A stretch of DNA of 64,000 nt from a virus. Taxonomy: Duplodnaviria; Caudoviricetes. This document shows, one piece after another, positions 1 through 64,000 of the stretch. The DNA lies in IMG/VR virus record IMGVR_UViG_2900261899_000001, positions 32,001 through 96,000 of that record. One strand, 5' to 3'. The notes under the pieces are model-generated. The model saw nothing but the letters and a program-made list of their open reading frames with translations, was not told where the DNA came from and did not search any database. Every line of letters starts with the position of its first letter. Within the stretch, counting starts at the first letter, position 1. The position numbers and the translations under genes were made by a program.

Positions 1-550
1 ACAAAATGGCGACCGACCGTTCGATCATCTTCCGACGTGACGAGGGTTTCCGTTCGACGTCCTGATCGTCGCGAGCATCTGCGGCTTCCGGGAAAAGCGG
101 AACCGGTAGGGAATCCTTCTGTCGGTTCCCTTGTCGGTTAGATGTCGGTTCAAACGTAGTGTGTCCGGAACGGCGTTCCGGGGGGGCCGGAAACCGGTTC
201 CTACCCCCCTGGAAGCTCTTTCCGGGGGGGGCGCTGCTGTTGTCCTGACATGCGTTGGCGGAGAGAAGACTTGGTTGGGCTGCTCCAAGTCTCAAGGTCA
301 GGATGTCCGTAGAGCGGCCACCGTCTTTCCGCGATCGCTCCTCACGCACCAGCAGGCCGCGTTCTTCCAGCGTGGCTAGTGCAGCGCGAACAGTCCGATC
401 TGTCAGTTCGGTGTGGCGCGCGATCTCCCCCTGAGAACGCCAAGTCTGGCCGTCGTCATCAGCAAAAAAAGCGACAGCGTTCAAGACAGCTTTGACGGAG
501 GAACTACCCGCTTTGATGTGCTGCGCCCAGATCTGCGCCTTATAGGACAT
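1..550 (-). CDS. Winged-HTH phage replication initiator, 3'-truncated by the window edge
   Basis: Not in the ORF track. Hand translation from ATG 550: MSYKAQIWAQHIKAGSSSVKAVLNAVAFFADDDGQTWRSQGEIARHTELTDRTVRAALATLEERGLLVREER..., open to base 1; iteron-like repeats (AACCGACA x3, CCCCCCGGAA x2) at ~120-231. Confidence 0.75.
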   Translation of the reverse strand, partial: MSYKAQIWAQHIKAGSSSVKAVLNAVAFFADDDGQTWRSQGEIARHTELTDRTVRAALATLEERGLLVREERSRKDGGRSTDILTLRLGAAQPSLLSANACQDNSSAPPGKSFQGGRNRFPAPPERRSGHTTFEPTSNRQGNRQKDSLPVPLFPEAADARDDQDVERKPSSRRKMIERSVAIL

Positions 551-1136
551 CGATGTCCTCCGCCGATGGCGCAATCTTGCTCGAAGACTGTTGCCACTCC
601 TCGATGAGCTTGGCGCCCTTCGAGCGGTTACAGGGGCGGCAGGCCACGCCGAGGTTGTCCGGATGATCCGAACCTCCCCGCGCGCGGGCCAAGATGTGAT
701 CGATTTCGAATGGGCCTTCGTCGTCGAGGCAGTACCGACAAAAGGAGCCGTCACGGCCGAAGACGAGCTCGCGGAGGGCCTGCCAGTTCGGTGGCGCCCG
801 CCGACCGATCAGGTAAGGGTTTGGCTCGAGCAGGTGTGCGGCATGTGATCCGCGCCACGCTAGTTCCGCGTGGGTTTCCGGCATGTCGAGGCGGCCGTCG
901 ACGGTAAGAACGACCTTACCAGCCTCACCCAGAACCGCGAGCGTTTCCGCAACCTTGCGAGGCGGCAACTTGGTAGCCGCTGCGAGCGACCCGACGTCAT
1001 CGGCGACTGGACCGCCTTGGGCATGGATCCGAAGCATGAGGGTGACGTACGTCCACCCTTCGTGCGTAAGCATGCCAGCGATCTCGCTGAGCGCAGCCGA
1101 CGGCCTAAGGCGGAACCAGGATATGCGCCTCGTCAT
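540..1136 (-). CDS. DUF1376/YdaU-like N-terminus fused to HNH endonuclease
   Basis: CRYC...EIDHILARARGGSDHPDNLGVACRPCNRSKG HNH motif; N-terminus resembles YdaU replication proteins. Confidence 0.75.
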   Translation of the reverse strand: MTRRISWFRLRPSAALSEIAGMLTHEGWTYVTLMLRIHAQGGPVADDVGSLAAATKLPPRKVAETLAVLGEAGKVVLTVDGRLDMPETHAELAWRGSHAAHLLEPNPYLIGRRAPPNWQALRELVFGRDGSFCRYCLDDEGPFEIDHILARARGGSDHPDNLGVACRPCNRSKGAKLIEEWQQSSSKIAPSAEDIDVL

Positions 1137-1921
1137 GACGCCTCCCCGTCCGGCTCAACCGGATCGAACAGCGGCGTCTCCGCCTCCCAGGCGTAGCGGC
1201 GGATGTCCTCGACGGTCAGGAAGCGGCGCTTCTGGCCCGGCGGCAGCCAGACGAAGGCGGGATCGCGCGCAGCGTGGAAGCCCGCAGTGGCGCGCTCCTT
1301 GACCCAGACGACCCAGACGTAGTCCGTCGCCGTCGAGCCGCCGGGAACCCAGCGGCCGCGGTGCATCGGGACGCGCTCGGCGTACTGGACGATGAGCGTC
1401 GGCGGATGGTGCGCGAAGACCTCGAGGTAGCGGTCCTCGGTGGCGAGCCACTGGGTGCGCACGAGGACGGCGACGCCCACCCGTGCCAGTTCCAGTCCGT
1501 GCAGGACGAACTGAGCAGCCGGATTGAAAGGCGGGTTGGTGACGAGCCAGTCGATGCCGTAGGGCGCCGGCAGGGCGTCATCGAGGAAGTCGCGCACGCC
1601 GCCCCAGCCGGGCGGGTGGGGTTCGCGGACGCCGCCATGCGCGAAGACGTCGGTGGCCAGGACCTCGCCGAAGTAGTCCTGCAGCGGGCCCGACATATGC
1701 CCCTGCCCGCAAGCCGGATCCCAAGCGTGTTGGTACCGGTTCGCGAGATGGCGTTCCTGCAGCAGCGTGCAGAAGGCCCGCGTCGCCCACGGGGGCGTCG
1801 GGAAGAACTCCAGCGAGTCCGGCGGCTCGCGGCGCTGGCCCATGATCGAGCGGGCGCCACCGGGGAGAACCGCCGGCGTGCAGGCTTTGGCACCGGCCGT
1901 GACGATCTTCGGGGCGCTCAT
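1133..1921 (-). CDS. Phage DNA amino-methyltransferase (N6-A/N4-C)
   Basis: FFPTPPWAT, WDPACGQGHM (motif I), TNPPF (motif IV). Confidence 0.85.
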   Translation of the reverse strand: MSAPKIVTAGAKACTPAVLPGGARSIMGQRREPPDSLEFFPTPPWATRAFCTLLQERHLANRYQHAWDPACGQGHMSGPLQDYFGEVLATDVFAHGGVREPHPPGWGGVRDFLDDALPAPYGIDWLVTNPPFNPAAQFVLHGLELARVGVAVLVRTQWLATEDRYLEVFAHHPPTLIVQYAERVPMHRGRWVPGGSTATDYVWVVWVKERATAGFHAARDPAFVWLPPGQKRRFLTVEDIRRYAWEAETPLFDPVEPDGEAS

Positions 1922-3162
1922 GCCGATGCTCCGATGAGAAGCGGCTGCACGGTCCCGTCGGGGAAGATCGCGTCCATCGGGAGATCGGCGACCGGCTCGT
2001 CACCGGTCCAGCGCTGCGGCCATGTGCCGAGGTCGATCAGCTCGCGGATGCGAGCCTCCTCCTCCCCGTTCAGCAGATCGACGACGGGCCGATCGAGGCG
2101 GGCGGCCTCCGCATTGCAGGTGGCCTGGATCGCCAGGATGCGTTCGAGCGCGTCGAGCCGGGCCGGAAGCGTGATTGGCCCCATGCGCTGCTGGTTCGGG
2201 ACAAGTGTCCCGTCGCGGCGGGTCTCGCCGCCGGGCTGGCGCAGACGGTTTCGGGGCAGCCGAAGCTCCCGGTAGATCGGGCGCAGACCGAGCAGCGGGC
2301 GCAGGTACGACCAGGCCGGAAGCTCGACAACGGCTTCGAGCGCCTTGTCCTGGCTCGCGAGCGGGCAGCCGATGCAGCCGGTTCGGGCGTTGCGATCCTC
2401 GGCGTCGTCACCACCGTAGGCGTCGGCGAGCATGGCCGTCGCCCATCCGCCGTAGGCCTGCATCGGCGCGAAGACCTTCAGCCAGTCCCAGACGTTGCAG
2501 ACCCGCCAGTGCAGGATCGGCGCAAGCGTCGCGATCCGGCCGCGGATGCCCTTCATCCCGGGCAGGACCTGCTGGTACCAACCCTGCCCGCACTCAGCAC
2601 CGTCCTTCGAGCATGACATCTCGATGCGGCGATCGCGGATCGCGCTTTCGCCCTGACGGACGCCCGTGATCGTCAGCACGGTCTCGGTAACGGGCAGGTG
2701 CGCGAGGTCCGCCTCGATCGCCGCCGCCATCGGGTCGATCTTGATCTGCCGCGTGCACCAGCGCAGCGTGTTGTTGTTCGGCGGCGGAACACCGCGGCCG
2801 AGGATGTAGACCAGGAACCGGCGGTCGAGCGGCGCCGTGACGACCCGGACGCGGATCCAGGGGAAGCGCGCCAGTCGAGCCATCACGTCGGCGGCGGCGA
2901 TCGCCAGCGGCGTCAGTTCGAGCCGCGTGTCGGCATAGTAGACCGTGAGCGTCTTCGGACGGGCCAGTCGGCCGGTCTCGATCAGGTGGACGATCAGGGT
3001 CAGCGTTGCCGTCGAGTCCTTGCCGCCCGACCACGCGATCGCCCAGTGGTCGTGCTTCGCCCCGTACTCGGCGAGCGACATCAGCGTCATCTCGACGGCG
3101 TCGTCGTAGACGAGGCGCGTCGCGGTCGCCGTGAACAGGTCGGATTGCGCGCGCGCGTTCAT
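1918..3162 (-). CDS. PAPS-reductase family protein, DndC-like
   Basis: SGGKDS PP-loop, GRGVPPP..LRWCT..IKIDP, GVRQGES, RTGCIGC. Confidence 0.85.
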   Translation of the reverse strand: MNARAQSDLFTATATRLVYDDAVEMTLMSLAEYGAKHDHWAIAWSGGKDSTATLTLIVHLIETGRLARPKTLTVYYADTRLELTPLAIAAADVMARLARFPWIRVRVVTAPLDRRFLVYILGRGVPPPNNNTLRWCTRQIKIDPMAAAIEADLAHLPVTETVLTITGVRQGESAIRDRRIEMSCSKDGAECGQGWYQQVLPGMKGIRGRIATLAPILHWRVCNVWDWLKVFAPMQAYGGWATAMLADAYGGDDAEDRNARTGCIGCPLASQDKALEAVVELPAWSYLRPLLGLRPIYRELRLPRNRLRQPGGETRRDGTLVPNQQRMGPITLPARLDALERILAIQATCNAEAARLDRPVVDLLNGEEEARIRELIDLGTWPQRWTGDEPVADLPMDAIFPDGTVQPLLIGASA

Positions 3163-3839
3163 GCCCCGGCTCCTTCAGCCCGAAGCCGGGCTACATGCGC
3201 CCTCCCTGTCTCGGTCAGCGCCCACCAGTTCGGGCGGACGCGAGCGACAAAGCCGGACTCCTTCAGCGCGGTGAGGCGCACGCTGCCGATCGACCGCGTC
3301 GGCCGATCCGCCGACCGGCCGGTCATCGCGACGCCGAACTGCATGGCGGTGCCGCCGGCATGGCCGAGGCCGGCGAAGACGAGCAGCAGGCGATCGAGGG
3401 CGGTGCGCTGGCGCTCCGCGGCCGTGCGCGCGGCTGTCGGCGAGACCCGGCAGCCAAGACGATGCAGTTCGGCGAGCCCAGCGTCGGTGAGGGTGTAGCG
3501 GGCGTGGCCGGTGCGCGTGACGAGGCCGTGCCGGACGAGCGCCGCCAGAAGGCTGCCGCCGAGAGCGCCGGCTTCGGCCGTGATCAGCGTCGGCTCGAGC
3601 GCATGACCGAGCGTGAGCGGCGAGACGTTGCCGCCGAGATCCGACACGGTCAGCAGGGCGAGTTCGCGCGAGGACTGTCGGGTCGCATCCGGCTCGCACG
3701 ATCCGCTCGCGTGGTCCGCGGGCACAGCCTGGAGGCCGGTCCGGACGACGTCGATCCGCGCGAGCACGGCCTCGGCCGGCGCACCGGCGCGAACGGCATC
3801 GGCAACGGAGGCGATGAGGGTGAGAAGGTCGGCGCTCAT
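3159..3839 (-). CDS. Hypothetical protein with tandem winged-helix-like segments
   Basis: ATG 3839 overlaps the upstream stop; two L..GLV...Y/W.LT..G motifs. Confidence 0.6.
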   Translation of the reverse strand: MSADLLTLIASVADAVRAGAPAEAVLARIDVVRTGLQAVPADHASGSCEPDATRQSSRELALLTVSDLGGNVSPLTLGHALEPTLITAEAGALGGSLLAALVRHGLVTRTGHARYTLTDAGLAELHRLGCRVSPTAARTAAERQRTALDRLLLVFAGLGHAGGTAMQFGVAMTGRSADRPTRSIGSVRLTALKESGFVARVRPNWWALTETGRAHVARLRAEGAGA

Positions 3840-4717
3840 CGGATCACCCCGAGATGCGCGGGCCGGCGGACCACGTCGGAGCAGGCGTCGGAGGGCCGGA
3901 CGTCGCGAACGGCAGAGGCCCCGAACGGGCTGCCGCAGACGACGCCGCGCCGGCACGTGCCGGTGAGGTCGCGGCCGACGAAGGCGGTGGCGTAGGCGTC
4001 GAGCTCGCTGCAGCGCAGGGGCGCGTAGCCGCGGATCACCACATCCCTGAAGCCGTAGCGCTCGGCGGTGTTGCGGGCGCCGTCGGGATCGCTGCCGCAG
4101 GCTGACAGCGGCAGCAGGAGCGCGAGGCCGGCCACGGCGCCGACGGTAGGGCTCGAAATAGCTGTGGCCTTCAGGCTGCCAATGAAAGCATCCCGGGCAG
4201 CAATCGCATCATCTATCGTTGCGAACCATCCAACATTAACGCGAATATTGAACCGCCTTACCCGCACACGATAAGGTTTTGCGCTGTTCATTGCAGGCGC
4301 ATACGCAATGCATGCGTGGCCGGTCCTATTGTCTTTACGTACGCTTAGATTCCCATTCTGGACGAAACGATTAGCAGGACGAAGATTTCCAATTCGATTG
4401 TTGCCGCGATCTCTATCTCTGTGGTCAATTTCTTCTGACGGCCAATTCCCTTTGATCAACAGCCAGGCGACACGATGGACTAAGAATCGCTGTCCCTTGA
4501 AGCCGAGTCGTCGATAGCCGTCACCGTTATCGCCGCCGGCTTCGTTGCCGCGCCGGGCATTGGCCGCAACGTCCTTCGACCAAAAGAGCTTGCCGGTAGC
4601 GGCCTCATACCTGAGGCACGACATAAGCTCGGTCGCTACATCGTCGGTCTCCGACCGATAGTCGTTATCATCTGCGTTCTGAGACGCGCCGGAGCGCGAA
4701 AGGGAAAAGGCGATCAT
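3836..4717 (-). CDS. HNH-AP2 homing endonuclease fused in frame to a lipoprotein-like C-terminus
   Basis: HRVAWLL..G.WP..EIDHRDRDRGNNRIGNLR; AP2-like VGWFATIDDAIAARD; then AVAGLALLLPLSAC lipobox. Confidence 0.8.
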   Translation of the reverse strand: MIAFSLSRSGASQNADDNDYRSETDDVATELMSCLRYEAATGKLFWSKDVAANARRGNEAGGDNGDGYRRLGFKGQRFLVHRVAWLLIKGNWPSEEIDHRDRDRGNNRIGNLRPANRFVQNGNLSVRKDNRTGHACIAYAPAMNSAKPYRVRVRRFNIRVNVGWFATIDDAIAARDAFIGSLKATAISSPTVGAVAGLALLLPLSACGSDPDGARNTAERYGFRDVVIRGYAPLRCSELDAYATAFVGRDLTGTCRRGVVCGSPFGASAVRDVRPSDACSDVVRRPAHLGVIR

Positions 4718-4944
4718 GCCGCGCGCGCCTCCGCGTTGAGGTGGCTGGCGGCGGCACGCGCCTCGTCATGCCGGTAGAGGCAGGCCCGGATGCCGTCGCC
4801 GTAGGCCAGTGCGTTGGCGCCGTCGGAACCGGCGACGATCCAGAGCCCGTCGTGCGGCTTGGTGGTGTCGGCCGGCGCGGCCCGGAACGGCTCCTGGCCG
4901 GACGCGAGCAGGACGGCGTTGCCGAGGCGGATCATCCTGCGCAT
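4714..4944 (-). CDS. Hypothetical phage protein
   Basis: ATG 4944; stop overlaps the next start; operon context. Confidence 0.5.
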   Translation of the reverse strand: MRRMIRLGNAVLLASGQEPFRAAPADTTKPHDGLWIVAGSDGANALAYGDGIRACLYRHDEARAAASHLNAEARAA

Positions 4945-5333
4945 GAGGCGGCCTCGCATTCGTCGTTGAGGCGTCGCGCGGCCTCTGCGCCGGCCGGCGT
5001 GATCCGCCAGCCGTCGGGGTCCTTGCGGGCGTGGCCCAGCGCGATGAGCTGCCCGAGGCGCAGTCGGCCATGGCGCTCGACCGCGACCGGCGGCGTGCCC
5101 GGCAGGAGCTTGATCCCCAGCGCCGACGGGCTGCCGATGTGCTGCAGGCGCGCCATCACGCGCAGGGCCGGGGCGAGTTCGGGCGAGCCGGCGCGGGGCC
5201 GGCGGCGAAGCGCCGGCTGCAGGTCGACCTCGACCGCGCGCAGCAGGCGCACGAGCTCGGCGCGCGCCGGCATCGGCTGCATCGTGCCGTCGAGGCGGGC
5301 GATGAGGGTGCGGACGTCGGCGAGGGCTGTCAT
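4932..5333 (-). CDS. Hypothetical protein (wHTH-like C-terminus)
   Basis: ATGA overlap with upstream gene; LIALGHA...WRITPAG. Confidence 0.55.
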   Translation of the reverse strand: MTALADVRTLIARLDGTMQPMPARAELVRLLRAVEVDLQPALRRRPRAGSPELAPALRVMARLQHIGSPSALGIKLLPGTPPVAVERHGRLRLGQLIALGHARKDPDGWRITPAGAEAARRLNDECEAASCAG

Positions 5334-5773
5334 CCGCCCACCTCGACGACTTCGAAGCCACCGACGCCGGCCTTCGACGGCCACGCGAAGAAGAACCGAA
5401 ATGGGTAGACTTCACCCGCGATCTTCATCTTCGCGTTGGCGTCTTCCTCGATGAGGTGCTTCGCGCCTTTGGTGTCGTGAAATTCGAACACGCCGGTCGA
5501 CGGCAGCACGGCGAAATCCGGCGTCAGGTGCGTGTTGTCGGCGAGCCGAAGCTTGATTGCCTGGAACGCCCACCAGAAGACCTCGCCCGAGGCGCGGCGC
5601 GCTTCGAGCACGGCCGCGTAGCGGGTCTCGGTCCGGTTCATGCGGCCGGCCTTCATCCGGCCGAGCGCGCGGTAGGCCTTGCCGGGGCCCGACCGGGTCG
5701 CGCCGGTCAGCACGCGGTAGGCGGCCGCGGTGATGACGGCGGGACGCACAGCGTTGGCGGGGCCGCGGCGCAT
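5330..5773 (-). CDS. DUF1064-like PD-(D/E)xK endonuclease / resolvase
   Basis: MNRTETRYA, TPDF...EFHDTKG. Confidence 0.75.
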   Translation of the reverse strand: MRRGPANAVRPAVITAAAYRVLTGATRSGPGKAYRALGRMKAGRMNRTETRYAAVLEARRASGEVFWWAFQAIKLRLADNTHLTPDFAVLPSTGVFEFHDTKGAKHLIEEDANAKMKIAGEVYPFRFFFAWPSKAGVGGFEVVEVGG

Positions 5774-5776
5774 GGC

Positions 5777-6055
5777 TCAGACCACCATCCCGAGGGCCTG
5801 CTGATACAGTTCGAGGATCGCCTCCTCTTCCTGGCGTTCAGCGTGGTCCTTCTTGCGCAGGCGCAGGATCGTGCGAACAGCCTTTACGTCGAAGCCGCGA
5901 CCCTTCATCTCGGCGAACACTTCTTTGATGTCGCCGGAAATAGCTGCTTTTTCTTCTTCCAGGCGTTCGACGCGTTCGATGAACTGTCTAAGCTCATCGG
6001 CGGCGACGCCTTCGGACGACACGTCTTGCGTCGAAACGGAATGTGTGCTTTGCAT
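5777..6055 (-). CDS. gapR: GapR-like DUF2312 nucleoid-associated protein
   Basis: [49 protein letters not shown]...[10 protein letters not shown]. Confidence 0.92.
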
Positions 6056-6130
6056 TGCGAAACCTCAGAGCGTGAATTCACCGCTCGGTCCCCGCTTGGC
6101 GGTTGGGGACCGGGCGGTTTTCGTTTGGGG

Positions 6131-6607
6131 TCAGGGGTGCCGTCGGCGCCCGTAGAGCGGCCGGTAGCCGGGCTTCGGCTCCGTACGGGCCGGCTGGCCG
6201 CCACCACCGCCGCCGACCGTGCGCATCACGAGACGCAGCGTCGGCGGTTCGGGCGCGCCGGCACCGTTGTCGAGCCGCAGCAGCGCGTCTTTCATCCGCG
6301 CCACGGTCTCGATCCGGGCGAGCTCGTTCAGCATCTCGCGATTGAAGCGCAGCAGCGTCAGCGCGACCGGGGCCGCATTGCCGCGCAGGTGCTCGTTCTC
6401 GGCCATGAGCGCATCGCTGAGCACCCGGACGCGCTGGACCTCCGAGCCGCAGGACAGCGCCGCCGCAAGATCCAGGGTATCGCCGCCGGCCGCCGTTTCC
6501 GATTTCTCGGAGTATAGCGAATGGACCGCGGCTGTACCCGAAAGCTCAGCCTGCGTATCCAAGACGGGCGGCAAGTCGAACCGCAGAGCGAGAGCGCCTC
6601 TAGACAT
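6131..6607 (-). CDS. Hypothetical protein
   Basis: ORF overlapping upstream stop in the cro operon. Confidence 0.5.
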   Translation of the reverse strand: MSRGALALRFDLPPVLDTQAELSGTAAVHSLYSEKSETAAGGDTLDLAAALSCGSEVQRVRVLSDALMAENEHLRGNAAPVALTLLRFNREMLNELARIETVARMKDALLRLDNGAGAPEPPTLRLVMRTVGGGGGGQPARTEPKPGYRPLYGRRRHP

Positions 6608-7142
6608 GAGCCGATCCCCGGGTTTCCCGATAAAGCTTCTGGTGCGTGGCGGCGGCAGTTTCGGCCGCGATCTCGCGGTGCCGGGCCAAGTGGTGCCGCC
6701 GGCAGAACCACGTCACAACGAGCGGGCGGGCGTAGTCCTCGTGATGGGCCTCGACGCGCTTCGTCGTTCCGCAGGTCGCGCAGGGGCCCTTCGTCAGGGT
6801 GCCGCTGCGCAGCGCCCGGCACACCGCCTGATGCGCGCGGCGTTTCTCTGGGTTCGCGCACTGCCAGCGGCGGTTCTTCGTCGTCGAGAAGCCGGGATGT
6901 GCGGCGCGGTAGGCCTTCTGCTTGGCGCTGTTGCAGCCCGAGCAGAACAGACGGAACCCCACGCCGGAGCCGTCGGAACGGCGCACCAGCTGTCGCTCGC
7001 CGCCGCAGGCTGGGCAGTGGCGCAGGGGCGCCCTGCCGTCGCGCAAAGGGGAACCCTGCGGTGGCACGTCGGTAGGGGGAACCACCGCAGGGATCGGCCC
7101 GTGCATTCGGGCGCGATGGGGATTGGGGGTGAGAGCCGACAT
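6600..7142 (-). CDS. Zn-finger/HNH-like phage protein
   Basis: CATCG...VEAHHEDYARPLVVTWFCRRHH; two further CxxC pairs. Confidence 0.7.
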   Translation of the reverse strand: MSALTPNPHRARMHGPIPAVVPPTDVPPQGSPLRDGRAPLRHCPACGGERQLVRRSDGSGVGFRLFCSGCNSAKQKAYRAAHPGFSTTKNRRWQCANPEKRRAHQAVCRALRSGTLTKGPCATCGTTKRVEAHHEDYARPLVVTWFCRRHHLARHREIAAETAAATHQKLYRETRGSAHV

Positions 7143-7399
7143 CAGGCGACCCTCTTTTCGAGGATCCGCTGGCGCCGTCTCGGTACACGCAGTGCGTGGA
7201 TGCGGACGAGACAGTCGTTGTCGATCGGTAGAGCGTTCGCCGTCGCGTAGTCGACGATGCAGGGCCAGTAATCGACCGGAATGGAGCCGCGGGCGAGGAT
7301 ATCGCTCCCTCGAGCACCGGGATTTTTCAGAAAGCCGCAGATGCGCCCAAACTTGGTTGGACCACCCAGCGCTTCCACGATTTCGCGTACGGAGTTCAT
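7142..7399 (-). CDS. Cro-like repressor
   Basis: IVEALGGPTKFGRICG...RGSIPVDYW; divergent from CI. Confidence 0.8.
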   Translation of the reverse strand: MNSVREIVEALGGPTKFGRICGFLKNPGARGSDILARGSIPVDYWPCIVDYATANALPIDNDCLVRIHALRVPRRRQRILEKRVA

Positions 7400-7412
7400 G
7401 GCGGGGCAAGCA

Positions 7413-7453
7413 TTACGCCTAATGCGTAACGACTGTCAACGCACAATGCGTAA
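7413..7453. promoter_or_regulatory. Operators between cro and cI, overlapping the cro promoter
   Basis: TTACGCCTAATGCGTAA (7413-7429), CAACGCACAATGCGTAA (7437-7453); TTGACA on minus strand at 7434-7439. Confidence 0.8.
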
Positions 7454-7475
7454 CAGGCCGTGCGTATCTCGGCGG

Positions 7476-8081
7476 ATGGATACCCCGGCCGAACGCCTCC
7501 AATTTCTCCGTAAGCGCGCTGGCTTCGAAACAGCCTCGGATGCGGCCCGAGCCTACGGTTGGACGAAGTCCACCTATCTTGGGCACGAAAACGGGGACCG
7601 AAACCCGTCGCGTGAAAGCGCGAAACGCTATGCGAAGGCGTACAAGGAGCGGTGGGAGTGGATCATCGACGGCGAGCAAAAGTCGCCGGGCGGTGATGCC
7701 GACACGGTGCCGATACTCGGCGATGTCGGCGCAGGGGGGAAAGTCTACTTCTCTGGCGCGCCCGAAGGTGGCTACGACCGCGCACCGCGTCCGCCTGGTG
7801 GTTCCGCAACGACTGTTGCCGCCCGGGTCCGTGGAGATTCGATGCCCGGCATCGCCGAAGACCAGTGGCTGATCTACTACGACAGCCGCGTGGCGAGCGT
7901 GCCGGACGAGTTCCTCGGCGAGTTGTGCGTCGTGTGGCTCTCCGACGATCGCGTCTACGTCAAGAAGGTGTACCGGGGGCGAGACCCCGGCACCTTCGAT
8001 TTGATCTCCTCGGGCTACGAACCGTTGCGCAACGAGGACGTCGAGTGGTGCGCGAAAGTGACCTGGATCAAGCCGCGCTAG
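7476..8081 (+). CDS. CI-like repressor (XRE HTH + S24 peptidase)
   Basis: RLQFLRKRAG...TYLGHENGDR HTH; VRGDSM and YVKK catalytic motifs. Confidence 0.92.
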   Translation: MDTPAERLQFLRKRAGFETASDAARAYGWTKSTYLGHENGDRNPSRESAKRYAKAYKERWEWIIDGEQKSPGGDADTVPILGDVGAGGKVYFSGAPEGGYDRAPRPPGGSATTVAARVRGDSMPGIAEDQWLIYYDSRVASVPDEFLGELCVVWLSDDRVYVKKVYRGRDPGTFDLISSGYEPLRNEDVEWCAKVTWIKPR

Positions 8082-8326
8082 TAGTCGTCGTGCTCGGGCA
8101 CGTCACCGATTCTGGACAAGAATGTAGGCACCGTACACTCGTCTGATCTGTCGTCACTCGATGTTGAGAAAGCCAAGGCTCCGATGGCATGTCGCTGTTC
8201 GACGAGCCTTTCGGCGAGCCGTTTAGCGCTATCAGCTGTACTGCACATTTGGATTGGCGCGGTCTTGATCGGTCCGCGACCGGTTCGCACGAACGGTTGA
8301 ACGCCGAAACTCTGGGAACGCGCCAT
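8078..8326 (-). CDS. Small SOS-boxed hypothetical protein (related to 31119-31373)
   Basis: GGAG-type RBS; VQPF...A.RLAE....A.AF...GDVP pattern. Confidence 0.7.
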   Translation of the reverse strand: MARSQSFGVQPFVRTGRGPIKTAPIQMCSTADSAKRLAERLVEQRHAIGALAFSTSSDDRSDECTVPTFLSRIGDVPEHDDY

Positions 8327-8367
8327 CTGAAACTCCTCGTGGAGACCAGAAGCTGATCCTAAAAACG

Positions 8368-8382
8368 GAACGAAACAAGAAC
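8368..8382. promoter_or_regulatory. Alphaproteobacterial LexA (SOS) box
   Basis: GAAC-GAAACAA-GAAC. Confidence 0.75.
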
Positions 8383-8398
8383 AAAAGTGCGCTTTGGG

Positions 8399-8491
8399 TT
8401 ACGCATGCTGCGGCCCTGTGGATAACGGTGACGAAAAAATCTCGGACATGTTACGCATTTTGCGTTGACGTATATTACGCATTCGGCGTAA
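8399..8491. promoter_or_regulatory. Second operator cluster and early rightward promoter; includes a DnaA box
   Basis: TTACGCATTTTGCGTTG (8451-8467), TTACGCATTCGGCGTAA (8475-8491), weaker copy 8399-8415; TTGACG 8465-8470; TGTGGATAA 8417-8425. Confidence 0.75.
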
Positions 8492-8521
8492 CGTCTGGTC
8501 ATTCCGAAGCCGGAGCGACCG

Positions 8522-8809
8522 ATGTCCCAGAGCGCGCCGAACCCGAAGCCCCTTGCACCGCCGGACCGCCTCACGGCGTTCTTCGCGACACTCGACCGCC
8601 AGCTCGCCTTCCTCGCGCGGCCTGATCACCAGATCGACGAGCTGAACCTGCGCATCGCCCACAACGAGCGGTGCAAGAGCTACCTCTGCCGGGTCGGTTC
8701 GCAGAACTATGACGCCTTCGATCTGACCGCGATCGACGCCGGGCTCCACGGTCGGTTGGCCGATGCCATGGCGCGGCGCGACGCACCTGCGATGCAGGAG
8801 GCCGCATAG
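8522..8809 (+). CDS. Hypothetical early protein
   Basis: GGAG RBS; first gene after the operators. Confidence 0.65.
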   Translation: MSQSAPNPKPLAPPDRLTAFFATLDRQLAFLARPDHQIDELNLRIAHNERCKSYLCRVGSQNYDAFDLTAIDAGLHGRLADAMARRDAPAMQEAA

Positions 8810-9079
8810 ATGGCCACCCACACCTTCAAGACCCAACTGAAGCTCGGCTTTGGTGCCGGCCCGGCGATCCCGGTCGATCTGCTCCTGACCTACGATGTGG
8901 TCGACGGGACCGAGATCGATATCCTCTCGGCCACCGCCACCGGCAGCCCCCTGCCGGCGGGTATGCTCCGCCTGATCGAACTCTACCCCGGGCTCAAGAG
9001 CGAGCTTCTCGCGAAGGCGAGGCAGGATGCCGTCGACCGCCGCCGCAGCACGGTCCGGTCCCTCGCGAGGGCGGCATGA
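8810..9079 (+). CDS. Hypothetical early protein
   Basis: Abuts upstream stop; typical codon usage. Confidence 0.65.
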   Translation: MATHTFKTQLKLGFGAGPAIPVDLLLTYDVVDGTEIDILSATATGSPLPAGMLRLIELYPGLKSELLAKARQDAVDRRRSTVRSLARAA

Positions 9080-9238
9080 ACCCGCTCGCCGCCGTCTCCC
9101 TCTTCCTCGTCGGCACGATCGCGGTCGGGATGATCCTGATCCCGATCCTCGATGATCAGTATCGCCGCGCCGTCGACGCCTGGGCCAGCGCCCGGGTTCG
9201 CGCCGCCAACCCCGTGACCGTCGAGAGCGAGGCCGACC

Positions 9239-9463
9239 GTGGCTGATCTCCTCGACGACGCCACCGCCCTCCGCCTTGTCGCGGACGGCCGCAAGATCCC
9301 GAGGTCGAAGTTCACCTGCCTCGTGAAGCGCGGGCTGATCCGCCTGCGCGGGCACGGTGCCAAGACGCGGCCGGTGCTCACCGGCTCCGGCGAGGCAGCG
9401 CTCCGCACGGTCCGCCGCGCGGCGCGCCGGGCTCGGCCCGACGCCCACGCCCACCATCCCTGA
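9239..9463 (+). CDS. Small wHTH-like hypothetical protein
   Basis: LVKRGLI...VLTGSGEAAL. Confidence 0.5.
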   Translation: MADLLDDATALRLVADGRKIPRSKFTCLVKRGLIRLRGHGAKTRPVLTGSGEAALRTVRRAARRARPDAHAHHP

Positions 9464-9649
9464 TCCTGCTCAAGGGCCACGCCCTGCTCTCGTGGAGTCC
9501 ATCATGTTTTCGATCCTCGCCACCCTGCCCGCCACCACCGCGATCGCCGTCACCCTCCTGGGACCGCCGGTCCTGGTCCTCGTGACCGTCTTCGGTCTCA
9601 GCGAGGGTGTGCGGGTCGTGCGCTTTGCTCGGGCTCGGGGGCGCTGATC

Positions 9650-9934
9650 ATGGCCGGCCACCCCCCAACCGCCATCGACGTCCGTGTCGGCCGCCGCCTC
9701 GCCGAGGCCCGAAAGGCCGCCGGCCTGTCCTGCAAGGAGATCGGCGCCGTGCTCGGCATCAGCGCCTCCCTGTTCTGGCGGTATGAAACCGGCCAGCGAC
9801 GCATCAGCGTCGGCCACATGCAGATGGTGGCCGACCTCCTCTACCTGCCGGTCACGACGTTCTTCGACCCGCCCGCCCCGGCCGGCGTCGAGCCGCCCTC
9901 CCCTGCCCTCTCCACCGATGCCGCGGGGATCTGA
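9650..9934 (+). CDS. XRE-family HTH regulator
   Basis: DVRVGRRLAEARKAAGLS...RYETGQRRIS. Confidence 0.85.
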   Translation: MAGHPPTAIDVRVGRRLAEARKAAGLSCKEIGAVLGISASLFWRYETGQRRISVGHMQMVADLLYLPVTTFFDPPAPAGVEPPSPALSTDAAGI

Positions 9935-9936
9935 TC

Positions 9937-10230
9937 ATGGGCATCCGTCGCTCATCAAGATCGATCGAGGTCTTCGTCAATGTCGGGGATGTACTCGGCG
10001 AACTGACCGACGAGGAACTAGTCGAGGAACTGAAGTCACGGCGGATCGACGACCCGAACTTGCTGGGTTGCGATCGGTCAGATGCCGAACACGCGATCGA
10101 CCTTATGCGGTCGCGACACTTCAAGGATGCGCTCACGCTCTTGGAGCGCGCCCTCTACCCGAAATTTCAGTCTCGTGACGCATGCGCAAGCGCCATCGCC
10201 GAGATCCGCTTGAGGGCGTCACACCGATGA
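9937..10230 (+). CDS. Hypothetical protein
   Basis: Coupled ORF in the early operon. Confidence 0.55.
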   Translation: MGIRRSSRSIEVFVNVGDVLGELTDEELVEELKSRRIDDPNLLGCDRSDAEHAIDLMRSRHFKDALTLLERALYPKFQSRDACASAIAEIRLRASHR

Positions 10231-10481
10231 GCCGTCGCAGCGCCCTCTCCCACCGAGCTGTCGCCGACCTTCTTGTCGACGCAGGCTTCACGGACCGCCT
10301 GCCCGCCGACGATCTCGGCATGGCGCACCTGATCTGCCGGGCGGTCGACCGCACCGAGCACAAGCTCGGTCAGGTCCCCGGCACGCCCGACGACTTCGAC
10401 GAGATACGGTTCGAGCACCGGCTGCTGGTCGGGGCCCGCGAGGCCGCGCCGGTCCGCACCATCCATGCGGGGGTGCACTGA
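10227..10481 (+). CDS. Hypothetical protein
   Basis: ATGA overlap with upstream gene. Confidence 0.55.
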   Translation: MSRRSALSHRAVADLLVDAGFTDRLPADDLGMAHLICRAVDRTEHKLGQVPGTPDDFDEIRFEHRLLVGAREAAPVRTIHAGVH

Positions 10482-10635
10482 CCATGGCCGCGATGAACCC
10501 CGCCGCCGCGGTCGTCTGGGTGATCCTGCTGGGTCTGCCCATCGGCTTCGCGTTCCTGGCGCTGTCGCGCCTGAGCTCACCGCCCGCGGCCACCGGGGGC
10601 GATCTCGACACCAACGAACAGCGGGGGCCGCGCTC

Positions 10636-11946
10636 ATGAAGATCTTTCGCCTCGAAGCCGAGAACGTGAAGCGGCTCAAGGCCGTCTCCATCACGCCCGA
10701 CGGCAATCTCGTGGAGATCACGGGCCGTAACGGCCAAGGCAAGTCGTCGGTCCTCGACGCGATCTGGTGGGCGTTGTCCGGAACGAAGCCGATTCAGGCC
10801 GTGCCGATCCGGAAGGGTCAGGATGAGGCCCGCATCCGGCTCGACCTCGGCGAGATCCGGGTCACCCGCACCTTCAAGAAGCGCGATGGCGCCGAGTTCA
10901 CCACGGCGGTGGTCGTCGAGAACGCAGACGGCGCGCGCTTCGCCCGTCCGCAGGAGCTTCTCGACAAGCTGCTCGGCCAGTTGTCGTTCGATCCGCTTGC
11001 CTTCACCCGCATGGACGGCCGGCAGCAGCTCGACGCGATGAAGCGTTTCGTGCCGGGCTTCGACTTCGCCGGCACGGAGAAGGCGAACAAGGACGATTTC
11101 GCCGGGCGGACCGAGGTGAACCGTTCTGCGAAAGCGCTGCGCGCTCAAGCCGACGGCATCACGGTCCCGTCCGGCACGCCCGAGGCCCGCATCGACACCG
11201 CCGCGCTCGTCGCGGAGATGGAACAGGCCGGCGAGCACAACACCGACATCGAACGGCGGCGTGGCCGGCGTGAGCAGGCCGAGCGTGCCATCGAGGCCTA
11301 TGCCGAGACCGCCGCGGGGAGCCGCAACCGGGCCGCCGCGTTGCGGAAGGAAGCGGACGAAGCCGAGGCTCGTGCCGACCGCGACGATGCCGAGGCCGGG
11401 CGGATCCGGGCAAGCCTCGCTGAGGCCTCTGCCCTGCCCGATCCCATCGACACCTCGGCGCTGCGCCAGCGCATCGCCGCCGCCGGCGAGACCAACGCCG
11501 CCGTGGCGCGCCGCGAGGAGCGTGACCGGATCGACGCCCGCGCCAAGGAGGCCGAGGCGAAAGCGGCCGCGCTCACCAAGGCCATCGAGGGCCGCGTCGC
11601 CGGTATGCGCTCCGCCATCGCCCAAGCCGACCTGCCGGTACCGGGCATTGCCTTCGGTGACGACGAGATCCTGCTGAACGGCGTGCCGTTCGATCAGGCC
11701 TCGTCCGCTGAGCAGCTGCGCACCTCCGTCGCGATCGCCATGGCGGCCAATCCGAAGCTGCGCGTGATCCGCGTCCAGGACGGGTCGCTGCTCGATGCCG
11801 AAGCGATGGCGATCCTCGGCGAGATGGCCGACGCGGCCGACTGCCAGGTCTGGGTCGAGTGTGTGCAGTCGGGCCGCTCGACCGCGATCGTCATCGAGGA
11901 CGGCGAAGTCCTCGGCGCAACCGCCACCCCCATCGCCGCGGAGTAG
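10636..11946 (+). CDS. SMC/Rad50-like AAA ATPase
   Basis: GRNGQGKSS Walker A, coiled coil, QASSAEQ signature, VIRVQDGSLLD. Confidence 0.88.
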   Translation: MKIFRLEAENVKRLKAVSITPDGNLVEITGRNGQGKSSVLDAIWWALSGTKPIQAVPIRKGQDEARIRLDLGEIRVTRTFKKRDGAEFTTAVVVENADGARFARPQELLDKLLGQLSFDPLAFTRMDGRQQLDAMKRFVPGFDFAGTEKANKDDFAGRTEVNRSAKALRAQADGITVPSGTPEARIDTAALVAEMEQAGEHNTDIERRRGRREQAERAIEAYAETAAGSRNRAAALRKEADEAEARADRDDAEAGRIRASLAEASALPDPIDTSALRQRIAAAGETNAAVARREERDRIDARAKEAEAKAAALTKAIEGRVAGMRSAIAQADLPVPGIAFGDDEILLNGVPFDQASSAEQLRTSVAIAMAANPKLRVIRVQDGSLLDAEAMAILGEMADAADCQVWVECVQSGRSTAIVIEDGEVLGATATPIAAE

Positions 11947-11951
11947 CCCCC

Positions 11952-12893
11952 ATGAAGATCGAACGCATTCCCTACACCACGCGCGATGCCTGGCTTGCCG
12001 GCCGCGCGAAGGACATCACCGCCTCGGTCGCCGGCGCGGTGCTCGGCGCCCACGAATACACAACCGCCTTCGAACTCTGGGCGCTGAAAAGTGGTCTCCT
12101 GTCGGAGGATCCGACCGAGACGCCGGCGATGCGCCGCGGCCGCCTCCTCGAGGACGACGCCCTGCAGATGCTGGCCGAGGATCGCCCGACCTGGACGGTC
12201 GAGCCGGGCGGCAACGTCTACCTGCGGGCGCCGGACTTTCGCATCGGCGCGACCCCGGACGCCTACGCCGTGGATCCGAACCGACCAGGCCGTGGCGTCG
12301 TGCAGGTCAAGACCGTCTCCGATCTGATCTTCCGCAAGAAGTGGAAGGATGACGACGGGTCCCTGAACCTGCCGGTCTGGATCGCCTGCCAAGCCATCGT
12401 CGAGGCGAAGCTCACCGGGGCATCCTGGGCCTGTGTCGTGCTGATGGTCGTCGGCCACGGCCTCGACCTCCACGTGATCGACATCCCGCTTCACGCCGGA
12501 ATCTGGGACCGCCTCGTCGATGAGGCCGCGGCTTTCTGGGCTCGTGTCGACAGCGGCGAGGCGCCCCCCGCCGACTACGCTCGCGACGGCGACACCATCG
12601 CCGATCTCTGGCCGCCGGATGCGACCCGCGAGGTCCTCGATCTGTCCGGCGACAACCTCATCCCGATGCTCGTCGACGAACTCGACGACGCCAAGGGCCG
12701 CATCAATCTCGACGAGACCCGCGTCAAAGAGATCAAGGCCGAACTCGTCGAGAAGCTCGCCGGCGCCACCGTCGGCCGCCTCGCCGACGGCCGCGAGATC
12801 ACCCGCACGATCCAGCGGCGCGGCGAATTCACGGTCAAGGCGACCAGCTTCCCCGTCCTGAAAATCCGCGCACCGCGAAAGGCCGCAGCATGA
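11952..12893 (+). CDS. YqaJ / lambda-exonuclease family protein
   Basis: WLAGRAKDITAS, RRGRLLE, ATPDA, VQVKT. Confidence 0.88.
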   Translation: MKIERIPYTTRDAWLAGRAKDITASVAGAVLGAHEYTTAFELWALKSGLLSEDPTETPAMRRGRLLEDDALQMLAEDRPTWTVEPGGNVYLRAPDFRIGATPDAYAVDPNRPGRGVVQVKTVSDLIFRKKWKDDDGSLNLPVWIACQAIVEAKLTGASWACVVLMVVGHGLDLHVIDIPLHAGIWDRLVDEAAAFWARVDSGEAPPADYARDGDTIADLWPPDATREVLDLSGDNLIPMLVDELDDAKGRINLDETRVKEIKAELVEKLAGATVGRLADGREITRTIQRRGEFTVKATSFPVLKIRAPRKAAA

Positions 12894-13855
12894 GCCACGC
12901 TCTCGAACTCACCCAAACCGAACGCAAGATCGCGGAACGCATCGATCCGTCCTCGATGGACGGGCTGACGGTTTCGTCGTCCGCCGGCGGCATCGTGTTC
13001 GCCAACGCCGCCGAGGTCATGAACTACGCGAAGATGATGGCCGTCGCGAATAGTGGCGTCCGTAAGCACCTCCGCGGAAACGTTGGCGCCTGCCTCGCGA
13101 TCGTGACCCAGGCCGTCGAGTGGGGCATGTCGGCCTACGCGGTGGCGAACAAGAGCTACTTCTTCAACGACCAGATCGCCTTCGAGTCTCAGCTCGTCCA
13201 GGCCGTGATCCTGAAGCGGGCGCCGATCAAGGGCCGGATCAAGTTCGAATTCACTGGCGAGGGCGAGAAGCGCAAGTGCCGGGCCTGGGCGCGCCTTGCC
13301 GACGATCCCGAAGAGATCGCCGAGTACATCTCGCCCGAGTTCGGCAAGATCACCCCGAAGAACTCGCCGCTTTGGAAGTCCGACCCGGATCAGCAGCACT
13401 GCTATTATGCCGGTCGCGCCCTGTGCCGCCGCCATTTCCCCGACGTGCTGCTCGGCGTCTACGGCGAGGACGAACTGACCCCTCCTCCGCCCGGGCCGGA
13501 CAACGCGCGCGACGTCACGCCCGCGAAGGGGTTGAACGCGAAGCTCGATGCCCTCGCCGCCCGGCCGAAGTCGCAGATCGATCACGCCGAGGATGCCGAG
13601 TTCAGCGAGGCGTTCACCGGTGGCGACCATGAGACCGGCGCCAACGAGACGGTACCCGAGTCGGACGGAGGCGGTGACGATCCGGCCCCCGACATCGATC
13701 CGCAGAGCGCCGCCTACAAGCTCGGCCACGACGGCGGGATGAAAGGCTTTCGGAAAGGGCTGACGGCCGCGATCAAGGAAGATCCGGCGCAGTTGGCGAA
13801 CTACGAAGCCGGGTATTCGGCCGCCCTGCATGAAAAGAACCGGGAGGACGACTGA
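12890..13855 (+). CDS. recT: RecT-family ssDNA annealing protein
   Basis: CLAIVTQAVEWGMSAYAVANKSY, SPLWKSDPDQQ, RRHFPDVLLGVY; follows YqaJ. Confidence 0.85.
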   Translation: MSHALELTQTERKIAERIDPSSMDGLTVSSSAGGIVFANAAEVMNYAKMMAVANSGVRKHLRGNVGACLAIVTQAVEWGMSAYAVANKSYFFNDQIAFESQLVQAVILKRAPIKGRIKFEFTGEGEKRKCRAWARLADDPEEIAEYISPEFGKITPKNSPLWKSDPDQQHCYYAGRALCRRHFPDVLLGVYGEDELTPPPPGPDNARDVTPAKGLNAKLDALAARPKSQIDHAEDAEFSEAFTGGDHETGANETVPESDGGGDDPAPDIDPQSAAYKLGHDGGMKGFRKGLTAAIKEDPAQLANYEAGYSAALHEKNREDD

Positions 13856-14304
13856 TGTCGGTCTCCCCGGACCCCAAGACCAGCGCCGCCGCCGCCGTGG
13901 ACAAGCTGCCTATCGTCATCACGCGCGATGATGGCCGGTACTTCGCGATCGAGGCCGCAGGGCGCCGTGCTGTCGGTCTCGGCTTCGACGAGATGCTCGG
14001 CGCCGTGGTCGGGCTCGCGCACCCCGAACTCACGACGGTGCCCGCGTACATGCGGGGTGCCGGATCTCTCGCCGTCGCGAAGGATGCGCCCTCAGCCACG
14101 ATCACGATCCCGCTCGCTCTCGCGGAGAGCATTTCGGCGGAGATGGCCGACCTGCTCTGCTGGTGCCGCGGCTTCGTCACTGCTCTTCCCGACAATGCCG
14201 ATCGTCACCCGATGGGGCTCGACCTGACCCGTGAAATGCGGATCAGGCTCGATGTGGCGATCGCGGCGGCGAAGGGCATCGAACCGCAGGAATTCCCCTT
14301 CTGA
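13855..14304 (+). CDS. Hypothetical protein
   Basis: TGATG overlap. Confidence 0.6.
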   Translation: MSVSPDPKTSAAAAVDKLPIVITRDDGRYFAIEAAGRRAVGLGFDEMLGAVVGLAHPELTTVPAYMRGAGSLAVAKDAPSATITIPLALAESISAEMADLLCWCRGFVTALPDNADRHPMGLDLTREMRIRLDVAIAAAKGIEPQEFPF

Positions 14305-14540
14305 TGTCGATCCCCGCTCGCGCGGCCGAGCAGGCCGTCACCGTCAGTGTCGCTCGCTGCCCGTGCGGGCTCTGCGACCACGTCATCGGCCTGCTGCACG
14401 ACGAGACCGGCGAGGTTTTCGCCGAATTCTCCCTCGCGCCGGATGCGGCCCGCGGCTTCATCGCCGACGTCCAGACGGTTCTGGACGCCCTGCCCCCCGT
14501 CGGAAGCCTCACCGGCATCCGCTGCGAGGGCACGGCCTGA
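14304..14540 (+). CDS. Hypothetical protein (CxCxxC)
   Basis: TGATG overlap. Confidence 0.55.
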   Translation: MSIPARAAEQAVTVSVARCPCGLCDHVIGLLHDETGEVFAEFSLAPDAARGFIADVQTVLDALPPVGSLTGIRCEGTA

Positions 14541-14579
14541 ACGACCTTCCCCTCCCCTCCTGACCCACGGTCACCGCTC

Positions 14580-15062
14580 ATGGCGCCCCCGATCCTGACC
14601 TCATCCTCCACCGTCTGCCGCGGCCAGATCCAGGCCCGCGAATACGGCTCCGAAGCCGAGATGCGGTCCTCCTATGCCGCGATCCAGAAACGCATGATGG
14701 CGCCCTCGCCACCGCCTTGCCCTCGGCCGGCACCGCGTGCCCCATCCGGCGCGCCGGCATGCTCCTGGGATGCCCAGGTCGTCGCCACGCTCGGCGCCGA
14801 CCGGATCTACCGGGAGCCCCGGCGCATCATCGCCCGCATCGCCGAGGCGCACGGAGTGACCTCGGCCGACATCACCGGGCCGAGCCGTAAGACCCTCCAC
14901 TTCAAGGCCCGTCTCGCCGCGATCGCAGAGGTGCTCGACCTCAACCCGCGGCTGTCGATTCCGCAGCTCGGCAAGATCTTCGGGGGGCGGGACAGCACGA
15001 CGATCCGCAACGCCTTCCGGCACCTCGGACACGAGCCGCAGCCCGTGGGGGCCCGCCAGTGA
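14580..15062 (+). CDS. DnaA C-terminal (domain IV)-like HTH protein
   Basis: IAEAHGVTSADITGPSRK...LSIPQLGKIFGGRDSTTI. Confidence 0.8.
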   Translation: MAPPILTSSSTVCRGQIQAREYGSEAEMRSSYAAIQKRMMAPSPPPCPRPAPRAPSGAPACSWDAQVVATLGADRIYREPRRIIARIAEAHGVTSADITGPSRKTLHFKARLAAIAEVLDLNPRLSIPQLGKIFGGRDSTTIRNAFRHLGHEPQPVGARQ

Positions 15063-15625
15063 ACCTCACGGTGCGCACTGCATTCCCCGCCTCGGCAATA
15101 CCGATGCCGCCGGGCCTCGACCGACCGTTCGCCGGCAAGACCGGGGTCATCGCCGACCGCCTCGTTGCGGCCGAGGGCAACGCCGTTCCGGCCGGCGTGC
15201 TGGCGGAGACGGCATTCGGTGCGGACAACCTCCGCTGCCGGCAGTCCCTGCGCGGGGCCGTCCAGACGCTCCGCAAGGCGTTGGCGCGCACCGGATCGGA
15301 CGACCGGATCATCGAGACCGGCCGGGGGCCGACGCTGACCTATGCGTGGGTGCGGTCGACGCCGAAACCCGAGATAGAACCCGTCGCACCACCCGCCGCC
15401 ATGCCGGTGCACGCCTCGAACCCGCGCGCGATCACCCTGGCGCCATGCGGCTACGCGGCGTGGTCGTATGTGCCTGGCACGAACATCCGCGGGCCGGTTC
15501 AGGTGATCCGCCGGCACGGCGAGGACGAGGAGCGCCGGCTGACGCAACTCGACATCGCGAACGGCCGGCCGACGACGGAGCACGCGCGGTTTGCGACCGA
15601 GGATGACGATGGGGGCGAGGCTTGA
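15059..15625 (+). CDS. Winged-HTH protein
   Basis: LRGAVQTLRKAL...IIETGRG. Confidence 0.55.
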   Translation: MNLTVRTAFPASAIPMPPGLDRPFAGKTGVIADRLVAAEGNAVPAGVLAETAFGADNLRCRQSLRGAVQTLRKALARTGSDDRIIETGRGPTLTYAWVRSTPKPEIEPVAPPAAMPVHASNPRAITLAPCGYAAWSYVPGTNIRGPVQVIRRHGEDEERRLTQLDIANGRPTTEHARFATEDDDGGEA

Positions 15626-16113
15626 GCGCGCCCGAGATCATCGATCGGCGGCTCGACCGGCCTAAGGACGTGAAGGCTTTCCGGCGCTGGCTCGCCCGGA
15701 ACGGTGCCGAGATGCTCGACCCAACGAACGCGTACGAGGTGGTTCGATTCCGGGGCACGGCGGGGCTGTCGATCGTCTACGCGAATGGCAGCGGACGGTC
15801 CCACGCGCTGACCGGTCAGGCCGAGGACGCTTGGACGGCCTTCTGCGACGGGCGGTCGCTCGACCTCGCGCCGCAGGCGGCCTGGATCGACGATCCCGAT
15901 CAGCGTCCCGCTGCGATGTCAGATGCGGACCTGATCGAACAGGCCGGTCGCATGCCCATCACCATCGCGTTCCTGATGGAGCACGACGCCTTGCCGATGC
16001 GGGAGGCGTCCCAGCGCCTCTTCGGACTCGAACGTAGCGGCCGACTGGTTCGCTCCGGCGGCCGGCCCGGCACGGCCCTGACGTGGAACGTCGCTGCCGA
16101 GGTGCGGGCATGA
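15622..16113 (+). CDS. Hypothetical phage protein
   Basis: Overlapping start/stop. Confidence 0.55.
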   Translation: MSAPEIIDRRLDRPKDVKAFRRWLARNGAEMLDPTNAYEVVRFRGTAGLSIVYANGSGRSHALTGQAEDAWTAFCDGRSLDLAPQAAWIDDPDQRPAAMSDADLIEQAGRMPITIAFLMEHDALPMREASQRLFGLERSGRLVRSGGRPGTALTWNVAAEVRA

Positions 16114-16586
16114 TCCGCCACGAGGACGTCATTACTCGCGAGATGGTTAGATCTGAGCCAAATACCTTGTTCGTATTTGGCGATAACCTGCAGCGTCGTG
16201 GGCGAGGCGGTCAAGCTAAAGAGATGCGCGGCGAACCGAACGCCGTTGGCATCCCTACGAAGCGATGGCCGAGCCGAAACATCAACGCATACTTCTCCGA
16301 TGCGGATTTTGCAGAGGTGAAGGCCGCAGCATCGCCTGATCTCCAAAGATTGGCCGATCATCTGCGCGCGGGCGGCACCATCGTCTGGCCTTATGCCGGC
16401 ATCGGCACCGGTCGGGCCGAACTCAAGGAGCGAGCGCCCCACGTCTGGTTTTGGCTGTTCCGCGCCAAGCATCGCCTTCTGCAGATCGTAGCGGAGCGCG
16501 AGGGCCATGCAGTTTGCTCGCTCGAATCCGCCCTTGGGGCCGAGGATTACGCGCGGTTCGTAGCGATGGGGGCCGGTCATGCCTGA
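16110..16586 (+). CDS. Macrodomain-like phage protein (A1S_2505-like)
   Basis: FVFGDN..RGRGGQA...AVGIPTK, GIGTGRA. Confidence 0.7.
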   Translation: MIRHEDVITREMVRSEPNTLFVFGDNLQRRGRGGQAKEMRGEPNAVGIPTKRWPSRNINAYFSDADFAEVKAAASPDLQRLADHLRAGGTIVWPYAGIGTGRAELKERAPHVWFWLFRAKHRLLQIVAEREGHAVCSLESALGAEDYARFVAMGAGHA

Positions 16587-16610
16587 TACGCTTGACCGAG
16601 GTGCACCGGT

Positions 16611-17141
16611 ATGACGGCACCCATCTGCCCGACCTGTGCGACAGCGGCCGTCCTGACCACCGGCGCCGCTGTCTACCCGAACCGTCCCGATCTGGCCGCG
16701 AAGCCGATCTGGCGATGCGAGGGCTGCGGCGCCTATGTTGCCTGCCATCCCGACACGACCGTTCCGCTCGGCACGCCGGCCGATGCCGCGACACGCGCGG
16801 CTCGGATGAACCTGCACCAGAAGCGTCTCGATCCACTGTGGAAGGAGGCTTGGCGCGAGCCGGCCTATGCCAAGAACGGCTGCGGGCCGAAGACGCGCCG
16901 GAGCATCCAGAAGGCCGCCCGCGAGCGTGTCTATGCCTACCTCGCGGGCCGGATGCGGCTGACGCCGGCCGAGTGCCACACCGGCCTGTTCACACGCGAG
17001 CAGTGCCGCGTCGCCTGGGGCGTCCTGTCGGCAACCTCCTACGCGGAGATCCGCACCTGGGCTCGGGCCCTGAACCCGAAGCCGCGCCGCGAGCGCAAAG
17101 CCCCCTCCCCTTCTTCCGACATCCAGCGGATTGCCCGGTGA
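16611..17141 (+). CDS. DUF3268-like zinc-finger protein
   Basis: CPTC, CEGCGAYVACHPDT..PLGTPA, ECHTGLF. Confidence 0.8.
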   Translation: MTAPICPTCATAAVLTTGAAVYPNRPDLAAKPIWRCEGCGAYVACHPDTTVPLGTPADAATRAARMNLHQKRLDPLWKEAWREPAYAKNGCGPKTRRSIQKAARERVYAYLAGRMRLTPAECHTGLFTREQCRVAWGVLSATSYAEIRTWARALNPKPRRERKAPSPSSDIQRIAR

Positions 17142-19243
17142 TCCAGACCCCTATCATCGATTCCCTCGCTGGGCCCGGCGGGCGCCGCGCAGCGCCCAGA
17201 CGCAAGCTCCTCGTCGCCGACCTCCTCTGCGGAGCCGGCGGATCCTCAACCGGCTGCCAGCGTGCGCTGGCCGAGCTCGGGCTCGAAATGGACCTCGTCG
17301 CGGTCAATCACTGGCCGACCGCCATCGCGACGCACGAGAAGAACCACCCGACCGCCCGGCACTACGTCCAGGACATCGCGACGGTGCGCCCGCACTTGCT
17401 GGTGCCGGAGGGCTACCTCGACCTGCTGATGGCCTCGCCAACCTGCACGCACCATTCGGTGGCGCGCGGCGGCAAGCCGACCTCGGACCAGCAGCGTAGC
17501 GATCCCTGGCACATCATCACCTGGCTCACCGAGCTGCGGGTGAAGCGCCTCATCATCGAGAACGTGTGGGAGTTCGTCGGCTGGGGCCCGATCGACCACC
17601 GCACCGGCAAGCCCGTCGCCTCGCGCAAGGGCGAATACTTCCGCGCCTGGATCGACACAATCAAGCGGCTTGGCTTCCAGCCAGAGTGGCGCAAGCTCAA
17701 CGCGGCCGACTTCGGCGACGCCACGACGCGATCGCGCTTCATCCTGATGGCGCGCTCGGACCGCAAGCGACTGGTCTGGCCGGTCGCGACGCACCGCCGC
17801 CGTGACGGCACCATCGACCTGTTCTCAGGCGCGAAGCCGTGGCGCCCGGCCCGCGAGATCATCGACTGGTCGATCACCGGCCGATCGATCTTCGATCGGA
17901 AGAAGGCCCTAGCCCCGAAGACGCTCGCACGCATCTACGCTGGCGCCGTGAAGTTCCGCTGGCCGGAGCCGTTCTTGGTAATCCTGCGCAATCACATGGC
18001 GGCGCAGGGCATGGATGGGCCGCTGCCGGCGATCACCGCTGGCGGGACGCATATCGGCCTCGCGCAGCCGATGCTGATCAAGCAGAACTTCCGGCGTGAC
18101 GTGCAGGGCGTGGATGAGCCGGCACCAACGGTCATGACGCAGGCGCGGATAGGTGTCGCCGAGCCCGTCATCGTGAATATGAAGGGGCAGTCGCTGGCGG
18201 ATGGCGTTGGCCTACCGCTCCCGACGCAGACGGCTCATGCCGCGCATATCTACCTCGCAGAGCCGTTCGTGATGGCCCCGGGAAGCACCGGCGCGCCGCG
18301 CGCTACCGAGTCCCCCCTTCCAACGATCACCACCGGGGGTGCTGAGTCCGAAGACCCGGGGTGCGCACGGCCCATGCCGGTCGAGCCGTTCGTCGTCTCG
18401 GCCGCCCACGGCGTCGATGCGTCCGAGGCGGACCCGCACAGCCGTCGCACGAAGAGCGTCGACGAGCCGATTGGCACCGTGCACGCCGGCGGGGGCAACT
18501 TCGGTGTCGTCGAACCCTTCGTTTTCTCGCGCCACGCCGAGGGCGCGCCGCGATCGATCGACGAACCGACGCCGACCCAGGTCGCCAAGCACTCGCACGT
18601 CCTGATCTCGCCCTATTACGGCTCCGGCTCGGGCGAGACCTGCACCGAGGCAGAAGTTCCGCTGCCGACAGTTACTTCAAAGGGCCGGTTCGGCATGGTC
18701 GTGCCGGTGACCCAGTCGAACGGTGGCGCGCTCGCGAGAGACGTCGCCGAGCCGGTGCCGACGATGACTACGGCCAAGGGCGGCGAATTCGCTGTCGTCA
18801 TGCCCATCACACATCACGACAGCAGCTACCGTGTACGCGACGCCGCGATCGACCCTTTGCCGACGGTCACCGGCGCGAACCGGGGCGAGCTCGCCTTCAT
18901 CGCCGCGCATTTCGGCGAGCGCGATGGTCAGGCGCCGCGCACCCACGACATCGAGGAGCCTGCGCCGACACTCTGCGCCACTGGCCGCGTGAACCTCGTC
19001 CGGGGCACCGACCGCTACGACATCCTCTTCCGGATGCTGGAGCCGCACGAACTGGCGGCTGCCATGGGCTTCAACGAGGGCGAGGCCCGCTACGAGTTCA
19101 CCGGGACGAAGACGGAGCAGATCAAGCAGATCGGAAACGCTGTCTCGGTCGCGAAGATGAAGGCCTGCGTCAGCGCCATCATGGCCGACGCGGCCCCAGT
19201 CCGGCGCGACGATGCGCCCGTCATTCTGATCGCGGCTGAGTAA
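17138..19243 (+). CDS. DNA (cytosine-5) methyltransferase with a repeat-expanded variable region
   Basis: LLCGAGG, ASPTCTHHS, IIENV, RSRF, QIGNAV. Confidence 0.92.
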   Translation: MIQTPIIDSLAGPGGRRAAPRRKLLVADLLCGAGGSSTGCQRALAELGLEMDLVAVNHWPTAIATHEKNHPTARHYVQDIATVRPHLLVPEGYLDLLMASPTCTHHSVARGGKPTSDQQRSDPWHIITWLTELRVKRLIIENVWEFVGWGPIDHRTGKPVASRKGEYFRAWIDTIKRLGFQPEWRKLNAADFGDATTRSRFILMARSDRKRLVWPVATHRRRDGTIDLFSGAKPWRPAREIIDWSITGRSIFDRKKALAPKTLARIYAGAVKFRWPEPFLVILRNHMAAQGMDGPLPAITAGGTHIGLAQPMLIKQNFRRDVQGVDEPAPTVMTQARIGVAEPVIVNMKGQSLADGVGLPLPTQTAHAAHIYLAEPFVMAPGSTGAPRATESPLPTITTGGAESEDPGCARPMPVEPFVVSAAHGVDASEADPHSRRTKSVDEPIGTVHAGGGNFGVVEPFVFSRHAEGAPRSIDEPTPTQVAKHSHVLISPYYGSGSGETCTEAEVPLPTVTSKGRFGMVVPVTQSNGGALARDVAEPVPTMTTAKGGEFAVVMPITHHDSSYRVRDAAIDPLPTVTGANRGELAFIAAHFGERDGQAPRTHDIEEPAPTLCATGRVNLVRGTDRYDILFRMLEPHELAAAMGFNEGEARYEFTGTKTEQIKQIGNAVSVAKMKACVSAIMADAAPVRRDDAPVILIAAE

Positions 19244-19247
19244 GGCG

Positions 19248-20138
19248 ATGTCCGACTTCACGCGCGGATCTTGGGCCGGTGGGCTCGCGGAATGGATCGA
19301 TGGCGACACCGTCTTCCTGTCGGTCGCCTTCACATGGAAGCTCGATGACGCCTACCAGCGGGCGATCTTCTGGAAGGCGCAAGGCTACAGGGTTCGCGCG
19401 GGCGGACCGGGGATCTTCACGCGCAAGCACTACCTCGCCGACGTCGCCGAGATCGGCGGAAGCGCCCCTGATGCCGTGATCCGTCACAACCCGATGGCGA
19501 CGGTCGCCAGCCGGGGTTGCTCGGTCGGCTGCTGGTTCTGCATCGTCCCAAAGATGGAGGGGCGCACCTACACCGAACTCCCGGATTTTCCGGTGCGGCC
19601 GGTGCTCTGCGACAACAATCTCTCCGACCTGTCACGCGAGTACCAGGAGCACATCGTGTCCCGGTACCGCGCAACGGGCGTGCCTCTCCTCGATGCGAAC
19701 AGCGGTTTCGAGCCGCGCACCTTCGACGACGAGGTCTACCGGCGCTGGCAGCCGATCCTGCGCGGCCCATGGCGGTTCGGCTTCGATGAGGCGACCGAGG
19801 GTGCCGATGTCGAGCGGGCTTTCCGTCTGCTGAGAGATGTCTCGTCGCGTCGGAAGCAAGTCTACACGATGATCGGCCATGAGCCGTTTGCCGTGTGCAT
19901 GGAGCGGATCCGGCGCGTGATCGCATGGGGCGGGGAGCCGTACGCCCAGCCGTTCATGAAGCTCAACGCGCTCGAGAAGCGTCCGCACGTCCGGCACGAC
20001 TGGACACCGCGCCTGCTGAGCGACGTGGCCCGCTGGGTGAACCGACGCGGGTGGAAGTCCGGCGACTTCGACACGTACCGTCGCTCCGCTCGCAATCGGC
20101 ACCCGGCCCAGGCCGACCAATTGGAGCTCGCCGCCTGA
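19248..20138 (+). CDS. Radical SAM protein
   Basis: SRGCSVGCWFCIVPKMEG (CxxxCxxC). Confidence 0.85.
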   Translation: MSDFTRGSWAGGLAEWIDGDTVFLSVAFTWKLDDAYQRAIFWKAQGYRVRAGGPGIFTRKHYLADVAEIGGSAPDAVIRHNPMATVASRGCSVGCWFCIVPKMEGRTYTELPDFPVRPVLCDNNLSDLSREYQEHIVSRYRATGVPLLDANSGFEPRTFDDEVYRRWQPILRGPWRFGFDEATEGADVERAFRLLRDVSSRRKQVYTMIGHEPFAVCMERIRRVIAWGGEPYAQPFMKLNALEKRPHVRHDWTPRLLSDVARWVNRRGWKSGDFDTYRRSARNRHPAQADQLELAA

Positions 20139-20869
20139 TGACCGACCGACCCATGATCTTCTCCGCACCGATGGTGCGCGCTTTGCTCGAAGGGCGGAAG
20201 TCGCAGACGCGGCGGCTGCTGAAGGGTGGCGTGCCCGAGGCGCCGGGGATGGGCGTCCACCCGAGCCACGTTGCCAATCGCCCGGCACCGTACCTCGACG
20301 CCTATTGCAGCGAGCGCAAGTCCGTCGCGAACCCGCGGGGCATGTCGACCCTATGGTGCTGGTGGACGCGCGACGACCGGATGGGGCGGGACTTCCGGGT
20401 GGCCTACAAGCCGGGCGACCGGCTCTGGGTCCGCGAGAACTGCCGGGCTGAAGAATTGCCGGAAGGCCAAGACGGTGTCCGGTTTCGGGCTGACGACACC
20501 TTCGTCAACATCGCAGCGAACCGTGACGCGGCCGACGCCTGGCTCGCGCTCTTCTACTATCGCGGGCGAGGCAAAGCCGGGATCGGTAATCCGGTCCCTT
20601 CAATCCACATGCCGCGCTGGGCCTCGCGCCTCACGCTTCTCGTCACCGACGTGAAGGTCGAGCGGCTTCAGGACATCAGCGAGGCGGACGCCCAAGCCGA
20701 GGGCGCGGTGGGCATGCCGACCTGGGGTAGCCACCGCAACGGCTTCAACGCGATCTGGCTCGACATCCACGGTGCCGAATCCTGGAACGCGAACCCATGG
20801 ATCGTGGGCGTTTCGTTCGAAGTGGTCCGCGCGAACATCGATGCGCTTCCGGCAGCGAGGGCGGCATGA
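20138..20869 (+). CDS. Conserved phage protein (ASCH/PUA-like)
   Basis: PMIFSAPMVRALLEGRKSQTRR, PSIHMPRWASR, ERLQDISEADA.AEG, NPWI. Confidence 0.8.
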   Translation: MTDRPMIFSAPMVRALLEGRKSQTRRLLKGGVPEAPGMGVHPSHVANRPAPYLDAYCSERKSVANPRGMSTLWCWWTRDDRMGRDFRVAYKPGDRLWVRENCRAEELPEGQDGVRFRADDTFVNIAANRDAADAWLALFYYRGRGKAGIGNPVPSIHMPRWASRLTLLVTDVKVERLQDISEADAQAEGAVGMPTWGSHRNGFNAIWLDIHGAESWNANPWIVGVSFEVVRANIDALPAARAA

Positions 20870-21354
20870 CGCGCTGCTACGCCGCCGACACGTCAGTCCC
20901 GATGGACCGCAGCATTTCGGAGATCCGCACGACGGTGCGCCGCTACGGGGCGACTGAGTTCGCGCACATGGAGAGCGACGACCAGGCTGCGATCACCTTC
21001 ACGATGAAGGGCCGGCGCATACTATTCCGGCTGGCCATGCCGGACCGCAAGAGCCGCGAGTTCACGCACACCGAGGCAAAGCGCCAGGCGCGCAGTGCCA
21101 CGGCCGCCGAGGCCGCCTGGGAGCAAGCCTGCCGATCTCGGTGGCGGGCTCTCGCGCTCGTCATCAAAGCAAAGCTGGAGGCGGTCGAAGTCGGAATCGT
21201 GGTGTTTGAAGATGAGTTTTTAGCGAACACTGTCCCCCCAGGGGCCTCGGTCACCTTCGGCGAAACCGTGCGCGAGAGCATGCGGATCGCCCACGAGACC
21301 CGCGAACTGACGCCGCTCCTCCCGCACATCAGAGGGGGGGACCCTCGTGGTTGA
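20866..21354 (+). CDS. Conserved phage protein
   Basis: WRALALVIKAKLEAVEVGIVVFEDEFLA. Confidence 0.75.
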   Translation: MTRCYAADTSVPMDRSISEIRTTVRRYGATEFAHMESDDQAAITFTMKGRRILFRLAMPDRKSREFTHTEAKRQARSATAAEAAWEQACRSRWRALALVIKAKLEAVEVGIVVFEDEFLANTVPPGASVTFGETVRESMRIAHETRELTPLLPHIRGGDPRG

Positions 21355-21925
21355 CTTAAAAGGCAACACGACCGCCCGTCCTGTGATCCAAGGATCCGCG
21401 GAATTCTCCGACTGCGGCTTCTACCGTCATCGGCTCGACCGGTGGTGGGGCGAGGCCCCGCGCGCCCTTGTGATCGGCGCGAACCCGAGCCGCGCCGGCG
21501 CCGACGATAACGACCCGACGATCTGCCGGCTGATCGCGCTGCTGTCCTGGCGGACCGACATCGGCGGGTTCACGATGATGAACGCCGACGACTTCATCGC
21601 GACCGACCCGGCCGATCATGTCCGCTGGCGCGACGGCCTCGACATCACGGCGCTGAAGTTCGTGCGGGGGCAGAACCTGCAGCGCATCCGCGATGTGTCG
21701 ACCACGGCGGCCGTTCGCATCGTTGCCTTCGGCAACCTGCTGACGCCCGGTCTCCACCGCGACCGCGTACTGGCCGCCCTCAGTCTCGACGGCCGACACC
21801 CCCTGTTCGCCTTCGGTCTGACCGACAGTGGGGCACCGAAGCATCCGCTGGCGCGCGGTCACCACCGGATCCCGAACGACGCGCCGCTGATCGAATGGCG
21901 GCCGGCCTTGAGGAGCGCGGCATGA
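21347..21925 (+). CDS. DUF1643 family protein
   Basis: YRHRLDRWW, NPSRA...DPT, PKHPL. Confidence 0.85.
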   Translation: MVDLKGNTTARPVIQGSAEFSDCGFYRHRLDRWWGEAPRALVIGANPSRAGADDNDPTICRLIALLSWRTDIGGFTMMNADDFIATDPADHVRWRDGLDITALKFVRGQNLQRIRDVSTTAAVRIVAFGNLLTPGLHRDRVLAALSLDGRHPLFAFGLTDSGAPKHPLARGHHRIPNDAPLIEWRPALRSAA

Positions 21926-22203
21926 GCGAGACCCCTGCCCTCACCCGCGTGTTCCTCACGCTGCCCGACGTTCTCGAAACCGGCATCGTCGAGATCGAGG
22001 TGGAGATCGTCAGCGCCGAGGTGATCCGTCGGAGCGACGGCTTCTTGCTCGGCGGCTTCGGCGTCACCTGGCATCGCCATCGGGCCAGCGCCTGGCGTCG
22101 TGCTGGCGAGATCCGGCGCGCGCGCGTCGAAAGCCTCCTGACCGAGATCGATCGCGTCAACGCCCTCGACTTCGGGGCCAGCAGCGGAGGCTTCCGTGGC
22201 TGA
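21922..22203 (+). CDS. Hypothetical protein
   Basis: ATGA overlap. Confidence 0.5.
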   Translation: MSETPALTRVFLTLPDVLETGIVEIEVEIVSAEVIRRSDGFLLGGFGVTWHRHRASAWRRAGEIRRARVESLLTEIDRVNALDFGASSGGFRG

Positions 22204-22242
22204 AGTGCGCCCTGCCCTGCCTTGTCACCCGGAGCACCTTCG

Positions 22243-22548
22243 ATGACGGCCCCGTCGCTGATCACCGCTGCCCGCAACGCGCCTGACGCCCGTGACCGCA
22301 TCCTCGAAATGGCGGTCCTGATGCAGGAGCACCGTTTCGGCCCCGAGGGCGGCTGCACCGACCATCACCTCGAGGTCGCCGGGTTCACGCGAGCCGAAAT
22401 CGAGGTCTACGCGAACTCCGCCCGCGCGGTGCTGGCGCGCCGGCCGTCTGAGTTGCGCACCACGCGGCCCGGCCGCGTCACGGGACGCACGCTGGCAAAG
22501 CGCGCCGAAGCGATCCGGGCTCGGATCAAGGGAGGCGGCCGTGGCTGA
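22243..22548 (+). CDS. Hypothetical protein
   Basis: GGAG RBS; overlaps next start. Confidence 0.55.
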   Translation: MTAPSLITAARNAPDARDRILEMAVLMQEHRFGPEGGCTDHHLEVAGFTRAEIEVYANSARAVLARRPSELRTTRPGRVTGRTLAKRAEAIRARIKGGGRG

Positions 22549-23521
22549 GACTACAGGCATCTCGTGGTGCGACCGGACGTGGTCGCCTTGGATCGGTTGC
22601 ACCAAGATCAGCCCGGCGTGCGACGGCTGCTATGCCGCGCACCTGATGGACACCCGGATGGGTCGCGTCGAGTGGGGCCCGCATGGTGTCCGGCAGCGGA
22701 CCAGCGAGACCTACTGGCGCAACCTTGGAAAGTGGGATCGGGAGGCGAAGGCTGCCGGCAGGATCATCACCGTGTTCCCGTCGCTCTGCGACCCATGGGA
22801 CAACGCGGCCGACCCAGGTATCCGGCGCGAGTGGTTCGCCGTCATGCGCGAGACGCCGAGCCTGATGCACCTGCTGCTTTCGAAGCGACCGCAGAACGCG
22901 GTCGCCATGGCGCGGGCTGCCGGCGGATTGCCGAAGAACGCAGCGCTTGGCGCGACTTGTGAAAATCAGGAGGTAGCGAACCGGAACGTACGCCACCTGC
23001 TCGACGCCGCACGCGAACTCTACCCGGCCTTCACCTTCGTCTCGGCCGAGCCGCTGCTCGGGCCGATTGACTTCACCCGGATCGACTACGGCACCATTCG
23101 CGGCCACACGGTCATTCGCGATGCCCTGAAGGCATCCGACATCGAACGTATCGATTGGGTAATCACGGGTGGAGAAACGGGTCAGGGCCAGCACAAAGCT
23201 AGACCGTCCCATCCGGATTGGTTTCGATTGATCCAGGAACAGTGCACTGCCGCTGGCGTCCCCTACCACCATAAGCAGAACGGCGAATGGTCCACCACGC
23301 ATCCGAATTGGCCGCGCGCCCACCCGACCGTCATGGCGAACGACGGTACGCTCTACCGGCCCGAGGACCTCGCCTACCCTGACGGTCCTCGATACGGCGA
23401 GGCCATTCGCGCGAACCACGACAAGGCGCACCTGACCAACATCTACCGCGTCGGCAAGAAGCTCTCTGGCCGGCTCTTGGACGGCGTCGAGTACAACGGC
23501 ATGCCGGAGTTACGGCCATGA
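22541..23521 (+). CDS. DUF5131 (Gp37/Gp68) family protein
   Basis: ISWCDRTWSPWIGCTKISPACDGCYA, LLSKRP, SAEPLLG, WVITGGE. Confidence 0.9.
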   Translation: MAETTGISWCDRTWSPWIGCTKISPACDGCYAAHLMDTRMGRVEWGPHGVRQRTSETYWRNLGKWDREAKAAGRIITVFPSLCDPWDNAADPGIRREWFAVMRETPSLMHLLLSKRPQNAVAMARAAGGLPKNAALGATCENQEVANRNVRHLLDAARELYPAFTFVSAEPLLGPIDFTRIDYGTIRGHTVIRDALKASDIERIDWVITGGETGQGQHKARPSHPDWFRLIQEQCTAAGVPYHHKQNGEWSTTHPNWPRAHPTVMANDGTLYRPEDLAYPDGPRYGEAIRANHDKAHLTNIYRVGKKLSGRLLDGVEYNGMPELRP

Positions 23522-23910
23522 ACATTACGGTCCCCTGCCCTCGCTGCTCCGGCACCGGGTACGACACGTTCGAGGACCGGCACGCTGAGACCAATCACGA
23601 CGTCTGCAAGGCGTGCGGCGGCGAGGGCGTGATCCCGGCACGGACAGGCGAGACGCGGGAGGCGTCAGCCGTGCCGGAGGGTGGGCTAGCGCCCTCGCGA
23701 CGGGATTGTGTGCTCGCGATCGCCGACGGCGAGGTGATCGGCGCGGGGCCAGTCAACGAAGCCGGCTCCTGGTTCGCCCAGGAGCCCGCGGTGACGGAGG
23801 TCGTGCGCATGCCCGCCGAGGCTGCCGGCCGATTCCTATTCCGAGCATGGCCCGGCCGAGCGGCTGCGCTGAACATCCTCGGCGAGACTGGCTCCGCCGT
23901 GGCGCTGTAG
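23518..23910 (+). CDS. Zn-finger hypothetical protein
   Basis: CPRCSGTG / CKACGGEG. Confidence 0.55.
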   Translation: MNITVPCPRCSGTGYDTFEDRHAETNHDVCKACGGEGVIPARTGETREASAVPEGGLAPSRRDCVLAIADGEVIGAGPVNEAGSWFAQEPAVTEVVRMPAEAAGRFLFRAWPGRAAALNILGETGSAVAL

Positions 23911-23919
23911 GATCATCGA

Positions 23920-24468
23920 ATGGCGAAGATCATCGAACTGAAGCAATTCCGCCGCGGTAGCGTCCGGTGCCCGGCGATCGGGCTCGTGTTCCCGCAATTG
24001 TACCGCCGGCGTGGGGTGAACTGGACCTATCCGCCCGGCAAGGACGATAGCAATTTCGAAGAGCTCATTCCGGGCATTCATCCTGATATCAATTACACCC
24101 TGACCACCGAGGATGATGGCACCGTCGCCAATCCCGAGTGGGATCCCATCGAGCATCCCTCGCCCGAGTACGAGACCGGGTGGATCATCGTCCGGCATCA
24201 CCAATCCCATGCCCACGTCGAAGGCTATCTGGATGGGTATGGCGACATGGTCGCCACGGACCGTCTCGGCAGAATGGTGTTCGAGACATCGACTGGTCTT
24301 TTCACGGTTCTGCAGCGTGATCCTCTCCCGGGACAACCGCAACCGCTCATCGCGTACGCGACGAAGGTCCCCCATCCGATGGTCGGGGAAGATCACTGGT
24401 ACAAGGTGCTCGGCATCGATGGCGTCGAGCATGAGTCGAGCGTGCTCTTGCCGGACATCATGTTCTGA
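23920..24468 (+). CDS. Hypothetical protein
   Basis: 182-aa ORF with protein-like composition. Confidence 0.6.
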   Translation: MAKIIELKQFRRGSVRCPAIGLVFPQLYRRRGVNWTYPPGKDDSNFEELIPGIHPDINYTLTTEDDGTVANPEWDPIEHPSPEYETGWIIVRHHQSHAHVEGYLDGYGDMVATDRLGRMVFETSTGLFTVLQRDPLPGQPQPLIAYATKVPHPMVGEDHWYKVLGIDGVEHESSVLLPDIMF

Positions 24469-24583
24469 CCGGCGAGGACGCCGGACGAGCGGCTCTTGCT
24501 TTTGACTCGACACCCTTCCCCGAATCGGCGTTCTTGCTTAACGCTTAAAGTTTCTCGGTCCGATTGGCCGATTTTCTGAAAAC

Positions 24584-25816
24584 GTGTTCGGGGCAATGAA
24601 CCAACGTGCGGTCGTAGTACCACCCACGGAACGGGCGATCGAGGCGCCAGGCGCCCTCATCGGCCACGACGCTGCGACTCTGCGTAATCGGCTGCAGTCG
24701 ATCAGCTCCGGCCTGTTTCCACCGGACGCCGCGAAGACGCTTCGGCGGTTCGCGGCAAGCGAGGCGGCCAAGATCCTCGGGGTGACGGTTCAGCGGCTCA
24801 GCCAGCTGGAGGGCGACGAGGCCGTTCCGGACCCGGAGGTTTCGAACACGGGTCGGCGCTCCTACAGCCTCGATGACATCCATGCGATCCGGCTGCACCT
24901 AGACAAGGTGACGAAGACCGACCGGCGGTACGATCCCCGCCGCGAGGACGGCGAGCACCTTCAGGTCATCTCGGTCGTCAACTTCAAGGGCGGGTCCGGC
25001 AAGACCACCACGGCGGCGCATCTCGCGCAGTCGCTGGCGCTGCGCGGCTACCGGGTGCTGGCGATCGATCTCGACCCGCAGGCCAGCCTGTCCGCGCTGC
25101 TTGGCGTGCAGCCCGAGATCGACGTCGCGCCGAACCAGACGCTCTACGCCGCCATCCGCTACGACGACGACCGCCGGGCGTTGAGCGAGGTGATCCGCAG
25201 GACCTACTTCGCCGGTCTGGATCTGGTCCCGGCCAACCTCGAACTGCAGGACTTCGAATTCGACACGCCGCGGGCTTTGACCAGCCGGCAGCCGGGCGAA
25301 CCGCTGTTCTTCGAGCGGATGGCGCGGGTGCTGGACGAGGTCGAGGCCGAGTACGACGTCGTGGTCGTCGATTGCCCGCCGCAGCTCGGCTACCTGACGC
25401 TCTCCGCGCTCAGCGCCGCGACCGCACTCCTGGTCACGGTCCACCCGCAGATGCTGGACGTCGCCTCGATGAGCCAGTTCCTGGCGATGGTCGAGGACCT
25501 GCTGTCCGTCATCTCGGAGCAGGGCGCCACACTGAGCTACGATTGGATCAGCTACCTGATCACGCGCTACGAGCCCCAGGACGGCCCGCAGACGCAGGTC
25601 GTCGGCATGCTCCGCGACCTGTTCGGCGATCGCGTCCTGACGAGCCCGATGTTGAAGTCGTCAGCTGTGTCCGATGCCGGGCTCTCGAAGCAGACCCTCT
25701 ACGAAATGGGACGCGCCGGGGTGACGCGCTCGACCTATGACCGTGCCCTCGAGGCGGTCGATCTGGTCAACAGCGAGATTGAAGCCAAGATGCAGCGCGG
25801 TTGGGGCCGGGCATGA
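24584..25816 (+). CDS. repA: Plasmid partition ATPase RepA
   Basis: VNFKGGSGKTT, IDLDPQASLS, DCPPQLGYLT, HPQMLDVASM. Confidence 0.96.
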   Translation: MFGAMNQRAVVVPPTERAIEAPGALIGHDAATLRNRLQSISSGLFPPDAAKTLRRFAASEAAKILGVTVQRLSQLEGDEAVPDPEVSNTGRRSYSLDDIHAIRLHLDKVTKTDRRYDPRREDGEHLQVISVVNFKGGSGKTTTAAHLAQSLALRGYRVLAIDLDPQASLSALLGVQPEIDVAPNQTLYAAIRYDDDRRALSEVIRRTYFAGLDLVPANLELQDFEFDTPRALTSRQPGEPLFFERMARVLDEVEAEYDVVVVDCPPQLGYLTLSALSAATALLVTVHPQMLDVASMSQFLAMVEDLLSVISEQGATLSYDWISYLITRYEPQDGPQTQVVGMLRDLFGDRVLTSPMLKSSAVSDAGLSKQTLYEMGRAGVTRSTYDRALEAVDLVNSEIEAKMQRGWGRA

Positions 25817-26913
25817 GCAGAAAGGCGAACCTCAGCGCCCTGCTCGCCGGCAAGACTGCGCCTGCCCCAGGGCCGCAGACGGACGCGCCGGCGGGGAACT
25901 TGGCAGCTGCCAAGATCACCCCTGCCCCCACTGACAAGCCCGACTTGGCAGCTGCCAAGAAAGCGCCGCCGGACTGGTCGGCGCGGCCTCGAAGCGGCGC
26001 GATCCGCGGCATGGAAGCGACGCTTCGGACGCTGGCAGACGGACCAGGGCGGCCCGAGGACGGCACGTCGGTCGTCGAACTGGATCCGACCCTGCTCGAC
26101 CCGTCCATGGTCGTCGACCGCGTTGCCGATCCCGGTGATCCGTCTTTCGCGGCGCTCGTCGACAGCATGCGTGATGGCGGACAGCAGGTCCCGATCCTGG
26201 TGCGCCGACATCCGCAGAGCACCGGCCGGTTCCAGATCGCCTATGGGCACCGTCGCTGGCGCGCCGCAGCCGAACTCGGCCGGCCGGTTCGGGCCCTCAT
26301 CAAGCCCCTGACGGACGATGAACTCGTCGTCGCGCAAGGCAAGGAAAACCTCGAACGGCGTGACCTCAGCTATATCGAGCGGGCACTGTTCGCCGCCCGC
26401 ATGGAAGCCCAGGGGTTCAAGCGCGAGACGATCTGGTCCGCGATGGGGACCGTCGAGTCGGAGATCAGCCGGTACGTCGCGATCGTCGCCAACGTGCCCG
26501 AGCATCTCATCGCGGCGATCGGGCCGGCCCCGAAAATCGGGCGCCCGCGCTGGGTGGCTTTCAGCGATCGGTTGAGGGCGGTGGGCGCTGGTCTTGCCGA
26601 AGCCGCCGTGGCTGAGCCCGGTTTCGCAGAGAAGGCGACCGACGACCGGTTCGCCGCCGTGTTCGCGGCGCTGACCGCGAAGCCGGCAGCGAAGGCACAG
26701 AGGCCGCAAGTCTGGAAGGACCCCAGAGGTCGCAAGGTCGCGCGCGTCGAGCGCAGCGGCGGCCGCTTCATTCTGTCGATCGATGAGACGCTGGCGCCCA
26801 GACTTGGGCCCGCTCTGTTCGAACGGCTTCCCGAGATCCTGGCCGCCCTTGAGGCCGGCGAGGACGAACCCGTTCCGCAACGCGAACCGAAAGGAGACCG
26901 ACCCCCGGAATAA
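25813..26913 (+). CDS. repB: ParB-family RepB
   Basis: GQQVPILVR, YGHRRWRA, QGKENLERRDLSYIERALFA, GPAPKIGRPRW. Confidence 0.95.
   Translation: MSRKANLSALLAGKTAPAPGPQTDAPAGNLAAAKITPAPTDKPDLAAAKKAPPDWSARPRSGAIRGMEATLRTLADGPGRPEDGTSVVELDPTLLDPSMVVDRVADPGDPSFAALVDSMRDGGQQVPILVRRHPQSTGRFQIAYGHRRWRAAAELGRPVRALIKPLTDDELVVAQGKENLERRDLSYIERALFAARMEAQGFKRETIWSAMGTVESEISRYVAIVANVPEHLIAAIGPAPKIGRPRWVAFSDRLRAVGAGLAEAAVAEPGFAEKATDDRFAAVFAALTAKPAAKAQRPQVWKDPRGRKVARVERSGGRFILSIDETLAPRLGPALFERLPEILAALEAGEDEPVPQREPKGDRPPE
25899..25959. repeat. Two parS-like palindromes inside the 5' end of repB
   Basis: CTTGGCAGCTGCCAAG at 25899-25914 and 25944-25959. Confidence 0.8.
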
Positions 26914-26970
26914 GAAAAGGCCCCCCGAACCGCGTCCGGAAGGCCCTCTCTATTAGTCCTGGCAGACGTA
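26913..26970 (-). ncRNA. repABC counter-transcribed RNA (ctRNA)
   Basis: In the repB-repC gap; minus-strand TTGACG (26994-26999) and TATGAT promoter, then GGCC-stem hairpin plus U-tract; ends approximate. Confidence 0.75.
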
Positions 26971-27059
26971 GAGAATCATACCTCCCGGCACATCGTCAAG
27001 CGATTTGACGCCGACCCGTTTCGGCGAACGCCCGATCTTTGCCCGGCTTCGGCCACGCC

Positions 27060-28334
27060 ATGATCGATCATTTCACGACGCCCTTTGGGCGGCGATCGCT
27101 GACGGCTGCGCAGATCCAAGCGCAGGCGAAGGCAGCCGCATGCCCGCCCGAGACCACCGCCGACAAATGGGCAGTGGTCCGCCACGTCTCGACGGCCCGC
27201 TGCGAACTGGGGTTGGCCGATCGCGCCATCGCGATCCTCTCGGCCCTGGTGAGCTTCCATCCGGAGACCAACCTCCAAGCCGGGGAGGGGGCACAACTCG
27301 TCGTCTTCCCGTCCAATGCGCAGATCCGGCTGCGCGCCCACGGCATCGCTGAGACGACCCTGCGGTACCACCTCGGGGCGCTCGTCGAGGCCGGCATCCT
27401 CATTCGCCGCGATAGCCCGAACGGGAAACGCTACGCCCGGAAAGGACAGGGCGGCGAGATCGCTGAAGCCTTCGGCTTCGACCTGACGCCGCTGGTGGCG
27501 CGTGCCGCCGAGTTCGCGGCAATTGCCGACCGGATCGCGGCGGCCGAACGCGCCGAGCGCCTGGCCAAGGAGCGGGTGAGTCTGAAGCGGCGCGATCTCC
27601 GCAAGCTGATCGAATGGGCGGCCGAGGCCGGCGCTGCTGGTCCGTGGGGAGCCCTGTCCCGGCAGCTTGAGGATCTGATCGACGGCTTTCCGCGCCGCCC
27701 GTCCGGCGAGGCCCTGGCGACGATGGATGCCGCGCTCGGCTCGCTCCTGACCGAAGCCCACAAGCATCTGGATGTCGTTGCGGAATCCACGATTCACGAT
27801 GGCAATGCCAGCGAAACACGACGGCACCATCATAATTCAAAACCAGAGACCGTTAGAATCGAACATACAAACGGCGGGAGCCCAGAAGAACCGGTGGCGC
27901 CACAGGACCGAGAGGGCAGGGCCGGGTCGACGTACCCGTTGCCCATGGTGATCGAGGCCTGCCCCGACATCGTCGACTATGCTCGGGGTGGCGTCAGGAC
28001 GTGGGGCGACTTGATCGATGCTGCCGAGCTCGTCCGCGGCATGCTCGGGATCAGCCCAACCGCCTGGCGCGAGGCTCGCGACGCAATGGGACCGGAAACG
28101 GCGGCCGTAACGGTGGCGGCGATCCTGCAGCGGGCCGAGCACATCCGAAGCCCAGGCGGCTACTTGCGGTCTCTGGTCGAACGAAAGCGGGGAGGGCTGT
28201 TCAGCCTGGGACCGGTCCTGCAGGCGCTGCTGCGAGCCCGCGATCCGGCGACGATGCACGCGGGGAGGGATAAGTTCGGCGTTCCGCGGCCGTCAGGGGT
28301 GCCCAGCATGGCCCCGCGCAGGGCAGGCGGGTAG
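27060..28334 (+). CDS. repC: Replication initiator RepC
   Basis: TTPFGRR, VVFPSN, RRDSPNGKRYARK, AFGFDLTPL, IRSPGGYLRSL. Confidence 0.96.
   Translation: MIDHFTTPFGRRSLTAAQIQAQAKAAACPPETTADKWAVVRHVSTARCELGLADRAIAILSALVSFHPETNLQAGEGAQLVVFPSNAQIRLRAHGIAETTLRYHLGALVEAGILIRRDSPNGKRYARKGQGGEIAEAFGFDLTPLVARAAEFAAIADRIAAAERAERLAKERVSLKRRDLRKLIEWAAEAGAAGPWGALSRQLEDLIDGFPRRPSGEALATMDAALGSLLTEAHKHLDVVAESTIHDGNASETRRHHHNSKPETVRIEHTNGGSPEEPVAPQDREGRAGSTYPLPMVIEACPDIVDYARGGVRTWGDLIDAAELVRGMLGISPTAWREARDAMGPETAAVTVAAILQRAEHIRSPGGYLRSLVERKRGGLFSLGPVLQALLRARDPATMHAGRDKFGVPRPSGVPSMAPRRAGG
27780..27870. promoter_or_regulatory. Probable oriV inside repC
   Basis: AT-richer patch with GANTC sites at 27783, 27791 and 27856. 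Confidence 0.6.
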
Positions 28335-28378
28335 GTTTTCGTCACGGGCAACGCCCGGCTCTGAAGGAGACCTGACCC

Positions 28379-29437
28379 ATGGCCGATATGCACCGCAAGC
28401 TCGACATCAACCTGTACGACACGCACATCGGCATCTGGCAGGACGATGCGAACGATCCTTCGTTCCAGAAAGAGATCTTCGGACCGCTCATCCGCCTGCT
28501 GCACGATCACGGCTGGGTCGTCCGAGCCGACGGTCTGACGCGCTACCGGTCCCTGCGGCCAAACTATCGCCTCGGATGGCGTGGCGACTTGCGGGTCGCG
28601 ATCCAAATCAGTGGGCGTTGCATTGAATTGGTTTTCTGGTCGGGGCTCGCCGAGCCGAGCAATCCGAACGGCCTCCGGTACGACTTCGACAAACGGAAGC
28701 GTGCCCCGTACCTCGACCGGGTCCGCATTGATCTGGAAACCCGGCGCATCCTCACATGGCTGCGCCAGCGCGCGGCGCTCACGATCTCGCCGCCGCGTCA
28801 CGTCCCATGCGGGATCGGTTTTGGTGAGATGAGCGCCGACACTTACATTGATCGATCGATCCGCTCATCCGGCCACTACGTGCCGGAACTCGGGCGCGCA
28901 CGCTTCTACAACGAGCCGCGCGAGCAGACGTCCGGGGACCGCCGGCAGCTCTCGCACGACTCCACCGTGTGGTTCCGCGACCGGAAAGGCCGCGTCCTGC
29001 GCGGGCGCGCCTTCTATAGCCTGGGTCAGAATTGGCTCGTCGCGGCGGGTCGCTGGGGCGTCTACCACGTCCAGCATTGGGATCTGTTCGTGGCGCCACC
29101 CGCGGACCTTCGCGGCAAGAGCAATGCGCGCGCGCGCCGCTCCCGCCTCGAGGGCGAGTTGACGAGGGCCTTGCGGCGCGACGACTACCGCCGCGCCGAG
29201 GTGCTGAAGCAGATCCTGTTCGGTAATGCCCCGATCTACCGGATCTGGTCGCGGAAGAACGACTGCTACTACGCGCCGAATTCGAGCGGCTACACGAGCG
29301 ACGCCTTAGGCGCCGGCCGGTACATGCGCGACGAGGCTGAGAGCGAGGTCCGTCGTGTCCCGCACATCCTCAGTTTGGTAACGCCGGATGGGCGACACCT
29401 CCGGGCGGAAGAACTCGATCAGGCGAAGGCCGCATGA
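28379..29437 (+). CDS. Hypothetical phage protein
   Basis: 352-aa ORF with AGGAG RBS. Confidence 0.75.
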   Translation: MADMHRKLDINLYDTHIGIWQDDANDPSFQKEIFGPLIRLLHDHGWVVRADGLTRYRSLRPNYRLGWRGDLRVAIQISGRCIELVFWSGLAEPSNPNGLRYDFDKRKRAPYLDRVRIDLETRRILTWLRQRAALTISPPRHVPCGIGFGEMSADTYIDRSIRSSGHYVPELGRARFYNEPREQTSGDRRQLSHDSTVWFRDRKGRVLRGRAFYSLGQNWLVAAGRWGVYHVQHWDLFVAPPADLRGKSNARARRSRLEGELTRALRRDDYRRAEVLKQILFGNAPIYRIWSRKNDCYYAPNSSGYTSDALGAGRYMRDEAESEVRRVPHILSLVTPDGRHLRAEELDQAKAA

Positions 29438-29757
29438 CACCGGAAGAAATGACGGCCGCGCGCCATGCGCTCAGCAAGCTCTGGGGGCTCGGCCGTCTGC
29501 TGACCTACGGCGAGATGGCGCACATCCTCCGGCTCCGGCCGGAGAACGGGTCCGACACCGTCACCAAGTGGGAATCCGGGAGGTCGCCGATCAGCGGGCC
29601 GGTCTCGGTCGCGGTCGAGATGATGCTGGCCGGCGCGATCCCGCCGACGAAAGATGAGGCGCTGGCGCTGACCCATGCGCGCACCAGCCCGCGGGGGCCG
29701 TTGGGAGAGAACGCAGTGGGGTGGAAGAAGGGGCAGCGAGGAAAGCACGATGAATGA
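29434..29757 (+). CDS. HTH protein (antitoxin-like)
   Basis: TYGEMAHIL...TVTKWESGRSPISGP. Confidence 0.7.
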   Translation: MTPEEMTAARHALSKLWGLGRLLTYGEMAHILRLRPENGSDTVTKWESGRSPISGPVSVAVEMMLAGAIPPTKDEALALTHARTSPRGPLGENAVGWKKGQRGKHDE

Positions 29758-30343
29758 CGGGGAGGCTCCTCAACCCGAAGACCGGATTGAAAACCATCGA
29801 CCGTATCAATATCTCGCGGCATACGTGAAGTTACGCAACGACATCAGCGAAATATGGTATGACAAGTCCGCAGACGCACTAAAACACTCTGTTGAGTTTA
29901 GTAAGCTCATAATCACCAACCTTCAGATCATCAATGCAGGCGGTCTTCTGGCGGTGCCAACCGTATCGGCAAGCGTTCTTGGGCTGACCGGACTGAATCA
30001 TACTGAAAGGTTGTTATACCTTGGTCTTCCGATGGCTGTTTTTGCCCTTGGGCTCCTGCTCGCTACCCTATGCTCCTACTTTACATACCGGAACTATCTC
30101 GCGCACGCGCACACAGCGGATGCCCAGGCATGGAGATCGACTCTTGAAGTAGAGAATGCGCTGCCGAACCTTGCACTTGATCGAATAGAGCAGACAATCA
30201 GAAACTTGGAGGAGATTGACAAGCTACAGCTGGGGAATCTGGCTGCTGTTCAAAATAATTACATCCGCGTCTTGGTCTGTGGGTGGCTATCGGTCACTTG
30301 CTTTGTAGCTGCTTGCATTATTCTGGCTTTGTTTTCAAAATAG
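29750..30343 (+). CDS. Low-GC membrane protein (moron)
   Basis: Three hydrophobic segments, INAGGLLA motif, lower GC. Confidence 0.7.
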   Translation: MNDGEAPQPEDRIENHRPYQYLAAYVKLRNDISEIWYDKSADALKHSVEFSKLIITNLQIINAGGLLAVPTVSASVLGLTGLNHTERLLYLGLPMAVFALGLLLATLCSYFTYRNYLAHAHTADAQAWRSTLEVENALPNLALDRIEQTIRNLEEIDKLQLGNLAAVQNNYIRVLVCGWLSVTCFVAACIILALFSK

Positions 30344-30354
30344 GAATCTCAGCA

Positions 30355-30555
30355 ATGCGCGATGACGCGGAGCAGGCAATTAACCGTGCCGAAGCCGTCT
30401 TCGTACTGATTGATCCGGCCTATGCCGGCCGCCTCCGTTACGTTGAAATCACCAAGGAGACCGCACTTCGCCTCGTCCTGGCGGATGCGCCCGGACGGGA
30501 GCTCCGACTGGATTGGGCCGACACGGCTCTGTATCTGTTGCCGCCTCTGGGCTGA
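30355..30555 (+). CDS. Hypothetical protein
   Basis: Short ORF with RBS. Confidence 0.45.
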   Translation: MRDDAEQAINRAEAVFVLIDPAYAGRLRYVEITKETALRLVLADAPGRELRLDWADTALYLLPPLG

Positions 30556-30563
30556 CGCGGCGC

Positions 30564-31019
30564 TCAGCGCCTCCCCCGGACAAGCGGCCTGTGCAGCCGT
30601 AGCGACGTAGTGACGACGCCCCAGATTTCGGCTTCGGCGATGTCCTCGATCGGTGTCGCCGGCAGATCTGGGCTGTCGAAGGACAGAAGCGCCCGGTTGC
30701 CTTTCAGGCGATAGCGTTTCAGCGAAGCGGTCCCGTCTATGATCGCGAGCACGATGTCGTCGTGCGCCGGGGTGACGCTGCGATCGACCACGACGATGTC
30801 TCCATCGTGGATGCCGGCGCGGATGACCGACGAGCCCGATACGCGCCATAGGAAGGTCGCCGGCGGATTCGGCACCAGCCAGCGCGGCAACCCAAGCGCC
30901 TCCTCCATGAAGTCGTCGGCCGGGGACGGAAACCCGGCGCACACGGCCGGCCCCATGAGGGGCACCTCGATCGTTCCGAGGCTGTCCACGGGTAGTTCGT
31001 CGTACGTGACGAGATGCAC
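30564..31019 (-). CDS. umuD: UmuD/LexA-like S24 peptidase
   Basis: VCAGFPSPADDF, RVSGSSV, DGDIVVVDRS, SLKR, WGVV. Confidence 0.85.
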   Translation of the reverse strand: MHLVTYDELPVDSLGTIEVPLMGPAVCAGFPSPADDFMEEALGLPRWLVPNPPATFLWRVSGSSVIRAGIHDGDIVVVDRSVTPAHDDIVLAIIDGTASLKRYRLKGNRALLSFDSPDLPATPIEDIAEAEIWGVVTTSLRLHRPLVRGRR

Positions 31020-31040
31020 CTTGTTCTCCCTCGCAGACAG

Positions 31041-31055
31041 GAACACAACGGGAAC
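31041..31055. promoter_or_regulatory. LexA (SOS) box between divergent genes
   Basis: GAAC-ACAACGG-GAAC. Confidence 0.8.
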
Positions 31056-31118
31056 AAGCAGCCGGCGGTTCAATGGTCAAGGCGGCCTTTGGGCAGCCTG
31101 TGGAAAGCGGGGACGACG

Positions 31119-31373
31119 ATGGCGATCAAGACCACCCACCTCGTGCAGAGCTTCGTGATCAAGCGGAAGCGACTGGTGCCCGGCGACCAGCAGCTGGCGC
31201 CGACCGAAAGCGGGGCGCTGAAACGCGCCGAGGCCATGGCCGGGCGGATACCGGGAACGGCCGCGATCCGGATCATGGCCGACGATGAAACCGGCGAGTT
31301 GGAGAGCGCGACGATCCTCGGTCAGTTCGGCCAGGTGCCGGACGACTTCGCCGAGCAGCTTCAAGGCGGCTGA
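31119..31373 (+). CDS. Small SOS-boxed hypothetical protein (related to 8078-8326)
   Basis: VQSF...ALKRAEAM...GTAAI...GQVP. Confidence 0.7.
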   Translation: MAIKTTHLVQSFVIKRKRLVPGDQQLAPTESGALKRAEAMAGRIPGTAAIRIMADDETGELESATILGQFGQVPDDFAEQLQGG

Positions 31374-31662
31374 GATAGCTCGGCCCCGCCGCCCGATCTG
31401 ATCACGGGCTGGCGGGGGAGCGCTTGAATCTCACCAGCGGGTTGGGCCGATACGCAACATGGCCCGGAGAGCATAAGGCCGGCGGCCGGTTAGCCCGGGA
31501 TCAACGGTGCCGCCTCAAGCATGTGTCGGTCTGAGACGACCCGAGGCGTCGGCTGCTTGAGGCCGGCGTGTGGATAGCGGGGATTGCGGGCAAACCTCTG
31601 CGTGCCGTGAACCCAACTTCATCCATCCAACGTTGAGCACCCTGATCGTTCGAGGCCCACCG

Positions 31663-31836
31663 ATGTTCGAGTTCTGGGAAAACGCGCCGGGCTGCTGGCG
31701 CTGGGCCTTCGTCTTCCGGGGCGAACAATTGGCGCGCGCCGAGGAAGACTACACGAGCCGGGGCAAGGCCGCGGCTGCTGCGGAGGTCTTCGCACGAGAC
31801 GTCGATCGTGCTCGGAAGCGAATGGACGTTCGCTAG
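31663..31836 (+). CDS. DUF1508/YegP-like small protein
   Basis: FEFWE...WRW......LARAEEDYTSR..A. Confidence 0.6.
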   Translation: MFEFWENAPGCWRWAFVFRGEQLARAEEDYTSRGKAAAAAEVFARDVDRARKRMDVR

Positions 31837-31958
31837 GTCCAGGAACGCCAAAAGCGCCCGCCACCTCGAAAGGCAGCGGGCGCTATCGCATCGTGACGGC
31901 GGAGATCGGACTTACGGCGGCGGCCGGCTCCCAGCCTCGACGCGAGGGCATTGCGAAA

Positions 31959-32606
31959 TCAGCCCGGAGGCTGGCCGCGTCCTGTGTCGAGAGCGTCGAT
32001 CCGGTGCTGCTGGCGATCGTTGAAAGCCCGGATGTGCTCATCGACGGAACCGCGAAGCATGCCGACGACCCGGTCCTGGGCCTCGAAGCGGCCGGTCAGC
32101 TCCGAGCGGGAGACGACGTTGTCCTCGAGGCGCTTCAGATCGGCGGCGAGCTGGTCGTTCCGCTTCTCGGCCCGCGCCTCGACCCGAGCGATGCGATCCC
32201 GCTGAAAGTCGTAGTCCCGCTCTTGGGCCCGCCAATGCAGTTCGTGCTCGGCACGAGTGACCTGGGTCGCCGCAACCTGCTCGGTCCGCTTATCGGCCCT
32301 ATCCTGCATGACCTGAAGGGCGGTCTTCAGATCGGACATGCCGGAGGTGAGCGGCCAGAAGGCCAACCCACCGACGACGGTAAGGACCGTTATACCGACG
32401 CCGACAGCTGACCAGATCACACCCCAGGGCGTCTGGCCCCGGCGATCGAGCTTGTCGCTCAAGCCAGTGACGGCCGAGGCGACGCTCTGCAGGGTGCCGA
32501 CAATGCCCTCGACCCGTGTTTCCAGCGCCGAGAGGCGGGAGTCGGAAGTCGGCTGCATCTGTTGCTGCTGCATCTGCTGAGGATGCTGGAAGGACTGCTG
32601 GGTCAT
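31959..32606 (-). CDS. Lysis-region membrane protein with coiled coils
   Basis: One TM segment flanked by coiled coils. Confidence 0.65.
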   Translation of the reverse strand: MTQQSFQHPQQMQQQQMQPTSDSRLSALETRVEGIVGTLQSVASAVTGLSDKLDRRGQTPWGVIWSAVGVGITVLTVVGGLAFWPLTSGMSDLKTALQVMQDRADKRTEQVAATQVTRAEHELHWRAQERDYDFQRDRIARVEARAEKRNDQLAADLKRLEDNVVSRSELTGRFEAQDRVVGMLRGSVDEHIRAFNDRQQHRIDALDTGRGQPPG

Positions 32607-32734
32607 GTCATTGAGCCCCCACGGGCAAAAAGACCCCCCGGCCAATGACCGGAGGGTGCGCGCCGATGTTTCGGTCGAGCGGGTGCGGAATTCTCGCGAA
32701 ACCTTCGCGGGAGTTGTGACGGCGGTCGCGCCGG

Positions 32735-33142
32735 TTATCTCGTGAAGATCTTGCGGACGGTGCCGGCGATACCCGTCACACCGATCACGGCCATGACGAT
32801 CGCCCATTCCATCTTGTCGTAGGGCTCGGGCAGAGCGGCCACACGCCAATGGAACAGGAAGGTCGAGTCGAGCACGATCGCGCCGAAGTGCAGCATGCAC
32901 AGCGCGAAGGCGAAGGGGATCATCCATGCGGTCCACGGCGAGAGGTGCTGGGCCGCCCGCTCGGCCGCGATCACCTTCCGCTCCTCGACGTAGGCCGTGA
33001 GCTGCGCCTGGGCGACCGTCGTATCACCGGTGACGTTCTGGCCGTTCGTCAGAACGCTGTTGTCGGACCGCTTGCCGAGGTAGTCGAACAGCTTCCCGAT
33101 GACGCCGGGAAGGCCAAGCACGAGCGACGCGAAGAAGCCCAT
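32735..33142 (-). CDS. Holin-like membrane protein
   Basis: 2-3 TM segments, downstream of endolysin. Confidence 0.65.
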   Translation of the reverse strand: MGFFASLVLGLPGVIGKLFDYLGKRSDNSVLTNGQNVTGDTTVAQAQLTAYVEERKVIAAERAAQHLSPWTAWMIPFAFALCMLHFGAIVLDSTFLFHWRVAALPEPYDKMEWAIVMAVIGVTGIAGTVRKIFTR

Positions 33143-33387
33143 CAGCGTGGTCCTTCGCCGGGTCCGGCCGGCCGCGCCGCATCGCGGATGCTCTTCAGCA
33201 CCGGCGGCAGCGCCAGGCGCGCAAGGGTCAACACCGCGCCGATCTTCACCCCGTACTCGGGCGGCAGAATCAGCGACCAGTCGAAGCCGACCACCGCGTT
33301 GAGGATGTCCGGCAGCGAGAACAGAAGGGCGAGCAGGTAAATCCGCACGCCGACGAGGCGCGCGTTGATGCGCTGGACCATGTTCAT
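33142..33387 (-). CDS. Small 2-TM holin-like protein
   Basis: Hydrophobic, coupled to endolysin. Confidence 0.6.
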   Translation of the reverse strand: MNMVQRINARLVGVRIYLLALLFSLPDILNAVVGFDWSLILPPEYGVKIGAVLTLARLALPPVLKSIRDAARPAGPGEGPR

Positions 33388-33388
33388 G

Positions 33389-34189
33389 TCAGACGTCCTT
33401 TCGCGACAGGGCGGCGTGGAGACGCGACCAGAAGCCGGGCGCGTTGTCGTTGGAGGCCGGCGGCTCGACATCGGCCTTCGCGACCACCGGCACGGTCACG
33501 GGCTTTCCGAGAGCTCCAGGAAGACGCGCGGCGGTCAGCGGCATGCCGCCGGCGACGAGCGCGGCCTCGATCGTCACGGCGTAGCCCGCGATCAGCGCGG
33601 CCTTGTCCGTGCCGTTCACGGTGCGGCGGGCGCCGACGTAGTCGCAGCGTGAGCCCGCGATGAAGTCCTCGAGAGCTCTGCCGGTGAAGTCGCCCTTCAG
33701 CGACAGGCCGCGCGTCACGCCCTCGATCAGGATCTGCGCGGACACGTCGGGCAGGAGCGCCAGGTCGGGATTGCCGGCGAGGTCGAGCCCGAGGAGCGCA
33801 CCCATCTTGCGATAGTTGTCCTCGTGCGTGAGCTGCACGTCGCCGCGGCCGTAAAAGGAGCGCCCGGCGGCGTTCGGCAGCGCGTAGTTCCGGCTGATCC
33901 GTCCCGACGCGAGCAGCCGCGCGACGGCGGCGCGCGCGCTGGCATCTGAGACGGCGAAACCCTCGCGCACCGGCAGCATGCGCCGGCCGGTCTCGTGGAA
34001 GCTCGTCGCCAGGATGTAGGCGAGGTGGCGCCGGTCGAGGATCAGCGCGTGGAGGAAGAAGGCATCGAGCAGCCGGTTCACGCCGTCGACCTGCGACTGG
34101 GCCAGCGCGCCGAACAGCGGACGGACGCCGTCGAAAAACTTGCCGCGATCGAGGCGCGCGAAAGCGCCCGCGTCGGTGGACGTCGCCAT
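33389..34189 (-). CDS. Endolysin, GH19 family
   Basis: LAYILATSFHET, YGRGDVQLTHEDNY, ARRTVNGTDKA. Confidence 0.9.
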   Translation of the reverse strand: MATSTDAGAFARLDRGKFFDGVRPLFGALAQSQVDGVNRLLDAFFLHALILDRRHLAYILATSFHETGRRMLPVREGFAVSDASARAAVARLLASGRISRNYALPNAAGRSFYGRGDVQLTHEDNYRKMGALLGLDLAGNPDLALLPDVSAQILIEGVTRGLSLKGDFTGRALEDFIAGSRCDYVGARRTVNGTDKAALIAGYAVTIEAALVAGGMPLTAARLPGALGKPVTVPVVAKADVEPPASNDNAPGFWSRLHAALSRKDV

Positions 34190-34299
34190 GGTGGTCTCCG
34201 ATTGTCGGGTGGGCCAGTTTTGATCGCGGGCGGGCGATCTGATCCAATGCGCTGAAAATAACGTTTCAGATCAGAAGCTTAGCGATTGACCGAAGTGGT

Positions 34300-34794
34300 C
34301 TATTTTTGACGGGATTTTGATCGGTTGGCCCGGTAAGTCCCGAACACCCGGTCCCAGGCCGTCGTGACGACGCCGAAATTCGCCTCGACGCCGCAGTGAT
34401 GCGCGGCGTGGCGCAGCTTCAGCGCGTAGAGCGGATGCCCCGGCGCGATGGTCCAGTGATGCACGGCGTGGTGGACCGTGATGTAGCCGAGGTAGCCGAG
34501 CGCGAAGCCGGCCAAAATCCCGGCCGGGAGGACGAGGGCGAGCCCAGCGAAGACCGCCAGCGAGTGCCAGGACGTCACGCCGGTGCGGCCGCACGGCTTG
34601 GCGTGGTGCGCGTCGTGCGCAGCCCGGAAGCCCGGCACGCGGTGGAACAGCACCCGGTGGATCGCGTACTCGGCGAGCGTCCAGGTGAAGAGGCCGGACA
34701 CAATGCCGACGAGACCGGCATCACCGAGAACGATGAGCAGCAGGGCTAGGACCGGCATCGTGACGAAGTCGGCATAGTAGGCCAGGCGCGACAT
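34300..34794 (-). CDS. Fatty-acid hydroxylase / sterol desaturase family protein
   Basis: EYAIHRVLFH, HDAHH, HHAVHH, RHAAHH, NFGV...WDRVFGT. Confidence 0.88.
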   Translation of the reverse strand: MSRLAYYADFVTMPVLALLLIVLGDAGLVGIVSGLFTWTLAEYAIHRVLFHRVPGFRAAHDAHHAKPCGRTGVTSWHSLAVFAGLALVLPAGILAGFALGYLGYITVHHAVHHWTIAPGHPLYALKLRHAAHHCGVEANFGVVTTAWDRVFGTYRANRSKSRQK

Positions 34795-34847
34795 ACGCTT
34801 ACTCCTGTCGCACCGGCGCCCAATGGTCGGGCCCCGGTGCGGGTGGC

Positions 34848-35012
34848 TCAAAACACTTTCGCCAAGATCACGGCGGCGACGATCGCCACGATGGCCGTTA
34901 CGGTCGCGAAGCGGGGGTGGGCGGCGACCTGGGCGACAAGCGCGCGCAGGCCAGATTTGGCGGCGGTACCTGCGCCGGCGGCGGCCTCGGTCTCGATGGT
35001 TTTGAGGTCCAT
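34848..35012 (-). CDS. 54-aa protein with C-terminal TM
   Basis: Hand translation MDLKTIETEAAAG...TVTAIVAIVAAVILAKVF; AGGAG RBS. Confidence 0.55.
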   Translation of the reverse strand: MDLKTIETEAAAGAGTAAKSGLRALVAQVAAHPRFATVTAIVAIVAAVILAKVF

Positions 35013-35091
35013 GCTGGTTCTCCTTCAGGGGGCTTACGGCTGCGGGAGCGCCAGATGACGTATCCCGCGCCGATCTTTGGATTCCTGGGGC

Positions 35092-35436
35092 TCAGCCGCC
35101 GTGCGCTAAGCCGACGCGACAGACGCCGGCGCAGCCGATCGCCCGCGCCGCCCCGGCCGAGAGATCGATCGCGCGTCCCTTCACGAAGGGACCGCGATCG
35201 TTGATCCGCACCAGCACCGAGCGGCCGGTGGCTTCGTTCGTCACGCGTATCCGGGTGCCGAACGGCAGTGTCTTGTGCGCGGCGGTGAGGGCGTTCTGGT
35301 CGAACCGCTCGCCGTTGGCAGTCTTCCGGCCGTGGAAGCCGGGTCCGTACCAAGAGGCGATGTCGGCGTGAGCGGGCGCGACGCTGAGCAGGGCGCAGAC
35401 GATCGCGGCCCGCAGCGCGAGGCGCTGCAGGAGCAT
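35092..35436 (-). CDS. rlpA: RlpA-like DPBB lytic transglycosylase
   Basis: [35 protein letters not shown]...IDLS; signal peptide. Confidence 0.92.
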
Positions 35437-35470
35437 CGGGGATCTCCGATTTCAGTTGAGGGGAGGGGCC

Positions 35471-35854
35471 TCAGGGGCCGATCGCGAGAACGCTGACGGT
35501 CAGGCCGGCGCCGGCACGTTTCTCGGGCATGCCGCCGATCGCGATGGTGTTGGGCAGGTTCACGAAACCGGATGCCGCAACGAGGGTCCGGCCGGTAGTG
35601 ATCGCGACGGCCGAGTTTGCAATCGTCGTGTCGGCCGACAGCGCCGAAGCGAGGATCTTGGGAACCGCCGTGAACCCGGCCTGCGACAGGTCCACCGACC
35701 AGGCGCCGGTGGACGTGGTGCTCGCTTCGCCAATCCAGAGCTTGCAGGCCGCAACGACGCCCGAGGCGCCGTAGGCGGGGATTGGGATCGTGTCACCGGC
35801 CGGCATCTCGGCGAGGCCGGTGGCCAAGAGGGCGACCGGCTTGCGCTGTGCCAT
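35471..35854 (-). CDS. Virion accessory protein
   Basis: Late-region context. Confidence 0.6.
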   Translation of the reverse strand: MAQRKPVALLATGLAEMPAGDTIPIPAYGASGVVAACKLWIGEASTTSTGAWSVDLSQAGFTAVPKILASALSADTTIANSAVAITTGRTLVAASGFVNLPNTIAIGGMPEKRAGAGLTVSVLAIGP

Positions 35855-35865
35855 GGCCGTCGACC

Positions 35866-36384
35866 TCAATTCCGGGAGACAGGCTCGCCGCGGGTGAACT
35901 GGAGCGTGTTGGCGTCGAGCACCTTGCCGACCTTCTGCCAGGTCTGACCGGCTGTCGCGGCCCCGGCTGTGGCGACCGCGCCGGGCGTCGAGGGCGACAG
36001 GAATGCGTCGCCGACGGTCAGGCCGGTGAAGCCGGGCACGACGCCGCTGCCGAGATAGACGCGGGCGGTGCCGTTGGCCGCAACCGGTCCGAGAACGTAG
36101 CCGTCAGCCGGCTTGCCCTGCGTCGAGCCGTCGGCGTTGCGTGCCGTCGCGGCGCCGCTGTTGGCATAGACGTTCACGAGGCACGGACCGGCCAGCGCCT
36201 CGGAGGCCGGCATGTCCTTGATGTCCGCCGCGACGCCGGGCGGCATCATGGTCGGATCCCAGGTGCCGGTCGTCGGATCGAGGGCGGGGATCTTACCGGC
36301 ATTGGCTGCGCCGCCGGTGGTGACGGGAACGGCCTCGGCGAGTGACGTAGCGCCCTGCACAAGGAAACGCTGGACAGCGGCCAT
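35866..36384 (-). CDS. Virion accessory protein
   Basis: ADGYV...GLTVGD.FLS..PG motif seen in phage structural proteins. Confidence 0.65.
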   Translation of the reverse strand: MAAVQRFLVQGATSLAEAVPVTTGGAANAGKIPALDPTTGTWDPTMMPPGVAADIKDMPASEALAGPCLVNVYANSGAATARNADGSTQGKPADGYVLGPVAANGTARVYLGSGVVPGFTGLTVGDAFLSPSTPGAVATAGAATAGQTWQKVGKVLDANTLQFTRGEPVSRN

Positions 36385-36397
36385 GAATAGCTCCGGA

Positions 36398-37000
36398 TCA
36401 GGATGCGAGGATGACGGCGGGGCCGAGCGCCAGGATCAGGCGGCTCGGTGTCACGAAGGTGCCGACAGGGAACCGGAACCCGGCCTCCGGCGGGATTTGC
36501 ACGAGCGTCCCGGCCGGCCCGAGAAAGGCCGGCCCAGGCGCGTAATTCCACGACGGCTCCTCGACGGGGCCGCAGGTCAGGACGTCGACGGTGGCATCGG
36601 CGAGGGCGGCGCCGAGCGTGAGGCCGAGGACGCTGTCGGCTTGTCTCGGGTCGTCGCAGGACGCGAGCGCGACGCGCCCGGACCCGGTTCTTCGCACGAG
36701 GCGGTGGCCGCCGAGATCGCCGTCGGCGATCAGGGCTTCGACCGGCGAGCCAACGGGGCGCCGGGCGAGCGTGGCCGCGAGATAGCCGAGGCAGTCTGCG
36801 GCCGTGGCATAGGCCTGCTCGTCGAGGCCAGTGATCAGCCCGTAGGGCGCGCAGACGATCACCTCTCCGGTGGTCGCGCGAGCAATACTGATCTGGCCAT
36901 CGACGCGCAGGCTCGCGATCAGCTCTCGCGCCTGAAAGATGCTGGTGTCGCCGCTGATCCGGACGCCCCCGAGCGCCGCGTCGTAACCGACCGCGATCAT
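36398..37000 (-). CDS. Virion accessory protein
   Basis: ATG 37000 overlaps the upstream stop. Confidence 0.6.
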   Translation of the reverse strand: MIAVGYDAALGGVRISGDTSIFQARELIASLRVDGQISIARATTGEVIVCAPYGLITGLDEQAYATAADCLGYLAATLARRPVGSPVEALIADGDLGGHRLVRRTGSGRVALASCDDPRQADSVLGLTLGAALADATVDVLTCGPVEEPSWNYAPGPAFLGPAGTLVQIPPEAGFRFPVGTFVTPSRLILALGPAVILAS

Positions 37001-37716
37001 GTCGAGGATCCCACGAACGTGCTCTCGGGATAGACCAGGACCGAGCGTTTCAGGATGTGGATCGGCACGGTCGAGGTCAGGAACAGGGCCGCCCCGTTCG
37101 CCATCACCTTGTCGAGCGTCTGAAACTCGACCACCAGCGTGACCCGTTCGGGATCGGGGTCGCCGGCGTCCTTGAACAGGTCGGCCGTGTCGGTCGCCAG
37201 AGGCGGCGTCGAACCGGGAACGACACCGGCATCCACGTCGAGGAGGATCGTGCCGTTGGCCTGCATCGAGCGGACCAGCAGGTTCACCTGGATCTTGAAG
37301 CGGTCGGCGAAGGCGCGGCCCCTGACACGGGCGCCGTCCCACAGCGTGAGGCCCGCAAACGGGGGGTTGAGATACAGCGAACTCAGGGCCGGATCGGGCG
37401 TGAAGGCGATCGGCGTGCGGGTCCGCTGCGCGAGGAGGTCCCCCGGTTCGCGCACCGTTCGGCTGTAGCCGACCTGACCGCCGCCGATCGGACCGGGCGG
37501 GCCTTGCGGTCCATCCCGGCCCGGTGGCCCCTGAAACAAGGCTCGCTCAGCTTCGCTCAAGCCGCGCGCGGGAGACGGCGGAGGCGCCCGCCGCGCCCAC
37601 GCCGGCACGTTTCCAGAGGTCGCACCCGGAACCGGCCGCACCGGCGACGCCGGCTGCCCGAAGGGTGGCGCGGACACCGCGGCACCCAAGCCAAACGATC
37701 GGGGATCGGGCATCAC
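36997..37716 (-). CDS. Structural protein with a short collagen-like segment
   Basis: GPPGRDGPQGPPGPIG. Confidence 0.6.
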   Translation of the reverse strand: MMPDPRSFGLGAAVSAPPFGQPASPVRPVPGATSGNVPAWARRAPPPSPARGLSEAERALFQGPPGRDGPQGPPGPIGGGQVGYSRTVREPGDLLAQRTRTPIAFTPDPALSSLYLNPPFAGLTLWDGARVRGRAFADRFKIQVNLLVRSMQANGTILLDVDAGVVPGSTPPLATDTADLFKDAGDPDPERVTLVVEFQTLDKVMANGAALFLTSTVPIHILKRSVLVYPESTFVGSST

Positions 37717-37848
37717 GGCCTCGGGTGACGGTGGCGACGATTGGAGGGGCCCAGTCCTTCAGCCGCCTACCGCGACCGAGGGAGGGGGATTAGACTTGGC
37801 CAGTCGTCTCGCTCGGTTGCCCGCCTTGCGGGGTGACGGCGGGTCGGG

Positions 37849-37885
37849 ATCGTCAAATCGACGATCCCGACCCGCTTGGCCTTAC
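37849..37885. terminator. Perfect 16-bp stem-loop in intergenic region
   Basis: GCGGGTCGGGATCGTC-AAATC-GACGATCCCGACCCGC; no clear U-tract. Confidence 0.45.
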
Positions 37886-37955
37886 GCCGGCGTGGCCAGC
37901 AGGAGGGCGGGGAGCGCTGGGCGCATCATTGATAGGCCGCCTCTGGACACAATCG

Positions 37956-39887
37956 TCAGCCGCCCGCCGTGAGAGTAAGCGATTTCAGCGTCCCGCCATC
38001 GTTATAGTAAAACTTCACCGTCCCGGTGGATGTATTCTTCCAGAGCAAGAACTGGCCTGCCGGGATGAAGCCGGCGGTCGCGTCTGATCCGAGCCGGAAC
38101 GATCCGAACCGTGGTCCCCACGCGCCTTTGCCGACATATTCGACCGTGACGTCGATGTCCGTGCTGTCGCTCGGCGCGAACGTGATAGCGTTGCCGGCAA
38201 TGGCCCCTTTCAGCGTCATGAAGTTGGCCATGCTCGCGACAGGCAAGACGCTAAGCGCCCCAAGGCCGTTGGTCGCCTTTCCGACTTTTACCGAGCCGAG
38301 AAGCGGGTCCAGCGCCTCCGATCCGGAGAAGCGCGTCGCCTGCAACACGGGCACCTCGATCGCCGCGATCCCGAGGGCGTTCATGTGGTTGAGGGTGTTG
38401 CCACCGCCGGCCGTCGTGTTGGTATAGGTCTCGAAGTCCGTAACCGTCGGCGTGTAGGTTCGCGAAACGCCGAGGGTCGCAGATGCCACCGTCGTGCTGA
38501 CGCCAGCCACGTTCGAGCCGACACCAGCAATCGACGGGGTGAATGGCCCGCCGAACAGGGGGACCAGTTCGCTGTAGACCTGAACCCCGTTCCACAGCAC
38601 GGTCAGAACGCCCGCTTTGACCTGCACCTCCAGCGCAAGATCGCCCGCGCCAGAGGCAGGCACACCGCCGACGATGAAGCCGGCGTAGCTGCGCCCTGTG
38701 CCTTCGTAGACCTGGAGCGTGAGGTTGCCGCTGCCGCTGTCCTTGCCCAGGACGAGGATGTTGTCGGACCTGTTACCGATCTGAACCGTGAGGTTGGTCA
38801 GGTTCGACCATAGGCTCGACCCCTGACCGGGGAATGTCGCCTTGAGATCATAATCGCCATCGGTCTTGCCGAGCGTAACGGGCAAGGACAGTCCAGCAAC
38901 ACCAACCACGGATTGCTGCATGCGCTGGTCGACCGGGTCGACACCGTCGCGCATCAGGCGCTGCCAACGGTTGAAGTCGATCAGGCCGAGCCCCTTGGCG
39001 CGGGCATAGGTGCGCAGGAAGCCGGCCGCGACGTAGCGGGGCTCCTGACCAAGCGGGTAGCCACCAAAAGAGCCAACCGGGTCATAGGCGGTCTGCTTGT
39101 TGGTGATCAGCACGACGTCCGGAACTTTCGTCCACCCGGCGATCGTGTCGAGCACGGTGTGGAAGGCGTCGAGATTGATCGGCGTGGCGTCGGGGTTCAT
39201 TCCGAAGTTGAGGAACAGCAGATCGGGGCTTTGAGCCTGGACGAGGCTAAGCCAGTTCGCCGAGGTTGGCGTGTACCAGGACGGGAAGTTGGACGTCGCC
39301 GCACCGGCAGCGGAAGTCCAGGTCTGCGACGCCACGGCCCGGTTGACGAAACTGATGCTCTTGCCGGGGTTGTCCGCCTTGATCCTGCGGATGATCGTCG
39401 GCCACATGTACTCCGTCGTCGCGATCTCGTCGGCGGTGTCGGTGCTCGTCGAGTCGCCCATGATGACGACTTTGGCCGAGCCGGCAGCCAGAGCCTTTGC
39501 GAACTGCTTGAGATGCTGGCTCGGGATCAGGTCGGTGCTAGGCGGCGGTGTCGTTCCGCCCGTTAGCGGCGTGACTTGCCTGTAGCTGGCTCCGGTCAGC
39601 CGGCCTTCGCCCACGAGGATCGTGCGCGACAAGCCTTTGCCACCCTGACCGATCGCGGGCGCGTAGTACAAGCCCGGCGGGAAATAGAGGTAACGGTAGC
39701 CGTTGGCTGCGGCATAGGCATCGGCCGAGACCAGCGCCGCGCTGTCGTCGGTCGCGCCGTCGCCCTTGGCCCCTCGGTCTTTGACGTTCAACCAGTCAGA
39801 TGCACGAACGACACTGCTACGAGCAGTGTTGCCGTTGCCGGCGACAAAAGGTGTTTGAGATCCGAACGGCGGAAGGCTTGAACCCAT
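37956..39887 (-). CDS. Tail spike-like protein with SGNH/GDSL esterase domain
   Basis: NVKDRGAKGDGATDDS, MGDSTS, NFGMN, NHMN..G. Confidence 0.8.
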   Translation of the reverse strand: MGSSLPPFGSQTPFVAGNGNTARSSVVRASDWLNVKDRGAKGDGATDDSAALVSADAYAAANGYRYLYFPPGLYYAPAIGQGGKGLSRTILVGEGRLTGASYRQVTPLTGGTTPPPSTDLIPSQHLKQFAKALAAGSAKVVIMGDSTSTDTADEIATTEYMWPTIIRRIKADNPGKSISFVNRAVASQTWTSAAGAATSNFPSWYTPTSANWLSLVQAQSPDLLFLNFGMNPDATPINLDAFHTVLDTIAGWTKVPDVVLITNKQTAYDPVGSFGGYPLGQEPRYVAAGFLRTYARAKGLGLIDFNRWQRLMRDGVDPVDQRMQQSVVGVAGLSLPVTLGKTDGDYDLKATFPGQGSSLWSNLTNLTVQIGNRSDNILVLGKDSGSGNLTLQVYEGTGRSYAGFIVGGVPASGAGDLALEVQVKAGVLTVLWNGVQVYSELVPLFGGPFTPSIAGVGSNVAGVSTTVASATLGVSRTYTPTVTDFETYTNTTAGGGNTLNHMNALGIAAIEVPVLQATRFSGSEALDPLLGSVKVGKATNGLGALSVLPVASMANFMTLKGAIAGNAITFAPSDSTDIDVTVEYVGKGAWGPRFGSFRLGSDATAGFIPAGQFLLWKNTSTGTVKFYYNDGGTLKSLTLTAGG

Positions 39888-40012
39888 AGCTCAGCCCTCC
39901 CGCGCGAAAGCGAAGGTCGTCATCGGTCGGTCTCCGGGCATGGCGAGAGAGCCCAGCGGCACGAGGCGCGGGCGGATCAGACGTTGAGGGTCAGGTCAGG
40001 CGTTGAGGGCGA

Positions 40013-41710
40013 TCAGCCCTTCAGGACGAAGACGGACGATCCGCTCGCCGAGATCGCGAAGATGTCGACGAGCGTGACGAGGCCGGTGTCCCAGCCACGG
40101 CTCCCGCCCTGGTCGCCGGCGGTCGGAGCCGCCGCGAAGGGCATCCCCGAACCGACGACGGCAGCGGCCCCGAAGCTCGCGGTGAACAGGGTGGTCCCGT
40201 TGTTCGTAATCTCGAAGAGGCGGTCGCCCGCGCTCGCGATCTTCGTCGAGGTGTTGGCAGGGAGCGCAATCGTCGACCCGGCGAGGTTCGCGGAGGGGCC
40301 AACGACCGGCAGCGGGTTGTTGGCAGGCGTCCCGACCCGGATCGACTTGTTGCCGATCGCCGCCCGCATCAGGGCCGTGACGGGGCCGTTGGTGATCGCC
40401 GTGGTGGCGCGAACCCGCACGGCCTTGAGGCCGGTGGCCGTGCCCTCATAGATGCCGGGTGCCGTGAAGGTGGAGACGGCAGGACCACCGCCGTAGGGCA
40501 GCAGGGACATCGCGGTGGCGTCGGAATAGTCACCGAGTGCCGAGCCTTCGATGACGATCGAGCCGGTCCATGTCCCTGTCGGAAGGGCCAAAATGATCGT
40601 GTTGCGGCCGGACATCTCGACGGAGACGGTGTCGCCGACGAGCGAGAGCGCGCTCGAGGCTTCGCGCGGCGGCGTCAGGACGCTCAGCAGGCCACCCGAT
40701 ACAGTACCCGCCAGCGTCCCAAGGTACCCGAGCGAGCGCTTGAACAGGGCGACGAAGGAGAAGGCGCCCCCATCCGACGTCGCGGCCGTGTCGGCCTGCA
40801 GACCGAAGTTCGTGGCGAAGGGGCCGTCCGAGGACAGTACCACCGGGAGGGATTGTGCCGCCGGTTTCGTGCCGAGGGATGTGGGAAGCTGGCTTGTCGT
40901 CGCGAGCGTGCCCAGCGCCGTCAGGATGCTCGTGAGGGTCGCGGCCGCGACGTCCTGCTTGGCCGCCGTCGAAGCGCCCTGAGGCAGGCTGAGCGGCGCG
41001 GCGAGCAGCGCTCGGATCGCTTCTGCCTTGGTAGCTGTGGTGGCATCCTGGGCCGCGAGGTACTTCAGGACGGCGACGGCCGTGGCCGACGCGGCCGAAC
41101 CGTCCCAGGCCGCATCGGACGCCTTGCCGAAGCTCGTCACGAACACGCCGTTCGTCGCGAAATCCACCGGCAGGCTGTTCGAGGACGGCGCCGGACCTTG
41201 GGCCGGGACCTTGCTGGCGAGCGACGCGAGGTCTGCGTTCTGCATCGTCAGCGTGCCGGAGACCGGCACCGGGTTGCCGGTGTCGTTGCTGATCTCGACC
41301 TGATTGGCGACGGTAATGTTGCCGTCGACGTGGATCGTCGCCCCGCCGACATCGACCGGGATGCGCTGGCCGGCCGGCGCGGTGACGGCCAGCGTGCCGG
41401 CGAGGAGCGCGCGGACCTGCTCGTTCTTGGCGAGCAGCGTTGCGAGGGCCGCCTCAATCCCCGCTTCGGTGGCGAGCGCCTGCAGCACGGCCAGAGCCGA
41501 AGCCTGACCCGCCGCGGTCGCGAGCCCGGCAGTCTGCGCGTCGAGGGTGACGTGCCCCGGCGTGGCCTGCGTGAACAGCGAGGCTCCGGCTTCCGTCGAG
41601 GGCACCGAGCGCGGCGCGCGGATCGGTACGCCGGACGGATCCAGCCCGAGATCCGCGTCGGCATAGATCACCGGCGCGCCGAGCGCGTTTTTGTAGACAG
41701 TCCCCGTCAT
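40013..41710 (-). CDS. Tail fibre-like structural protein
   Basis: Ala/Thr-rich with repeated SLPV segments. Confidence 0.65.
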   Translation of the reverse strand: MTGTVYKNALGAPVIYADADLGLDPSGVPIRAPRSVPSTEAGASLFTQATPGHVTLDAQTAGLATAAGQASALAVLQALATEAGIEAALATLLAKNEQVRALLAGTLAVTAPAGQRIPVDVGGATIHVDGNITVANQVEISNDTGNPVPVSGTLTMQNADLASLASKVPAQGPAPSSNSLPVDFATNGVFVTSFGKASDAAWDGSAASATAVAVLKYLAAQDATTATKAEAIRALLAAPLSLPQGASTAAKQDVAAATLTSILTALGTLATTSQLPTSLGTKPAAQSLPVVLSSDGPFATNFGLQADTAATSDGGAFSFVALFKRSLGYLGTLAGTVSGGLLSVLTPPREASSALSLVGDTVSVEMSGRNTIILALPTGTWTGSIVIEGSALGDYSDATAMSLLPYGGGPAVSTFTAPGIYEGTATGLKAVRVRATTAITNGPVTALMRAAIGNKSIRVGTPANNPLPVVGPSANLAGSTIALPANTSTKIASAGDRLFEITNNGTTLFTASFGAAAVVGSGMPFAAAPTAGDQGGSRGWDTGLVTLVDIFAISASGSSVFVLKG

Positions 41711-41713
41711 GGG

Positions 41714-42310
41714 TCAGATCCGGCAGATGAGAGGGGCGAAGCCGGTCATGGTGAACCGGTGGAAGTTGAGGTTCGGCGGCGCGAGCAGGTCGGCGTTGAG
41801 CGCCGTCACGGCGTCGATCTGAGCTTGCAGTTCGGCGACGCGTTGATCGGTGTAGGCGGTGTCCGTCGGACCCTGCGGACCGGTGGTCAGCGCCGGCAGC
41901 ACCACGCCCGAACCGGGCTGGCCGGCCACGAGGATCTGCGTGAAGGCCGCCTGCTGCCGAACCAGGGCGCTGTCGGTGGCCGGAAGAACCCGGACCGATG
42001 ACCGCCCGAGCCATTCGTCGATCGTCGACCCCGTCACCGTCCGGTGAACGTCGAACACGAGCGTCGTCGGGGTCGAAGCGAGCCAACCCCCGCGCGCCGC
42101 CTTCGGGACCGATAGGATGAGACTGTCCGTCAGCCCGTTCGTGTCCGCGATCCAGGTGATCGCACCGTTCGCACTATCGAGCGCCACGGCCTCGGGACCG
42201 CCGAAGCTGCCTGTCATCGTGGCCGTGAGCCGCGATCCCGTCAGGTTCAGGGGAACGACGAGTGGGACAATGACCCGCCAATCCGCGGTATCGAGGCATG
42301 TAGCGGGCAT
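41714..42310 (-). CDS. Tail-associated protein; its first 15 codons match array A
   Basis: 198-aa ORF in the fibre cluster. Confidence 0.7.
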   Translation of the reverse strand: MPATCLDTADWRVIVPLVVPLNLTGSRLTATMTGSFGGPEAVALDSANGAITWIADTNGLTDSLILSVPKAARGGWLASTPTTLVFDVHRTVTGSTIDEWLGRSSVRVLPATDSALVRQQAAFTQILVAGQPGSGVVLPALTTGPQGPTDTAYTDQRVAELQAQIDAVTALNADLLAPPNLNFHRFTMTGFAPLICRI

Positions 42311-42364
42311 GGAAGACCTTCAGATCGACTTGCTCCCGCAAGGGACCGGGAATACCGTCGTGAC

Positions 42365-42483
42365 TAGCGCGGCATGGCACGGCACCGTTCGGCGTGGCAT
42401 GGCGAGGCACGGCGCGGCGAGGCTGGGTCGGGTCTGGCGTGGCGTGGTAGGGGTGAAGAGGTCGGCGTGAGCCGGCCTTTTCC
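42365..42483 (+). ncRNA. GGY-NN pentamer array A (putative guide RNA)
   Basis: TAGC, 16 pentamers at 42371-42450 (15 begin GGC/GGT), then GGGTGAAGAG-GTCGGC-GTGA-GCCGGC-CTTTTCC. Confidence 0.8.
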
Positions 42484-42614
42484 GCTTTTTGGAGCTACCG
42501 ACCGTCGTCGCCCTGCCAGAGGGCCTGATCGGCCTGTGCGGGTCTGGACATGGTGGATCTCGCATGAACGACTGCGCGGGCGCGCGGGCGAATGCACTCG
42601 ATCCGAGCGCCGCT

Positions 42615-42705
42615 ACGCCTCGGTGTTGCCGGCGCCGGGTTCGAGGAAGGACCGCGTGCCGTTGGTGACGGCCGACCGTGTGCGCGGACTGCGTTGCTTG
42701 GTCAT
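42615..42705 (-). pseudogene. Gene remnant
   Basis: MTKQRSPHTRSAVTNGTRSFLEPGAGNTEA* resembles a common rhizobial phage N-terminus and stops early at TAG. Confidence 0.35.
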
Positions 42706-42926
42706 GGGTCGCGCCTTGGCGTCCCCACTGTCTCTGATGTGGTCGAGCGATCAGTCTTCGAATAGTTGATCGTATCAAGCAGGGCGGGCGGTGACTGATC
42801 GGGATTGGCAGTAAAGGCACGGCCCTGCGCCAAGGCCGAAGCAAGCAACTGGATATGGATGCCACGAGGTCTTTTGAACCGTCCAGATGCTGCTATTTTT
42901 TTCTCCAAATCGTCTGACATTTTCAC
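42702..42926 (-). CDS. Hypothetical low-GC protein
   Basis: 74-aa ORF. Confidence 0.4.
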   Translation of the reverse strand: MKMSDDLEKKIAASGRFKRPRGIHIQLLASALAQGRAFTANPDQSPPALLDTINYSKTDRSTTSETVGTPRRDP

Positions 42927-42931
42927 CTATC

Positions 42932-45130
42932 TTAACCAAAATTGCGGTCAACGAATTTGTTCGTTGCGCCTGAGTTGTCGATAATACCTCCGGTGACGAG
43001 GTTTCTGGCGCTATTCTCAGTCACCCAGAAGTAATCACCGCATCCAGAGTCTAAGCGAACGCCAAATCCCTGCTTGGCCCCAGGCTGAGAGAAGTCGACG
43101 TTGAACTTGTTGCGGCTGATGTGAAAATCGGCATTGCCAGAACCGCCCACGCGAACGCCGCCGCTGCCGTTAATCGAAATATTGCAACTTTCGATGTTGA
43201 AGTTTTTGTTGTTGTTGTTGACTGCAAAGCCAATGTTTCGGCTTGCGCCAATGTCGCAGCCTATGAACTTGAGGCCGTCAGTGCTGTCCATCTGCACGGC
43301 GTTGCCGCCATGGTTCCAAGACCAGCATCCGATGTACATGCTCTGTGCGATCTGCGAGAGCAGCATCCCCTCGTGCGACGTATCCCAGAATACGTTCGCA
43401 TAGCGGTTGTAGCCTGAGCACTGACCACGGGTGAGGCTCGGCGAGCCAATCGTCTTGGCATAGAGCCCGCCGATGAAATCGCCGTCGCTGAGGATGATGG
43501 CCTCGCAGGCCCCGACCTGTCGCAGAGAACCAAGGCTGAAGTCGTAATCAATTGAGCTGATGGTGCCGACGGCGCCTGATGTGTTGCCCGTCACCGTCGT
43601 GCCAGCGGCCAGCTGGTTCGGGATCAGCATTCGGTACTGCGATCCAGTGAGCTGGATGATGTTCAAGCCCGTGTAAGGCGAGCCGGAGATCGTCAGCCCC
43701 TCGCCGGCCTGGAATGTGCCGTTGACGCTTGAGAAGTTGATGGTGTCGCAGATTGAGGCAGTAACGAACTGCGAGAGGAACACGTCGTTTGAGTTCTCGA
43801 TGTAGACGGCGGTCTCTCGGCCGTCCGACACGCCGAAATCATAGCCACGGACGCCCGCACTGTTCTTGACTGATATGCCTCGGTAGGCGGTCGAGATGTT
43901 GATGTCGTTGAAGTAGCCCGACACCTGCATGTCGAGGGCAACGCCAGCGGTCGGGCGAACCGAGAGCGACACCGGCCCCATGTCGATCCCGGAGATGCGG
44001 GAGCCGGGAACGCCGGTGGTGCGGATGAAGTTGGTGGTTCCCGTCGACCAGCGCACGCGGGTGATCGCTCGGCCCCGGCCGACGAGGCTCTGCCCGCGGG
44101 TGGCCACCAGCGTACCGCCAGCCGCACGATACTCGCCGGCGCCCATCAGCCCGAGGCCATTGTTTACGAGGGCGTCGATCGCCTTCTGAGTGGCCGCGAT
44201 GCAGTCGGTCGTCGTGTTCTTGAAGCCGTGAAACCAATCGACTTCGCAGACCGCGAGCCCAGCGATGGAGCCACCGGCCGACAGGTCGAAGATCTGATAG
44301 GCACCTGCAGTCAGACCCGCCGTGAAGGTGACCGTGACGCCGTTGTCCGGCTTCAGCATCACGCCACGCGGGAAACGATAGTGAGCCGAGAGGGTGATGT
44401 TGGACGAAATCCGGATCGTGCCGGGCTTAAGTAGCCATTCCCCGAAGCCTTGAAGCGCATCGGCGAACGAAAGATTTGCGGCATCGTCGGCCGTACCATT
44501 AGCGACCAGATTATTGAGAACAGGCGCCTTGGCGGCCAGAGACGCGGCTGTCGCCGCAGCATCGGCTGCTCCAACGTCGCTGGCGATGAGATTTATTGAC
44601 GATCCGGATTTGCCATTGACCGTCGTCGGATTGCCTTGAGGCCCTTGCAGGCCCGCAGCGCCAGTGGCGCCTTGCGGTCCTTGCGCGCCCTGTGCTCCAG
44701 CCGCGCCGGCAGGCCCTCGAATTTGGCCGACGTTGTGCCAGTTGCCGCCGGGGCCGGCGTCGTTGCCGGAGGCGGTGTAGACGTAGCCGTCGCCGCTGGA
44801 ATAGCCGGTCCCGTTCGACGTCATCAGGTAGACGTCGCCAAGCGTGTTGCCGGACGACGGAAGGTCCGAGGGGGTAGCCCGCGATCCTTTGATCGTCGTT
44901 CCCGCGCCTTGGTCGCCCTTCGGGCCAGGGTCGCCCTTCGGGCCAGGGTTGCCCTGCTGGCCGGGGTTGCCGCGCTCGCCACGCTCGCCCTGCAGACCGC
45001 GTTCGCCCTGGCCACCGGGCAAACCGGGGGCACCGGCGCCCCCAGGGAGGCCGCGTAGGCCCGGGGCGCCGCCGCCGAGCACGACCTGAGGCACGACGCC
45101 CGCGGAGGACGCGCCCAACACGTACGGCAT
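42932..45130 (-). CDS. Tail fibre/spike: collagen repeats plus beta-helix domain
   Basis: G-X-Y runs, WHNVGQIRGPAG, pectate-lyase-like repeats, GC drops toward the C-terminus. Confidence 0.82.
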   Translation of the reverse strand: MPYVLGASSAGVVPQVVLGGGAPGLRGLPGGAGAPGLPGGQGERGLQGERGERGNPGQQGNPGPKGDPGPKGDQGAGTTIKGSRATPSDLPSSGNTLGDVYLMTSNGTGYSSGDGYVYTASGNDAGPGGNWHNVGQIRGPAGAAGAQGAQGPQGATGAAGLQGPQGNPTTVNGKSGSSINLIASDVGAADAAATAASLAAKAPVLNNLVANGTADDAANLSFADALQGFGEWLLKPGTIRISSNITLSAHYRFPRGVMLKPDNGVTVTFTAGLTAGAYQIFDLSAGGSIAGLAVCEVDWFHGFKNTTTDCIAATQKAIDALVNNGLGLMGAGEYRAAGGTLVATRGQSLVGRGRAITRVRWSTGTTNFIRTTGVPGSRISGIDMGPVSLSVRPTAGVALDMQVSGYFNDINISTAYRGISVKNSAGVRGYDFGVSDGRETAVYIENSNDVFLSQFVTASICDTINFSSVNGTFQAGEGLTISGSPYTGLNIIQLTGSQYRMLIPNQLAAGTTVTGNTSGAVGTISSIDYDFSLGSLRQVGACEAIILSDGDFIGGLYAKTIGSPSLTRGQCSGYNRYANVFWDTSHEGMLLSQIAQSMYIGCWSWNHGGNAVQMDSTDGLKFIGCDIGASRNIGFAVNNNNKNFNIESCNISINGSGGVRVGGSGNADFHISRNKFNVDFSQPGAKQGFGVRLDSGCGDYFWVTENSARNLVTGGIIDNSGATNKFVDRNFG

Positions 45131-45245
45131 GCCGGAACTCTCGAAGACAGGGGGAGGCGCGCGTGGAAAAGCCCGGGGCGATTGGGCCGGGACGCGCGGC
45201 TTGCGGTCGGGCAGAAGCTGGCCGTATGGACCGCCCGAGGGGCGG

Positions 45246-45905
45246 TCAGAGCAGGTAGACGACGGCCTCGACGAAGGTCAGCGGACCGTAATAAGCAACC
45301 TTGCGTCGGTCATCGCCGAACGCGAGGAGCTCGTAGACGTAGTCGCCCGGAAGCAGACGTCCTGATCCCATCGTTGTGTAGGGGACCATCAGACCGGGAG
45401 CGCCAGTTCCGTTGCCCTTCACGATGAGGGGATCGGAATTGTCCGTTGGGTCGGACAACGCCTCGAAGATCAGCCGTTGGATGGTGTCGGCGCGCCGGAC
45501 CTGCAGCACATAGCTGATGCCGGTGTCGTTGATCGTCGCGGGCGTCGGCTGCACCGCGAAGGCGTCGCCAACCCTGAACGGGGTCGAGCCCGGTGTGACC
45601 GTCAGGACGAGACCGCCGGCGGAGAGTGGTGCGCCGGCGTATCCCAGAGCCGTGACGGCGCCGTTGGGATCGGTGACCGTGATGCCGACGAGATTGTCGG
45701 TCGAGGTCACCACGACGGCGTGGCCGCCCAAGGGCGTGCGGGGTTCGACGCTCTGGACGCTGACGGACCCGTTGCCGGTGTTGCCGCTGCCGACAACGAC
45801 GCCCGCGGTGCCGGCTTGATATAGCGGAAAGCTGTCCGTCCAGTCGTCGTTGAGCGCGACGCGCAGGGGCTGGTAACGCGGCTGGATCGCCAGGATGTTC
45901 GTCAC
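45246..45905 (-). CDS. Tail-associated structural protein
   Basis: GNTGNG, PF.VGDAF, YVYELL. Confidence 0.65.
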   Translation of the reverse strand: MTNILAIQPRYQPLRVALNDDWTDSFPLYQAGTAGVVVGSGNTGNGSVSVQSVEPRTPLGGHAVVVTSTDNLVGITVTDPNGAVTALGYAGAPLSAGGLVLTVTPGSTPFRVGDAFAVQPTPATINDTGISYVLQVRRADTIQRLIFEALSDPTDNSDPLIVKGNGTGAPGLMVPYTTMGSGRLLPGDYVYELLAFGDDRRKVAYYGPLTFVEAVVYLL

Positions 45906-45914
45906 GGACCGGCC

Positions 45915-46349
45915 TCAGGCGACGAGTTCGTTGGCCCGGATCAGCAGCGCATCGACCTGCGCCGGGCTGTAACTGCGCGCCGCGATCATCGCTTGCGTCA
46001 GCGGGTCGACGCGACGGATCTCGGTGGCCAGATCCCAGTCCTCTTGGAGGTCGGGATTGGACGCGAGCGCTGCCTTTACCGCTGGCCATTCCGGCTCCGG
46101 AAACACGGCCAGCTCCCCGGTCTCGGCCAGGGCGCGTTTCAGTCCGAGCTTCGAGGCCGAGGTCGGCACGACGACAACGACGGGCGGCGGCGGTGGGGCC
46201 GCAAAGCCGTCATCGGTCGCAAGCCAGCCGATGGCGATGTCCGCCACGTGGGAGACGTCCCGGACGTCGAACAGGTCGTGCGGCCATGCGTCCTCGCCTT
46301 CGGACAGGGCGTGCACGATCCCGCTATTCACGAGCGCGAACAGAGCCAT
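45915..46349 (-). CDS. Tail fibre assembly-like protein
   Basis: IGW....GFAAPPPP; follows the fibre gene. Confidence 0.65.
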   Translation of the reverse strand: MALFALVNSGIVHALSEGEDAWPHDLFDVRDVSHVADIAIGWLATDDGFAAPPPPPVVVVVPTSASKLGLKRALAETGELAVFPEPEWPAVKAALASNPDLQEDWDLATEIRRVDPLTQAMIAARSYSPAQVDALLIRANELVA

Positions 46350-46359
46350 GCTTCAATCC

Positions 46360-48309
46360 TCAGACGGTAAGGGTGACGCGGCCGGGCGAGCCGTTGCCGC
46401 CGGGATAGTTGCCCGACGAACCGTTGCCGCCGACGCCGGGGGCGGTCGACGTGTTGCCGGCCGCGCCGTAGTTGAAATTCGGGGATCCGCCGGCGCCCGG
46501 GGACGCGCCGCCGACGCCGCCGAGATAAGATGGTCCGACGGGGAGGCCGTAGCCGCCGGCATCGCCGTTGTCGTTGATGTCGCCGCCCGACGCGATGCCG
46601 CCTGCCCCGAACTGCGAGTTGTTGGCGCCGGACGTCGAGAAGTACCCACCACCACCGCTCGTCGCTGCGCAGAGGGTCTGCCCGGCGTTGAACGTGGTAC
46701 TGTTGGCATCGACAACCGATCCGCTGGCGACCGTGATCGAGGTGGTGCCCCCGGCCGCTCCGTTCTGCGGGGACGCACCACCGGCACCGCCTGCCCCTCC
46801 AGCGCCAACGACGATCGTCAAAACGGTGTCGACGACCGCTGTGGCCACCTTCTGAGCATTGCCACCGCCGCCGCCGCCGGAACCCGCTGAGGTCGAAGCG
46901 TTGGCGCCGCCGCCGCCTCCGCCTGGACCGCGGCATTCCCGGACCAGGAACGTGCGGTTCGCTGGGATCGAGAGCGAGTAGGAGCCAGGTGTGATGTACT
47001 GCTTCGGCGAGGCGCCCGGGATCTTGAGCGTGTTGATGTAGGTGACGGTCGGACCGTTGCCGGAATTGGTCAGACGAAGCTCGGAGCCGTTGTCGGCGAG
47101 GATGATTTCGGCGTTATCCAGCCAGTCGCCGACCTGGATTGGCGTGCCGTCGAACCGCTTCACGGGGCGCGTGCCGAGGCCGTCGAGATTGGCCGTTGTG
47201 CCGCCGTTCGCCGAAGCCAGGGCCGTCGTGATCGTGTAGAGCGCCCCCTGCTCGTAGGCGGTGATGTTCGGGGCGACGTCGACGACGAGGTTGGTGGCCG
47301 TGGCGGCCCCGCCAGTCGCGACGACGCCGGTGTGGACCAGCTGCAGCGAGGGGACTGTCTGCGCGAGCTCGGATCGCGCCGCGGTCCGGAAGCGCCAGGC
47401 GCCGCTCTTGAAGACGACCTCGATGATCTCGCCCGAGATGTCGCCGGCCTTGAGCGCCGCGCCACCACGGGTGACGACGGCCGCGGCCGCATTCCCGTTC
47501 AGCGCCAGCGTCACGGCGCCCGTGTTCGTGTTCGGGCAGAACAGGCGCACCGCGAGGCCGTCGATCAGCGCGGCCGGGGCCGGGCTGACCGAGGCGGTGA
47601 GGTCGTTGGTGCCCGTGGCGACACCGTAGACCCACTTGCCCGACTGAACGGCGGTCGGCAGGCCCGGCAGCTTCGTCGGGATGAAGGGCGCCGACGCGTG
47701 CTGGACGATGTTGCCGGCCGTGATCGTGGTCTGACCGGCGTTCAGCGTGACGATGAACAGCGGTGCCCAGCCCGCATCGGGGGAGGGCGGCTGCTGGGTG
47801 CCGGCGGTCGCGGCGATACCGGCCTTCACCTGGACGGCAGCGGCGCCGCGGCGGGCGGTGTTCTGCGCGGTGCCGGCATTGCCCGGACCGGCGAAGGGCT
47901 GCGCCGGGTTGGCGGCGTTGTAGTACGGCAGCACCTTCGCGCCGTCATCGACGTCCTGGTACTGGACCTCGACGAGGAAGGCCTGCGAGTAGCCCGCCGT
48001 GCTCGGGGGCGCGAAGGTGAGCGCAGTGGCGTCGAGCGCCTTGCCGATCTTCACGATCGAACGGCTGTCGGCCGCAATCGAGCCGAAGGTCGTCGCGTCG
48101 ATATTCGCGGTCTGGAAGACGACGCCCGGCGACAGCGTCGCGATCAGCGAGGCCGGTGCAGTCGGGCTCAGCGAGAAGCCGTCGACGACGATGCCGGTCC
48201 CGAGAAAGGCCTGCGCGAGCAGGCCGTCGGATACCATGGCATTCTTGGCGAGCGTCAGGATGTCGGTGTCGCGCGGAAGCGCACCGGCGTAGACCAAGGG
48301 CCTATCCAT
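46360..48309 (-). CDS. Baseplate-attached tail fibre with Gly-rich C-terminus
   Basis: MDRPLVY..., LPYYNAANP, NTGAVTL, GPGGGGGG. Confidence 0.85.
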   Translation of the reverse strand: MDRPLVYAGALPRDTDILTLAKNAMVSDGLLAQAFLGTGIVVDGFSLSPTAPASLIATLSPGVVFQTANIDATTFGSIAADSRSIVKIGKALDATALTFAPPSTAGYSQAFLVEVQYQDVDDGAKVLPYYNAANPAQPFAGPGNAGTAQNTARRGAAAVQVKAGIAATAGTQQPPSPDAGWAPLFIVTLNAGQTTITAGNIVQHASAPFIPTKLPGLPTAVQSGKWVYGVATGTNDLTASVSPAPAALIDGLAVRLFCPNTNTGAVTLALNGNAAAAVVTRGGAALKAGDISGEIIEVVFKSGAWRFRTAARSELAQTVPSLQLVHTGVVATGGAATATNLVVDVAPNITAYEQGALYTITTALASANGGTTANLDGLGTRPVKRFDGTPIQVGDWLDNAEIILADNGSELRLTNSGNGPTVTYINTLKIPGASPKQYITPGSYSLSIPANRTFLVRECRGPGGGGGGANASTSAGSGGGGGGNAQKVATAVVDTVLTIVVGAGGAGGAGGASPQNGAAGGTTSITVASGSVVDANSTTFNAGQTLCAATSGGGGYFSTSGANNSQFGAGGIASGGDINDNGDAGGYGLPVGPSYLGGVGGASPGAGGSPNFNYGAAGNTSTAPGVGGNGSSGNYPGGNGSPGRVTLTV

Positions 48310-48383
48310 CGCGGGACTTTCGGTCGGAGGATGTTCGGGATGCGCTGGGGCCGACCGTCAGCGGTCGGGCGAGCGGCGGCGCG

Positions 48384-49154
48384 CTAGGATTGGATCGCGG
48401 TCCAGCCGATCGTGCCGGCCGCGACAGTCGCGGCAATGGTCGCGTAGATCTCGGCGTCCGTGACCTGCGCCTCGGACTGGCTGAGATCCGCGTAGGCGAT
48501 CACGCCGACGCCGTAGCCGCCGCCCGGGCTGCCGTATCCGGAGAGCTCCGGGATGCCGGCCGTTGCCGGGCGGAAGGCGGTGATGAAGGTCTGGTAGGGG
48601 TAGGCGAGCGAGCCCCAGGCGCCGGCACCGCCCGACACCATCTGGCTCGGTGCGGGGACGACGTAGGCGAAGGTGCCGATCCCATAGGCGCTCGGGTTGT
48701 CACCGTAGCCTGAGACTGGCTGCTCGCCGGTCCCGCTGCCCGCATAGGCGATGGCGCCGATGCCGTAGCCACCGCAGTCGCCCGGATTCCAGAGTTCCTG
48801 CAGGACCGGTTCGCGGCCCGTCAGATCGACGAGCGCCCGCCGGATCGCCTCGCGCGTCGCGCGCGGCCGCAGCAGTTCGCGCAGGATGCGGGGACGAAAG
48901 GCGTCGTCGGTCTCGGCCGCACGGCGCAGGAAGCGCAGGCCGAAGAAGTCGAAGGCGATGAGGTCGAGCCAGCCGCCGGTGGCCGTGGCGATCCGCGTCT
49001 GCGCCTTGGCGTATGCGATCAGGCCATGGACGAAGGCCAGGAGCGCCGCGATGCCGCCGAGCAGACCGTCGAGGATCGGGGCCTCGTCCGGAAACCAGGG
49101 CGGCAGGAGCGTGCGCAGGCGCGCCAGCATGTCGTCCGCATCGCCAACGGCCAT
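48384..49154 (-). CDS. Baseplate wedge protein (gpI-like)
   Basis: QTRIATATGGWLD, ETDDAFR.RI. Confidence 0.8.
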   Translation of the reverse strand: MAVGDADDMLARLRTLLPPWFPDEAPILDGLLGGIAALLAFVHGLIAYAKAQTRIATATGGWLDLIAFDFFGLRFLRRAAETDDAFRPRILRELLRPRATREAIRRALVDLTGREPVLQELWNPGDCGGYGIGAIAYAGSGTGEQPVSGYGDNPSAYGIGTFAYVVPAPSQMVSGGAGAWGSLAYPYQTFITAFRPATAGIPELSGYGSPGGGYGVGVIAYADLSQSEAQVTDAEIYATIAATVAAGTIGWTAIQS

Positions 49155-49158
49155 GGTC

Positions 49159-50286
49159 TTATCCGATGACGATGGTGGGCGCCTTGATCGTGACCTGGGG
49201 GGAGGGGGCGATGTCCTCCTTGGCCCCGTTGACGGTCAGGCCGGTGACGTTCTTCACGCCGGGGGAGGCGTCGTAGGCGACCTGGACCAGCCGGGTGTAG
49301 GTCAGGCCGGCGCCGAGCCCGAGGCCGTTCACGAACGTGCTGATCGCTTTCGAGACCGCGGCCTCGACGTCGGCGAGCAGGTACCCGAACGCGGCCTCGA
49401 CATGCATCTCGATGCGGACGTTGCGCACCGTCGGCGGGAACACCGCGTAGATGATGCCCGACGCTCGCACGGCGTAGATCGCCGTGGTGACGTCGGCGAG
49501 GAGGTCGTCGCCCGGTGCGCCGGTGCCGTCGTCGACGACGACGTAGATGAAGCCGGGGTTCGGGCTGCCGTCGCGACTCTCGTTCTCGACGATCTGATAC
49601 TGGATCCCGAGTTCGAGGCTCGACACCGCGAAGGCGATGGCGGGGTTTGTGGCCTTGGCCAGGGAGGCGAAGAACAGCGTCTTGCGCACCCGCAGCGCCT
49701 CGTCGGTCTCGGCGTCGGAGCCGTTCGCGAAGGCGACGAGGTTGATCACGGTGTCGATGCCGGGCGTGGCCGACGTGATCACCGTGATGGTGTTCTTGAG
49801 GACGTTGCTCGCCGCCGACGGGATGTCGGCCTTCACCGGTACTGCGGCCTGCGCGACGCCGATCGGCACCACGTAGCCGTTCCGGGCTAGACTGAAGGAC
49901 GGCACCGTGCTGTCGGCGACGACCGTGAAGGTCTGCGAGCCATCCTCGGTCTGAACGGTGGCGCCGACCGGGATCAACGCTTCGACGGTCGCTGTGAACC
50001 GCGAAAACACGACCGAGCCGCTCGACGGCGCCGCGCCGAGACGCGTCAGGCCGAAATCGTTGACCCAGGAATCGAGATCGGCGCCGCTTGAGGTCGCGGC
50101 GCGGGTCAGGGTCAGGACGTAGACAATCAGGCTTTCGAGCCAGAGCGTCAGGTCCGCGGTGGCCTCGGCCACGGCGCGCAGGACGGCGCCGACCGAGAAG
50201 TCGACGAGCGCAGTCGCGCGGCCCTGTACGCCCGCCGCGAAGTTCTCCACCAGCGTGACGAAGTTGCGGATCGGAATCGCCGCCAT
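49159..50286 (-). CDS. Baseplate J / gp47 family
   Basis: GADLD, IPVGATVQT, NGSDAETDEALR. Confidence 0.92.
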   Translation of the reverse strand: MAAIPIRNFVTLVENFAAGVQGRATALVDFSVGAVLRAVAEATADLTLWLESLIVYVLTLTRAATSSGADLDSWVNDFGLTRLGAAPSSGSVVFSRFTATVEALIPVGATVQTEDGSQTFTVVADSTVPSFSLARNGYVVPIGVAQAAVPVKADIPSAASNVLKNTITVITSATPGIDTVINLVAFANGSDAETDEALRVRKTLFFASLAKATNPAIAFAVSSLELGIQYQIVENESRDGSPNPGFIYVVVDDGTGAPGDDLLADVTTAIYAVRASGIIYAVFPPTVRNVRIEMHVEAAFGYLLADVEAAVSKAISTFVNGLGLGAGLTYTRLVQVAYDASPGVKNVTGLTVNGAKEDIAPSPQVTIKAPTIVIG

Positions 50287-50648
50287 CACGGTACCTCGAA
50301 GGACAGCGTCTGCTGCCGGCCGGTGGCGGCGTCGGCGTAGATGATCCGGACGTGGACGCCGTTCAGGATCGGCGTCACCACGATGACGGGGTCGGGGTCG
50401 CGGGCAACGGAGGCCTCGCGAAAGATTTGCGACCGGATCAGTGCTGACAGCTCATCGGCGTCGATCAGGCCACCGACGCGAAGCTGAACGCCGGCGCCGT
50501 ATCCGAGGTTCTGGATGTACGTCCCGGCCACCGTCAGCAGGCGGCGCAGGACGCGCTGGACGCCGCGCTGGGTGCCGTCGACGAGCAGCAGGTCGCCGGT
50601 CGGCCCGACGGAGAGGTCGGAGCCGATCATCAGGCTGAGATCAGGCAT
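50286..50648 (-). CDS. Baseplate gp46/gpW-like protein
   Basis: GDLLLVDG..QRVLRRLLT, YGAG. Confidence 0.8.
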   Translation of the reverse strand: MPDLSLMIGSDLSVGPTGDLLLVDGTQRGVQRVLRRLLTVAGTYIQNLGYGAGVQLRVGGLIDADELSALIRSQIFREASVARDPDPVIVVTPILNGVHVRIIYADAATGRQQTLSFEVP

Positions 50649-50675
50649 AGGTCCGACCGGGTCGTGGGAAGCGGC

Positions 50676-51284
50676 TTAAGCGGTCAGGACGCCCCGGCCG
50701 CCGGAGGTGACGCCGCCGGCACCGGCGATGGTCTCGGAGGCGGTCACGGAGCCGTCCACGGTCACCGGCCCCTTGATATTGATCCCCTTGCCCTTGAAGC
50801 TCTGCGAGCCGGCGCCGGAATCGACGGTGATGTTCTTGCCCTTGGTGTCGACGCTGACGTGGCCGTCCTTGTCGAACTTGAAGGAACCGCCGTCCTTGTG
50901 GGTGACGGTGATGCCGCCATCCTTATCGAAGAGCATCGAGCCCTTGGTGCCGTGCATCAGCAGCATCTCGCCGGCCTTCACCTTCGGCGGCTTTTGCTTG
51001 TCAGAATAGATTCGGGAAATGATGACGGGGGTGTTGTGATCGCCCTCGATGTGGGCGACGACAAATTGGTCGCCGATGTTGGGCCCTATGGCGATACCAA
51101 AACCATTCCCGATATGTGCAGATCCCAGCGGTACCCAGCCGCTCGAATTGCCTTCCGGCATATACTTCAAAACAACCGAATGGCTGTCCTCGTTGTACGA
51201 GGTCACTTCGGCGATGCGTATCGGGGCTCGCGAGGCGTCCGCGTAGGACGACTCACGACGGATCAGGTTCGAGAGATCCGACAT
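50676..51284 (-). CDS. Baseplate spike (gpV/gp45)
   Basis: SGWVPL, P.IGDQ, beta-helical C-terminus. Confidence 0.88.
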   Translation of the reverse strand: MSDLSNLIRRESSYADASRAPIRIAEVTSYNEDSHSVVLKYMPEGNSSGWVPLGSAHIGNGFGIAIGPNIGDQFVVAHIEGDHNTPVIISRIYSDKQKPPKVKAGEMLLMHGTKGSMLFDKDGGITVTHKDGGSFKFDKDGHVSVDTKGKNITVDSGAGSQSFKGKGINIKGPVTVDGSVTASETIAGAGGVTSGGRGVLTA

Positions 51285-52342
51285 CAGGACATCTTCCGGT
51301 CTTTGGACGCCGCCTTCGCCGTGATCGGGCAGCGGTAGCCCTCGTCATCGTTGATCCGGTGCTCGACGCTCTCGATGTCGTAGCGCTGGTCGAACGAGCA
51401 CCCGGTACCGGACAGGTCGAGCTTCATCCGGGCGGTGATGCCGGGATCACCGGGCACGTTGAGGCTGATCTGGCGCTCCTGCTTGGTGGCGCGCTTCAGA
51501 CGCTTTTCTGCGATTCGATCCGCGCGATTCTGTTTCAGGCCCGGCGCCCGGTATTCGTAGGTGATGCCGTCGCCGTCCTTGCCGACGCCGGTGGCCGCTG
51601 CGAGGGTCTTCTTCGCCTCGATGCTCTTGCCGGTGCGGTGGTCGTGCGACTTGACCTTCACCGTCGCCTTCTGCGCGAGGTCGAGGTTGCGCTGGCCTGA
51701 CAGGGTGATGAAGTCGCCGCGCGCGAAGCTCTCCGGCGTCGGCTCTTCGTAGACCACCTGCAGGATCGGCAGATCGTCTTCGCTGTCGGAGCGCAGATGC
51801 AGGGTGTCGCCCTTGACGAAGGGCACTAGGCCCTCGGCTTCGGCGAGGTAGTTGATCACGTCCCAGTCGGTGTAACCGTTCGTGGTGTGGACGTGGTCGA
51901 TGTCGTACTGCCGGCCGGCCTTCAGCGTATCGCTGTCGACATCGAGCTTCAGCCCGGACCGCTTTGCAATCTCGGAGGCGATGTCGCCGGATTTCTTGTT
52001 TTTGAAGCTCTCGTTCGACTTCTTGTCGATGAGCTTTTTCGTCTTGTCGTGGCCGTTGACGTCGATCCGGCGCTCCAGCCACTTCGGGGCGACGGCGGTG
52101 ACCGTGCCTTCGAAGATCGGTGCGCTGAAATCGGCACCGTCGATGCCGACGACGACCTTGATCTCGATTTCGGGCGTGTCGCACCAGTAGGCGGTGTCTC
52201 GGCCCGGTGGCAGTCCGGACATCGCCAGCGTGGCGTGGAAGGTATCGGACTTTGCCTCGCGGCCGAGATGCACCTCGATCGAGATGCACTCGACGGGAAC
52301 GCCCCCGGCGAGGATGTAGCCCCGCGGGCGCCGGTCGGACAT
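51284..52342 (-). CDS. Baseplate hub (gpD-like)
   Basis: IFEGTV, TDWDVINYLA, PGDPG. Confidence 0.85.
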   Translation of the reverse strand: MSDRRPRGYILAGGVPVECISIEVHLGREAKSDTFHATLAMSGLPPGRDTAYWCDTPEIEIKVVVGIDGADFSAPIFEGTVTAVAPKWLERRIDVNGHDKTKKLIDKKSNESFKNKKSGDIASEIAKRSGLKLDVDSDTLKAGRQYDIDHVHTTNGYTDWDVINYLAEAEGLVPFVKGDTLHLRSDSEDDLPILQVVYEEPTPESFARGDFITLSGQRNLDLAQKATVKVKSHDHRTGKSIEAKKTLAAATGVGKDGDGITYEYRAPGLKQNRADRIAEKRLKRATKQERQISLNVPGDPGITARMKLDLSGTGCSFDQRYDIESVEHRINDDEGYRCPITAKAASKDRKMS

Positions 52343-52346
52343 CGGT

Positions 52347-52562
52347 TCAGGCCCCGATCACGCCACTGGTCGTCTGGCCCTTCGGGGGCCGATCCGGCAG
52401 CACCAGCGTGACGACGCCGGTGAGGAAGGGGTCGCGCAGGCCGTTGAGGCGCGCGATGCGGGCCCAGAGGGTGTGGTCGCCGAGTTCGCGGGCGGCGATC
52501 TCGTACAGGTTGCCGCCGGAGACCGTGACGACACGGGCGTTGCGGCCGACCTGGATCTGCAC
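52347..52562 (-). CDS. LysM / tail X-like protein
   Basis: LYEIAARELGD..LWARIARLNGLRDP. Confidence 0.8.
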   Translation of the reverse strand: MQIQVGRNARVVTVSGGNLYEIAARELGDHTLWARIARLNGLRDPFLTGVVTLVLPDRPPKGQTTSGVIGA

Positions 52563-52566
52563 CGGG

Positions 52567-53325
52567 CTACCCGATCAAGGAGAGGTTCGCGGAGAGTCGA
52601 CCGACGCCGCCGCGCAGCGTGGTCAGGTTCGATTGAGCCTGGATCGCCGCGAGTGCGCCCGTGACGGAGGCCGCGAAGCCCGGCGCCAGGAGCGCGTTCG
52701 GGTCCGGCGCCGCTGCTGCGGTGATCGCGGCATCCCCGGCGGCGATCGCGGTGTCGAGCGTGGCGACAGCGACCGAGGCCGTGTCTTGCAGCGGCCCGAC
52801 CCGCGACAGCGGGATGTCGGCCAGACTGCCGACTGCGTTAACTGCCGAGAACAGGCCCGACATCGCATCGCCGACGAGGCCGCCGGCCAGGGCGGCCAAC
52901 GGAAGGGCCGAAGCGATGTCGGCGCCGATCAGGGAGCCGATGCTCGATCCGATGTCCTCAGCCGCCGAACCGCCGTCGTCGACGACGTAGCAGGTAATCC
53001 GATAAGGAAGATCGAATTCGCGCTGATAGTCGGCCTCGAACTCCTCGACGATGACCGTGAAGTAGAGGCCGCCCCACGACAGCGGGACCTGGGAGCCGCG
53101 CTTCGCCATCGCGTTGATGGCGAGCGCCCGGGCCTTGGCGTCTGCACCGCGGAACCGGCCCTCCCACTTCGCGTCGCAGAACTCGAAGCCCATCGCGTCG
53201 GGGACGCGCTTGCCCCCGATGAGGACGTTCTTGGCGATCCGCTGCTTGCCGCCGAACGGGATCTTCGACGGGACCTCATGGCCGCGCAGCGTGATGCCGC
53301 CGATCGAAACGGTGGAACTGGCCAT
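52567..53325 (-). CDS. Tail tube initiator-like protein
   Basis: EVPSKIPFGGKQ, W.GRF.G, LSWGG; downstream of tape measure. Confidence 0.75.
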   Translation of the reverse strand: MASSTVSIGGITLRGHEVPSKIPFGGKQRIAKNVLIGGKRVPDAMGFEFCDAKWEGRFRGADAKARALAINAMAKRGSQVPLSWGGLYFTVIVEEFEADYQREFDLPYRITCYVVDDGGSAAEDIGSSIGSLIGADIASALPLAALAGGLVGDAMSGLFSAVNAVGSLADIPLSRVGPLQDTASVAVATLDTAIAAGDAAITAAAAPDPNALLAPGFAASVTGALAAIQAQSNLTTLRGGVGRLSANLSLIG

Positions 53326-53520
53326 GGCCCCTCCCGAGGCGAGGGGTGGACGCAGAAACGGCAACGGCCCCGGCAGAAATCTGCGCGGGGCCGTTCGTAG
53401 GGTCCCTTATACGTCAAGGAACTCTTGGCGACTAGACGGAGGCGCAGCCATAACAGGCCACCGGCGCGCACATTGTAATAGCGCACGTGGTGCGCTATTT
53501 TAGGGATGGGAGGCGGGAAT

Positions 53521-53754
53521 GTGCCGACGTTAAAGCGCTTCGACCAATTCAAGATTTGCGTCTTCGCTGACGATCATCCGCCGCCGCATTTCCATGTGAT
53601 CGGGCGCGGGTTTAAGGCAACGATCTTGTTCGAGACGCTATCGCTTGATGTCGGAGAATGCCCCCGGAAGGTGTTCGCGGAGGCGGTGACTTGGGCCGCC
53701 GTGAATCGCGAAGCCCTCGAAGAAGCTTGGAGGAACCTCAATGAGCGATCGTGA
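53521..53754 (+). CDS. DUF4160 family (putative toxin)
   Basis: DHPPPHFHV. Confidence 0.85.
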   Translation: MPTLKRFDQFKICVFADDHPPPHFHVIGRGFKATILFETLSLDVGECPRKVFAEAVTWAAVNREALEEAWRNLNERS

Positions 53755-54496
53755 CATGATCCGCGCCGGGGATCCTATTCCGTCGATCGGGGCCGTAGAG
53801 GTTGGCAACGGTCCTTACGACGTCCTTATCACCTGGGCCGATGGTCATCGAGCCGGCCAGCAAATCCTCATCGACCTCGCCCCAGTGATCCTGACCTACA
53901 AGGTCTTCATTCCGTTGCGCGATGACCGCCGTCTTTTCGCAACCGTGCGCGTGGCCGAGTACGGCGAGGCCATCGAGTGGGGTGATAACGATGATCTGGC
54001 GGTCGCTGGGACGACGTTGGAGCGCCTTGCCAACGAAACGATGACCAATGTCGATTTTGCAGCATTTCTGAAGCGCAACAGGCTCACACTAGATGCCGCA
54101 GCTGGGCAGCTCGGGATCGGTCGTCGTCAGGTGTCATACTACGCCAAAGGGCGGGAGATTCCGAGATATATCTCCCTCGCTTGTAAATATATCGAAGAGC
54201 GCAAAGCAGTAGATGATATAAATAATTATTTATCTGCCGGCAACACGCTTACTAAGATAGGATTGCACAACTGTGTTATAACTGACGGGAATAACAACTT
54301 CGATTGCGTGGCTCAAGCTACCGCGGCCTGGGACAGTAATGTCGTGATTATCAAAGATGGGGGGGTGATAGAAGGCTATTATGTACCACCGGGTGAGAAA
54401 CCTGAAGTGATAGTTAAAGGCGGTACGATTAAGGTAGGTTCGGGAAATGTAACTGGCACAAGGCGTGCTAAATTAAATCTTGATAAAATTAGATAA
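53741..54496 (+). CDS. DUF2442 + HTH antitoxin with low-GC C-terminal extension
   Basis: PLRDD..FATVRV..G.AIEW; AAGQLGIGRRQVSYYAKG.EIPR. Confidence 0.8.
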   Translation: MSDRDMIRAGDPIPSIGAVEVGNGPYDVLITWADGHRAGQQILIDLAPVILTYKVFIPLRDDRRLFATVRVAEYGEAIEWGDNDDLAVAGTTLERLANETMTNVDFAAFLKRNRLTLDAAAGQLGIGRRQVSYYAKGREIPRYISLACKYIEERKAVDDINNYLSAGNTLTKIGLHNCVITDGNNNFDCVAQATAAWDSNVVIIKDGGVIEGYYVPPGEKPEVIVKGGTIKVGSGNVTGTRRAKLNLDKIR

Positions 54497-54631
54497 TAGC
54501 CATGACCGACCGATCTCTCACCGCCGGGCACCGCGATGATATTCTTCTACGCACCTTAGACGGCGATTAGAAAAGACTGAGACATTACCCATTTGGGGTA
54601 GGATGATATACTAGATTAGGATACCTCAATC

Positions 54632-54937
54632 GTGCAGCTTACAATTGAAGTGGGCGAACTTAAGGTTCTGGCGAGCGGTGTACTGCTTGTCGATTCCGGT
54701 CGAGATGTAAAGTTTACAATTGAAGGAAATGTGTTTGAGCTTATGATTGATAAAGATGGGCCGCCATATGAAAAGGTTGGCACAAATCATATTCGAGCCT
54801 ACTTTAACACTGATAAAATGGTCAGTACTAGTTCAATGATCGGCGATTATAATGGTAGGCCGTTAATGATCTCAATCCGTGTTCAGCAGCAAGGTACCCA
54901 CATTAGGCAGGTTTTTTATACACTGGGTCATCATTAA
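54632..54937 (+). CDS. Low-GC beta-rich hypothetical protein
   Basis: 101-aa ORF; TAATG coupling to next gene. Confidence 0.6.
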   Translation: MQLTIEVGELKVLASGVLLVDSGRDVKFTIEGNVFELMIDKDGPPYEKVGTNHIRAYFNTDKMVSTSSMIGDYNGRPLMISIRVQQQGTHIRQVFYTLGHH

Positions 54938-55239
54938 TGGCTGTCCGTCTAGATCTTCCGCCTGACAAAACTTTGGCAACCCGTGTAATTGAAACGGAAG
55001 CCGAGCACAATACGCGAAAACTTGAGCGCGGTTTAATGGGTTTGATCTTTGGTCTCGCCACCGAAAAACCCGGAAATATCGCTGGCTTTGCGCTGATAGC
55101 TTTCTGCCTCATGTTTGCGGGGGTTTTGATTTGGGGCACCGATAGCAGCAGTCTATCAAAGAAAGACGTACTTTCGCTTATAGGTGGTTTTATCACCTTA
55201 ACGCTCGGCTTCGTATTTGGTCGAACATCATCGTCTTAG
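54937..55239 (+). CDS. Low-GC small membrane protein
   Basis: Two TM segments; LGFVFG end. Confidence 0.65.
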   Translation: MAVRLDLPPDKTLATRVIETEAEHNTRKLERGLMGLIFGLATEKPGNIAGFALIAFCLMFAGVLIWGTDSSSLSKKDVLSLIGGFITLTLGFVFGRTSSS

Positions 55240-55276
55240 ATGTGTGGTGCAACGAAGTCATGGACATGAAGAAAAT

Positions 55277-55371
55277 GGAAAAGGCCGGCGCGAGCCAGCC
55301 CTTTCACCCTTGCCTCGCCTCAACAAACCCCGCCCCGCGGTACCCCGCCTTGGCCGGCCGTGCCTTAGCTA
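55277..55371 (-). ncRNA. GGY-NN pentamer array B (putative guide RNA)
   Basis: Minus strand: TAGC-TAA, 11 pentamers at 55364-55310 (8 GGY), then GGGTGAAAG-GGCTGGC-TCGC-GCCGGCC-TTTTCC. Confidence 0.78.
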
Positions 55372-55456
55372 GATCTCGAGCCTAGGATCGGTCCAGCGGC
55401 TGGGCAAGACAGAGGGTGTGTTTGTCCCTCCCGGTGTACGAGAGGGACGGCCGCCG

Positions 55457-57976
55457 TCAGGCTAGGACGCGACCGCCGTACCCTACCGGCGTTTTCAGCG
55501 TCGAATCGTCGAACGAACCGGTCCCGTTTCTCGTGTTCGCTTCGGCGACCTGATGGTGCGTCACGGACCGACCGACCGTGCGGCCGTCGAGATGCACCGA
55601 GCTGGCAACCTGGATCGGGGCGGAACGCCCCTTGTAGATCAGGGAGCTCGATTTGCCGGGTGTCGCACCGCCACCGCCACCGCCGCCGGACGCGCCGCTT
55701 CCGAGATCGGCGCCGCCCGCCGGTTTGGCGCTTGCGCTTCCGATCGCGGCACGAGCAGCAGCCGCTACCCCGCCGATCCAACCCGCAAGCGCGTTCAGCG
55801 GGCCGCCAGCGCCTTGCGCCGCTTGCCCCGCCTTCTGAGCGCCAGACGCAGCCTCATTGAGCGTGGAGACCGCACCAGCTGCCGTAGACGCGAGCCGCTG
55901 CTTGGCCGCTTCGATATTCTCCGTCGAAAGGCCCAGCCCTTCGGTGCCGATGTGACGCCGCGGGTTTTCACCACCGCCCGTCATGAATCCGTCGGGACCG
56001 CCGAACTCGAATGGCGTGGTACTTTTTCGGCGCTGCTCGGATAGAGTGTCGGCAAGTTTGCGAGCTGGCTCGCCTGCGATCTTATCCCACGGAAGCGTGA
56101 CGGCGGCGATGGTGACAGCCGCACCGGCACCGACAGCCAGCGCTGGAAGGCTGAGCGTGCCGACGGCGGCAATAGCTAGTGCTGCAATACCCGCAGCTGC
56201 CGCACCACCGACAACAGCGGCCGTGGCGCCCATCGCCGTCTCGGCTGCGACTGGATGCTTCTCTAGTGTGTTTGCCACGCCTCCAAGCGCTGCGTTCAAG
56301 CGGTTAAGGTTGTCGACAAGGTTTGGGATTGCTGGCTCCGAGAGTGCGGTCGCCACTGCGCCGCCCTGCGATTTGGTGCCCTGCAGAGCCGCATAGGGGT
56401 CGTCGCGCCTATAGGCCGTGGTATCGCCGGAAGTCTTATCGTACCCGGCGAAGTCTTTTTCGATCTTACTTTTTTGCTGCGCCAATTCGAACAAAAATCC
56501 GTAGGCGTTCTTGTCGGTAAAAATTTTACCGAGGGTACGAAGCAGATCGGTCTTGTCATCAGTATTGACGCCACCCGCTTTGAGCTTCGGAATGACGTTG
56601 TTGTAAAGCCATAGATCCGGGTCCTTGGCCCGGTCATAAGTTTTTCCGTCCAAGCCCACATCTGAAAATTGAGCACCCGGCTGGACTAACGTGTGTTTCT
56701 TGTTCCAAGTGACAGTTGGTTCTTGAAGAAGATTATATTTGTAGGCTTCAGTGAGCCCCGAGCCCAGCATACGCAAGCCACCGACACCCTTTGCCGCGAA
56801 GGTCGCGAACTGGGTACCGGCGCGCTGTCCAATTTCCTGCGAAAGCGCCGCGAAGGCGCCGTAGCGAAAGTGGTCGCTGGTCAGATTTAGCATCTGACCG
56901 CCGTTTTTCTGTGCGGTAAAGTAGTTCGATGGGTTGAGCTTGTCGCCGTACCAGAAGGCCAACCTCATCAGCGAGTTGGCGTGCTTCTTGACCCCCTCCG
57001 AGGTAATCTCGTTAGCTGTTTCAGCCGATTTCACGGCCGTGTAAATCTCGTTTACAGCGTTCTTAGCGCCGTGATTGCCGGCTTTGGCCTTCAGTGCCGA
57101 GAACTCTGGTAGCAATTCTGGCGCTTCGTGAATTGCTTTGTCGATGTCGCCAAGAATACCGCGGAGATCGTTGATGTGCTCGAAGATCTCGACAGGGGAT
57201 AGATTAGGAAATTGTTGCGAACCCTTATATGAAAGTTCCTTGGCATGATCGATCTGCGCTGGGCTAGCTCCGGTCTGCCGCATGCCGAGTTCAATGTGGC
57301 GCATATCGACGCCGGTCTCGATGACCTCAGAGAGCGTATGGACCCCGCCGGAGACCCCAATGACGCTTGCAAGTGCCGAGCCTTCATGGCCGACGAGACC
57401 ATGCGTTCCGTGACTGCGCCGGCCATGCCCCCTGCCACGCGTGGCGCGCCCGGCACCGGTGCCAGCGCCCCCGGCCCCGCCGCCACCCCGGACGGGCGTT
57501 GGCAAGTTCACATTGCTCGCGGCTGACTGCAGGCGACGCATGGCGCCGGCCGCCGAATTGATCCGGCTCGTCCAACCCGAGATCGACTGCGTGACACCCC
57601 GCGCCGCTGAAGCGACGCCTTGGGTCTCGCGGCGCATGACGCGCATCTCGGCGATGGGCTTGCCGATGGCGCTGGCCCAGCGCTGCATTTCACGGTCCAG
57701 ACCGTTGCCACCCTTCAAGCCAGACATGGCACGCGAGATCCGCGCGACCTCGCGCTCGATCTTTTGGCCGGCGGAGGAGGACTTCGACAGTTCGCGGTTC
57801 AGTTGGCCGGCGGCGGACGCAGCGCGGTTCAGGGGCGAGACCCAGCGACCGAACGATTTCTCAACGGATTTGGTTTTAGAGTCGACATCGCTCAGGGTCT
57901 TGAGCAGGCGCGTCATCTCGGGCACGAGATTGCCCGCGAGCGTCATGCTCGTCTGGATGCGATACACGTCGCTCAC
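55457..57976 (-). CDS. Tail tape measure protein
   Basis: 839 aa, helical and Ala/Gly-rich, VHLDGRTVG near end; position in tail operon. Confidence 0.85.
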   Translation of the reverse strand: MSDVYRIQTSMTLAGNLVPEMTRLLKTLSDVDSKTKSVEKSFGRWVSPLNRAASAAGQLNRELSKSSSAGQKIEREVARISRAMSGLKGGNGLDREMQRWASAIGKPIAEMRVMRRETQGVASAARGVTQSISGWTSRINSAAGAMRRLQSAASNVNLPTPVRGGGGAGGAGTGAGRATRGRGHGRRSHGTHGLVGHEGSALASVIGVSGGVHTLSEVIETGVDMRHIELGMRQTGASPAQIDHAKELSYKGSQQFPNLSPVEIFEHINDLRGILGDIDKAIHEAPELLPEFSALKAKAGNHGAKNAVNEIYTAVKSAETANEITSEGVKKHANSLMRLAFWYGDKLNPSNYFTAQKNGGQMLNLTSDHFRYGAFAALSQEIGQRAGTQFATFAAKGVGGLRMLGSGLTEAYKYNLLQEPTVTWNKKHTLVQPGAQFSDVGLDGKTYDRAKDPDLWLYNNVIPKLKAGGVNTDDKTDLLRTLGKIFTDKNAYGFLFELAQQKSKIEKDFAGYDKTSGDTTAYRRDDPYAALQGTKSQGGAVATALSEPAIPNLVDNLNRLNAALGGVANTLEKHPVAAETAMGATAAVVGGAAAAGIAALAIAAVGTLSLPALAVGAGAAVTIAAVTLPWDKIAGEPARKLADTLSEQRRKSTTPFEFGGPDGFMTGGGENPRRHIGTEGLGLSTENIEAAKQRLASTAAGAVSTLNEAASGAQKAGQAAQGAGGPLNALAGWIGGVAAAARAAIGSASAKPAGGADLGSGASGGGGGGGATPGKSSSLIYKGRSAPIQVASSVHLDGRTVGRSVTHHQVAEANTRNGTGSFDDSTLKTPVGYGGRVLA

Positions 57977-57997
57977 GGCGTACCCCGGGGAGAAGTC

Positions 57998-58444
57998 ATG
58001 AAGGGGTTATGGCTCGCCGTTCTTGCGGCGATCATACTGGCGCCCCCAGCGGCCGCGCAGACCCAGCAGGGCTGGGCGCAATGCCGTACCGTTGCGGACA
58101 GCCTGGAGCGGCTGAAATGCTTCGATGGTCTTGGGCCCGCGCCGGTGGCGCAGGTGGGTGCCTACGAGAAAATGACCTTGATCGATTGGAAGACCGACAA
58201 GGCATCGCTACAAGGAAAAAAGGTCGAGGTCGAAGGTCTCGCCATGCCGTTTGCCGGCGGAGCGCTGCTGTCGATCCAAGCGGGCGATGTCAGTCCGGTC
58301 TTCCTTGATGTCGAGCGCGTGCCGCGGGATCAACGCAGGCGGCTTCTAGGCTGCTCGCCTATGTGCCGATTGTCGGTGCAGGGTAGCGGTGGCACGGTAC
58401 AATATCAGCAGGGTATCATCGCCGATACTTTGAGTTTCCGCTAA
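57998..58444 (+). CDS. Secreted protein (moron)
   Basis: Signal peptide, C...D..ERL.CFD motif, OB-fold-like tail. Confidence 0.7.
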   Translation: MKGLWLAVLAAIILAPPAAAQTQQGWAQCRTVADSLERLKCFDGLGPAPVAQVGAYEKMTLIDWKTDKASLQGKKVEVEGLAMPFAGGALLSIQAGDVSPVFLDVERVPRDQRRRLLGCSPMCRLSVQGSGGTVQYQQGIIADTLSFR

Positions 58445-58521
58445 TTTATTAGTCAGACGACTAACATTAAAGTCTTAGCGGATCACCCGATGCCCTGGCT
58501 GCGGCAATGGACGGAAATGAA

Positions 58522-59028
58522 TTATCGAGGCGGAAACAACAAAAGCGTCAAAAAGGCCGTTTTGCTATCTTCGCTAGCGGCCTCAAGCCCGGTCAACGCC
58601 GACTTTGCAATAAGAATAAAGTGCTCGACTTCTGACACAGTTAAGACGTGTGATGGGTCATAATCGGCTAGCATACGCTGTTCATATAGGTCAATAAATG
58701 CGTCGGCGTACCCGGTTATTTGCGCATCAAATCCGCCTGCCGGCCAATACCTGCTGTATTTCTGGCTTGGATTCTGCTTTTTTATTTCAACACAAAGAGA
58801 CCTCATTTTGCCGTGATCTATTGATCTGTAAGCCAAGCTATAAAGGCTGCTGCCTCTTTTATCCTCTCCGACGGACTGGTCGGCGGCCGCCTTCAGACCG
58901 GCATGGAACACGGCATAATAGGTAGCCGATACTGCTCTACATCTGTCAGCCAAGCGCGGTCGTTCCTGCCCAGGCAGCACAGCGAGCAGGCGTTCGGCCT
59001 GCTCAACCAAATGTGCGGGTTCGATCAC
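58522..59028 (-). CDS. HEPN (UPF0332-like) protein
   Basis: RAVSATYYAVFH, RMLADYDP. Confidence 0.75.
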   Translation of the reverse strand: MIEPAHLVEQAERLLAVLPGQERPRLADRCRAVSATYYAVFHAGLKAAADQSVGEDKRGSSLYSLAYRSIDHGKMRSLCVEIKKQNPSQKYSRYWPAGGFDAQITGYADAFIDLYEQRMLADYDPSHVLTVSEVEHFILIAKSALTGLEAASEDSKTAFLTLLLFPPR

Positions 59029-59317
59029 GCTGAAGCTCTATCCAATCTTCCATTCGGGCAAAGCTAACTAGTGGCACACGGTCCTCACCGGCCCTGTGTA
59101 ACTCGCTTTTCATCCTACTGATGATATTGAGCAGTTGTGTTCCTCCAAAGTCGTCGGCGTTTGCCTCTGGGTACACAATAGTTATTTTGAGCGCATCGGA
59201 CCCATCGGATGTTTGAGCGCCCGCTATTGCTGTCGATATTGGGACAAACTTACCCAAAACATCCCGAGATGTTTCCTTCGCCAGTCTTGATATTTCACCT
59301 AAATCTAGCCGCATCAC
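59003..59317 (-). CDS. HEPN partner (MNT-like)
   Basis: Overlaps the HEPN gene; DGSDALKITIV, P.VSF. Confidence 0.55.
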   Translation of the reverse strand: MMRLDLGEISRLAKETSRDVLGKFVPISTAIAGAQTSDGSDALKITIVYPEANADDFGGTQLLNIISRMKSELHRAGEDRVPLVSFARMEDWIELQRDRTRTFG

Positions 59318-59325
59318 CGCATGCC

Positions 59326-59580
59326 TCAGCCCTGTATTCCCAGGACGGGCGCCTTCAGCCGGACGCCCGGCCCCCCGCCGTTCTCTGCGATGAACTCGAG
59401 CCCAGCCTCCGCAAGCGCTTTCTCAACCTTTGCCAGATTGTCGGTGATAGCCTTGGGAACCCCCTCGCTCTCCTCCATCCGTTTGATTGTTGCGGGGGAC
59501 ACCCCAGAGGTATCCGCTAAATCCCTTACGGACCACCGAAGGTAGCCGCGTGCCATCCGAATCTGGGCCCCGGTGACCAT
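59326..59580 (-). CDS. XRE HTH repressor
   Basis: TGAQIRMARGYLRWSVRDLA..SGVS..TIKRME, ENGGGPGVRL. Confidence 0.88.
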   Translation of the reverse strand: MVTGAQIRMARGYLRWSVRDLADTSGVSPATIKRMEESEGVPKAITDNLAKVEKALAEAGLEFIAENGGGPGVRLKAPVLGIQG

Positions 59581-59611
59581 AAAAGCTAAATGACCCATAT
59601 TTGGTCTAGCG

Positions 59612-59659
59612 TGAGCTAAATTGGTTGACACGGGCGCCTCCATGAGCCAATTTAGCTCA
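59612..59659. promoter_or_regulatory. Operator pair and promoter of the cassette leading to HNH + RAMP-like gene
   Basis: TGAGCTAAATTGGTTGA (59612-59628) and inverted near-copy TGAGCCAATTTAGCTCA (59643-59659); TTGACA 59625-59630. Confidence 0.65.
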
Positions 59660-60051
59660 TGGCCGCTGCAAATGAAAGCGACCTTACCACTAAGAGGATC
59701 GCGCCGATGCCCGTGAATGCAAAGATCCCCACCCCCCTGCGCGCAAACATCATGGCCAGGGCCTGGGAGTTATTCCGCAAGCGCTACAATTACCCCCGCA
59801 CCCCGTTCCGTTCGATCGGCCGCGCATGTTTCGCGTCGGCTCTAAAAGCCGCGTGGGCGGAAGCCCGTGAGACTGTTCGTCTTGTCGGTTTCGGGGCCGA
59901 TGCCCTGAGGCGCTCTATCGAGGCACTTTCCTCTCCGGCTCACGCGGTAGGCCTTTCCTCAAGCTACGCGCTTGGCCCTCAGGCCGCGATGGAGCGGTAT
60001 CAACAAAAGCTCGCTTTAACGGCCGCCCTGAACTTCGCGATTGCGGCTTGA
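59659..60051 (+). CDS. Hypothetical protein
   Basis: IMARAW...FASALKAAWAEA. Confidence 0.6.
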   Translation: MAAANESDLTTKRIAPMPVNAKIPTPLRANIMARAWELFRKRYNYPRTPFRSIGRACFASALKAAWAEARETVRLVGFGADALRRSIEALSSPAHAVGLSSSYALGPQAAMERYQQKLALTAALNFAIAA

Positions 60052-60062
60052 GGGAGGGAGCT

Positions 60063-60560
60063 ATGCAAAATCGGAGAGCAATCCTCACGGCCCTTATTGC
60101 GGTACCGCTGACTGGGCCGTTGTGTGCGGGTCAGCCTCATCTTGACGCGGCCCTGCTCGACCTCGGCAGGCGCTTCGATGCCGCCGTGGCGGCGCACAAA
60201 GCCCACGTCCGGGCCTACTTCGCGGCTGACGAGGCCCATACCCAGGCGCTCCAGGCCGCTAAGTCGGCTGGGCGGTTCAAGGGGCTCGACGCTGAAGCCT
60301 ACGCAGCGCTCCACTCGCAGCTAATTGAGCCGTTCAACGCGGCGCTAGAGAGGGACGACGAACTCCACGACGCCTGCGGCAAGCTGGGCGAGCAAATCAT
60401 CGCGATCCAACCCAAGACTCTGGATGGAATCGCTGTTCTTGCCCGTGTCTGCCAGTTCGAATCGCGGCAGGCCTGGGAAGCGCCGAAGAGCCGCGAGTAC
60501 GATGAGGACGTCCTCGTTGCCCTCGTCGACGGCATCTTGGCCGTGGCCGCTACGGCGTGA
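60063..60560 (+). CDS. Hypothetical helical protein
   Basis: GGAG RBS; DAALLDLG, PKTLDGI.V.AR. Confidence 0.65.
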   Translation: MQNRRAILTALIAVPLTGPLCAGQPHLDAALLDLGRRFDAAVAAHKAHVRAYFAADEAHTQALQAAKSAGRFKGLDAEAYAALHSQLIEPFNAALERDDELHDACGKLGEQIIAIQPKTLDGIAVLARVCQFESRQAWEAPKSREYDEDVLVALVDGILAVAATA

Positions 60561-61000
60561 CCTACGAGGAATACCTTGCATCCCCACGATGGGCCGAGCT
60601 GCGCCGGCTGAGGCTAGCCCTCGACGGATTCCGCTGCCGGGGCTGCGATACCGCCGACAATCTTGAGGTTCACCACCGGCGCTACGGCACCCCGCTGGGC
60701 AGCGAGACGGTCGACGACCTGACGACGCTCTGTGGCGGCCCCGAGGGCTGCCACCACGCGATCACCACCATCATCCGCCGCCGCCTGTACGCGACCCGTC
60801 AGTATGACGTGACCGCAGTCGCTCGGCTGGCCCCCGGCAATCTGGAGAAGAACGATGTCCCAGGACTACGAGCGTTTAAGATTTCGGCTCACCGGCGTGT
60901 CGCCCCTGGTCATGCACAACGGTCGCTTGGCGAACCCGCTGGACTCGTTTGCGAAGGCGCTGAAGGCGGTCTCGGGAAAGCGCGGCAAGACGGACGCTGA
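60557..61000 (+). CDS. HNH endonuclease
   Basis: YEEYLASPRW, CRGC...LEVHHRRY...LTTLC....CH. Confidence 0.85.
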   Translation: MTYEEYLASPRWAELRRLRLALDGFRCRGCDTADNLEVHHRRYGTPLGSETVDDLTTLCGGPEGCHHAITTIIRRRLYATRQYDVTAVARLAPGNLEKNDVPGLRAFKISAHRRVAPGHAQRSLGEPAGLVCEGAEGGLGKARQDGR

Positions 61001-61430
61001 CTTCGAGGAGATGGCCCGTATCGAGTTCCTGGGCGGCCTCTATGTCGGCGACGATGGTCCTTGCATCCCCGGCGAATTGATCGAAGCGGTCCTGATCGCG
61101 GCGGCCAAAAAGAACAAGCGCGGCATGCAGGCCAAGGCCGGCATCCTTTCGGACGGCAACCACCGGGTCGAGTACCACGGCCCCAGAGGGGCAGAGGAGC
61201 TGTGGGCGGACGACCGCTTCCGCCTCGTTGCCGGCGTTCGTGTCGGACAGGCCCGTGTGATGCGGACCCGCCCGATCTTTCGGGAGTGGTCGTCAGAAAT
61301 CTTCGTTGACTTCCTGCCGGGTCAATTGAACCGGGCGGACGTCGCGGGAATGGTTAGAACCGCAGGCACCATCGTCGGCATCGGCGATTGGAGGCCGCGG
61401 TTTGGAAGGTTCACAGTGGAGACGCTGTGA
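60855..61430 (+). CDS. Stand-alone RAMP/Cas7-like protein
   Basis: LTGVSPLVMH start, PCIPGELIEAVL, Gly-rich C-terminal loop GIGDWRPRFGRF; GGAG RBS at 60844. Confidence 0.7.
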   Translation: MSQDYERLRFRLTGVSPLVMHNGRLANPLDSFAKALKAVSGKRGKTDADFEEMARIEFLGGLYVGDDGPCIPGELIEAVLIAAAKKNKRGMQAKAGILSDGNHRVEYHGPRGAEELWADDRFRLVAGVRVGQARVMRTRPIFREWSSEIFVDFLPGQLNRADVAGMVRTAGTIVGIGDWRPRFGRFTVETL

Positions 61431-61521
61431 TAGCCCGGTAGGGCAAGGCGGGTCGCGGCATGCCTCGGCAAGGCGTGGTTCGGTAGGGGTGAAAAGGGCC
61501 GGCTTTCGCCGGCCCTTTTCC
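61431..61521 (+). ncRNA. GGY-NN pentamer array C (putative guide RNA) with terminator hairpin
   Basis: TAGC, 10 pentamers at 61437-61486 (8 GGY), then GGGTGAAAAGGGCCGGC-TTTC-GCCGGCCCTTTTCC. Confidence 0.8.
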
Positions 61522-61524
61522 ACA

Positions 61525-61962
61525 TCAGCGGTTTGTCGCTCCGCTCAGGTGCCGGAACACGGCTTCGCCGAGGATGCGGTGAACCTCGCCCTCCTTGCGG
61601 ACAGCAGCTGTCTTCAGGACCGGGCGAGGCGGGATCCCGCGGGAGGTTCCCAACTCCTGCCACGTCGCCTTCGGATCGTCGGACCCCACGGCGGCTTCGT
61701 GGTCGCTCACAACGGTGCGCGCGTAGGCATCGCGCATGGCGCCGGTTTCGAGCAGTGGGCTATCGCCCGTGGCTTTTCGAGCCACGGTCTCGCTCTGCAA
61801 GGCTGGCCACCCGGGTTGGTAGGTCCCGGGCAGCCGCTTTGCCTCATCGAGAACGACCTCCGAAGCTTGTTCGAGCCCGCGGCGTTGAGCGGCCGGCAGG
61901 GTAGCGACGCGGCCGCGCATAAAGCCGACGAACGCACCGATCGACGAGAACGTGCGCGCCAT
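61525..61962 (-). CDS. HK97 gp10-like tail component
   Basis: PLLETGAMRD, ELGTSRGIPPRPVL. Confidence 0.82.
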   Translation of the reverse strand: MARTFSSIGAFVGFMRGRVATLPAAQRRGLEQASEVVLDEAKRLPGTYQPGWPALQSETVARKATGDSPLLETGAMRDAYARTVVSDHEAAVGSDDPKATWQELGTSRGIPPRPVLKTAAVRKEGEVHRILGEAVFRHLSGATNR

Positions 61963-62138
61963 CGATCATCCGTCTTGCCTGCGCCAGGACCATGAGCCCC
62001 AGTCGAATTCGCCGCCCCGGTTCTTGCCGTGGGTGATGACGAGAGCTTGCCGCATCGTGCTGTCGAGGCTGAACGCCACATCGAACGGGACCCCGGCACT
62101 GACGAGCGCCATGCACTCCTGCAGCTCGGGGTCCTCGG

Positions 62139-62570
62139 TCAGTTTTTTACCGCGTCCGGATCGAAGGTGTCGGGCTCGGCCGTCTTGAAGACCTTGCCCA
62201 TCTCGTCGGTGAGCTCGTCCCAGTCCTCGCCAATGCGGAACACGAGAGCCTCGATCTGGCTCTGCGAGGACGGCATGGAGACCGGCTGCCGATCGATGGC
62301 GGTCACCGAGCAGGCGATCATCGCATAGTTCGCGTACAGCGCGTTCACGACATGCTCGGAACCGATTGCCTTCGAGGCGAGCATCCGATCCAGTGGGCCG
62401 AGCTTGCGAACCGTGAAGGTTCGGCCACTCGACAGTTCGATCTCGGCAACCTTTTTCGACGGCGCCGCCGCCACGATGGTCTGAGACGGAGTCGGCGTCT
62501 GCACAGCCGGCGCCACCGGGCCGGTCTCGGGTGCCGCGGTCTCGCCGGCCTGGATGATCTTCACGCCCAT
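62139..62570 (-). CDS. Tail assembly chaperone (-1 frameshift form extends to 61966)
   Basis: Ends GTA AAA AAC TGA; the -1 frame is open to 61966. Confidence 0.8.
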   Translation of the reverse strand: MGVKIIQAGETAAPETGPVAPAVQTPTPSQTIVAAAPSKKVAEIELSSGRTFTVRKLGPLDRMLASKAIGSEHVVNALYANYAMIACSVTAIDRQPVSMPSSQSQIEALVFRIGEDWDELTDEMGKVFKTAEPDTFDPDAVKN

Positions 62571-62661
62571 AACTGTGTCTCAGCCTGCTTCGGTGGAGGA
62601 AAGGTGTCGACGCGCGCGTGAAACCGTCCGAGGGTCCGGTTGTCTCGGGCAAGGAATTTCG

Positions 62662-62892
62662 ATGCGGCGAATGATGTACGGCGCGCTGGCGGCGATCGCA
62701 GCGCTATGGTTGGTGGCGCCGGCGCCCGCGCAAGCGACGCCCGGCATGCTGAATGCCCAAGGGTGCCATGGGCATCCCCGGCACTGTCACAGCCGCTCAG
62801 ACTGGAGCACCAACAGCAGGGGACGACACTATGTGGCGGGGCACTTCGGCGGCGGTCATCGGCATCGTCGCCGCGGTCATCGGCGCCGGTAG
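62662..62892 (+). CDS. Small secreted His/Cys-rich protein
   Basis: Signal peptide, LNAQGCH...HCH. Confidence 0.55.
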   Translation: MRRMMYGALAAIAALWLVAPAPAQATPGMLNAQGCHGHPRHCHSRSDWSTNSRGRHYVAGHFGGGHRHRRRGHRRR

Positions 62893-63526
62893 CGCCCGCG
62901 CCGAACCGATCGTCGGTCGCGCGTCGGTGATCGACGGCGACACGATCGAAATCCGGGGGCAGCGATTCCGGCTACAGGGCGTCGACACGCCCGAGAGCGC
63001 ACAACTCTGCCAGGATGCCGGCGGGAAGGACTACCGCTGCGGGCAGAAGGCGTCGCTCGCCCTGGCCGACAAGATCGGCGCCGGCAACGTCTCCTGCGAA
63101 CCCGTTACCACCGACCGCTACGGCCGTACTGTCGCGATCTGCTCGCTGAACGCGCTCGACCTGAACGGATGGCTCGTCGAGCAGGGGCTCGGCATGGCCT
63201 ACCGGAAGTACTCGACAGCCTACGTCGGGCAGGAGGAGGCCGCGAAGGCCGCTCGGCGTGGGATCTGGCAGGGTGCGTTCACGCCGCCGTGGGACTGGCG
63301 GAAGGGCGAACGGATCGGGCCGGAGGGGCAAACTGTGCCCCCGCCCGTTCACACGGCCGGGGCCTGCGATATCAAGGGCAACATCAGTCGAGGCGGCGAT
63401 CGGATCTACCACCTGCCCGGCTCGCGCAGCTACGAGAAGACGGTGATCACAGAGTCATCGGGCGAGCGGATGTTCTGTTCCGAGGACGAAGCGAAGGCGG
63501 CCGGTTGGCGACCGCCTCGCGGTTGA
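62831..63526 (+). CDS. Secreted thermonuclease (SNase) with C-terminal extension
   Basis: VIDGDT, RLQGVDTPE, DRYGR, IKGNIS...IYHLPG, MFCSEDEA.AAGWR. Confidence 0.9.
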   Translation: MWRGTSAAVIGIVAAVIGAGSARAEPIVGRASVIDGDTIEIRGQRFRLQGVDTPESAQLCQDAGGKDYRCGQKASLALADKIGAGNVSCEPVTTDRYGRTVAICSLNALDLNGWLVEQGLGMAYRKYSTAYVGQEEAAKAARRGIWQGAFTPPWDWRKGERIGPEGQTVPPPVHTAGACDIKGNISRGGDRIYHLPGSRSYEKTVITESSGERMFCSEDEAKAAGWRPPRG

Positions 63527-63610
63527 GTGGTGAGCGCCGTGTCTCCAGGCGCGTAGACTTTCGGCATCGGTGGATGATACCATCTGCCCGGGATCTCATC
63601 GGGGCGATCC

Positions 63611-63958
63611 GTGACCATCGAGTACGAAACCGACACCGTTCTGCCGCCGATGCACCCCGGCGAGGTGCTCCGCGAGGAGTTTCTGCTCCCGCTGCGCCTC
63701 AGTCCCTACAAGGTGGCCAAGGCCTGCGGGGTCCCGCGGACCCGGATCGAGCGAATCGCGCGCGAGGAGATGGGCATCACGGCCGACAGCGCGCTGCGGC
63801 TCGGCCGCTACTTCAACACCAGTGCCGATCTGTGGCTCAACCTGCAGCGCAAGTTCGAGGTCGAGATGGCAAAGCGTGCCATTGGGGACGAGTTGGCCGC
63901 GATCGAGCCTCTGAAGCGCGAAGCCGACGGGTCCGATCAGCCGATCACTGCACCTTGA
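63611..63958 (+). CDS. higA: HigA-family antitoxin
   Basis: HPGEVLREEFL, ITADSALRLGRYF...WLNLQ. Confidence 0.9.
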   Translation: MTIEYETDTVLPPMHPGEVLREEFLLPLRLSPYKVAKACGVPRTRIERIAREEMGITADSALRLGRYFNTSADLWLNLQRKFEVEMAKRAIGDELAAIEPLKREADGSDQPITAP

Positions 63959-64000
63959 TGCGGGTCGAGGCCGACCAGTCGAGCTTGAGCACGACGGTCT
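63945..64000 (-). CDS. 3' end of the upstream tail gene (probably tube)
   Basis: ...TVVLKLDWSASTRIKVQ*; position only. Confidence 0.4.
   Translation of the reverse strand, partial: TVVLKLDWSASTRIKVQ

What the first reader, a model, noticed from the sequence alone, without database searches (positions are those of the whole stretch)
42266..42483. Array A decodes to the first 15 codons of the neighbouring tail gene
Seen: NN of the pentamers at 42371-42445 are AT AC AC TC GT AT GA AC GC GA TG CG CT GT GT. The divergent gene starting at 42310 reads ATG CCC GCT ACA TGC CTC GAT ACC GCG GAT TGG CGG GTC ATT GTC, so positions 1-2 are AT CC GC AC TG CT GA AC GC GA TG CG GT AT GT. This gives 8/15 dinucleotides and 22/30 nt, with six consecutive matches (D-T-A-D-W-R) and the first unit on the start codon. 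The guide spells a plausible homolog N-terminus (M-T-T-S-V-I-D-T-A-D-W-R-L-V-V vs own MPATCLDTADWRVIV). Same register and sense as array B, so it independently supports the code. A TCCC-GCAA-GGGA hairpin at 42334-42345 precedes the array.
Basis: partly seen in the sequence, partly recalled or inferred. Interest (0 to 1): 0.93.

Follow-up and report, generated by a model that had tools for sequence, protein, structure and literature searches.

The report
Phage VIPR guide RNA beside its target
The pentamer array is a guide RNA of a recently described phage system (VIPR) that reads two of every three bases of a rival phage's gene, and here it sits right beside its own phage's mismatched copy of that gene.

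Summary
The NN dinucleotides of 15 GGCNN units (42371-42445, +) match codon positions 1-2 of the ORF starting at 42310 (-) in 22 of 30 bases. That is the best of about 128,000 window positions (next best 19) and the best in the 4.6 Mb genome.

It is a vrRNA of a VIPR system, described in 2026 preprints: GGY/NN repeats, a conserved 3' tail, and DNA recognition that skips every third (wobble) base. The window also holds a Vipr gene (60855-61430; E 1.2e-31 to the solved SUSP1 Vipr), an overlapping HNH accessory gene, and two more vrRNAs (B at 61437, C at 55364 on the minus strand).

Guide A matches the same site in relatives' alleles better than its own. Seven of 8 alleles beat the resident 0.73, and 5 of 8 reach the published 0.80 threshold. 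Guide C behaves the same way at the tape-measure C-terminus (0.91 against 0.77 self).

This is a new member of a known kind.

One feature may be new. A and C lie 19 kb and 6 kb from vipr, each within 170 nt of the resident near-cognate site. No expression data could be obtained.

The parts
42371..42450 (+). vrRNA A repeat tract. It has 16 GGY/NN units. The first 15 (42371-42445) are the guide the finding describes. The last unit, GGTAG, is conserved next to the tail and may belong to it.
   Evidence: My own caller gave 16 units with 0.98 conformity to GGY. Sequence. TRF reports periods of 10 and 25 here.
42451..42483 (+). vrRNA A 3' tail: GGGUGA, a 12-bp hairpin (42455-42482), then C. A T5 run follows at 42486-42490.
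   Evidence: Stem found by the terminator scan. The hairpin shows compensatory changes in 9 of 14 pairs across 12 tails from the window and related loci. Covariance model R1 scores it 60.0 bits.
42330..42370 (+). Putative promoter and leader of vrRNA A (TTGCTC ... TAGCGC). It includes the 4-bp TCCC/GGGA hairpin. This part is inferred only.
   Evidence: Read from sequence. The sigma-70 consensus scan found no promoter here. A TAGC motif 2-3 nt before the first unit is shared by A, B and C (n = 3).
42266..42310 (-). Near-cognate self site: the first 15 codons of the resident 198-aa gene. It matches guide A in 22/30 bases (0.73), with mismatches in units 2-6, 13 and 14.
41714..42310 (-). A 198-aa gene of the tail-fibre module. 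The N-terminal ~150 aa are conserved, followed by a GPQG motif and a variable C-terminus. Function unknown.
   Evidence: ORF. No Pfam or PHROG family. 9 homologues aligned from residue 1. Its neighbours are tail-fibre and tail-spike genes.
60855..61430 (+). vipr: a 191-aa minimal RAMP protein, the effector that binds the GGY motifs.
   Evidence: phmmer E 1.2e-31 over residues 8-190 to PDB 36pp_D 'SUSP1 Vipr protein'; profile E 1.8e-45. Model pLDDT 92.6. Foldseek top hits are type III CRISPR-Cas effector-complex chains (Csm, Cmr), plus type VII complexes and Cas6. Matches phrog_4652.
60557..61000 (+). Candidate vap: a 147-aa HNH-like protein whose gene overlaps the vipr start by about 145 nt.
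   Evidence: PHROG HNH endonuclease families, best E 1.3e-6. Pfam gave no hit at E <= 0.01. Conserved directly upstream of vipr in 48 of 80 IMG/VR loci, over its full length in the best-listed ones. The paralogue on contig C2 passes Pfam HNH PF01844.
61437..61521 (+). vrRNA B: 10 units (61437-61486) plus a tail with a 13-bp hairpin. It begins 7 nt after the vipr stop codon.
   Evidence: R1 scores it 54.2 bits.
55277..55364 (-). vrRNA C: 11 units (55364-55310) plus a tail. It lies about 90 nt downstream of the tape-measure stop codon.
   Evidence: R1 scores it 60.2 bits.
55502..55537 (-). Near-cognate self site of guide C: in-frame codons NTRNGTGSFDDS near the C-terminus of the tape-measure protein. 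It scores 17/22 (0.77) against the 11 called units, or 19/24 if the preceding unit is included.
   Evidence: Best hit of the whole window for this guide. Table and permutations: 7 of 2000 permuted guides reach the score for 11 units, 0 of 2000 for 12 units.
55457..57976 (-). 839-aa ORF read as the tape-measure protein on length, Gly/Ala-rich composition and its place in the tail module. No family search was run on it.
   Evidence: ORF and translation. Homologous C-termini.

Best explanation
Array A is the gene for a vrRNA, the guide RNA of a VIPR (Viral Interference Programmable Repeat) system carried by this prophage.

How it most likely works:
- By homology to the solved SUSP1 system, copies of the 191-aa Vipr protein (60855-61430) polymerise along the RNA.
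- Each protomer pair sequesters one GGY triplet and exposes the following NN.
- The exposed dinucleotides pair with one strand of double-stranded DNA, skipping every third base. A 15-unit guide therefore reads positions 1-2 of 15 consecutive codons and is blind to synonymous wobble changes.

Guide A is tuned to the conserved N-terminal coding sequence, start codon included, of a tail-module gene family of related prophages. Bound there, the filament would block transcription of the rival's tail genes. Because the accessory protein here is HNH-like, it might also cut, but that is not shown.

The resident allele, 60 nt away, differs in 7 of 15 units, including 2 of the 3 tail-proximal guide units. 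The structural preprint describes protomer assembly and unwinding progressing 3'-to-5' along the vrRNA from the tail end, so the resident phage probably escapes its own guide. Guide C does the same at the tape-measure C-terminus.

What is shown: the anatomy, homology of the protein to a solved Vipr, tail covariation, and better matches to foreign than to self alleles. What is inferred: transcription of the RNA, its loading on Vipr, silencing, self-tolerance, and any nuclease role.
For: (1) The published definition fits. vrRNAs are 9-16 YNNGG repeats followed by an invariable 3' tail. Targets follow a one-base skip aligned to codon wobble, with natural targets taken at >=80% NN match and no self hits at that level (10.64898/2026.04.26.720920; Results, Discussion and Methods sections 18, 20 and 27 read).

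(2) Vipr homology: E 1.2e-31 (single sequence) and 1.8e-45 (profile) to PDB 36pp_D, nearly end to end. The model has pLDDT 92.6. 21 Foldseek PDB hits have E <= 0.001, among them Csm, Cmr, type VII and Cas6 chains. H21 is invariant and D178 nearly invariant in 40 homologues. I read these as counterparts of the H17 and G-loop D175 that a figure legend of the structural preprint describes as contacting G1 (passage seen). That residue equivalence is my inference.

(3) 80 IMG/VR loci with vipr relatives carry 193 confident GGY/NN arrays. 152 of them lie 0-1.5 kb downstream of vipr on the same strand. Some have the same GGGUGA-hairpin tail. The hairpin covaries in 9 of 14 pairs.

(4) A, B and C are the only three such elements in the 4.6 Mb genome.

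(5) Guide A against alleles: self 22/30; non-self 26, 25, 25, 24, 24, 23, 23, 21. Each of these is the best hit in its locus and lies at the homologous site. The guide equals the majority NN in 13/15 units.

(6) Guide C: self 17/22; two of three foreign tape-measure alleles 20/22, the third 14/22. The resident Arg codon is AGA where the foreign alleles have CGC, a change that breaks a guide match without changing the protein.

(7) 0 of 8 and 0 of 3 homologous loci carry an array.
Against: - There is no evidence that any of the three RNAs is made. No sequencing run was listed, and the consensus scan finds no promoter for A.
- No perfect target exists in what I could search. The best is 26/30, and exact-pattern scans of 10-11 units found nothing in IMG/VR or JGI metagenomes.
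- If all 16 called units count, only 1 of 8 alleles reaches 0.80 (L121, 26/32 = 0.81).
- Mismatch tolerance of this Vipr is unknown. 'Mismatch' and 'seed' do not occur in the main text of the structural preprint, so 0.73-0.79 self matches might still bind.
- The crude test for extra divergence of the resident allele inside the footprint was negative: 6/15 against 15/40 codons, Fisher p = 1.0. The alignment beyond about codon 20 is unreliable for 5 alleles.
- Guide B has no convincing target.
- The tail here is a plain hairpin. The pseudoknot described for the SUSP1 clade was not looked for.
Confidence: 0.9

Rival explanations
1. Cis-acting self-regulator. A and C are placed beside the resident genes because they act on them. 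A partial-match VIPR filament, loaded next to its site, would dampen or time expression of the prophage's own tail genes, for example by keeping them silent in the lysogen. This reading is not exclusive of rival targeting.
For: Both dispersed guides have their best window-wide match within 170 nt of themselves. 0 of 2000 permuted guides for A, and 7 of 2000 for C (11 units), do as well locally. Self identities of 0.73-0.79 lie just under an empirical threshold whose functional meaning for this Vipr is untested. A relative's vrRNA (G306) has an 18/20 match 5 kb away on its own contig.
Against: Foreign alleles match better than self in 7 of 8 cases (A) and 2 of 3 cases (C). Guide A follows the family consensus, not the neighbour. 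Self mismatches fall in 2 of the 3 tail-proximal guide units of A and in the last unit of C, the end from which the structural preprint describes unwinding progressing (passage seen). The published surveys report no self hits at >=0.80 (section 27).
Confidence: 0.15
2. Decoy or hijacking guides. A and C are 'solo' vrRNAs of the kind described for satellites and vipr-less phages. Their role would be to redirect a rival's Vipr rather than arm the resident one.
For: Solo vrRNAs exist, and an array with the nearest vipr beyond 20 kb is called solo in 10.64898/2026.10.15.759431 (abstract and sections 8, 17 and 20 seen). A lies 19 kb from vipr.
Against: A, B and C share one tail (R1 scores 54-60 bits), and B directly follows the resident vipr. 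All three therefore most simply serve the resident protein. Their matches are to phage structural genes, not to multi-copy host repeats.
Confidence: 0.04
3. Chance resemblance in a G-rich repeat, a terminator-associated repeat or an ordinary antisense sRNA, with no code.
For: The genome-wide score of 22/30 is only just above the tail of the distribution (three hits at 21). Rfam holds no family for it.
Against: The hit lies on the adjacent start codon. All 8 foreign alleles hit at the same site. A second guide shows the same behaviour. A solved-structure homologue of the effector lies in the same prophage.
Confidence: 0.01

Closest known systems
VIPR systems of Escherichia phage SUSP1 and a Pseudomonas fulva prophage (type II; bioRxiv 10.64898/2026.04.26.720920 and 10.64898/2026.04.26.720927)
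   Same: A ~190-aa Vipr protein with the G-loop GDWRPRFGRF, alignable end to end with SUSP1 Vipr. vrRNAs of 10-16 GGY/NN units with a conserved 3' tail. One-base-skip matches with the skip on codon wobble. Foreign phage genes as best targets, and sub-threshold self matches. One vrRNA directly downstream of vipr.
   Different: The host is an alphaproteobacterium with 67.6% GC. The tail is a plain 12-13 bp hairpin after GGGUGA, whereas a pseudoknot is described for the SUSP1 clade. The accessory gene is HNH-like and overlaps vipr, whereas type II Vaps are described as DNA-binding proteins. Two of the three vrRNAs are dispersed in the structural module.
Solo or orphan vrRNAs and self/non-self discrimination (bioRxiv 10.64898/2026.10.15.759431)
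   Same: vrRNAs away from a vipr gene, and self-match scores lower than scores to rivals as the way to avoid autoimmunity (section 8). The scan method is the same as mine (section 17).
   Different: Those solos lie at the former VIPR locus of vipr-less phages or in satellites. They target vipr, other vrRNAs, satellites or host REP decoys. Here the phage keeps vipr, and the dispersed guides lie beside the resident homologue of their structural-gene target.
Class 1 CRISPR backbone (Cas7/Csm3 filaments on crRNA)
   Same: RAMP fold: Foldseek hits to chains of type III Csm and Cmr complexes with TM 0.4-0.57. A protein filament on the guide interrupts pairing periodically.
   Different: No CRISPR array or cas operon was seen while annotating the window, though no dedicated CRISPR search was run. 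The period is 5 nt with 2 paired bases, rather than 6 nt with 5 paired. Each guide is a stand-alone gene. Membership is not claimed.
Free-standing homing endonuclease genes of T-even phages, and guide-directed homing by TnpB/IscB (recalled from memory, no call)
   Same: A selfish cassette sits next to a resistant allele of the sequence it attacks in relatives. That is the geometry seen for A and C, together with an HNH accessory gene.
   Different: No cleavage, gene conversion or spread of the cassette is shown here. 0 of 11 homologous loci carry it. This is an analogy only.

Membership tests
VIPR system | A Vipr protein: a minimal RAMP with an RRM core, G-loop and thumb | tested here: met
   ORF 60855-61430 against PDB 36pp_D 'SUSP1 Vipr protein': E 1.2e-31, residues 8-190 aligned to 4-189; profile E 1.8e-45. 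AlphaFold2 pLDDT 92.6. Foldseek gave 21 hits with E <= 0.001, among them Csm, Cmr, type VII and Cas6 chains. The thumb was not inspected residue by residue.
VIPR system | vrRNA: tandem pentamers with conserved GGY and variable NN (9-16 units; at least 4 for calling) | tested here: met
   A has 16 units (conformity 0.98), B has 10 (0.93) and C has 11 (0.91). The caller made one 7-unit false call inside a coding region. GGCNN x4 with <=1 mismatch gave 13 matches against 3.95 expected, and 0 of 100 shuffles reached 13.
VIPR system | An invariable, structured 3' tail after the repeats | tested here: met
   GGG(U/A)GA plus a hairpin. 9 of 14 pairs have compensatory changes in 12 tails. Model R1 finds exactly A, B and C in the genome. 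The pseudoknot reported for the SUSP1 clade was not tested.
VIPR system | One-base-skip match (>=80% of NN positions) to another mobile element, with the skip base on codon wobble | tested here: met
   Guide A (15 units): 5 of 8 foreign alleles reach >=0.80, all in frame. Guide C (11 units): 2 of 3 at 0.91, in frame. Counting 16 units for A, only 1 of 8 reaches 0.80. Guide B: no convincing target.
VIPR system | No self-targeting at >=80% NN match | tested here: met
   Best self hits on the window: A 0.73 (0.69 with 16 units); C 0.77 (0.79 with 12 units); B 0.70 (14/20). C is borderline.
VIPR system | A vipr-accessory gene (vap) in a minimal two-gene operon | tested here: met
   An HNH-like ORF at 60557-61000 lies directly upstream and overlaps vipr. 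It is conserved in 48 of 80 related loci. PHROG HNH families, best E 1.3e-6. Which vap1-6 class it belongs to was not determinable.
VIPR system | vrRNA is expressed as a ~100-nt RNA and co-purifies with Vipr | not testable with these tools
   No sequencing run was listed for the locus.
VIPR system | Guide-dependent dsDNA binding or transcriptional silencing | not testable with these tools
   Needs reporter or binding assays.
Rfam RNA families | A match at the gathering score to any of 4227 models | tested here: not met
   0 matches in the 64-kb window. VIPR RNAs appear not to be in Rfam 15.

The most novel reading that the evidence does not exclude
vrRNA genes A and C are weapon-plus-immunity cassettes. 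Each guide gene is physically linked, within 170 nt, to an escape allele of the very sequence it attacks in relatives. Recombinants that inherit the guide then also inherit tolerance to it.

With the HNH accessory protein, attack on a sensitive allele in a co-resident or co-infecting relative could be followed by repair from this prophage. That repair would copy the guide gene and the immune allele into the rival. This would be RNA-guided homing of a guide gene, a way for VIPR guides to spread and perhaps to arise next to their template.
Probability: 0.12. Interest if true: 0.8.

Novelty: new member of a known kind. Interest (0 to 1): 0.5.

Why it matters
The code withstands independent tests here, which validates this kind of scan.

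Biologically, the window adds a high-GC alphaproteobacterial prophage to the VIPR systems. Its guides are aimed at conserved ends of structural genes: the start of a tail-module gene and the C-terminus of the tape measure.

It also gives a concrete natural example of self/non-self discrimination. Because the guide ignores wobble bases, escape requires changes at codon positions 1-2. The resident alleles differ from the guides by conservative amino-acid replacements in gene A and by a CGC-to-AGA arginine codon change in the tape measure.

The placement of two guides beside their own near-cognate sites, far from vipr, was not seen in 80 related loci. If it proves general, it bears on an open question: how VIPR guides arise, spread and stay compatible with their carrier.

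Tried and rejected
- Motif search GGYARGGGTGAARRGG in 201 genomes of the family: 130 had a match, but almost all were the RNase P RNA, which shares this motif by coincidence. After removing hits followed by the RNase P continuation, only the window's own elements and three unrelated sites remained among the 34 loci held at that point, four of them from the own-genome search.
- The search for related loci with the single 198-aa protein found nothing in viral or genome contigs. With the alignment it found 3 + 1 loci, and the metagenome scan returned the same contig as L038.
- Exact one-base-skip patterns of 11 and 10 guide-A units: 0 hits in viral contigs and 0 in metagenome contigs.
- Sequencing runs: none was listed and no RNA holder was listed.
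- Guide B: the best window hit is 14/20, the best local hit 12/20, and the best in 84 loci 15/20. Genome-wide the best is 17/20 at two sites. One lies 1.5 kb from the second vipr on C2, but it is not in wobble phase. I treat it as a lead only.
- Reciprocal attack: 157 unique guides from related loci were scanned against the window. 3 reached >=0.80 (all 9-10 units), against 0 of 157 permuted guides with a null maximum of 0.78. This is not convincing.
- Covariance model R1 across 146 genomes of the genus: only the window's three elements, plus two weak hits with E about 6e-4. The tool's strict filters may lose matches, and vipr relatives in the genus have other tails.
- Test for excess divergence of the resident allele inside the guide footprint: not significant.
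- Ideas dropped before the literature hit: a 5'UTR fold-back pairing (2-bp helices are not stable), quintuplet translation or editing of the array (reading NNG gives I to M and D to E, so the identity is at positions 1-2 only), G-quadruplex repeats, a TRAP-like ring site, and a planted synthetic element. The last is unlikely because the guide follows natural homologues rather than the neighbour.
- The VIPR type was not assigned. The type figures, data files and supplementary tables of the preprints were not available to me and may already list this locus or dispersed guides.
Full report
**What is there.** Between two minus-strand genes of a prophage tail-fibre module lies a 620-bp spacer. The flanking genes are the 732-aa collagen-like fibre at 42932-45130 and the 198-aa ORF at 41714-42310. 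On the plus strand of the spacer are 16 pentamers of the form GGY-NN (42371-42450). They are followed by GGGTGA, a 12-bp GC-rich hairpin (42455-42482) and a T run. TRF sees the array as periods of 10 and 25. Rfam has no family for it.

**Checking the observation.**
- An unbiased scan of the NN string with a one-base skip over both strands of the window puts 42310(-) first at 22. The runner-up scores 19.
- Over the whole genome it is still first, but only just: three sites score 21. The score alone is therefore marginal genome-wide.
- The place carries the weight. The site is 60 nt away, exactly on the start codon, and 0 of 2000 permuted guides reach 22 within 41800-43000.
- Control registers of the pentamer give maxima of similar z when 18 units are used, so the 15-unit choice flatters the score a little.

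**Two sister elements.** The same architecture occurs twice more in the window and nowhere else in the 4.6 Mb genome. B is at 61437-61521 (+) and C is at 55364-55277 (-). All three share a TAGC just before the first unit, a variable pentamer tract, and the GGGUGA-hairpin tail.

**Homologues settle that this is not chance.** The 198-aa protein has 9 relatives in the protein collection, aligned from residue 1 with N-termini such as MATTVIDTADW. This also supports the ATG at 42310 over the shorter 167-aa gene call. DNA for 8 non-self alleles in the genus came from 7 of 145 other genomes, one of which had two matches. In every one, the best hit of guide A in the locus is the homologous N-terminal site.
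- Non-self scores are 26, 25, 25, 24, 24, 23, 23 and 21 of 30. The resident scores 22.
- The guide equals the majority dinucleotide of those alleles in 13 of 15 units.
- None of the 8 loci has an array nearby.

**Guide C repeats the pattern.** Its best hit in the whole window is in frame, 140-170 nt upstream on the same strand. It covers the codons NTRNGTGSFDD near the C-terminus of the 839-aa ORF I read as the tape-measure protein. The resident site scores 17/22. Two of three foreign tape-measure alleles score 20/22 at the homologous site, and the third scores 14/22. The resident arginine codon is AGA where the foreign alleles have CGC. That change alters positions 1-2 but not the protein.

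[quoted passage not shown] I read its abstract, Results, Discussion and Methods sections 18, 20 and 27. It describes VIPR systems with these features:
- a ~20 kDa RAMP protein (Vipr) plus vrRNAs of 9-16 YNNGG repeats and an invariable 3' tail;
- NN bases that pair with double-stranded DNA under a 'one-nucleotide skip rule', with the skipped base on codon wobble;
- natural targets that are competing phages, taken at >=80% NN match;
- no self hits at that level.

I read three further preprints in part.
- The first gives the structural mechanism: a filament on the RNA, GGY sequestered, a gapped R-loop triplex, and assembly and unwinding that progress 3'-to-5' along the vrRNA from the tail (10.64898/2026.04.26.720927; abstract and passages).
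- The second covers solo vrRNAs and self/non-self scores (10.64898/2026.10.15.759431; abstract and sections 8, 17 and 26 plus passages).
- The third recovers VIPR arrays by a language model (10.64898/2026.10.21.760802; passages).

**Membership tests.**
- The ORF directly upstream of B (60855-61430, 191 aa) matches the solved 'SUSP1 Vipr protein' (PDB 36pp_D) at E 1.2e-31 over nearly its whole length. The match includes the G-loop GDWRPRFGRF. A 40-sequence profile gives E 1.8e-45.
- Its model (pLDDT 92.6) resembles chains of type III Csm and Cmr complexes, type VII complexes and Cas6 in the PDB.
- The family is large: 1111 proteins at E <= 1e-5, none carrying a functional name in the listed rows.
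- In 80 IMG/VR loci with relatives (310 found, 80 kept), my caller found 193 confident GGY/NN arrays. 152 lie within 1.5 kb downstream of vipr on the same strand, 38 just upstream, and 3 nearby on the other strand.
- Twelve tails from the window and three related loci share a hairpin with compensatory changes in 9 of 14 pairs.
- An HNH-like ORF (60557-61000) overlaps the vipr start by about 145 nt. It is conserved in 48 of the 80 loci, so I take it as the accessory gene (vap).

I could not assign one of the seven published types. The main text says types III-V carry nucleases or helicases and type II carries DNA-binding Vaps.

**Mechanism proposed.** Vipr coats vrRNA A and exposes 15 dinucleotides that read codon positions 1-2 of the first 15 codons of rivals' alleles of this tail-module gene. 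This would block transcription of their tail genes. The resident allele is spared because 7 of 15 units mismatch, including 2 of the 3 tail-proximal guide units.

This last step is inference. I found no data on mismatch tolerance, and my crude test for extra divergence of the resident allele inside the footprint was negative. If the 16th unit counts as guide, only one foreign allele reaches 0.80. That unit, GGTAG, is conserved next to the tail in A and B, so I think it belongs to the handle.

**What may be new.** In the 80 related loci, none of the 193 arrays lay more than 2.5 kb from vipr (flanks were at most 10 kb). Here C is 6 kb away on the other strand and A is 19 kb away. Each lies within 170 nt of the resident near-cognate copy of its target.

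In the parts of the preprints I read, and in term searches of them, I found nothing about dispersed guides beside self alleles. Their supplements might cover it.

The arrangement is not general among the closest relatives I could inspect. G221 has one array 8 kb from vipr with no nearby self match. G306 has a guide with an 18/20 self match 5 kb away.

Linkage of a guide to an immune allele, with an HNH partner, recalls free-standing homing endonucleases (recalled, not tested). I give RNA-guided homing a probability of 0.12.

**Limits.** No expression evidence could be obtained. No promoter was found by consensus scan. No perfect target was found.

**Verdict.** The element is a vrRNA of a VIPR system: a new member of a kind published in 2026, with an unusual and possibly informative placement.

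Noticed in passing
G000 contig C2:130571-136448 (locus L146:4572-10449): A second VIPR locus lies in the same genome, next to an integrase. It has an HNH vap (C2:132631-132996, Pfam PF01844), a vipr paralogue (132827-133429, 42% identity, phrog_4652), and a 7-unit vrRNA at 133419 with a different tail.
   Followed up: partly
window 61437-61486 against G000 C2:134923-134952: Guide B's two best genome-wide matches score 17/20. One lies 1.5 kb downstream of the second vipr, inside an 889-aa ORF, but with the skipped base not on wobble. It could be cross-targeting of the other VIPR element, or it could be chance.
   Followed up: partly
window 60557-61000 / 60855-61430: The HNH-like accessory gene and vipr overlap by about 145 nt in different frames. 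tblastn recovers the HNH-like ORF upstream of vipr in 48 of 80 related loci, full length in the closest ones, and the C2 paralogue pair overlaps in the same way.
   Followed up: partly
G306:C162:25635 (L152) and G221:C3:667585 (L148): A relative's vrRNA has an 18/20 match 5 kb away on its own contig. Another relative has a vrRNA-like array 8 kb from vipr with a different tail.
   Followed up: no
window 42451-42466, 61487-61502, 55309-55294; G000 C24:11725-11740: The tail motif GGYARGGGTGAARGG is also present in the RNase P RNA of most genomes of the family (130 of 201 genomes matched the pattern). I take it as coincidence, but it swamps motif searches.
   Followed up: partly
window 3611-4196: ARAGORN calls a 586-nt permuted tmRNA here. 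Rfam found nothing at gathering score anywhere in the window, so this is probably a false call.
   Followed up: no
window 53741-55250: Just past vrRNA C, between the tape-measure gene and the rest of the tail genes, lies a stretch that reads as AT-rich and holds plus-strand ORFs. One is a weak DUF6864 match (E 1.3e-5, below the Pfam cut-off). It looks like a moron island.
   Followed up: no
window 58522-59028 (-): A 168-aa ORF with a weak HEPN-domain match (E 0.0035, below the Pfam cut-off) lies about 1.5 kb from the VIPR operon.
   Followed up: no

What the first reader, a model, noticed from the sequence alone, without database searches (positions are those of the whole stretch)
42311..61524. 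Each pentamer array borders a variable region: possible RNA-guided homing or allele exclusion
Seen: A sits beside a low-GC patch (42.5-42.9 kb) in the fibre cluster. B closes the 53.5-55.2 kb cassette (TA pair plus two low-GC genes). C closes the 58.0-61.4 kb cassette. A and B match the conserved gene right next to them. Established: free-standing phage homing endonucleases cut a conserved neighbouring gene in relatives while their own allele is resistant. Inference: one RAMP+HNH pair with dispersed guides could spread several cargo loci during co-infection, or block tail-gene expression in competitors.
Basis: inference. Interest (0 to 1): 0.8.

Follow-up and report, generated by a model that had tools for sequence, protein, structure and literature searches.

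The report
Prophage VIPR system with dispersed guide RNAs
The three pentamer arrays are guide-RNA genes of a recently described phage RNA-guided DNA-recognition system (VIPR), and two of them sit beside the tail genes that their code reads.

Summary
Three ~100-nt elements (A 42366-42490 +, B 55272-55375 -, C 61432-61525 +) each carry 10-17 GGYNN pentamers and a conserved hairpin tail. Only four such arrays exist in the 4.6-Mb genome.

Array C directly follows gene 60855-61430. That gene encodes a 191-aa single-domain RAMP: the model has pLDDT 92 and its best fold matches are Csm3/Cmr4/Cas7. It is 37% identical to the characterised Vipr protein of phage SUSP1. A small HNH gene overlaps its start. 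This is a VIPR system, described in three 2026 bioRxiv preprints, so the kind is already known.

I decoded the arrays with the published "1-nt skip" rule. Array A reads the first codons of the gene 52 nt away (23/34 positions). Array B reads the 3' end of the tape-measure gene 130 nt away (19/24). Both are in wobble register and are top scores genome-wide. Array-less relatives match better, up to 27/34 and 21/24.

A and B lie in DNA that those relatives lack at the same junctions. The resident tape-measure site carries a rare CGN-to-AGA switch.

Best reading: silencing, or HNH cutting, of related phages' tail genes, with the resident alleles protected by mismatches. Homing is geometrically plausible but untested. 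C's target is unknown.

The parts
42366..42490 (+). vrRNA A. It has 16-17 GGYNN units (42371-42455), then a tail hairpin and terminator (42455-42482) and a T run. It is antisense to the tail operon and 19 kb from vipr.
42264..42314 (-). Near-cognate site of vrRNA A. It runs from 4 nt upstream of the ATG to codon 16 of gene 41714-42310. It matches 23/34 NN positions, with the skipped base at the codon wobble position.
   Evidence: homologous sites in relatives score 21-27/34
41714..42310 (-). 198-aa tail-cluster gene of unknown family, downstream of the fibre gene. Its 5' end is read by vrRNA A.
42491..42931 (.). Extra lower-GC spacer between the fibre gene and vrRNA A. Relatives L121 and L122 have 76 and 112 nt between the two genes, against 620 nt here.
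42932..45130 (-). Tail fibre gene with a collagen-like N-terminal part.
53506..55239 (+). Cargo cassette of four + strand genes: DUF4160/DhiT-like, a 251-aa unknown, a weak DUF6864 match and a 100-aa unknown. GC falls to 0.46. The cassette is absent from relative G286.
55272..55375 (-). vrRNA B. It has 11-12 GGYNN units (55305-55364) and a tail hairpin and terminator (55278-55305). It starts about 80 nt downstream of the tape-measure stop and is 6 kb from vipr, on the opposite strand.
55503..55538 (-). Near-cognate site of vrRNA B, 44 nt before the tape-measure stop codon. It matches 19/24 and is wobble-registered. It includes the gene's only AGA codon, where relatives have CGC.
55457..57976 (-). 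Tape-measure-like gene (839 aa).
58009..60560 (.). Lower-GC cassette upstream of the HNH gene. It holds a weak HEPN match with a small upstream ORF, an HTH regulator (59326-59643 -) and two unknown + strand genes.
60557..61000 (+). HNH accessory gene (vap-like). It overlaps vipr by 146 nt in another frame.
60855..61430 (+). vipr: a 191-aa single-RRM RAMP protein, phrog_4652.
61432..61525 (+). vrRNA C. It has 10-11 GGYNN units (61437-61486) and a tail hairpin. It lies directly after vipr and converges on gene 61525-61962.
61525..61962 (-). Tail-completion/Neck1-like gene that flanks the VIPR cassette.

Best explanation
This is a VIPR (Viral Interference Programmable Repeat) system carried by a prophage. 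Best protein hits name Methylobacterium, so that is the likely host.

Components:
- Gene 60855-61430 encodes Vipr, a small ancestral-type RAMP.
- Gene 60557-61000 encodes an HNH accessory protein.
- Arrays A, B and C are vrRNA genes. Each has 10-17 GGYNN repeats and ends in a conserved hairpin tail that doubles as a terminator.

Published mechanism, not tested here: Vipr protomers polymerise along the GGY motifs. They present the NN dinucleotides, which read double-stranded DNA while skipping every third base, usually the codon wobble base. Binding silences transcription.

Shown here in silico: A reads the first 16 codons of the tail gene beside it, and B reads the 3' end of the tape-measure gene beside it. 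The resident alleles match at 68% and 79%. Homologous alleles of array-less prophages in other species of the genus match better.

Inferred: the lysogen or phage uses A and B to silence tail genes of related competing phages, or to cut them through the HNH protein. Its own alleles escape through mismatches. Placing each guide next to its immune allele keeps weapon and antidote linked. C's target is unknown.

The confidence given (0.6) is for this whole reading, including the competitor-targeting step. That the locus is a VIPR system I put at about 0.93.
For: Protein:
- The AlphaFold2 model has pLDDT 92.3 and pTM 0.85.
- Foldseek against PDB gives 31 hits at E<=0.001, listed as Csm3, Cmr4, Cas7 and Cas6 chains with TM about 0.45-0.53.
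- The protein is 37% identical to the SUSP1 homologue, E 6.9e-34. That gene lies at NC_028808.2 28495-29055, with arrays upstream and downstream on the same strand, as the preprint describes.
- At least 1112 homologues were found, none with a Pfam family, and the names shown were all 'hypothetical protein'. The family is phrog_4652, function unknown.

Arrays go with the gene:
- 65 of 79 loci from genome contigs hold at least one array by the first caller. All arrays but one are on the gene's strand.
- A second caller finds 113 arrays in 63 loci, 111 of them on the gene's strand.
- This holds in low-GC Bacteroidetes, Chloroflexi and archaeal contigs, and in phages HY02 and LESphi2.

HNH: it lies directly upstream in 56 of 81 sources.

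Tail: a 12-15-bp hairpin forms in all three elements.

Decoding:
- The cis sites are genome-wide top scores in wobble register.
- At all 12 loci homologous to gene 41714-42310, found in 11 of 145 other genomes of the genus, A's best site is the homologous one. It scores 21-27/34, above the 22-24 maxima of 10 unit-shuffled guides over the whole genome.
- B's pattern with at most 3 mismatches hits 2 of 145 other genomes and 0 controls. Both hits are the homologous tape-measure site, at 21/24.

Self-escape: the resident site has AGA where three relatives have CGC. AGA is 1 of 47 Arg codons in that gene and 2 of 248 in 15 tail genes.

Literature:
- 10.64898/2026.04.26.720920: Results, Discussion and Methods sections 20, 26 and 27 read.
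- 10.64898/2026.10.15.759431: abstract and sections 8, 9 and 26 read. It covers solo vrRNAs, lower self-match scores and wobble alignment.
- 10.64898/2026.04.26.720927: abstract only.
Against: - No expression data. No sequencing run was listed.
- No perfect or near-perfect natural target was found. Exact sub-patterns of A, B and C gave 0 hits in IMG/VR. Those of A and B gave 0 hits in the metagenome contigs.
- A's best match is 27/34 (79%) with all 17 units, or 26/32 (81%) with 16 units. This is at the edge of the preprint's 80% threshold.
- The resident A allele (23/34) is not the worst. Three array-less loci score 21 and two score 23.
- Only 4 tape-measure homologues were found in the genus. 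One scores 15/24, and the fourth gave 16/24 at a site I did not show to be homologous.
- C has no target above chance.
- A close relative (G306) has a vrRNA that matches its own prophage's tape-measure-like gene at 18/20, or 19/22 with an eleventh unit counted. That is the only hit in 146 genomes. This suits self-regulation at least as well as competitor targeting.
- The preprint places nuclease-type VIPRs mostly in defence islands, not in prophage tail modules.
- The type tables are in supplements that I could not open.
Confidence: 0.6

Rival explanations
1. RNA-guided homing. Vipr-vrRNA brings the HNH nuclease to the array-less allele of a co-infecting relative. Repair from the resident genome then copies the guide gene and its neighbouring cargo into the competitor.
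For: - The geometry is that of a free-standing homing element. Each dispersed guide lies 52-130 nt from its near-cognate site.
- Each guide lies in extra DNA. B and its 2.1-kb cassette are absent in G286, where the flanking genes abut. A sits in a 620-nt spacer against 76 and 112 nt in L121 and L122.
- Several array-less alleles match better than the resident one.
- An HNH gene is co-conserved with vipr in 56 of 81 sources.
- The VIPR cassette sits at different junctions in the window and in G306.
Against: - No cleavage activity is shown for any HNH-type VIPR in the text I read. Only silencing was demonstrated there.
- The word 'homing' has 0 occurrences in the main text of 720920.
- Array presence correlates only weakly with target state.
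- The array-less relatives are distant, at 30-64% protein identity, so they are not the real competitors.
- Morons with their own terminators also accumulate at such junctions without any homing.
Confidence: 0.15
2. Self-regulation. The dispersed vrRNAs bind the prophage's own tail genes and hold late genes off in lysogeny, or time their expression. They would not be aimed at competitors.
For: - The best genome-wide sites of A and B are in cis.
- In G306 the vrRNA next to vipr matches its own tape-measure-like gene at 18/20 to 19/22, in wobble register. That is the only hit at 2 mismatches or fewer in 146 genomes.
Against: - The resident matches of A (68%) and B (79%) are below the 80% that the preprint uses for natural targets.
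- The resident allele carries a rare synonymous AGA that lowers the match.
- Both preprints report that self-matches are avoided.
Confidence: 0.12
3. A and B are decoy or relic solo vrRNAs. They would soak up a rival's Vipr, or be decaying copies with no present target.
For: - Solo vrRNAs that redirect Vipr to decoy sites are described in satellites (10.64898/2026.10.15.759431, abstract and sections 8 and 9).
- B and C hold degenerate units, with 3 and 2 units lacking GG.
- No match of 90% or better was found anywhere.
Against: - A has 16 of 17 intact GG units.
- All three keep the same intact tail hairpin.
- The codes of A and B are clearly related to a specific gene family in wobble register, which a relic or a host-repeat decoy would not be.
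Confidence: 0.08
4. The arrays are not guide RNAs. They would be G-rich terminator-associated DNA repeats, for example protein-binding iterons, G-quadruplex or R-loop sequences at moron boundaries.
For: - Each array abuts a bidirectional-looking terminator hairpin at a cassette boundary.
- Rfam has no match in the window.
Against: - The arrays are tied to one protein family across phyla, on that gene's strand, whatever the GC content.
- Homologous arrays in SUSP1 are reported as ~100-nt RNAs that co-purify with Vipr (720920, Results).
- The variable dinucleotides decode to neighbouring genes in codon register.
Confidence: 0.02

Closest known systems
VIPR systems, type II exemplar of Escherichia phage SUSP1 (bioRxiv 10.64898/2026.04.26.720920)
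   Same: - The Vipr proteins are homologous (37% identity, E 6.9e-34).
- The vrRNAs have GGY/NN pentamer repeats of 10-17 units and a structured 3' tail, on the gene's strand.
- The code reads coding DNA with the skipped base at the wobble position.
- The system is phage-borne.
   Different: - The accessory gene here is an HNH, upstream of vipr and overlapping it. In SUSP1 it is a predicted DNA-binding vap1 downstream.
- The tail here is a simple A/U-flanked hairpin and terminator. The SUSP1 clade is reported to have a pseudoknot.
- Only one vrRNA lies at the locus. Two more are 6 and 19 kb away inside the tail module, one on the other strand.
Nuclease-type VIPR systems (types III-V in the same preprint; an HNH Vap is shown in its Fig. 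S21 legend)
   Same: An HNH-domain accessory protein and a single vrRNA next to vipr.
   Different: [quoted passage not shown] This one lies in a prophage tail module, and a second copy lies next to an integrase on contig C2.
- I could not assign the type, because the type tables are in supplements that were closed.
Solo or orphan vrRNAs (bioRxiv 10.64898/2026.10.15.759431)
   Same: - vrRNA genes stand apart from vipr.
- Self-match is lower than non-self match.
- Targets are wobble-aligned.
   Different: - Those are on VIPR-null phages or satellites, at the former VIPR locus or in satellites. They are predicted to hit vipr, other vrRNAs, satellites or host repeats.
- Here the phage keeps vipr. 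The extra guides are scattered in the structural module and read the structural gene immediately beside them.
Class 1 CRISPR-Cas backbone proteins (Csm3/Cmr4/Cas7)
   Same: RAMP/RRM fold with an N-terminal strand motif and a C-terminal glycine-rich loop. They also form protein filaments on a guide RNA.
   Different: - There is no CRISPR repeat-spacer array.
- The period is 5 nt with sequence-specific GGY contacts, against 6 nt.
- Target pairing is noncontiguous.
- The protein is a single small one.
Free-standing phage HNH homing endonucleases, and TnpB/IscB guide-adjacent-to-target logic (both recalled from general knowledge; no paper was read for them)
   Same: A nuclease-associated element is inserted next to a conserved gene. 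The insert-free allele carries the recognised site and the resident allele is mismatched.
   Different: - Here the specificity would come from a separate RNA gene acting with trans-encoded proteins.
- No cleavage or biased inheritance is shown.

Membership tests
VIPR system | Vipr protein: a small (~20 kDa) single-RRM RAMP with a G-loop | tested here: met
   191 aa. The AlphaFold2 model has pLDDT 92.3. The Foldseek PDB hits listed are Csm3, Cmr4, Cas7 and Cas6, with 31 at E<=0.001. The C-terminal glycine-rich motif is invariant in 20 aligned homologues.
VIPR system | Sequence homology to an experimentally characterised Vipr (SUSP1) | tested here: met
   Translated search of NC_028808.2: E 6.9e-34, 37% identity over residues 7-190. 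Arrays flank that gene on its own strand. The accession is taken from 10.64898/2026.10.15.759431, section 29.
VIPR system | vrRNA of 9-16 tandem YNNGG repeats, with conserved GGY and hypervariable NN | tested here: met
   A has 16-17 units, B 11-12 and C 10-11. Close relatives with 80-83% identical Vipr have quite different NN series. Across the related loci, 113 arrays hold 9-33 units.
VIPR system | Conserved structured 3' tail after the repeats | tested here: met
   The same tail box and a 12-15-bp hairpin occur in A, B and C. It is a hairpin, not the pseudoknot reported for the SUSP1 clade.
VIPR system | Adjacent accessory (vap) gene | tested here: met
   An HNH gene lies directly upstream in 56 of 81 sources. 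The HNH motif is aligned, with PHROG HNH families.
VIPR system | NN code matches natural DNA targets by the 1-nt skip rule, at 80% or more, with the skip at the wobble position | tested here: inconclusive
   B matches 21/24 (87.5%) in two relatives. A matches 79-81% depending on unit boundaries. Both are in wobble register. C has nothing above chance. No exact sub-pattern hit was found in IMG/VR or metagenomes.
VIPR system | vrRNAs are expressed, processed to ~100 nt and bound by Vipr | not testable with these tools
   No sequencing run was listed.
VIPR type III (HNH vap, one vrRNA) | Placement in the published Vipr phylogeny and vap cluster | not testable with these tools
   The type tables and trees are in supplementary data, which were closed. 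Only the Fig. S21 legend, which mentions HNH, was seen.
CRISPR-Cas | Repeat-spacer array with identical direct repeats of about 25-40 nt | tested here: not met
   Tandem Repeats Finder shows no such array in the window. The arrays are 5-nt units without spacers.
Homing endonuclease element | The insert-free allele carries the recognition site next to the insertion point, and the resident allele is mismatched | tested here: inconclusive
   The geometry fits. But resident and array-less match scores overlap: 23 against 21-27 of 34, and 19 against 15-21 of 24.
Homing endonuclease element | Site-specific cleavage and biased inheritance | not testable with these tools
   This needs biochemistry and crosses.

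The most novel reading that the evidence does not exclude
In HNH-type VIPR prophages, guide-RNA genes themselves are mobile. Each vrRNA gene, with adjacent cargo, sits at the edge of the gene it reads and carries a resistant allele next to it. It spreads into related phages by Vipr-guided HNH cutting of the sensitive allele, followed by recombinational repair. This would be RNA-guided homing in which only the guide needs to move. The same linkage would act as a poison-antidote pair that polices recombination in phage tail modules.
Probability: 0.15. Interest if true: 0.85.

Novelty: new member of a known kind. Interest (0 to 1): 0.5.

Why it matters
VIPR was described only in 2026 preprints and was worked out in E. 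coli and Pseudomonas phages. This window adds a high-GC alphaproteobacterial prophage with an HNH-type accessory gene.

It also adds something that the text I could read does not describe. A VIPR-positive phage scatters extra guide genes through its structural module. Each guide lies within about 50-130 nt of the resident, mismatched copy of the very gene it reads, at a junction where extra DNA is inserted.

If general, this gives three things:
- A simple way to predict targets, by looking next door to the guide.
- A rationale for weapon-antidote linkage in mosaic phage genomes.
- A concrete and testable route to RNA-guided homing.

The rare CGN-to-AGA switch shows how a phage may escape a wobble-blind guide without changing its protein.

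Tried and rejected
- Rfam gathering scan of the window: 0 families.
- ARAGORN reported only an implausible 586-nt permuted tmRNA at 3611-4196. I take it as a false call.
- Megablast of 40-64 kb against phage records: no match.
- The loose tail pattern hit 44 of 201 genomes of the family. In the 29 non-own loci fetched, of 48 non-own places, none had a pentamer run upstream. I treat these as chance hits.
- TRAP-like or CsrA-sponge RNA, rut site, G-quadruplex and pac/cos-site readings were considered before the protein link was found. I dropped them once the RAMP fold and the VIPR papers explained the arrays.
- Skip rules of 0 and 2 nt gave nothing above shuffles in the own genome. Skip 3 only recovers the arrays themselves, which served as a control.
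- Contiguous similarity between the arrays and the rest of the window: only 10-12-nt chance words.
- Cis matches for 113 arrays within +-6 kb of vipr in 63 loci: 4 at the lowest possible p (0.01) and 8 more at p<=0.1. This is close to the null except for L035.
- C against the C2 element: 17/20, or 21/26 with tail units. The skipped base is codon position 1 and the score is barely above shuffles, so it is not accepted.
- Exact sub-pattern scans: 0 hits in IMG/VR for A, B and C, and 0 in metagenome contigs for A and B.
- Sequencing runs: none was listed.
- PADLOC: no defence family for the cassette genes, beyond weak HTH matches.
Full report
**What is there.** The window is high-GC, about 0.66-0.70. 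Each is a run of pentamers with GG, mostly GGC or GGT, in fixed phase. Each then has a conserved tail box and a GC-rich hairpin flanked by an A-run and a T-run.

The tail pattern occurs 3 times in the window against 0.01 expected. It occurs 3 times in the whole 4.64-Mb genome with 0 control hits.

A phase-locked detector (GG in at least 9 of 12 successive pentamers, both strands) finds only four loci in the genome. They are A, B, C and one on contig C2. Rfam has no family for them.

All three elements fold with a 12-15-bp terminal hairpin. The terminator scan flags those of A and B but not that of C.

**The link to a protein.**
- C begins two bases after the stop of gene 60855-61430 (P0001, 191 aa).
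- The fourth array, on contig C2, follows a 42%-identical paralogue (E 2e-52). That paralogue sits behind an integrase and a small HNH gene.
- P0001 has no Pfam, NCBIfam or PADLOC family. It belongs to phrog_4652, of unknown function, at E 1e-52.
- It has at least 1112 homologues. The names shown for them were all 'hypothetical protein'.
- Its AlphaFold2 model is confident, with pLDDT 92.3 and pTM 0.85.
- The Foldseek PDB hits listed are CRISPR RAMPs: Csm3, Cmr4, type VII Cas7 and Cas6. There are 31 hits at E<=0.001, with TM about 0.45-0.53.

**Comparative evidence.**
- I fetched 79 related loci from one-genome-per-species contigs.
- In 65 of them my first caller finds at least one pentamer array. 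All arrays but one are on the gene's strand, and they lie directly downstream of it, upstream of it, or both.
- A stricter caller gives 113 arrays in 63 loci, 111 of them on the gene's strand, with 9-33 units each.
- The pattern holds in contigs of 37-46% GC and in an archaeal contig. Base composition therefore does not explain it.
- An HNH gene lies directly upstream in 56 of 81 sources. In one clade it overlaps the RAMP gene by about 130-160 nt. In another it stops just before it.
- A translated search of phage records finds the protein in 136 records. They are mostly Felix-O1-like coliphages and Salmonella phages, plus Pseudomonas, Mycobacterium and Gordonia phages.
- Phages HY02 and LESphi2 show the arrays next to the gene.

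**What it is called.** A full-text search led to bioRxiv 10.64898/2026.04.26.720920. I read its Results, Discussion and Methods sections 20, 26 and 27. It describes VIPR systems as follows.
- A ~20-kDa ancestral RAMP, Vipr.
- An accessory vap gene.
- vrRNAs of 9-16 YNNGG repeats with a structured 3' tail.
- The NN dinucleotides read double-stranded DNA while skipping one base per unit, usually the codon wobble base.
- Binding silences competing phages and satellites.
- There are seven types. Types III to V carry predicted nucleases or helicases, and an HNH Vap is shown in a figure legend.

A companion preprint, 10.64898/2026.04.26.720927, reports cryo-EM filaments. I saw only its abstract. A third, 10.64898/2026.10.15.759431, describes solo or orphan vrRNAs, lower self-match than non-self match, and wobble alignment. 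I read its abstract and sections 8, 9 and 26, plus passages.

P0001 is 37% identical (E 6.9e-34) to the gene at 28495-29055 of SUSP1, the phage used in those experiments. That gene is flanked by arrays on its own strand, as described. The window therefore holds a VIPR system, so the kind is known.

**Decoding the three guides.** In register, A has 16-17 units, B 11-12 and C 10-11. I replaced each GGY by one wildcard and scanned both strands of the whole genome. Unit-order shuffles served as controls, and skip lengths 0 to 3 were compared. Skip 3 recovers the arrays themselves, which checks the code. Skips 0 and 2 give nothing above shuffles.

With skip 1 the results are these.
- A reaches 23/34 at three places among 9.26 million positions. 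One of them is window 42264-42314 (-), 52 nt from the array. It covers the start codon and first 16 codons of gene 41714-42310.
- B's unique best site scores 19/24 at 55503-55538 (-). This is 130 nt from the array and 44 nt before the stop of the tape-measure-like gene.
- In both cases the skipped base is the wobble base.
- The number of such scores expected within +-500 nt is 6.5e-4 for A and 2.2e-4 for B.
- There is no contiguous similarity.

**Relatives.**
- The 198-aa gene has homologues in 11 of 145 other genomes of the genus, at 12 loci. In every one, A's best site is the homologous one.
- Those sites score 21-27 of 34: 7 higher than the resident 23, 2 equal and 3 lower. Four score 26 or 27, above the 22-24 maxima of the 10 shuffled guides over the whole genome. 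None has an array within 1.5 kb.
- B's pattern with at most 3 mismatches hits 2 of 145 genomes and 0 controls. Both hits are the homologous tape-measure site, at 21/24.
- A third homologue scores 15/24 at that site. In the fourth the best score was 16/24, at a site I did not show to be homologous.
- At the Arg position where the guide has CG and three relatives have CGC, the resident gene has AGA. AGA is 1 of 47 Arg codons in that gene and 2 of 248 in 15 tail genes. This is a synonymous change at a non-wobble base, and it lowers the match.

**Variable regions.**
- In G286 the tape-measure homologue is followed at once by the homologues of 52567-53364 and 52347-52562. So 53365-55456, with four + strand genes at GC down to 0.46 and array B, is an insertion right after the site that B reads.
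- Upstream of the 198-aa gene, L121 and L122 have 76- and 112-nt spacers. The window has 620 nt, holding A and a lower-GC patch.
- The VIPR cassette lies between the tail-completion and tape-measure genes here. In G306 it lies at a different junction.
- Vipr is present in 8 of 146 genomes of the genus.
- G221 also has an array 8 kb from vipr.

**What remains open.**
- C has no target above chance.
- No exact sub-pattern of A, B or C occurs in IMG/VR, and none of A or B occurs in the metagenome contigs.
- In G306 the vrRNA next to vipr matches its own prophage's tape-measure-like gene at 18/20 (19/22 with an eleventh unit), in wobble register. That is the only hit at 2 mismatches or fewer in 146 genomes. 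Self-regulation therefore cannot be dismissed.
- Across 113 arrays, cis matches within +-6 kb are otherwise near the null.
- Expression, Vipr binding, HNH activity and HNH-Vipr contact are all untested.
- The supplements that hold the type tables, target lists and solo-vrRNA tables were closed. I cannot say whether dispersed in-phage guides next to their own target gene are already recorded there.
- In the main text of 720920, 'homing' and 'orphan' have 0 occurrences. In 759431, 'adjacent' has 2 occurrences, neither of which bears on this.

**Verdict.** The RNA-guided reading, with a RAMP-HNH pair and dispersed guides aimed at competitors' tail genes, is largely right. It corresponds to a system published months earlier. 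The homing mechanism is a reasonable but untested extension.

Noticed in passing
G000 contig C2:132600-133500 (locus L033 about 7172-10100): A second, minimal VIPR locus lies in the same genome. The order is a 602-aa tyrosine-recombinase-like ORF, a small HNH gene, a Vipr paralogue (42% identity) and one array of about 9 units with a 1-nt phase slip. An AT-rich stretch and an 889-aa ORF follow.
   Followed up: partly
window 60855-61000, and loci L034-L062, L069, L073, L075, L086: The HNH ORF overlaps the first ~48 codons of vipr in another frame by about 130-160 nt. This is conserved across a clade that includes a 50%-GC contig. Another clade ends the HNH gene just before vipr. It could be a real dual-coding stretch or a frameshift fusion; this is not resolved.
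   Followed up: partly
locus L035 / G306:C162, array about 20576-20630 of the fetched region and site 15452-15484: A related Methylobacterium prophage has a vrRNA next to vipr whose code matches its own tape-measure-like gene 5 kb away, at 18/20 to 19/22 in wobble register. This is above the 80% threshold under which the preprint reports no self-targets.
   Followed up: partly
window 8400-30000: The + strand block encodes RecE-like and RecT-like proteins, a 930-aa DNA methyltransferase, ParA-like and ParB-like proteins and a replication protein. The element may be a plasmid-prophage, or the window may hold two adjoining elements.
   Followed up: no
window 58522-59317 (-) and 53506-53754 (+): Possible toxin-antitoxin cargo. 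There is a weak HEPN match with a small upstream overlapping ORF, and a DUF4160/DhiT-like toxin match below NCBIfam's cut-off.
   Followed up: partly
window 3611-4196 (+): ARAGORN calls a 586-nt permuted tmRNA with an odd tag peptide inside a region of high-GC ORFs. It is probably a false positive.
   Followed up: no
locus L110 (archaeal contig) 6429-6594 and L111 975-1324: These are very long arrays of 33 units and of 19-23 units, in low-GC archaeal and Chloroflexi contigs. That is well beyond the 9-16 units given in the preprint. They may be several vrRNAs in tandem.
   Followed up: no
G221:C3, fetched region 11905-11974 (+): Another dispersed array with its own hairpin lies 8 kb upstream of vipr in a related prophage. 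No significant cis match was found for it.
   Followed up: partly

What the first reader, a model, noticed from the sequence alone, without database searches (positions are those of the whole stretch)
55277..55537. Array B decodes to the adjacent tape-measure 3' end, skipping every third (wobble) base
Seen (minus strand): gctAA ggcAC ggcCG gccAA ggcGG ggtAC cgcGG ggcGG ggtTT gttGA ggcGA (ggcAA). Tape-measure codons at 55537-55505 are AAC ACG AGA AAC GGG ACC GGT TCG TTC GAC GAT (NTRNGTGSFDD), so positions 1-2 read AA AC AG AA GG AC GG TC TT GA GA. That is 9 of 11 dinucleotides identical, about 140 bp from the array; a rough equal-base estimate is ~1e-9 per position. The mismatches are CG vs AG (both Arg; AGA is expected to be rare in such high-GC genes) and GG vs TC. 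The RNA has the same sense as the mRNA, so it would pair with template-strand DNA. Inference: the guide targets the allele of related phages (N-T-R[CGN]-N-G-T-G-G-F-D-D), ignores wobble variation, and the resident copy escapes through position 1-2 changes.
Basis: partly seen in the sequence, partly recalled or inferred. Interest (0 to 1): 0.95.

Follow-up and report, generated by a model that had tools for sequence, protein, structure and literature searches.

The report
Phage VIPR guide RNA beside target
The repeat array is a guide RNA of a recently described phage system (VIPR) that reads DNA two bases out of every three, and here it sits right next to the prophage's own slightly mismatched copy of the tail gene site that it matches better in related prophages.

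Summary
On the minus strand, 55366-55310 holds 12 NN dinucleotides spaced by GGY. That is the single best site in the whole 4.64 Mb genome, and it lies 140 bp from the array.

This is a vrRNA of a VIPR system (bioRxiv 10.64898/2026.04.26.720920 and two companion preprints, 2026), whose published "1-nt skip rule" is exactly this wobble-skipping code. The window encodes a Vipr protein (60855-61430; E 5e-46 to the solved SUSP1 Vipr). It carries three vrRNAs with a shared tail and terminator, A, B and C.

Guide B matches the homologous tape-measure site of two same-genus prophages better than its own (0.88-0.91 against 0.77-0.79). At unit 3 the resident site carries the gene's only AGA arginine codon.

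Two things were not found in the text I could read:
- vrRNAs A and B lie 18 and 5.5 kb from vipr, inside the tail module.
- Each sits within 150 bp of its own near-cognate site.

Verdict: a new member of a known kind, with an unusual dispersed, target-adjacent layout.

The parts
55310..55366 (-). vrRNA B repeat tract: 12 NN dinucleotides (AA AC CG AA GG AC GG GG TT GA GA AA) separated by GGY or degenerate GGY (GCC, CGC, GTT)
   Evidence: the caller found 11 GGYNN units at 55364-55310
55268..55309 (-). vrRNA B 3' tail: GGGTGAA, then a 12-pair hairpin and T run (intrinsic-terminator-like). The same module ends arrays A and C.
55502..55537 (-). Near-cognate site of guide B in the resident tape-measure gene (codons 814-825, NTRNGTGSFDDS), with wobble bases at the skipped positions. 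It includes the gene's only AGA codon.
55457..57976 (-). 839-aa ORF, probable tail tape-measure protein
   Evidence: phrog_28 tape measure E 1.2e-4 (weak); no Pfam or NCBIfam hit; lies upstream of baseplate hub, V and J genes
60855..61430 (+). vipr gene (191 aa), the RAMP-like protein that would coat the vrRNAs
   Evidence: profile A1 against PDB 36pp_D 'SUSP1 Vipr protein' E 5.4e-46; single sequence E 1.2e-31 with functional residues aligned; phrog_4652 E 1e-52
60557..61000 (+). Candidate vap (vipr-accessory) gene, 147 aa, HNH-like; overlaps vipr by 146 nt
   Evidence: PHROG HNH endonuclease families E 1.3e-6; NCBIfam IscB HNH region E 1.1e-4, far below cut-off; homolog directly upstream of vipr in 49 of 80 IMG/VR loci
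61437..61521 (+). vrRNA C (10-11 units plus tail and hairpin), immediately after the vipr stop codon
   Evidence: no terminator call by the tool's T-run rule
42369..42492 (+). vrRNA A (16-17 units plus tail and terminator), 18.4 kb from vipr, antisense to the flanking tail-fibre genes
42263..42313 (-). Near-cognate site of guide A: the start codon and first 16 codons of ORF 41714-42310 (MPATCLDTADWRVIVP), in frame, with six consecutive exact dinucleotides

Best explanation
Array B is a vrRNA (guide RNA) of a VIPR system carried by this prophage. What the published work shows for other VIPR systems: Vipr protomers, one per 5-nt repeat, bury each GGY and present the two NN bases. The filament binds double-stranded DNA by pairing NN with two of every three target bases, skipping the third, and it silences transcription. 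What is shown here: a close Vipr homolog with the RNA- and DNA-contact residues conserved; three RNAs of the right architecture with a common tail and terminator; and a target-like site that obeys the skip rule in frame. What is inferred: guide B is aimed at a conserved C-terminal motif ([D/N]-T-R-N-G-T-G-G-F-D-D-N) of the tape-measure gene of competing related prophages, where binding would block late tail-gene expression. If the HNH-like neighbour acts as a nuclease, binding might also lead to cutting. The resident copy has drifted, or been selected, away from the guide at three codons: CGN to AGA, which is synonymous; GGN to TCG; and AAC to TCG. This would let the phage spare itself. Guide and spared allele sit side by side, so they are inherited together when related phages recombine. 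Guide A repeats the same pattern at the 5' end of a tail-module gene.
For: Vipr membership:
- One search gives E 5.4e-46 to the solved SUSP1 Vipr.
- In the alignment, SUSP1 H17, K33, R39, E71, K82, R138, D177, W178 and R179 align with H21, K37, R43, E74, K85, R139, D178, W179 and R180. The roles of these residues are taken from the results section read.

vrRNA architecture:
- Searches give 16, 11 and 10 GGYNN units for A, B and C. The published range is 9-16.
- All three arrays end in the same tail, and these three are the only such arrays with this tail in the genome.

Skip rule and chance:
- The site is in frame and unique in the genome.
- Shuffled guides reached the score locally in 0 of 5000 trials.

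Relatives:
- 2 of 146 genus genomes carry the pattern with 3 or fewer mismatches in 24. Both hits are in tape-measure homologs at the homologous codons; the control gave 0.
- Identity is 0.88 (12 units) or 0.91 (units 2-12) in relatives, against 0.79 or 0.77 for the resident.
- The closest protein relative (61% identity) reads NTRNGTGLFDDN. The guide therefore equals the consensus of the known alleles.

Resident changes:
- The resident Arg codon is the only AGA among 47 Arg codons in the gene, and AGA makes up 6 of 315 Arg codons in 14 ORFs.

Guide A:
- Resident identity is 0.68-0.73, against up to 0.79-0.87 in 12 relatives' loci.
- Its near-cognate site lies 60 nt away. Shuffled guides reached the score locally in 1 of 5000 trials.

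Literature:
- Guides with self-match scores lower than their match to rivals are described for other vrRNAs.
Against: - No perfect target was found: 0 in viral contigs and 0 in metagenome contigs for the exact 11-unit pattern, and 0 of 401 family genomes at 3 or fewer mismatches.
That equals the two relatives and lies above the published 0.8 threshold, so by score alone the resident gene counts as a self-target.
- The advantage of the relatives rests on unit 12. Its NN is always AA or AG in the 9 arrays of this tail type that I parsed, so it may belong to the tail rather than the guide.
- Mismatch tolerance and any seed region are not given in the text I read.
- Guide A reaches 0.8 only if its end units are dropped.
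- Guide C has no convincing target.
- Expression of the RNAs is untested; no RNA run was listed.
- Only 3 DNA relatives and 1 protein relative of the tape-measure C-terminus were available.
Confidence: 0.8

Rival explanations
1. Self-regulation. The resident site is a real, deliberately imperfect operator. The phage's own Vipr-vrRNA B complex binds the 3' end of its tape-measure gene, and vrRNA A binds the start of ORF 41714-42310. This would damp or time tail-gene transcription, for example keeping it off in the lysogen.
For: Resident identity is 0.86 with units 1-11, above the published 0.8 threshold. Site A covers a start codon, a good position for a transcriptional roadblock. Adjacent near-cognate sites recur: 11 of 135 distinct guides have their unique locus-wide best match within 300 nt, against at most 4.6 expected, simulated P 0.006.
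Against: The paper reports no self hits at or above 80% on source contigs for the clades it tested. Relatives match better than self for both guides. A rare synonymous AGA at the site looks like avoidance, not maintenance, of pairing. Site B is at the 3' end of a gene, a poor place to control that gene.
Confidence: 0.2
2. Birth in cis. The guides were generated from, or together with, the neighbouring coding sequence by some unknown local process or by recombination with a relative. The partial match would then be a decayed trace of that origin rather than a selected escape.
For: Both distal guides lie within 150 bp of their best genome-wide match. The same adjacency occurs in unrelated IMG/VR loci such as L203 (24/30), L237 (28/40) and the L258 group (18/24). 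No acquisition machinery for VIPR guides is described in the text I read.
Against: No mechanism is known that converts a 3-periodic sequence into a 5-periodic one. Most guides (124 of 135) show no such adjacency. Linkage by selection explains the same data. The mismatches are not random decay: one is a rare synonymous first-position change.
Confidence: 0.15
3. Coincidence. The array is a vrRNA, or merely a G-rich 3' UTR, and its resemblance to the tape-measure codons is chance helped by codon and composition bias.
For: Codon positions 1-2 in a 66% GC genome are purine-rich, like the NN set. Dinucleotide-order shuffles reached the score somewhere in the window in 2 of 200 trials.
Against: It is the unique best site among both strands of 4.64 Mb and lies 140 bp away. 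Local shuffles reached it in 0 of 5000 trials. The same site is hit in two relatives, and only there, among 146 genomes. A second guide behaves the same way. The decoding scheme is the experimentally established one.
Confidence: 0.02

Closest known systems
VIPR (Viral Interference Programmable Repeat) systems: Vipr protein plus vrRNA. Sources: bioRxiv 10.64898/2026.04.26.720920 (results, discussion and three methods sections read), 10.64898/2026.04.26.720927 (first part of results read) and 10.64898/2026.10.15.759431 (two sections and passages read).
   Same: A Vipr homolog with conserved contact residues. vrRNAs of GGY/NN pentamers (10-17 units) with a constant 3' tail. The NNx (1-nt skip) match falls on codon positions 1-2. 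The predicted target is in a rival phage. The element is prophage-borne, and a small accessory gene lies next to vipr.
   Different: Two of the three vrRNAs lie 5.5 and 18.4 kb from vipr, inside the tail-gene module. In 80 IMG/VR loci of this Vipr clade, all 191 other arrays lay within 3 kb of vipr. Each distal guide sits within 150 bp of its own near-cognate site. The predicted targets are structural tail genes of relatives, not satellites or lysis-lysogeny regulators. The tail is a plain A-tract hairpin terminator; a pseudoknot was not tested. The candidate vap is HNH-like, lies upstream and overlaps vipr. The host is an alphaproteobacterium; homolog names point to Methylobacterium.
Solo or orphan vrRNAs on satellites and VIPR-null phages (10.64898/2026.10.15.759431, section read)
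   Same: vrRNAs that stand alone, away from a vipr gene, and whose self-match is lower than their match to rivals.
   Different: Here the phage keeps its own vipr. The stand-alone guides are in the structural module of the same genome, not at the former VIPR locus or on a satellite. Their near-cognate sites are protein-coding tail genes next door, not vrRNA or vipr sequences.
Class 1 CRISPR-Cas crRNA-Cas7 filaments
   Same: A RAMP-fold backbone protein coats a guide RNA periodically, with a thumb that breaks the guide-target duplex at fixed intervals (as stated in the papers).
   Different: There is no CRISPR array, no cas1/cas2 and no spacer acquisition. The period is 5 nt on the guide with 3 bases buried, and 3 nt on the target with 1 skipped, against 6 and 6 in CRISPR. 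No Pfam, PADLOC or NCBIfam Cas model matched the protein.
Homing-endonuclease or marker-exclusion cassettes, in which a weapon sits next to the immune allele of its own target (recalled general knowledge, not tested here)
   Same: A sequence-specific weapon is genetically linked to a resistant variant of its target, so that the pair spreads together by recombination.
   Different: The weapon here is an RNA guide for a trans-acting protein encoded elsewhere in the phage. No cleavage or gene conversion is shown.

Membership tests
VIPR system | Vipr protein: a minimal RAMP-fold protein homologous to the characterised Vipr | tested here: met
   Profile of 48 homologs against PDB 36pp_D 'SUSP1 Vipr protein': E 5.4e-46 over 183 of 189 positions. 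The single sequence gives E 1.2e-31.
VIPR system | Residues that hold GGY and the DNA strands (SUSP1 H17, K33, R39, E71, K82, R138, D177, W178, R179) | tested here: met
   Counted on the printed alignment, these are H21, K37, R43, E74, K85, R139, D178, W179 and R180. W179, R180 and R139 are invariant, and H21, R43, E74 and D178 nearly invariant, in 48 homologs. SUSP1 K88 aligns with M91, so that one is not conserved.
VIPR system | vrRNA: 9-16 tandem YNNGG/GGYNN units with conserved GGY and variable NN | tested here: met
   A has 16 units, B 11 and C 10 by a GGYNN caller; counting the NN before the first GGY gives 17, 12 and 11. B has three degenerate GGY units (GCC, CGC, GTT). NN differ completely between the three arrays.
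VIPR system | Constant structured 3' tail after the repeats | tested here: inconclusive
   A shared A[AG]GGGTGAA plus hairpin is seen in all three arrays and in 6 arrays from IMG/VR and a MAG. Terminator-like calls were made for A and B but not C. The pseudoknot described for the SUSP1 clade was not examined.
VIPR system | Targets follow the 1-nt skip rule at 80% or more NN match, in other mobile elements, with the skip at the wobble base | tested here: met
   Guide B scores 21/24 (0.88) in 2 of 146 genus genomes, in frame in tape-measure homologs. Guide A scores 0.79-0.87 at best, depending on end units. For guide C the best own-genome hit is 18/22 in a host glycosyltransferase-like ORF, judged to be chance.
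VIPR system | No self-target at 80% or more on the source contig (reported for the published clades) | tested here: inconclusive
   Guide B against the resident gene scores 0.77, 0.79 or 0.86 depending on which end unit is counted. Guide A scores 0.68-0.73. Among the 160 guides of 10 or more units called in the 81 loci (80 IMG/VR loci plus the window), none had an own-locus hit at 0.85 or more.
VIPR system | Accessory vap gene beside vipr | tested here: inconclusive
   The HNH-like ORF 60557-61000 has homologs directly upstream of vipr in 49 of 80 loci, with weak HNH signals. Whether it is one of vap1-6 could not be checked, because figures and supplements were not available.
VIPR system | vrRNA expressed, co-purifying with Vipr, and repressing a matching target | not testable with these tools
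   No RNA run was listed for this stretch. No bench data exist.
CRISPR-Cas (class 1) | CRISPR repeat-spacer array and cas adaptation genes | tested here: not met
   No such repeats were found in the tandem-repeat scan. There were 0 Rfam hits at gathering thresholds. No PADLOC or NCBIfam Cas model matched vipr or its neighbours.

The most novel reading that the evidence does not exclude
Some VIPR-bearing temperate phages scatter single vrRNA genes through their structural modules. Each is placed directly beside the phage's own recoded (immune) copy of the site that the guide attacks in relatives. Guide and immune allele then form a tightly linked 'weapon plus antidote' cassette that travels by recombination between related phages and drives allele replacement in tail genes. 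A bolder version is that the adjacency records how new VIPR guides arise, in cis from neighbouring coding sequence. That would bear on the open question of how a system without Cas1 acquires guides.
Probability: 0.35. Interest if true: 0.7.

Novelty: new member of a known kind. Interest (0 to 1): 0.5.

Why it matters
As a discovery of principle it is therefore no longer new.

What this locus adds:
- It is a clear natural example in an alphaproteobacterial prophage, with the predicted target (a tape-measure allele) found in two sister-species genomes.
- It is a borderline self-match, with a rare synonymous first-position codon change. That makes a ready test case for how VIPR tells self from rival and how many mismatches it tolerates.
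- Its layout has guides far from vipr and next to their own near-cognate sites. Locus-centred surveys that look only around vipr would miss this, and it may say something about how guides are kept or born.

Tried and rejected
- Rfam at gathering thresholds gave 0 hits in the window, so the arrays belong to no curated RNA family.
- Early ideas were a TRAP-like ring-protein binding site, two-tier G-quadruplexes, a quintuplet reading frame ending at the conserved TGA, and a DGR template. I dropped all of them once the Vipr homology appeared.
- The exact 11-unit target pattern gave 0 hits in viral contigs and 0 in metagenome contigs.
- The 12-unit pattern with 3 or fewer mismatches matched 0 of 401 family genomes, of which only 18 belonged to the genus.
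- Guide A with 3 or fewer mismatches in 34 matched 0 of 146 genus genomes.
- The search for related loci with the tape-measure C-terminus in viral contigs returned 35 pattern matches, none confirmed.
- A protein search with tape-measure residues 700-839 found only the protein itself and one relative among 8000 scored candidates.
Only L017, L122, L125 and L126 held true arrays. Many of the rest look like RNase P RNA, which shares the GGTAAGGGTGAAAGG string. That identification is from recall and was not tested.
- The genus scan used a pattern with a 2-nt register error of mine, so its 16 hits are noise. The corrected scan matched 32 of 146 genomes. None of the 16 hit contexts I inspected was an array; the only real array called was the window's own array A.
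- The ORF next to the L261 array is not detectably related to window ORF 41714-42310 (BLASTP E 1.5).
- PADLOC gave 0 hits for 8 ORFs around the arrays. NCBIfam gave only the weak IscB-HNH hit.
- Promoter scans gave 0 sigma-70-like sites near any array. The TTGCCC-N17-TAGGCT and TTGCTC-N17-TACCGT boxes that I see upstream of B and A are by eye only.
- RNA expression: no RNA holder was listed, and read laying was therefore not used.
- Complex prediction, the protein atlas and fold search were not used.
- Supplements of the three preprints are closed. Their tables of 664-667 loci, vrRNA lists and self-targeting scores may already contain this locus or the adjacency pattern.
- Papers: a search for 'vrRNA', 'Vipr protein' or the full system name found 13 papers, of which 9 were listed. 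Three are on VIPR itself and one mentions it in passing. The words 'dispersed', 'distal', 'orphan', 'Methylobacter' and 'Alphaproteobacteria' occur 0 times in the main text of the discovery paper.
Full report
**1. What is in the sequence**

On the minus strand, just after the stop codon of the 839-aa ORF 55457-57976, lies a tract that reads tagct-AA-GGC-AC-GGC-CG-GCC-AA-GGC-GG-GGT-AC-CGC-GG-GGC-GG-GGT-TT-GTT-GA-GGC-GA-GGC-AA-GGGTGAA. A 12-pair hairpin and a T run follow, and the tool calls this a terminator-like site at 55305-55278.

A period-5 scan found two more arrays of the same build in the window:
- Array A is at 42369-42492 on the plus strand, with 16-17 units.
- Array C is at 61437-61521 on the plus strand, with 10-11 units.

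All three end in A[AG]GGGTGAA plus a hairpin. They are the only arrays with that tail in the 4.64 Mb assembly. Rfam gave no hit at gathering thresholds.

**2.

Read as NNx, the NN series of array B matches tape-measure codons 55537-55502 (AAC ACG AGA AAC GGG ACC GGT TCG TTC GAC GAT TCG). The match is in frame, at 9 of 11 dinucleotides, or 19 of 24 bases with the 12th unit.

- It is the single best site on both strands of the whole genome. One position scores 19, one scores 18 and sixteen score 17.
- Base-shuffled guides reached that score within 500 nt of the array in 0 of 5000 trials. They reached it anywhere in the window in 3 of 500 trials.

**3. What it is**

ORF 60855-61430, which ends directly before array C, belongs to phrog_4652 (E 1e-52). 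It has no Pfam, PADLOC or NCBIfam family. The protein search found 1112 homologs; every source-given name in the 120 rows shown reads 'hypothetical protein'.

A profile of 48 of these homologs hits one solved structure, PDB 36pp chain D, 'SUSP1 Vipr protein', at E 5.4e-46. That led to three 2026 preprints on VIPR systems.

The preprints describe the following:
- Vipr is a minimal RAMP-fold protein of phages.
- vrRNAs are made of 9-16 GGY/NN pentamers with a constant tail.
- One Vipr protomer sits on each repeat, buries the GGY and presents the NN.
- DNA is recognised with a one-base skip after every two paired bases.
- The skipped base falls mostly on the codon wobble position.
- Targets are accepted on either strand, without a PAM.
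- The use is transcriptional silencing of rival phages and satellites.

In the alignment to SUSP1 Vipr, the residues reported to hold G1, G2, Y3 and the DNA strands are all conserved. SUSP1 H17, K33, R39, E71, K82, R138, D177, W178 and R179 correspond to H21, K37, R43, E74, K85, R139, D178, W179 and R180. I counted these on the printed alignment.

An HNH-like ORF (60557-61000) lies directly upstream of vipr and overlaps it by 146 nt. A homolog sits in the same place in 49 of 80 related IMG/VR loci. It is a candidate accessory (vap) gene.

**4. Does guide B aim at relatives?**

No perfect site exists in the collections I could scan, and 401 family genomes gave no hit at 3 or fewer mismatches.

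Within the genus, a protein search found tape-measure C-terminal homologs in 8 of 146 genomes. The guide pattern with 3 or fewer mismatches occurs in exactly 2 of 146, G457 and G478. Both hits are at the homologous codons (DTRNGTQGFDDN and DTRNGTGGFDSN) and in frame. The reversed-pattern control gave 0.

| Units counted | G457 and G478 | Resident site |
|---|---|---|
| All 12 | 0.88 | 0.79 |
| Units 2-12 (strict GGYNN call) | 0.91 | 0.77 |

The closest protein relative (61% identity) reads NTRNGTGLFDDN. The guide, which spells N/K-T-R-N/K-G-T-G-G-F-D/E-D/E-N/K, thus equals the consensus of the known alleles.

The resident gene differs from the guide at three codons:
- AGA in place of CGN. This is synonymous, it is the only AGA among the 47 Arg codons of the gene, and AGA makes up 6 of 315 Arg codons in 14 prophage ORFs.
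- TCG in place of GGN.
- TCG in place of AAC.

G478 has no vipr. G457 has one on another contig.

I read this as a guide against rival tape-measure alleles, with a resident copy that has moved away from it. The discrimination between self and rival is inferred, not shown. It depends on whether unit 12 pairs, and that unit's NN is always AA or AG in the nine arrays of this tail type that I parsed.

**5. Guide A behaves the same way**

Its best window match (23/34) lies 60 nt away on the other strand. That match covers the ATG and first 16 codons of ORF 41714-42310, in frame, with six consecutive exact dinucleotides. Genome-wide it ties with two other positions. Shuffles reached it locally in 1 of 5000 trials.

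Homologs of that ORF occur in 12 of 146 genus genomes. At the homologous site they match the guide at up to 27/34, or 26/30 without the end units. The resident scores 23/34, or 22/30.

Guide C has no convincing target.

**6. What is unusual here**

I called 194 arrays in 81 loci, namely the window plus 80 IMG/VR loci with a Vipr of this clade and up to 10 kb of flank.

- 185 arrays lie within 1 kb of vipr, and 7 lie at 1-3 kb.
- Only 2 lie further away, and both are the window's A (18.4 kb) and B (5.5 kb).
- The flanks of many of these loci are short, so this is a lower bound on dispersal elsewhere.

Adjacency of a guide to its own near-cognate site is not unique to the window. Among 135 distinct guides, 11 have their unique locus-wide best match within 300 nt, against at most 4.6 expected (simulated P 0.006). 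The wide-margin cases are L203 (24 against 17 of 30), L237 (28 against 23 of 40) and the L258 group (18 against 15 of 24). All of these lie in frame in neighbouring ORFs.

For the window alone, the chance that both guides have their best match in the flank is about 0.009 x 0.009, using the near fractions.

I did not find this layout described in the sections and passages I read. The supplements are closed, so they may cover it.

**7. Mechanism and rivals**

Best reading (confidence 0.8 for identity and rival targeting; about 0.55 for the escape part): vrRNA B, probably transcribed from its own promoter and ended by its hairpin, is coated by Vipr. The filament binds the tape-measure 3' region of incoming or co-resident relatives and blocks late tail-gene expression. 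The resident allele is spared, and it is kept next to the guide by linkage.

Rivals:
- The imperfect resident sites are functional operators for self-regulation (0.2).
- The adjacency is a trace of guide origin in cis (0.15). This does not exclude the best reading.
- Chance (0.02).

**8. Verdict**

The principle is already published, so this is a new member of a known kind. Its dispersed, target-adjacent architecture and its borderline self-match are worth a specialist's look.

Noticed in passing
own genome contig C2:132842-133480 (locus L154): A second vipr gene (42% identical, E 1.3e-45) sits in another part of the genome. It is followed at once by a GGY/NN array that starts inside the last codons of the gene and shows a 1-nt register shift after the third unit. 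It has a different tail and a long hairpin.
   Followed up: partly
window 60557-61000 (+) against vipr 60855-61430 (+): The HNH-like ORF overlaps the first 146 nt of vipr in another frame. Full-length homologs (about 147 aa) start about 300 nt upstream of vipr in 49 of 80 related loci. The overlap therefore seems conserved and may be a real overlapping gene pair.
   Followed up: partly
window 53700-55240: A low-GC island (0.46 against 0.66 for the window) lies between vrRNA B and the baseplate genes. It holds ORFs 53741-54496 (+) and 54903-55196 (-), or 54937-55239 (+). None has a Pfam, PHROG, PADLOC or NCBIfam match. It looks like inserted cargo beside the vrRNA.
   Followed up: partly
loci L203:10749-11140, L237:10981-11307, L258:3845-4010 and its relatives L261, L262, L267, L273: In these IMG/VR phages the last vrRNA of the cluster has an in-frame near-cognate site (0.70-0.80 identity, up to 9-10 consecutive exact dinucleotides) in the very next ORF, 70-270 nt away.
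   Followed up: partly
loci L002, L018, L020, L021, L027, L042, L071, L079, L085, L098, L102 and others: The vrRNA tail string (GGY-AAGGGTGAAAGG) also occurs in what look like RNase P RNA genes. The identification is by recall of the flanking GTGCCACAGAAA...GGTAAGAGCGCACC motifs. This is probably coincidence forced by the search pattern.
   Followed up: no
window 10024-10053 (+): A guide from IMG/VR locus L213 matches here at 17/20 (0.85). With only 10 units and a 64 kb search space, this may be chance.
   Followed up: no
window 58000-60100: Directly upstream of the tape-measure ORF are a weak HEPN-like ORF (58522-59028), an HTH repressor-like ORF (59326-59643) and divergent early-type genes, rather than tail tube or sheath genes. 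The prophage may be rearranged or mosaic.
   Followed up: no
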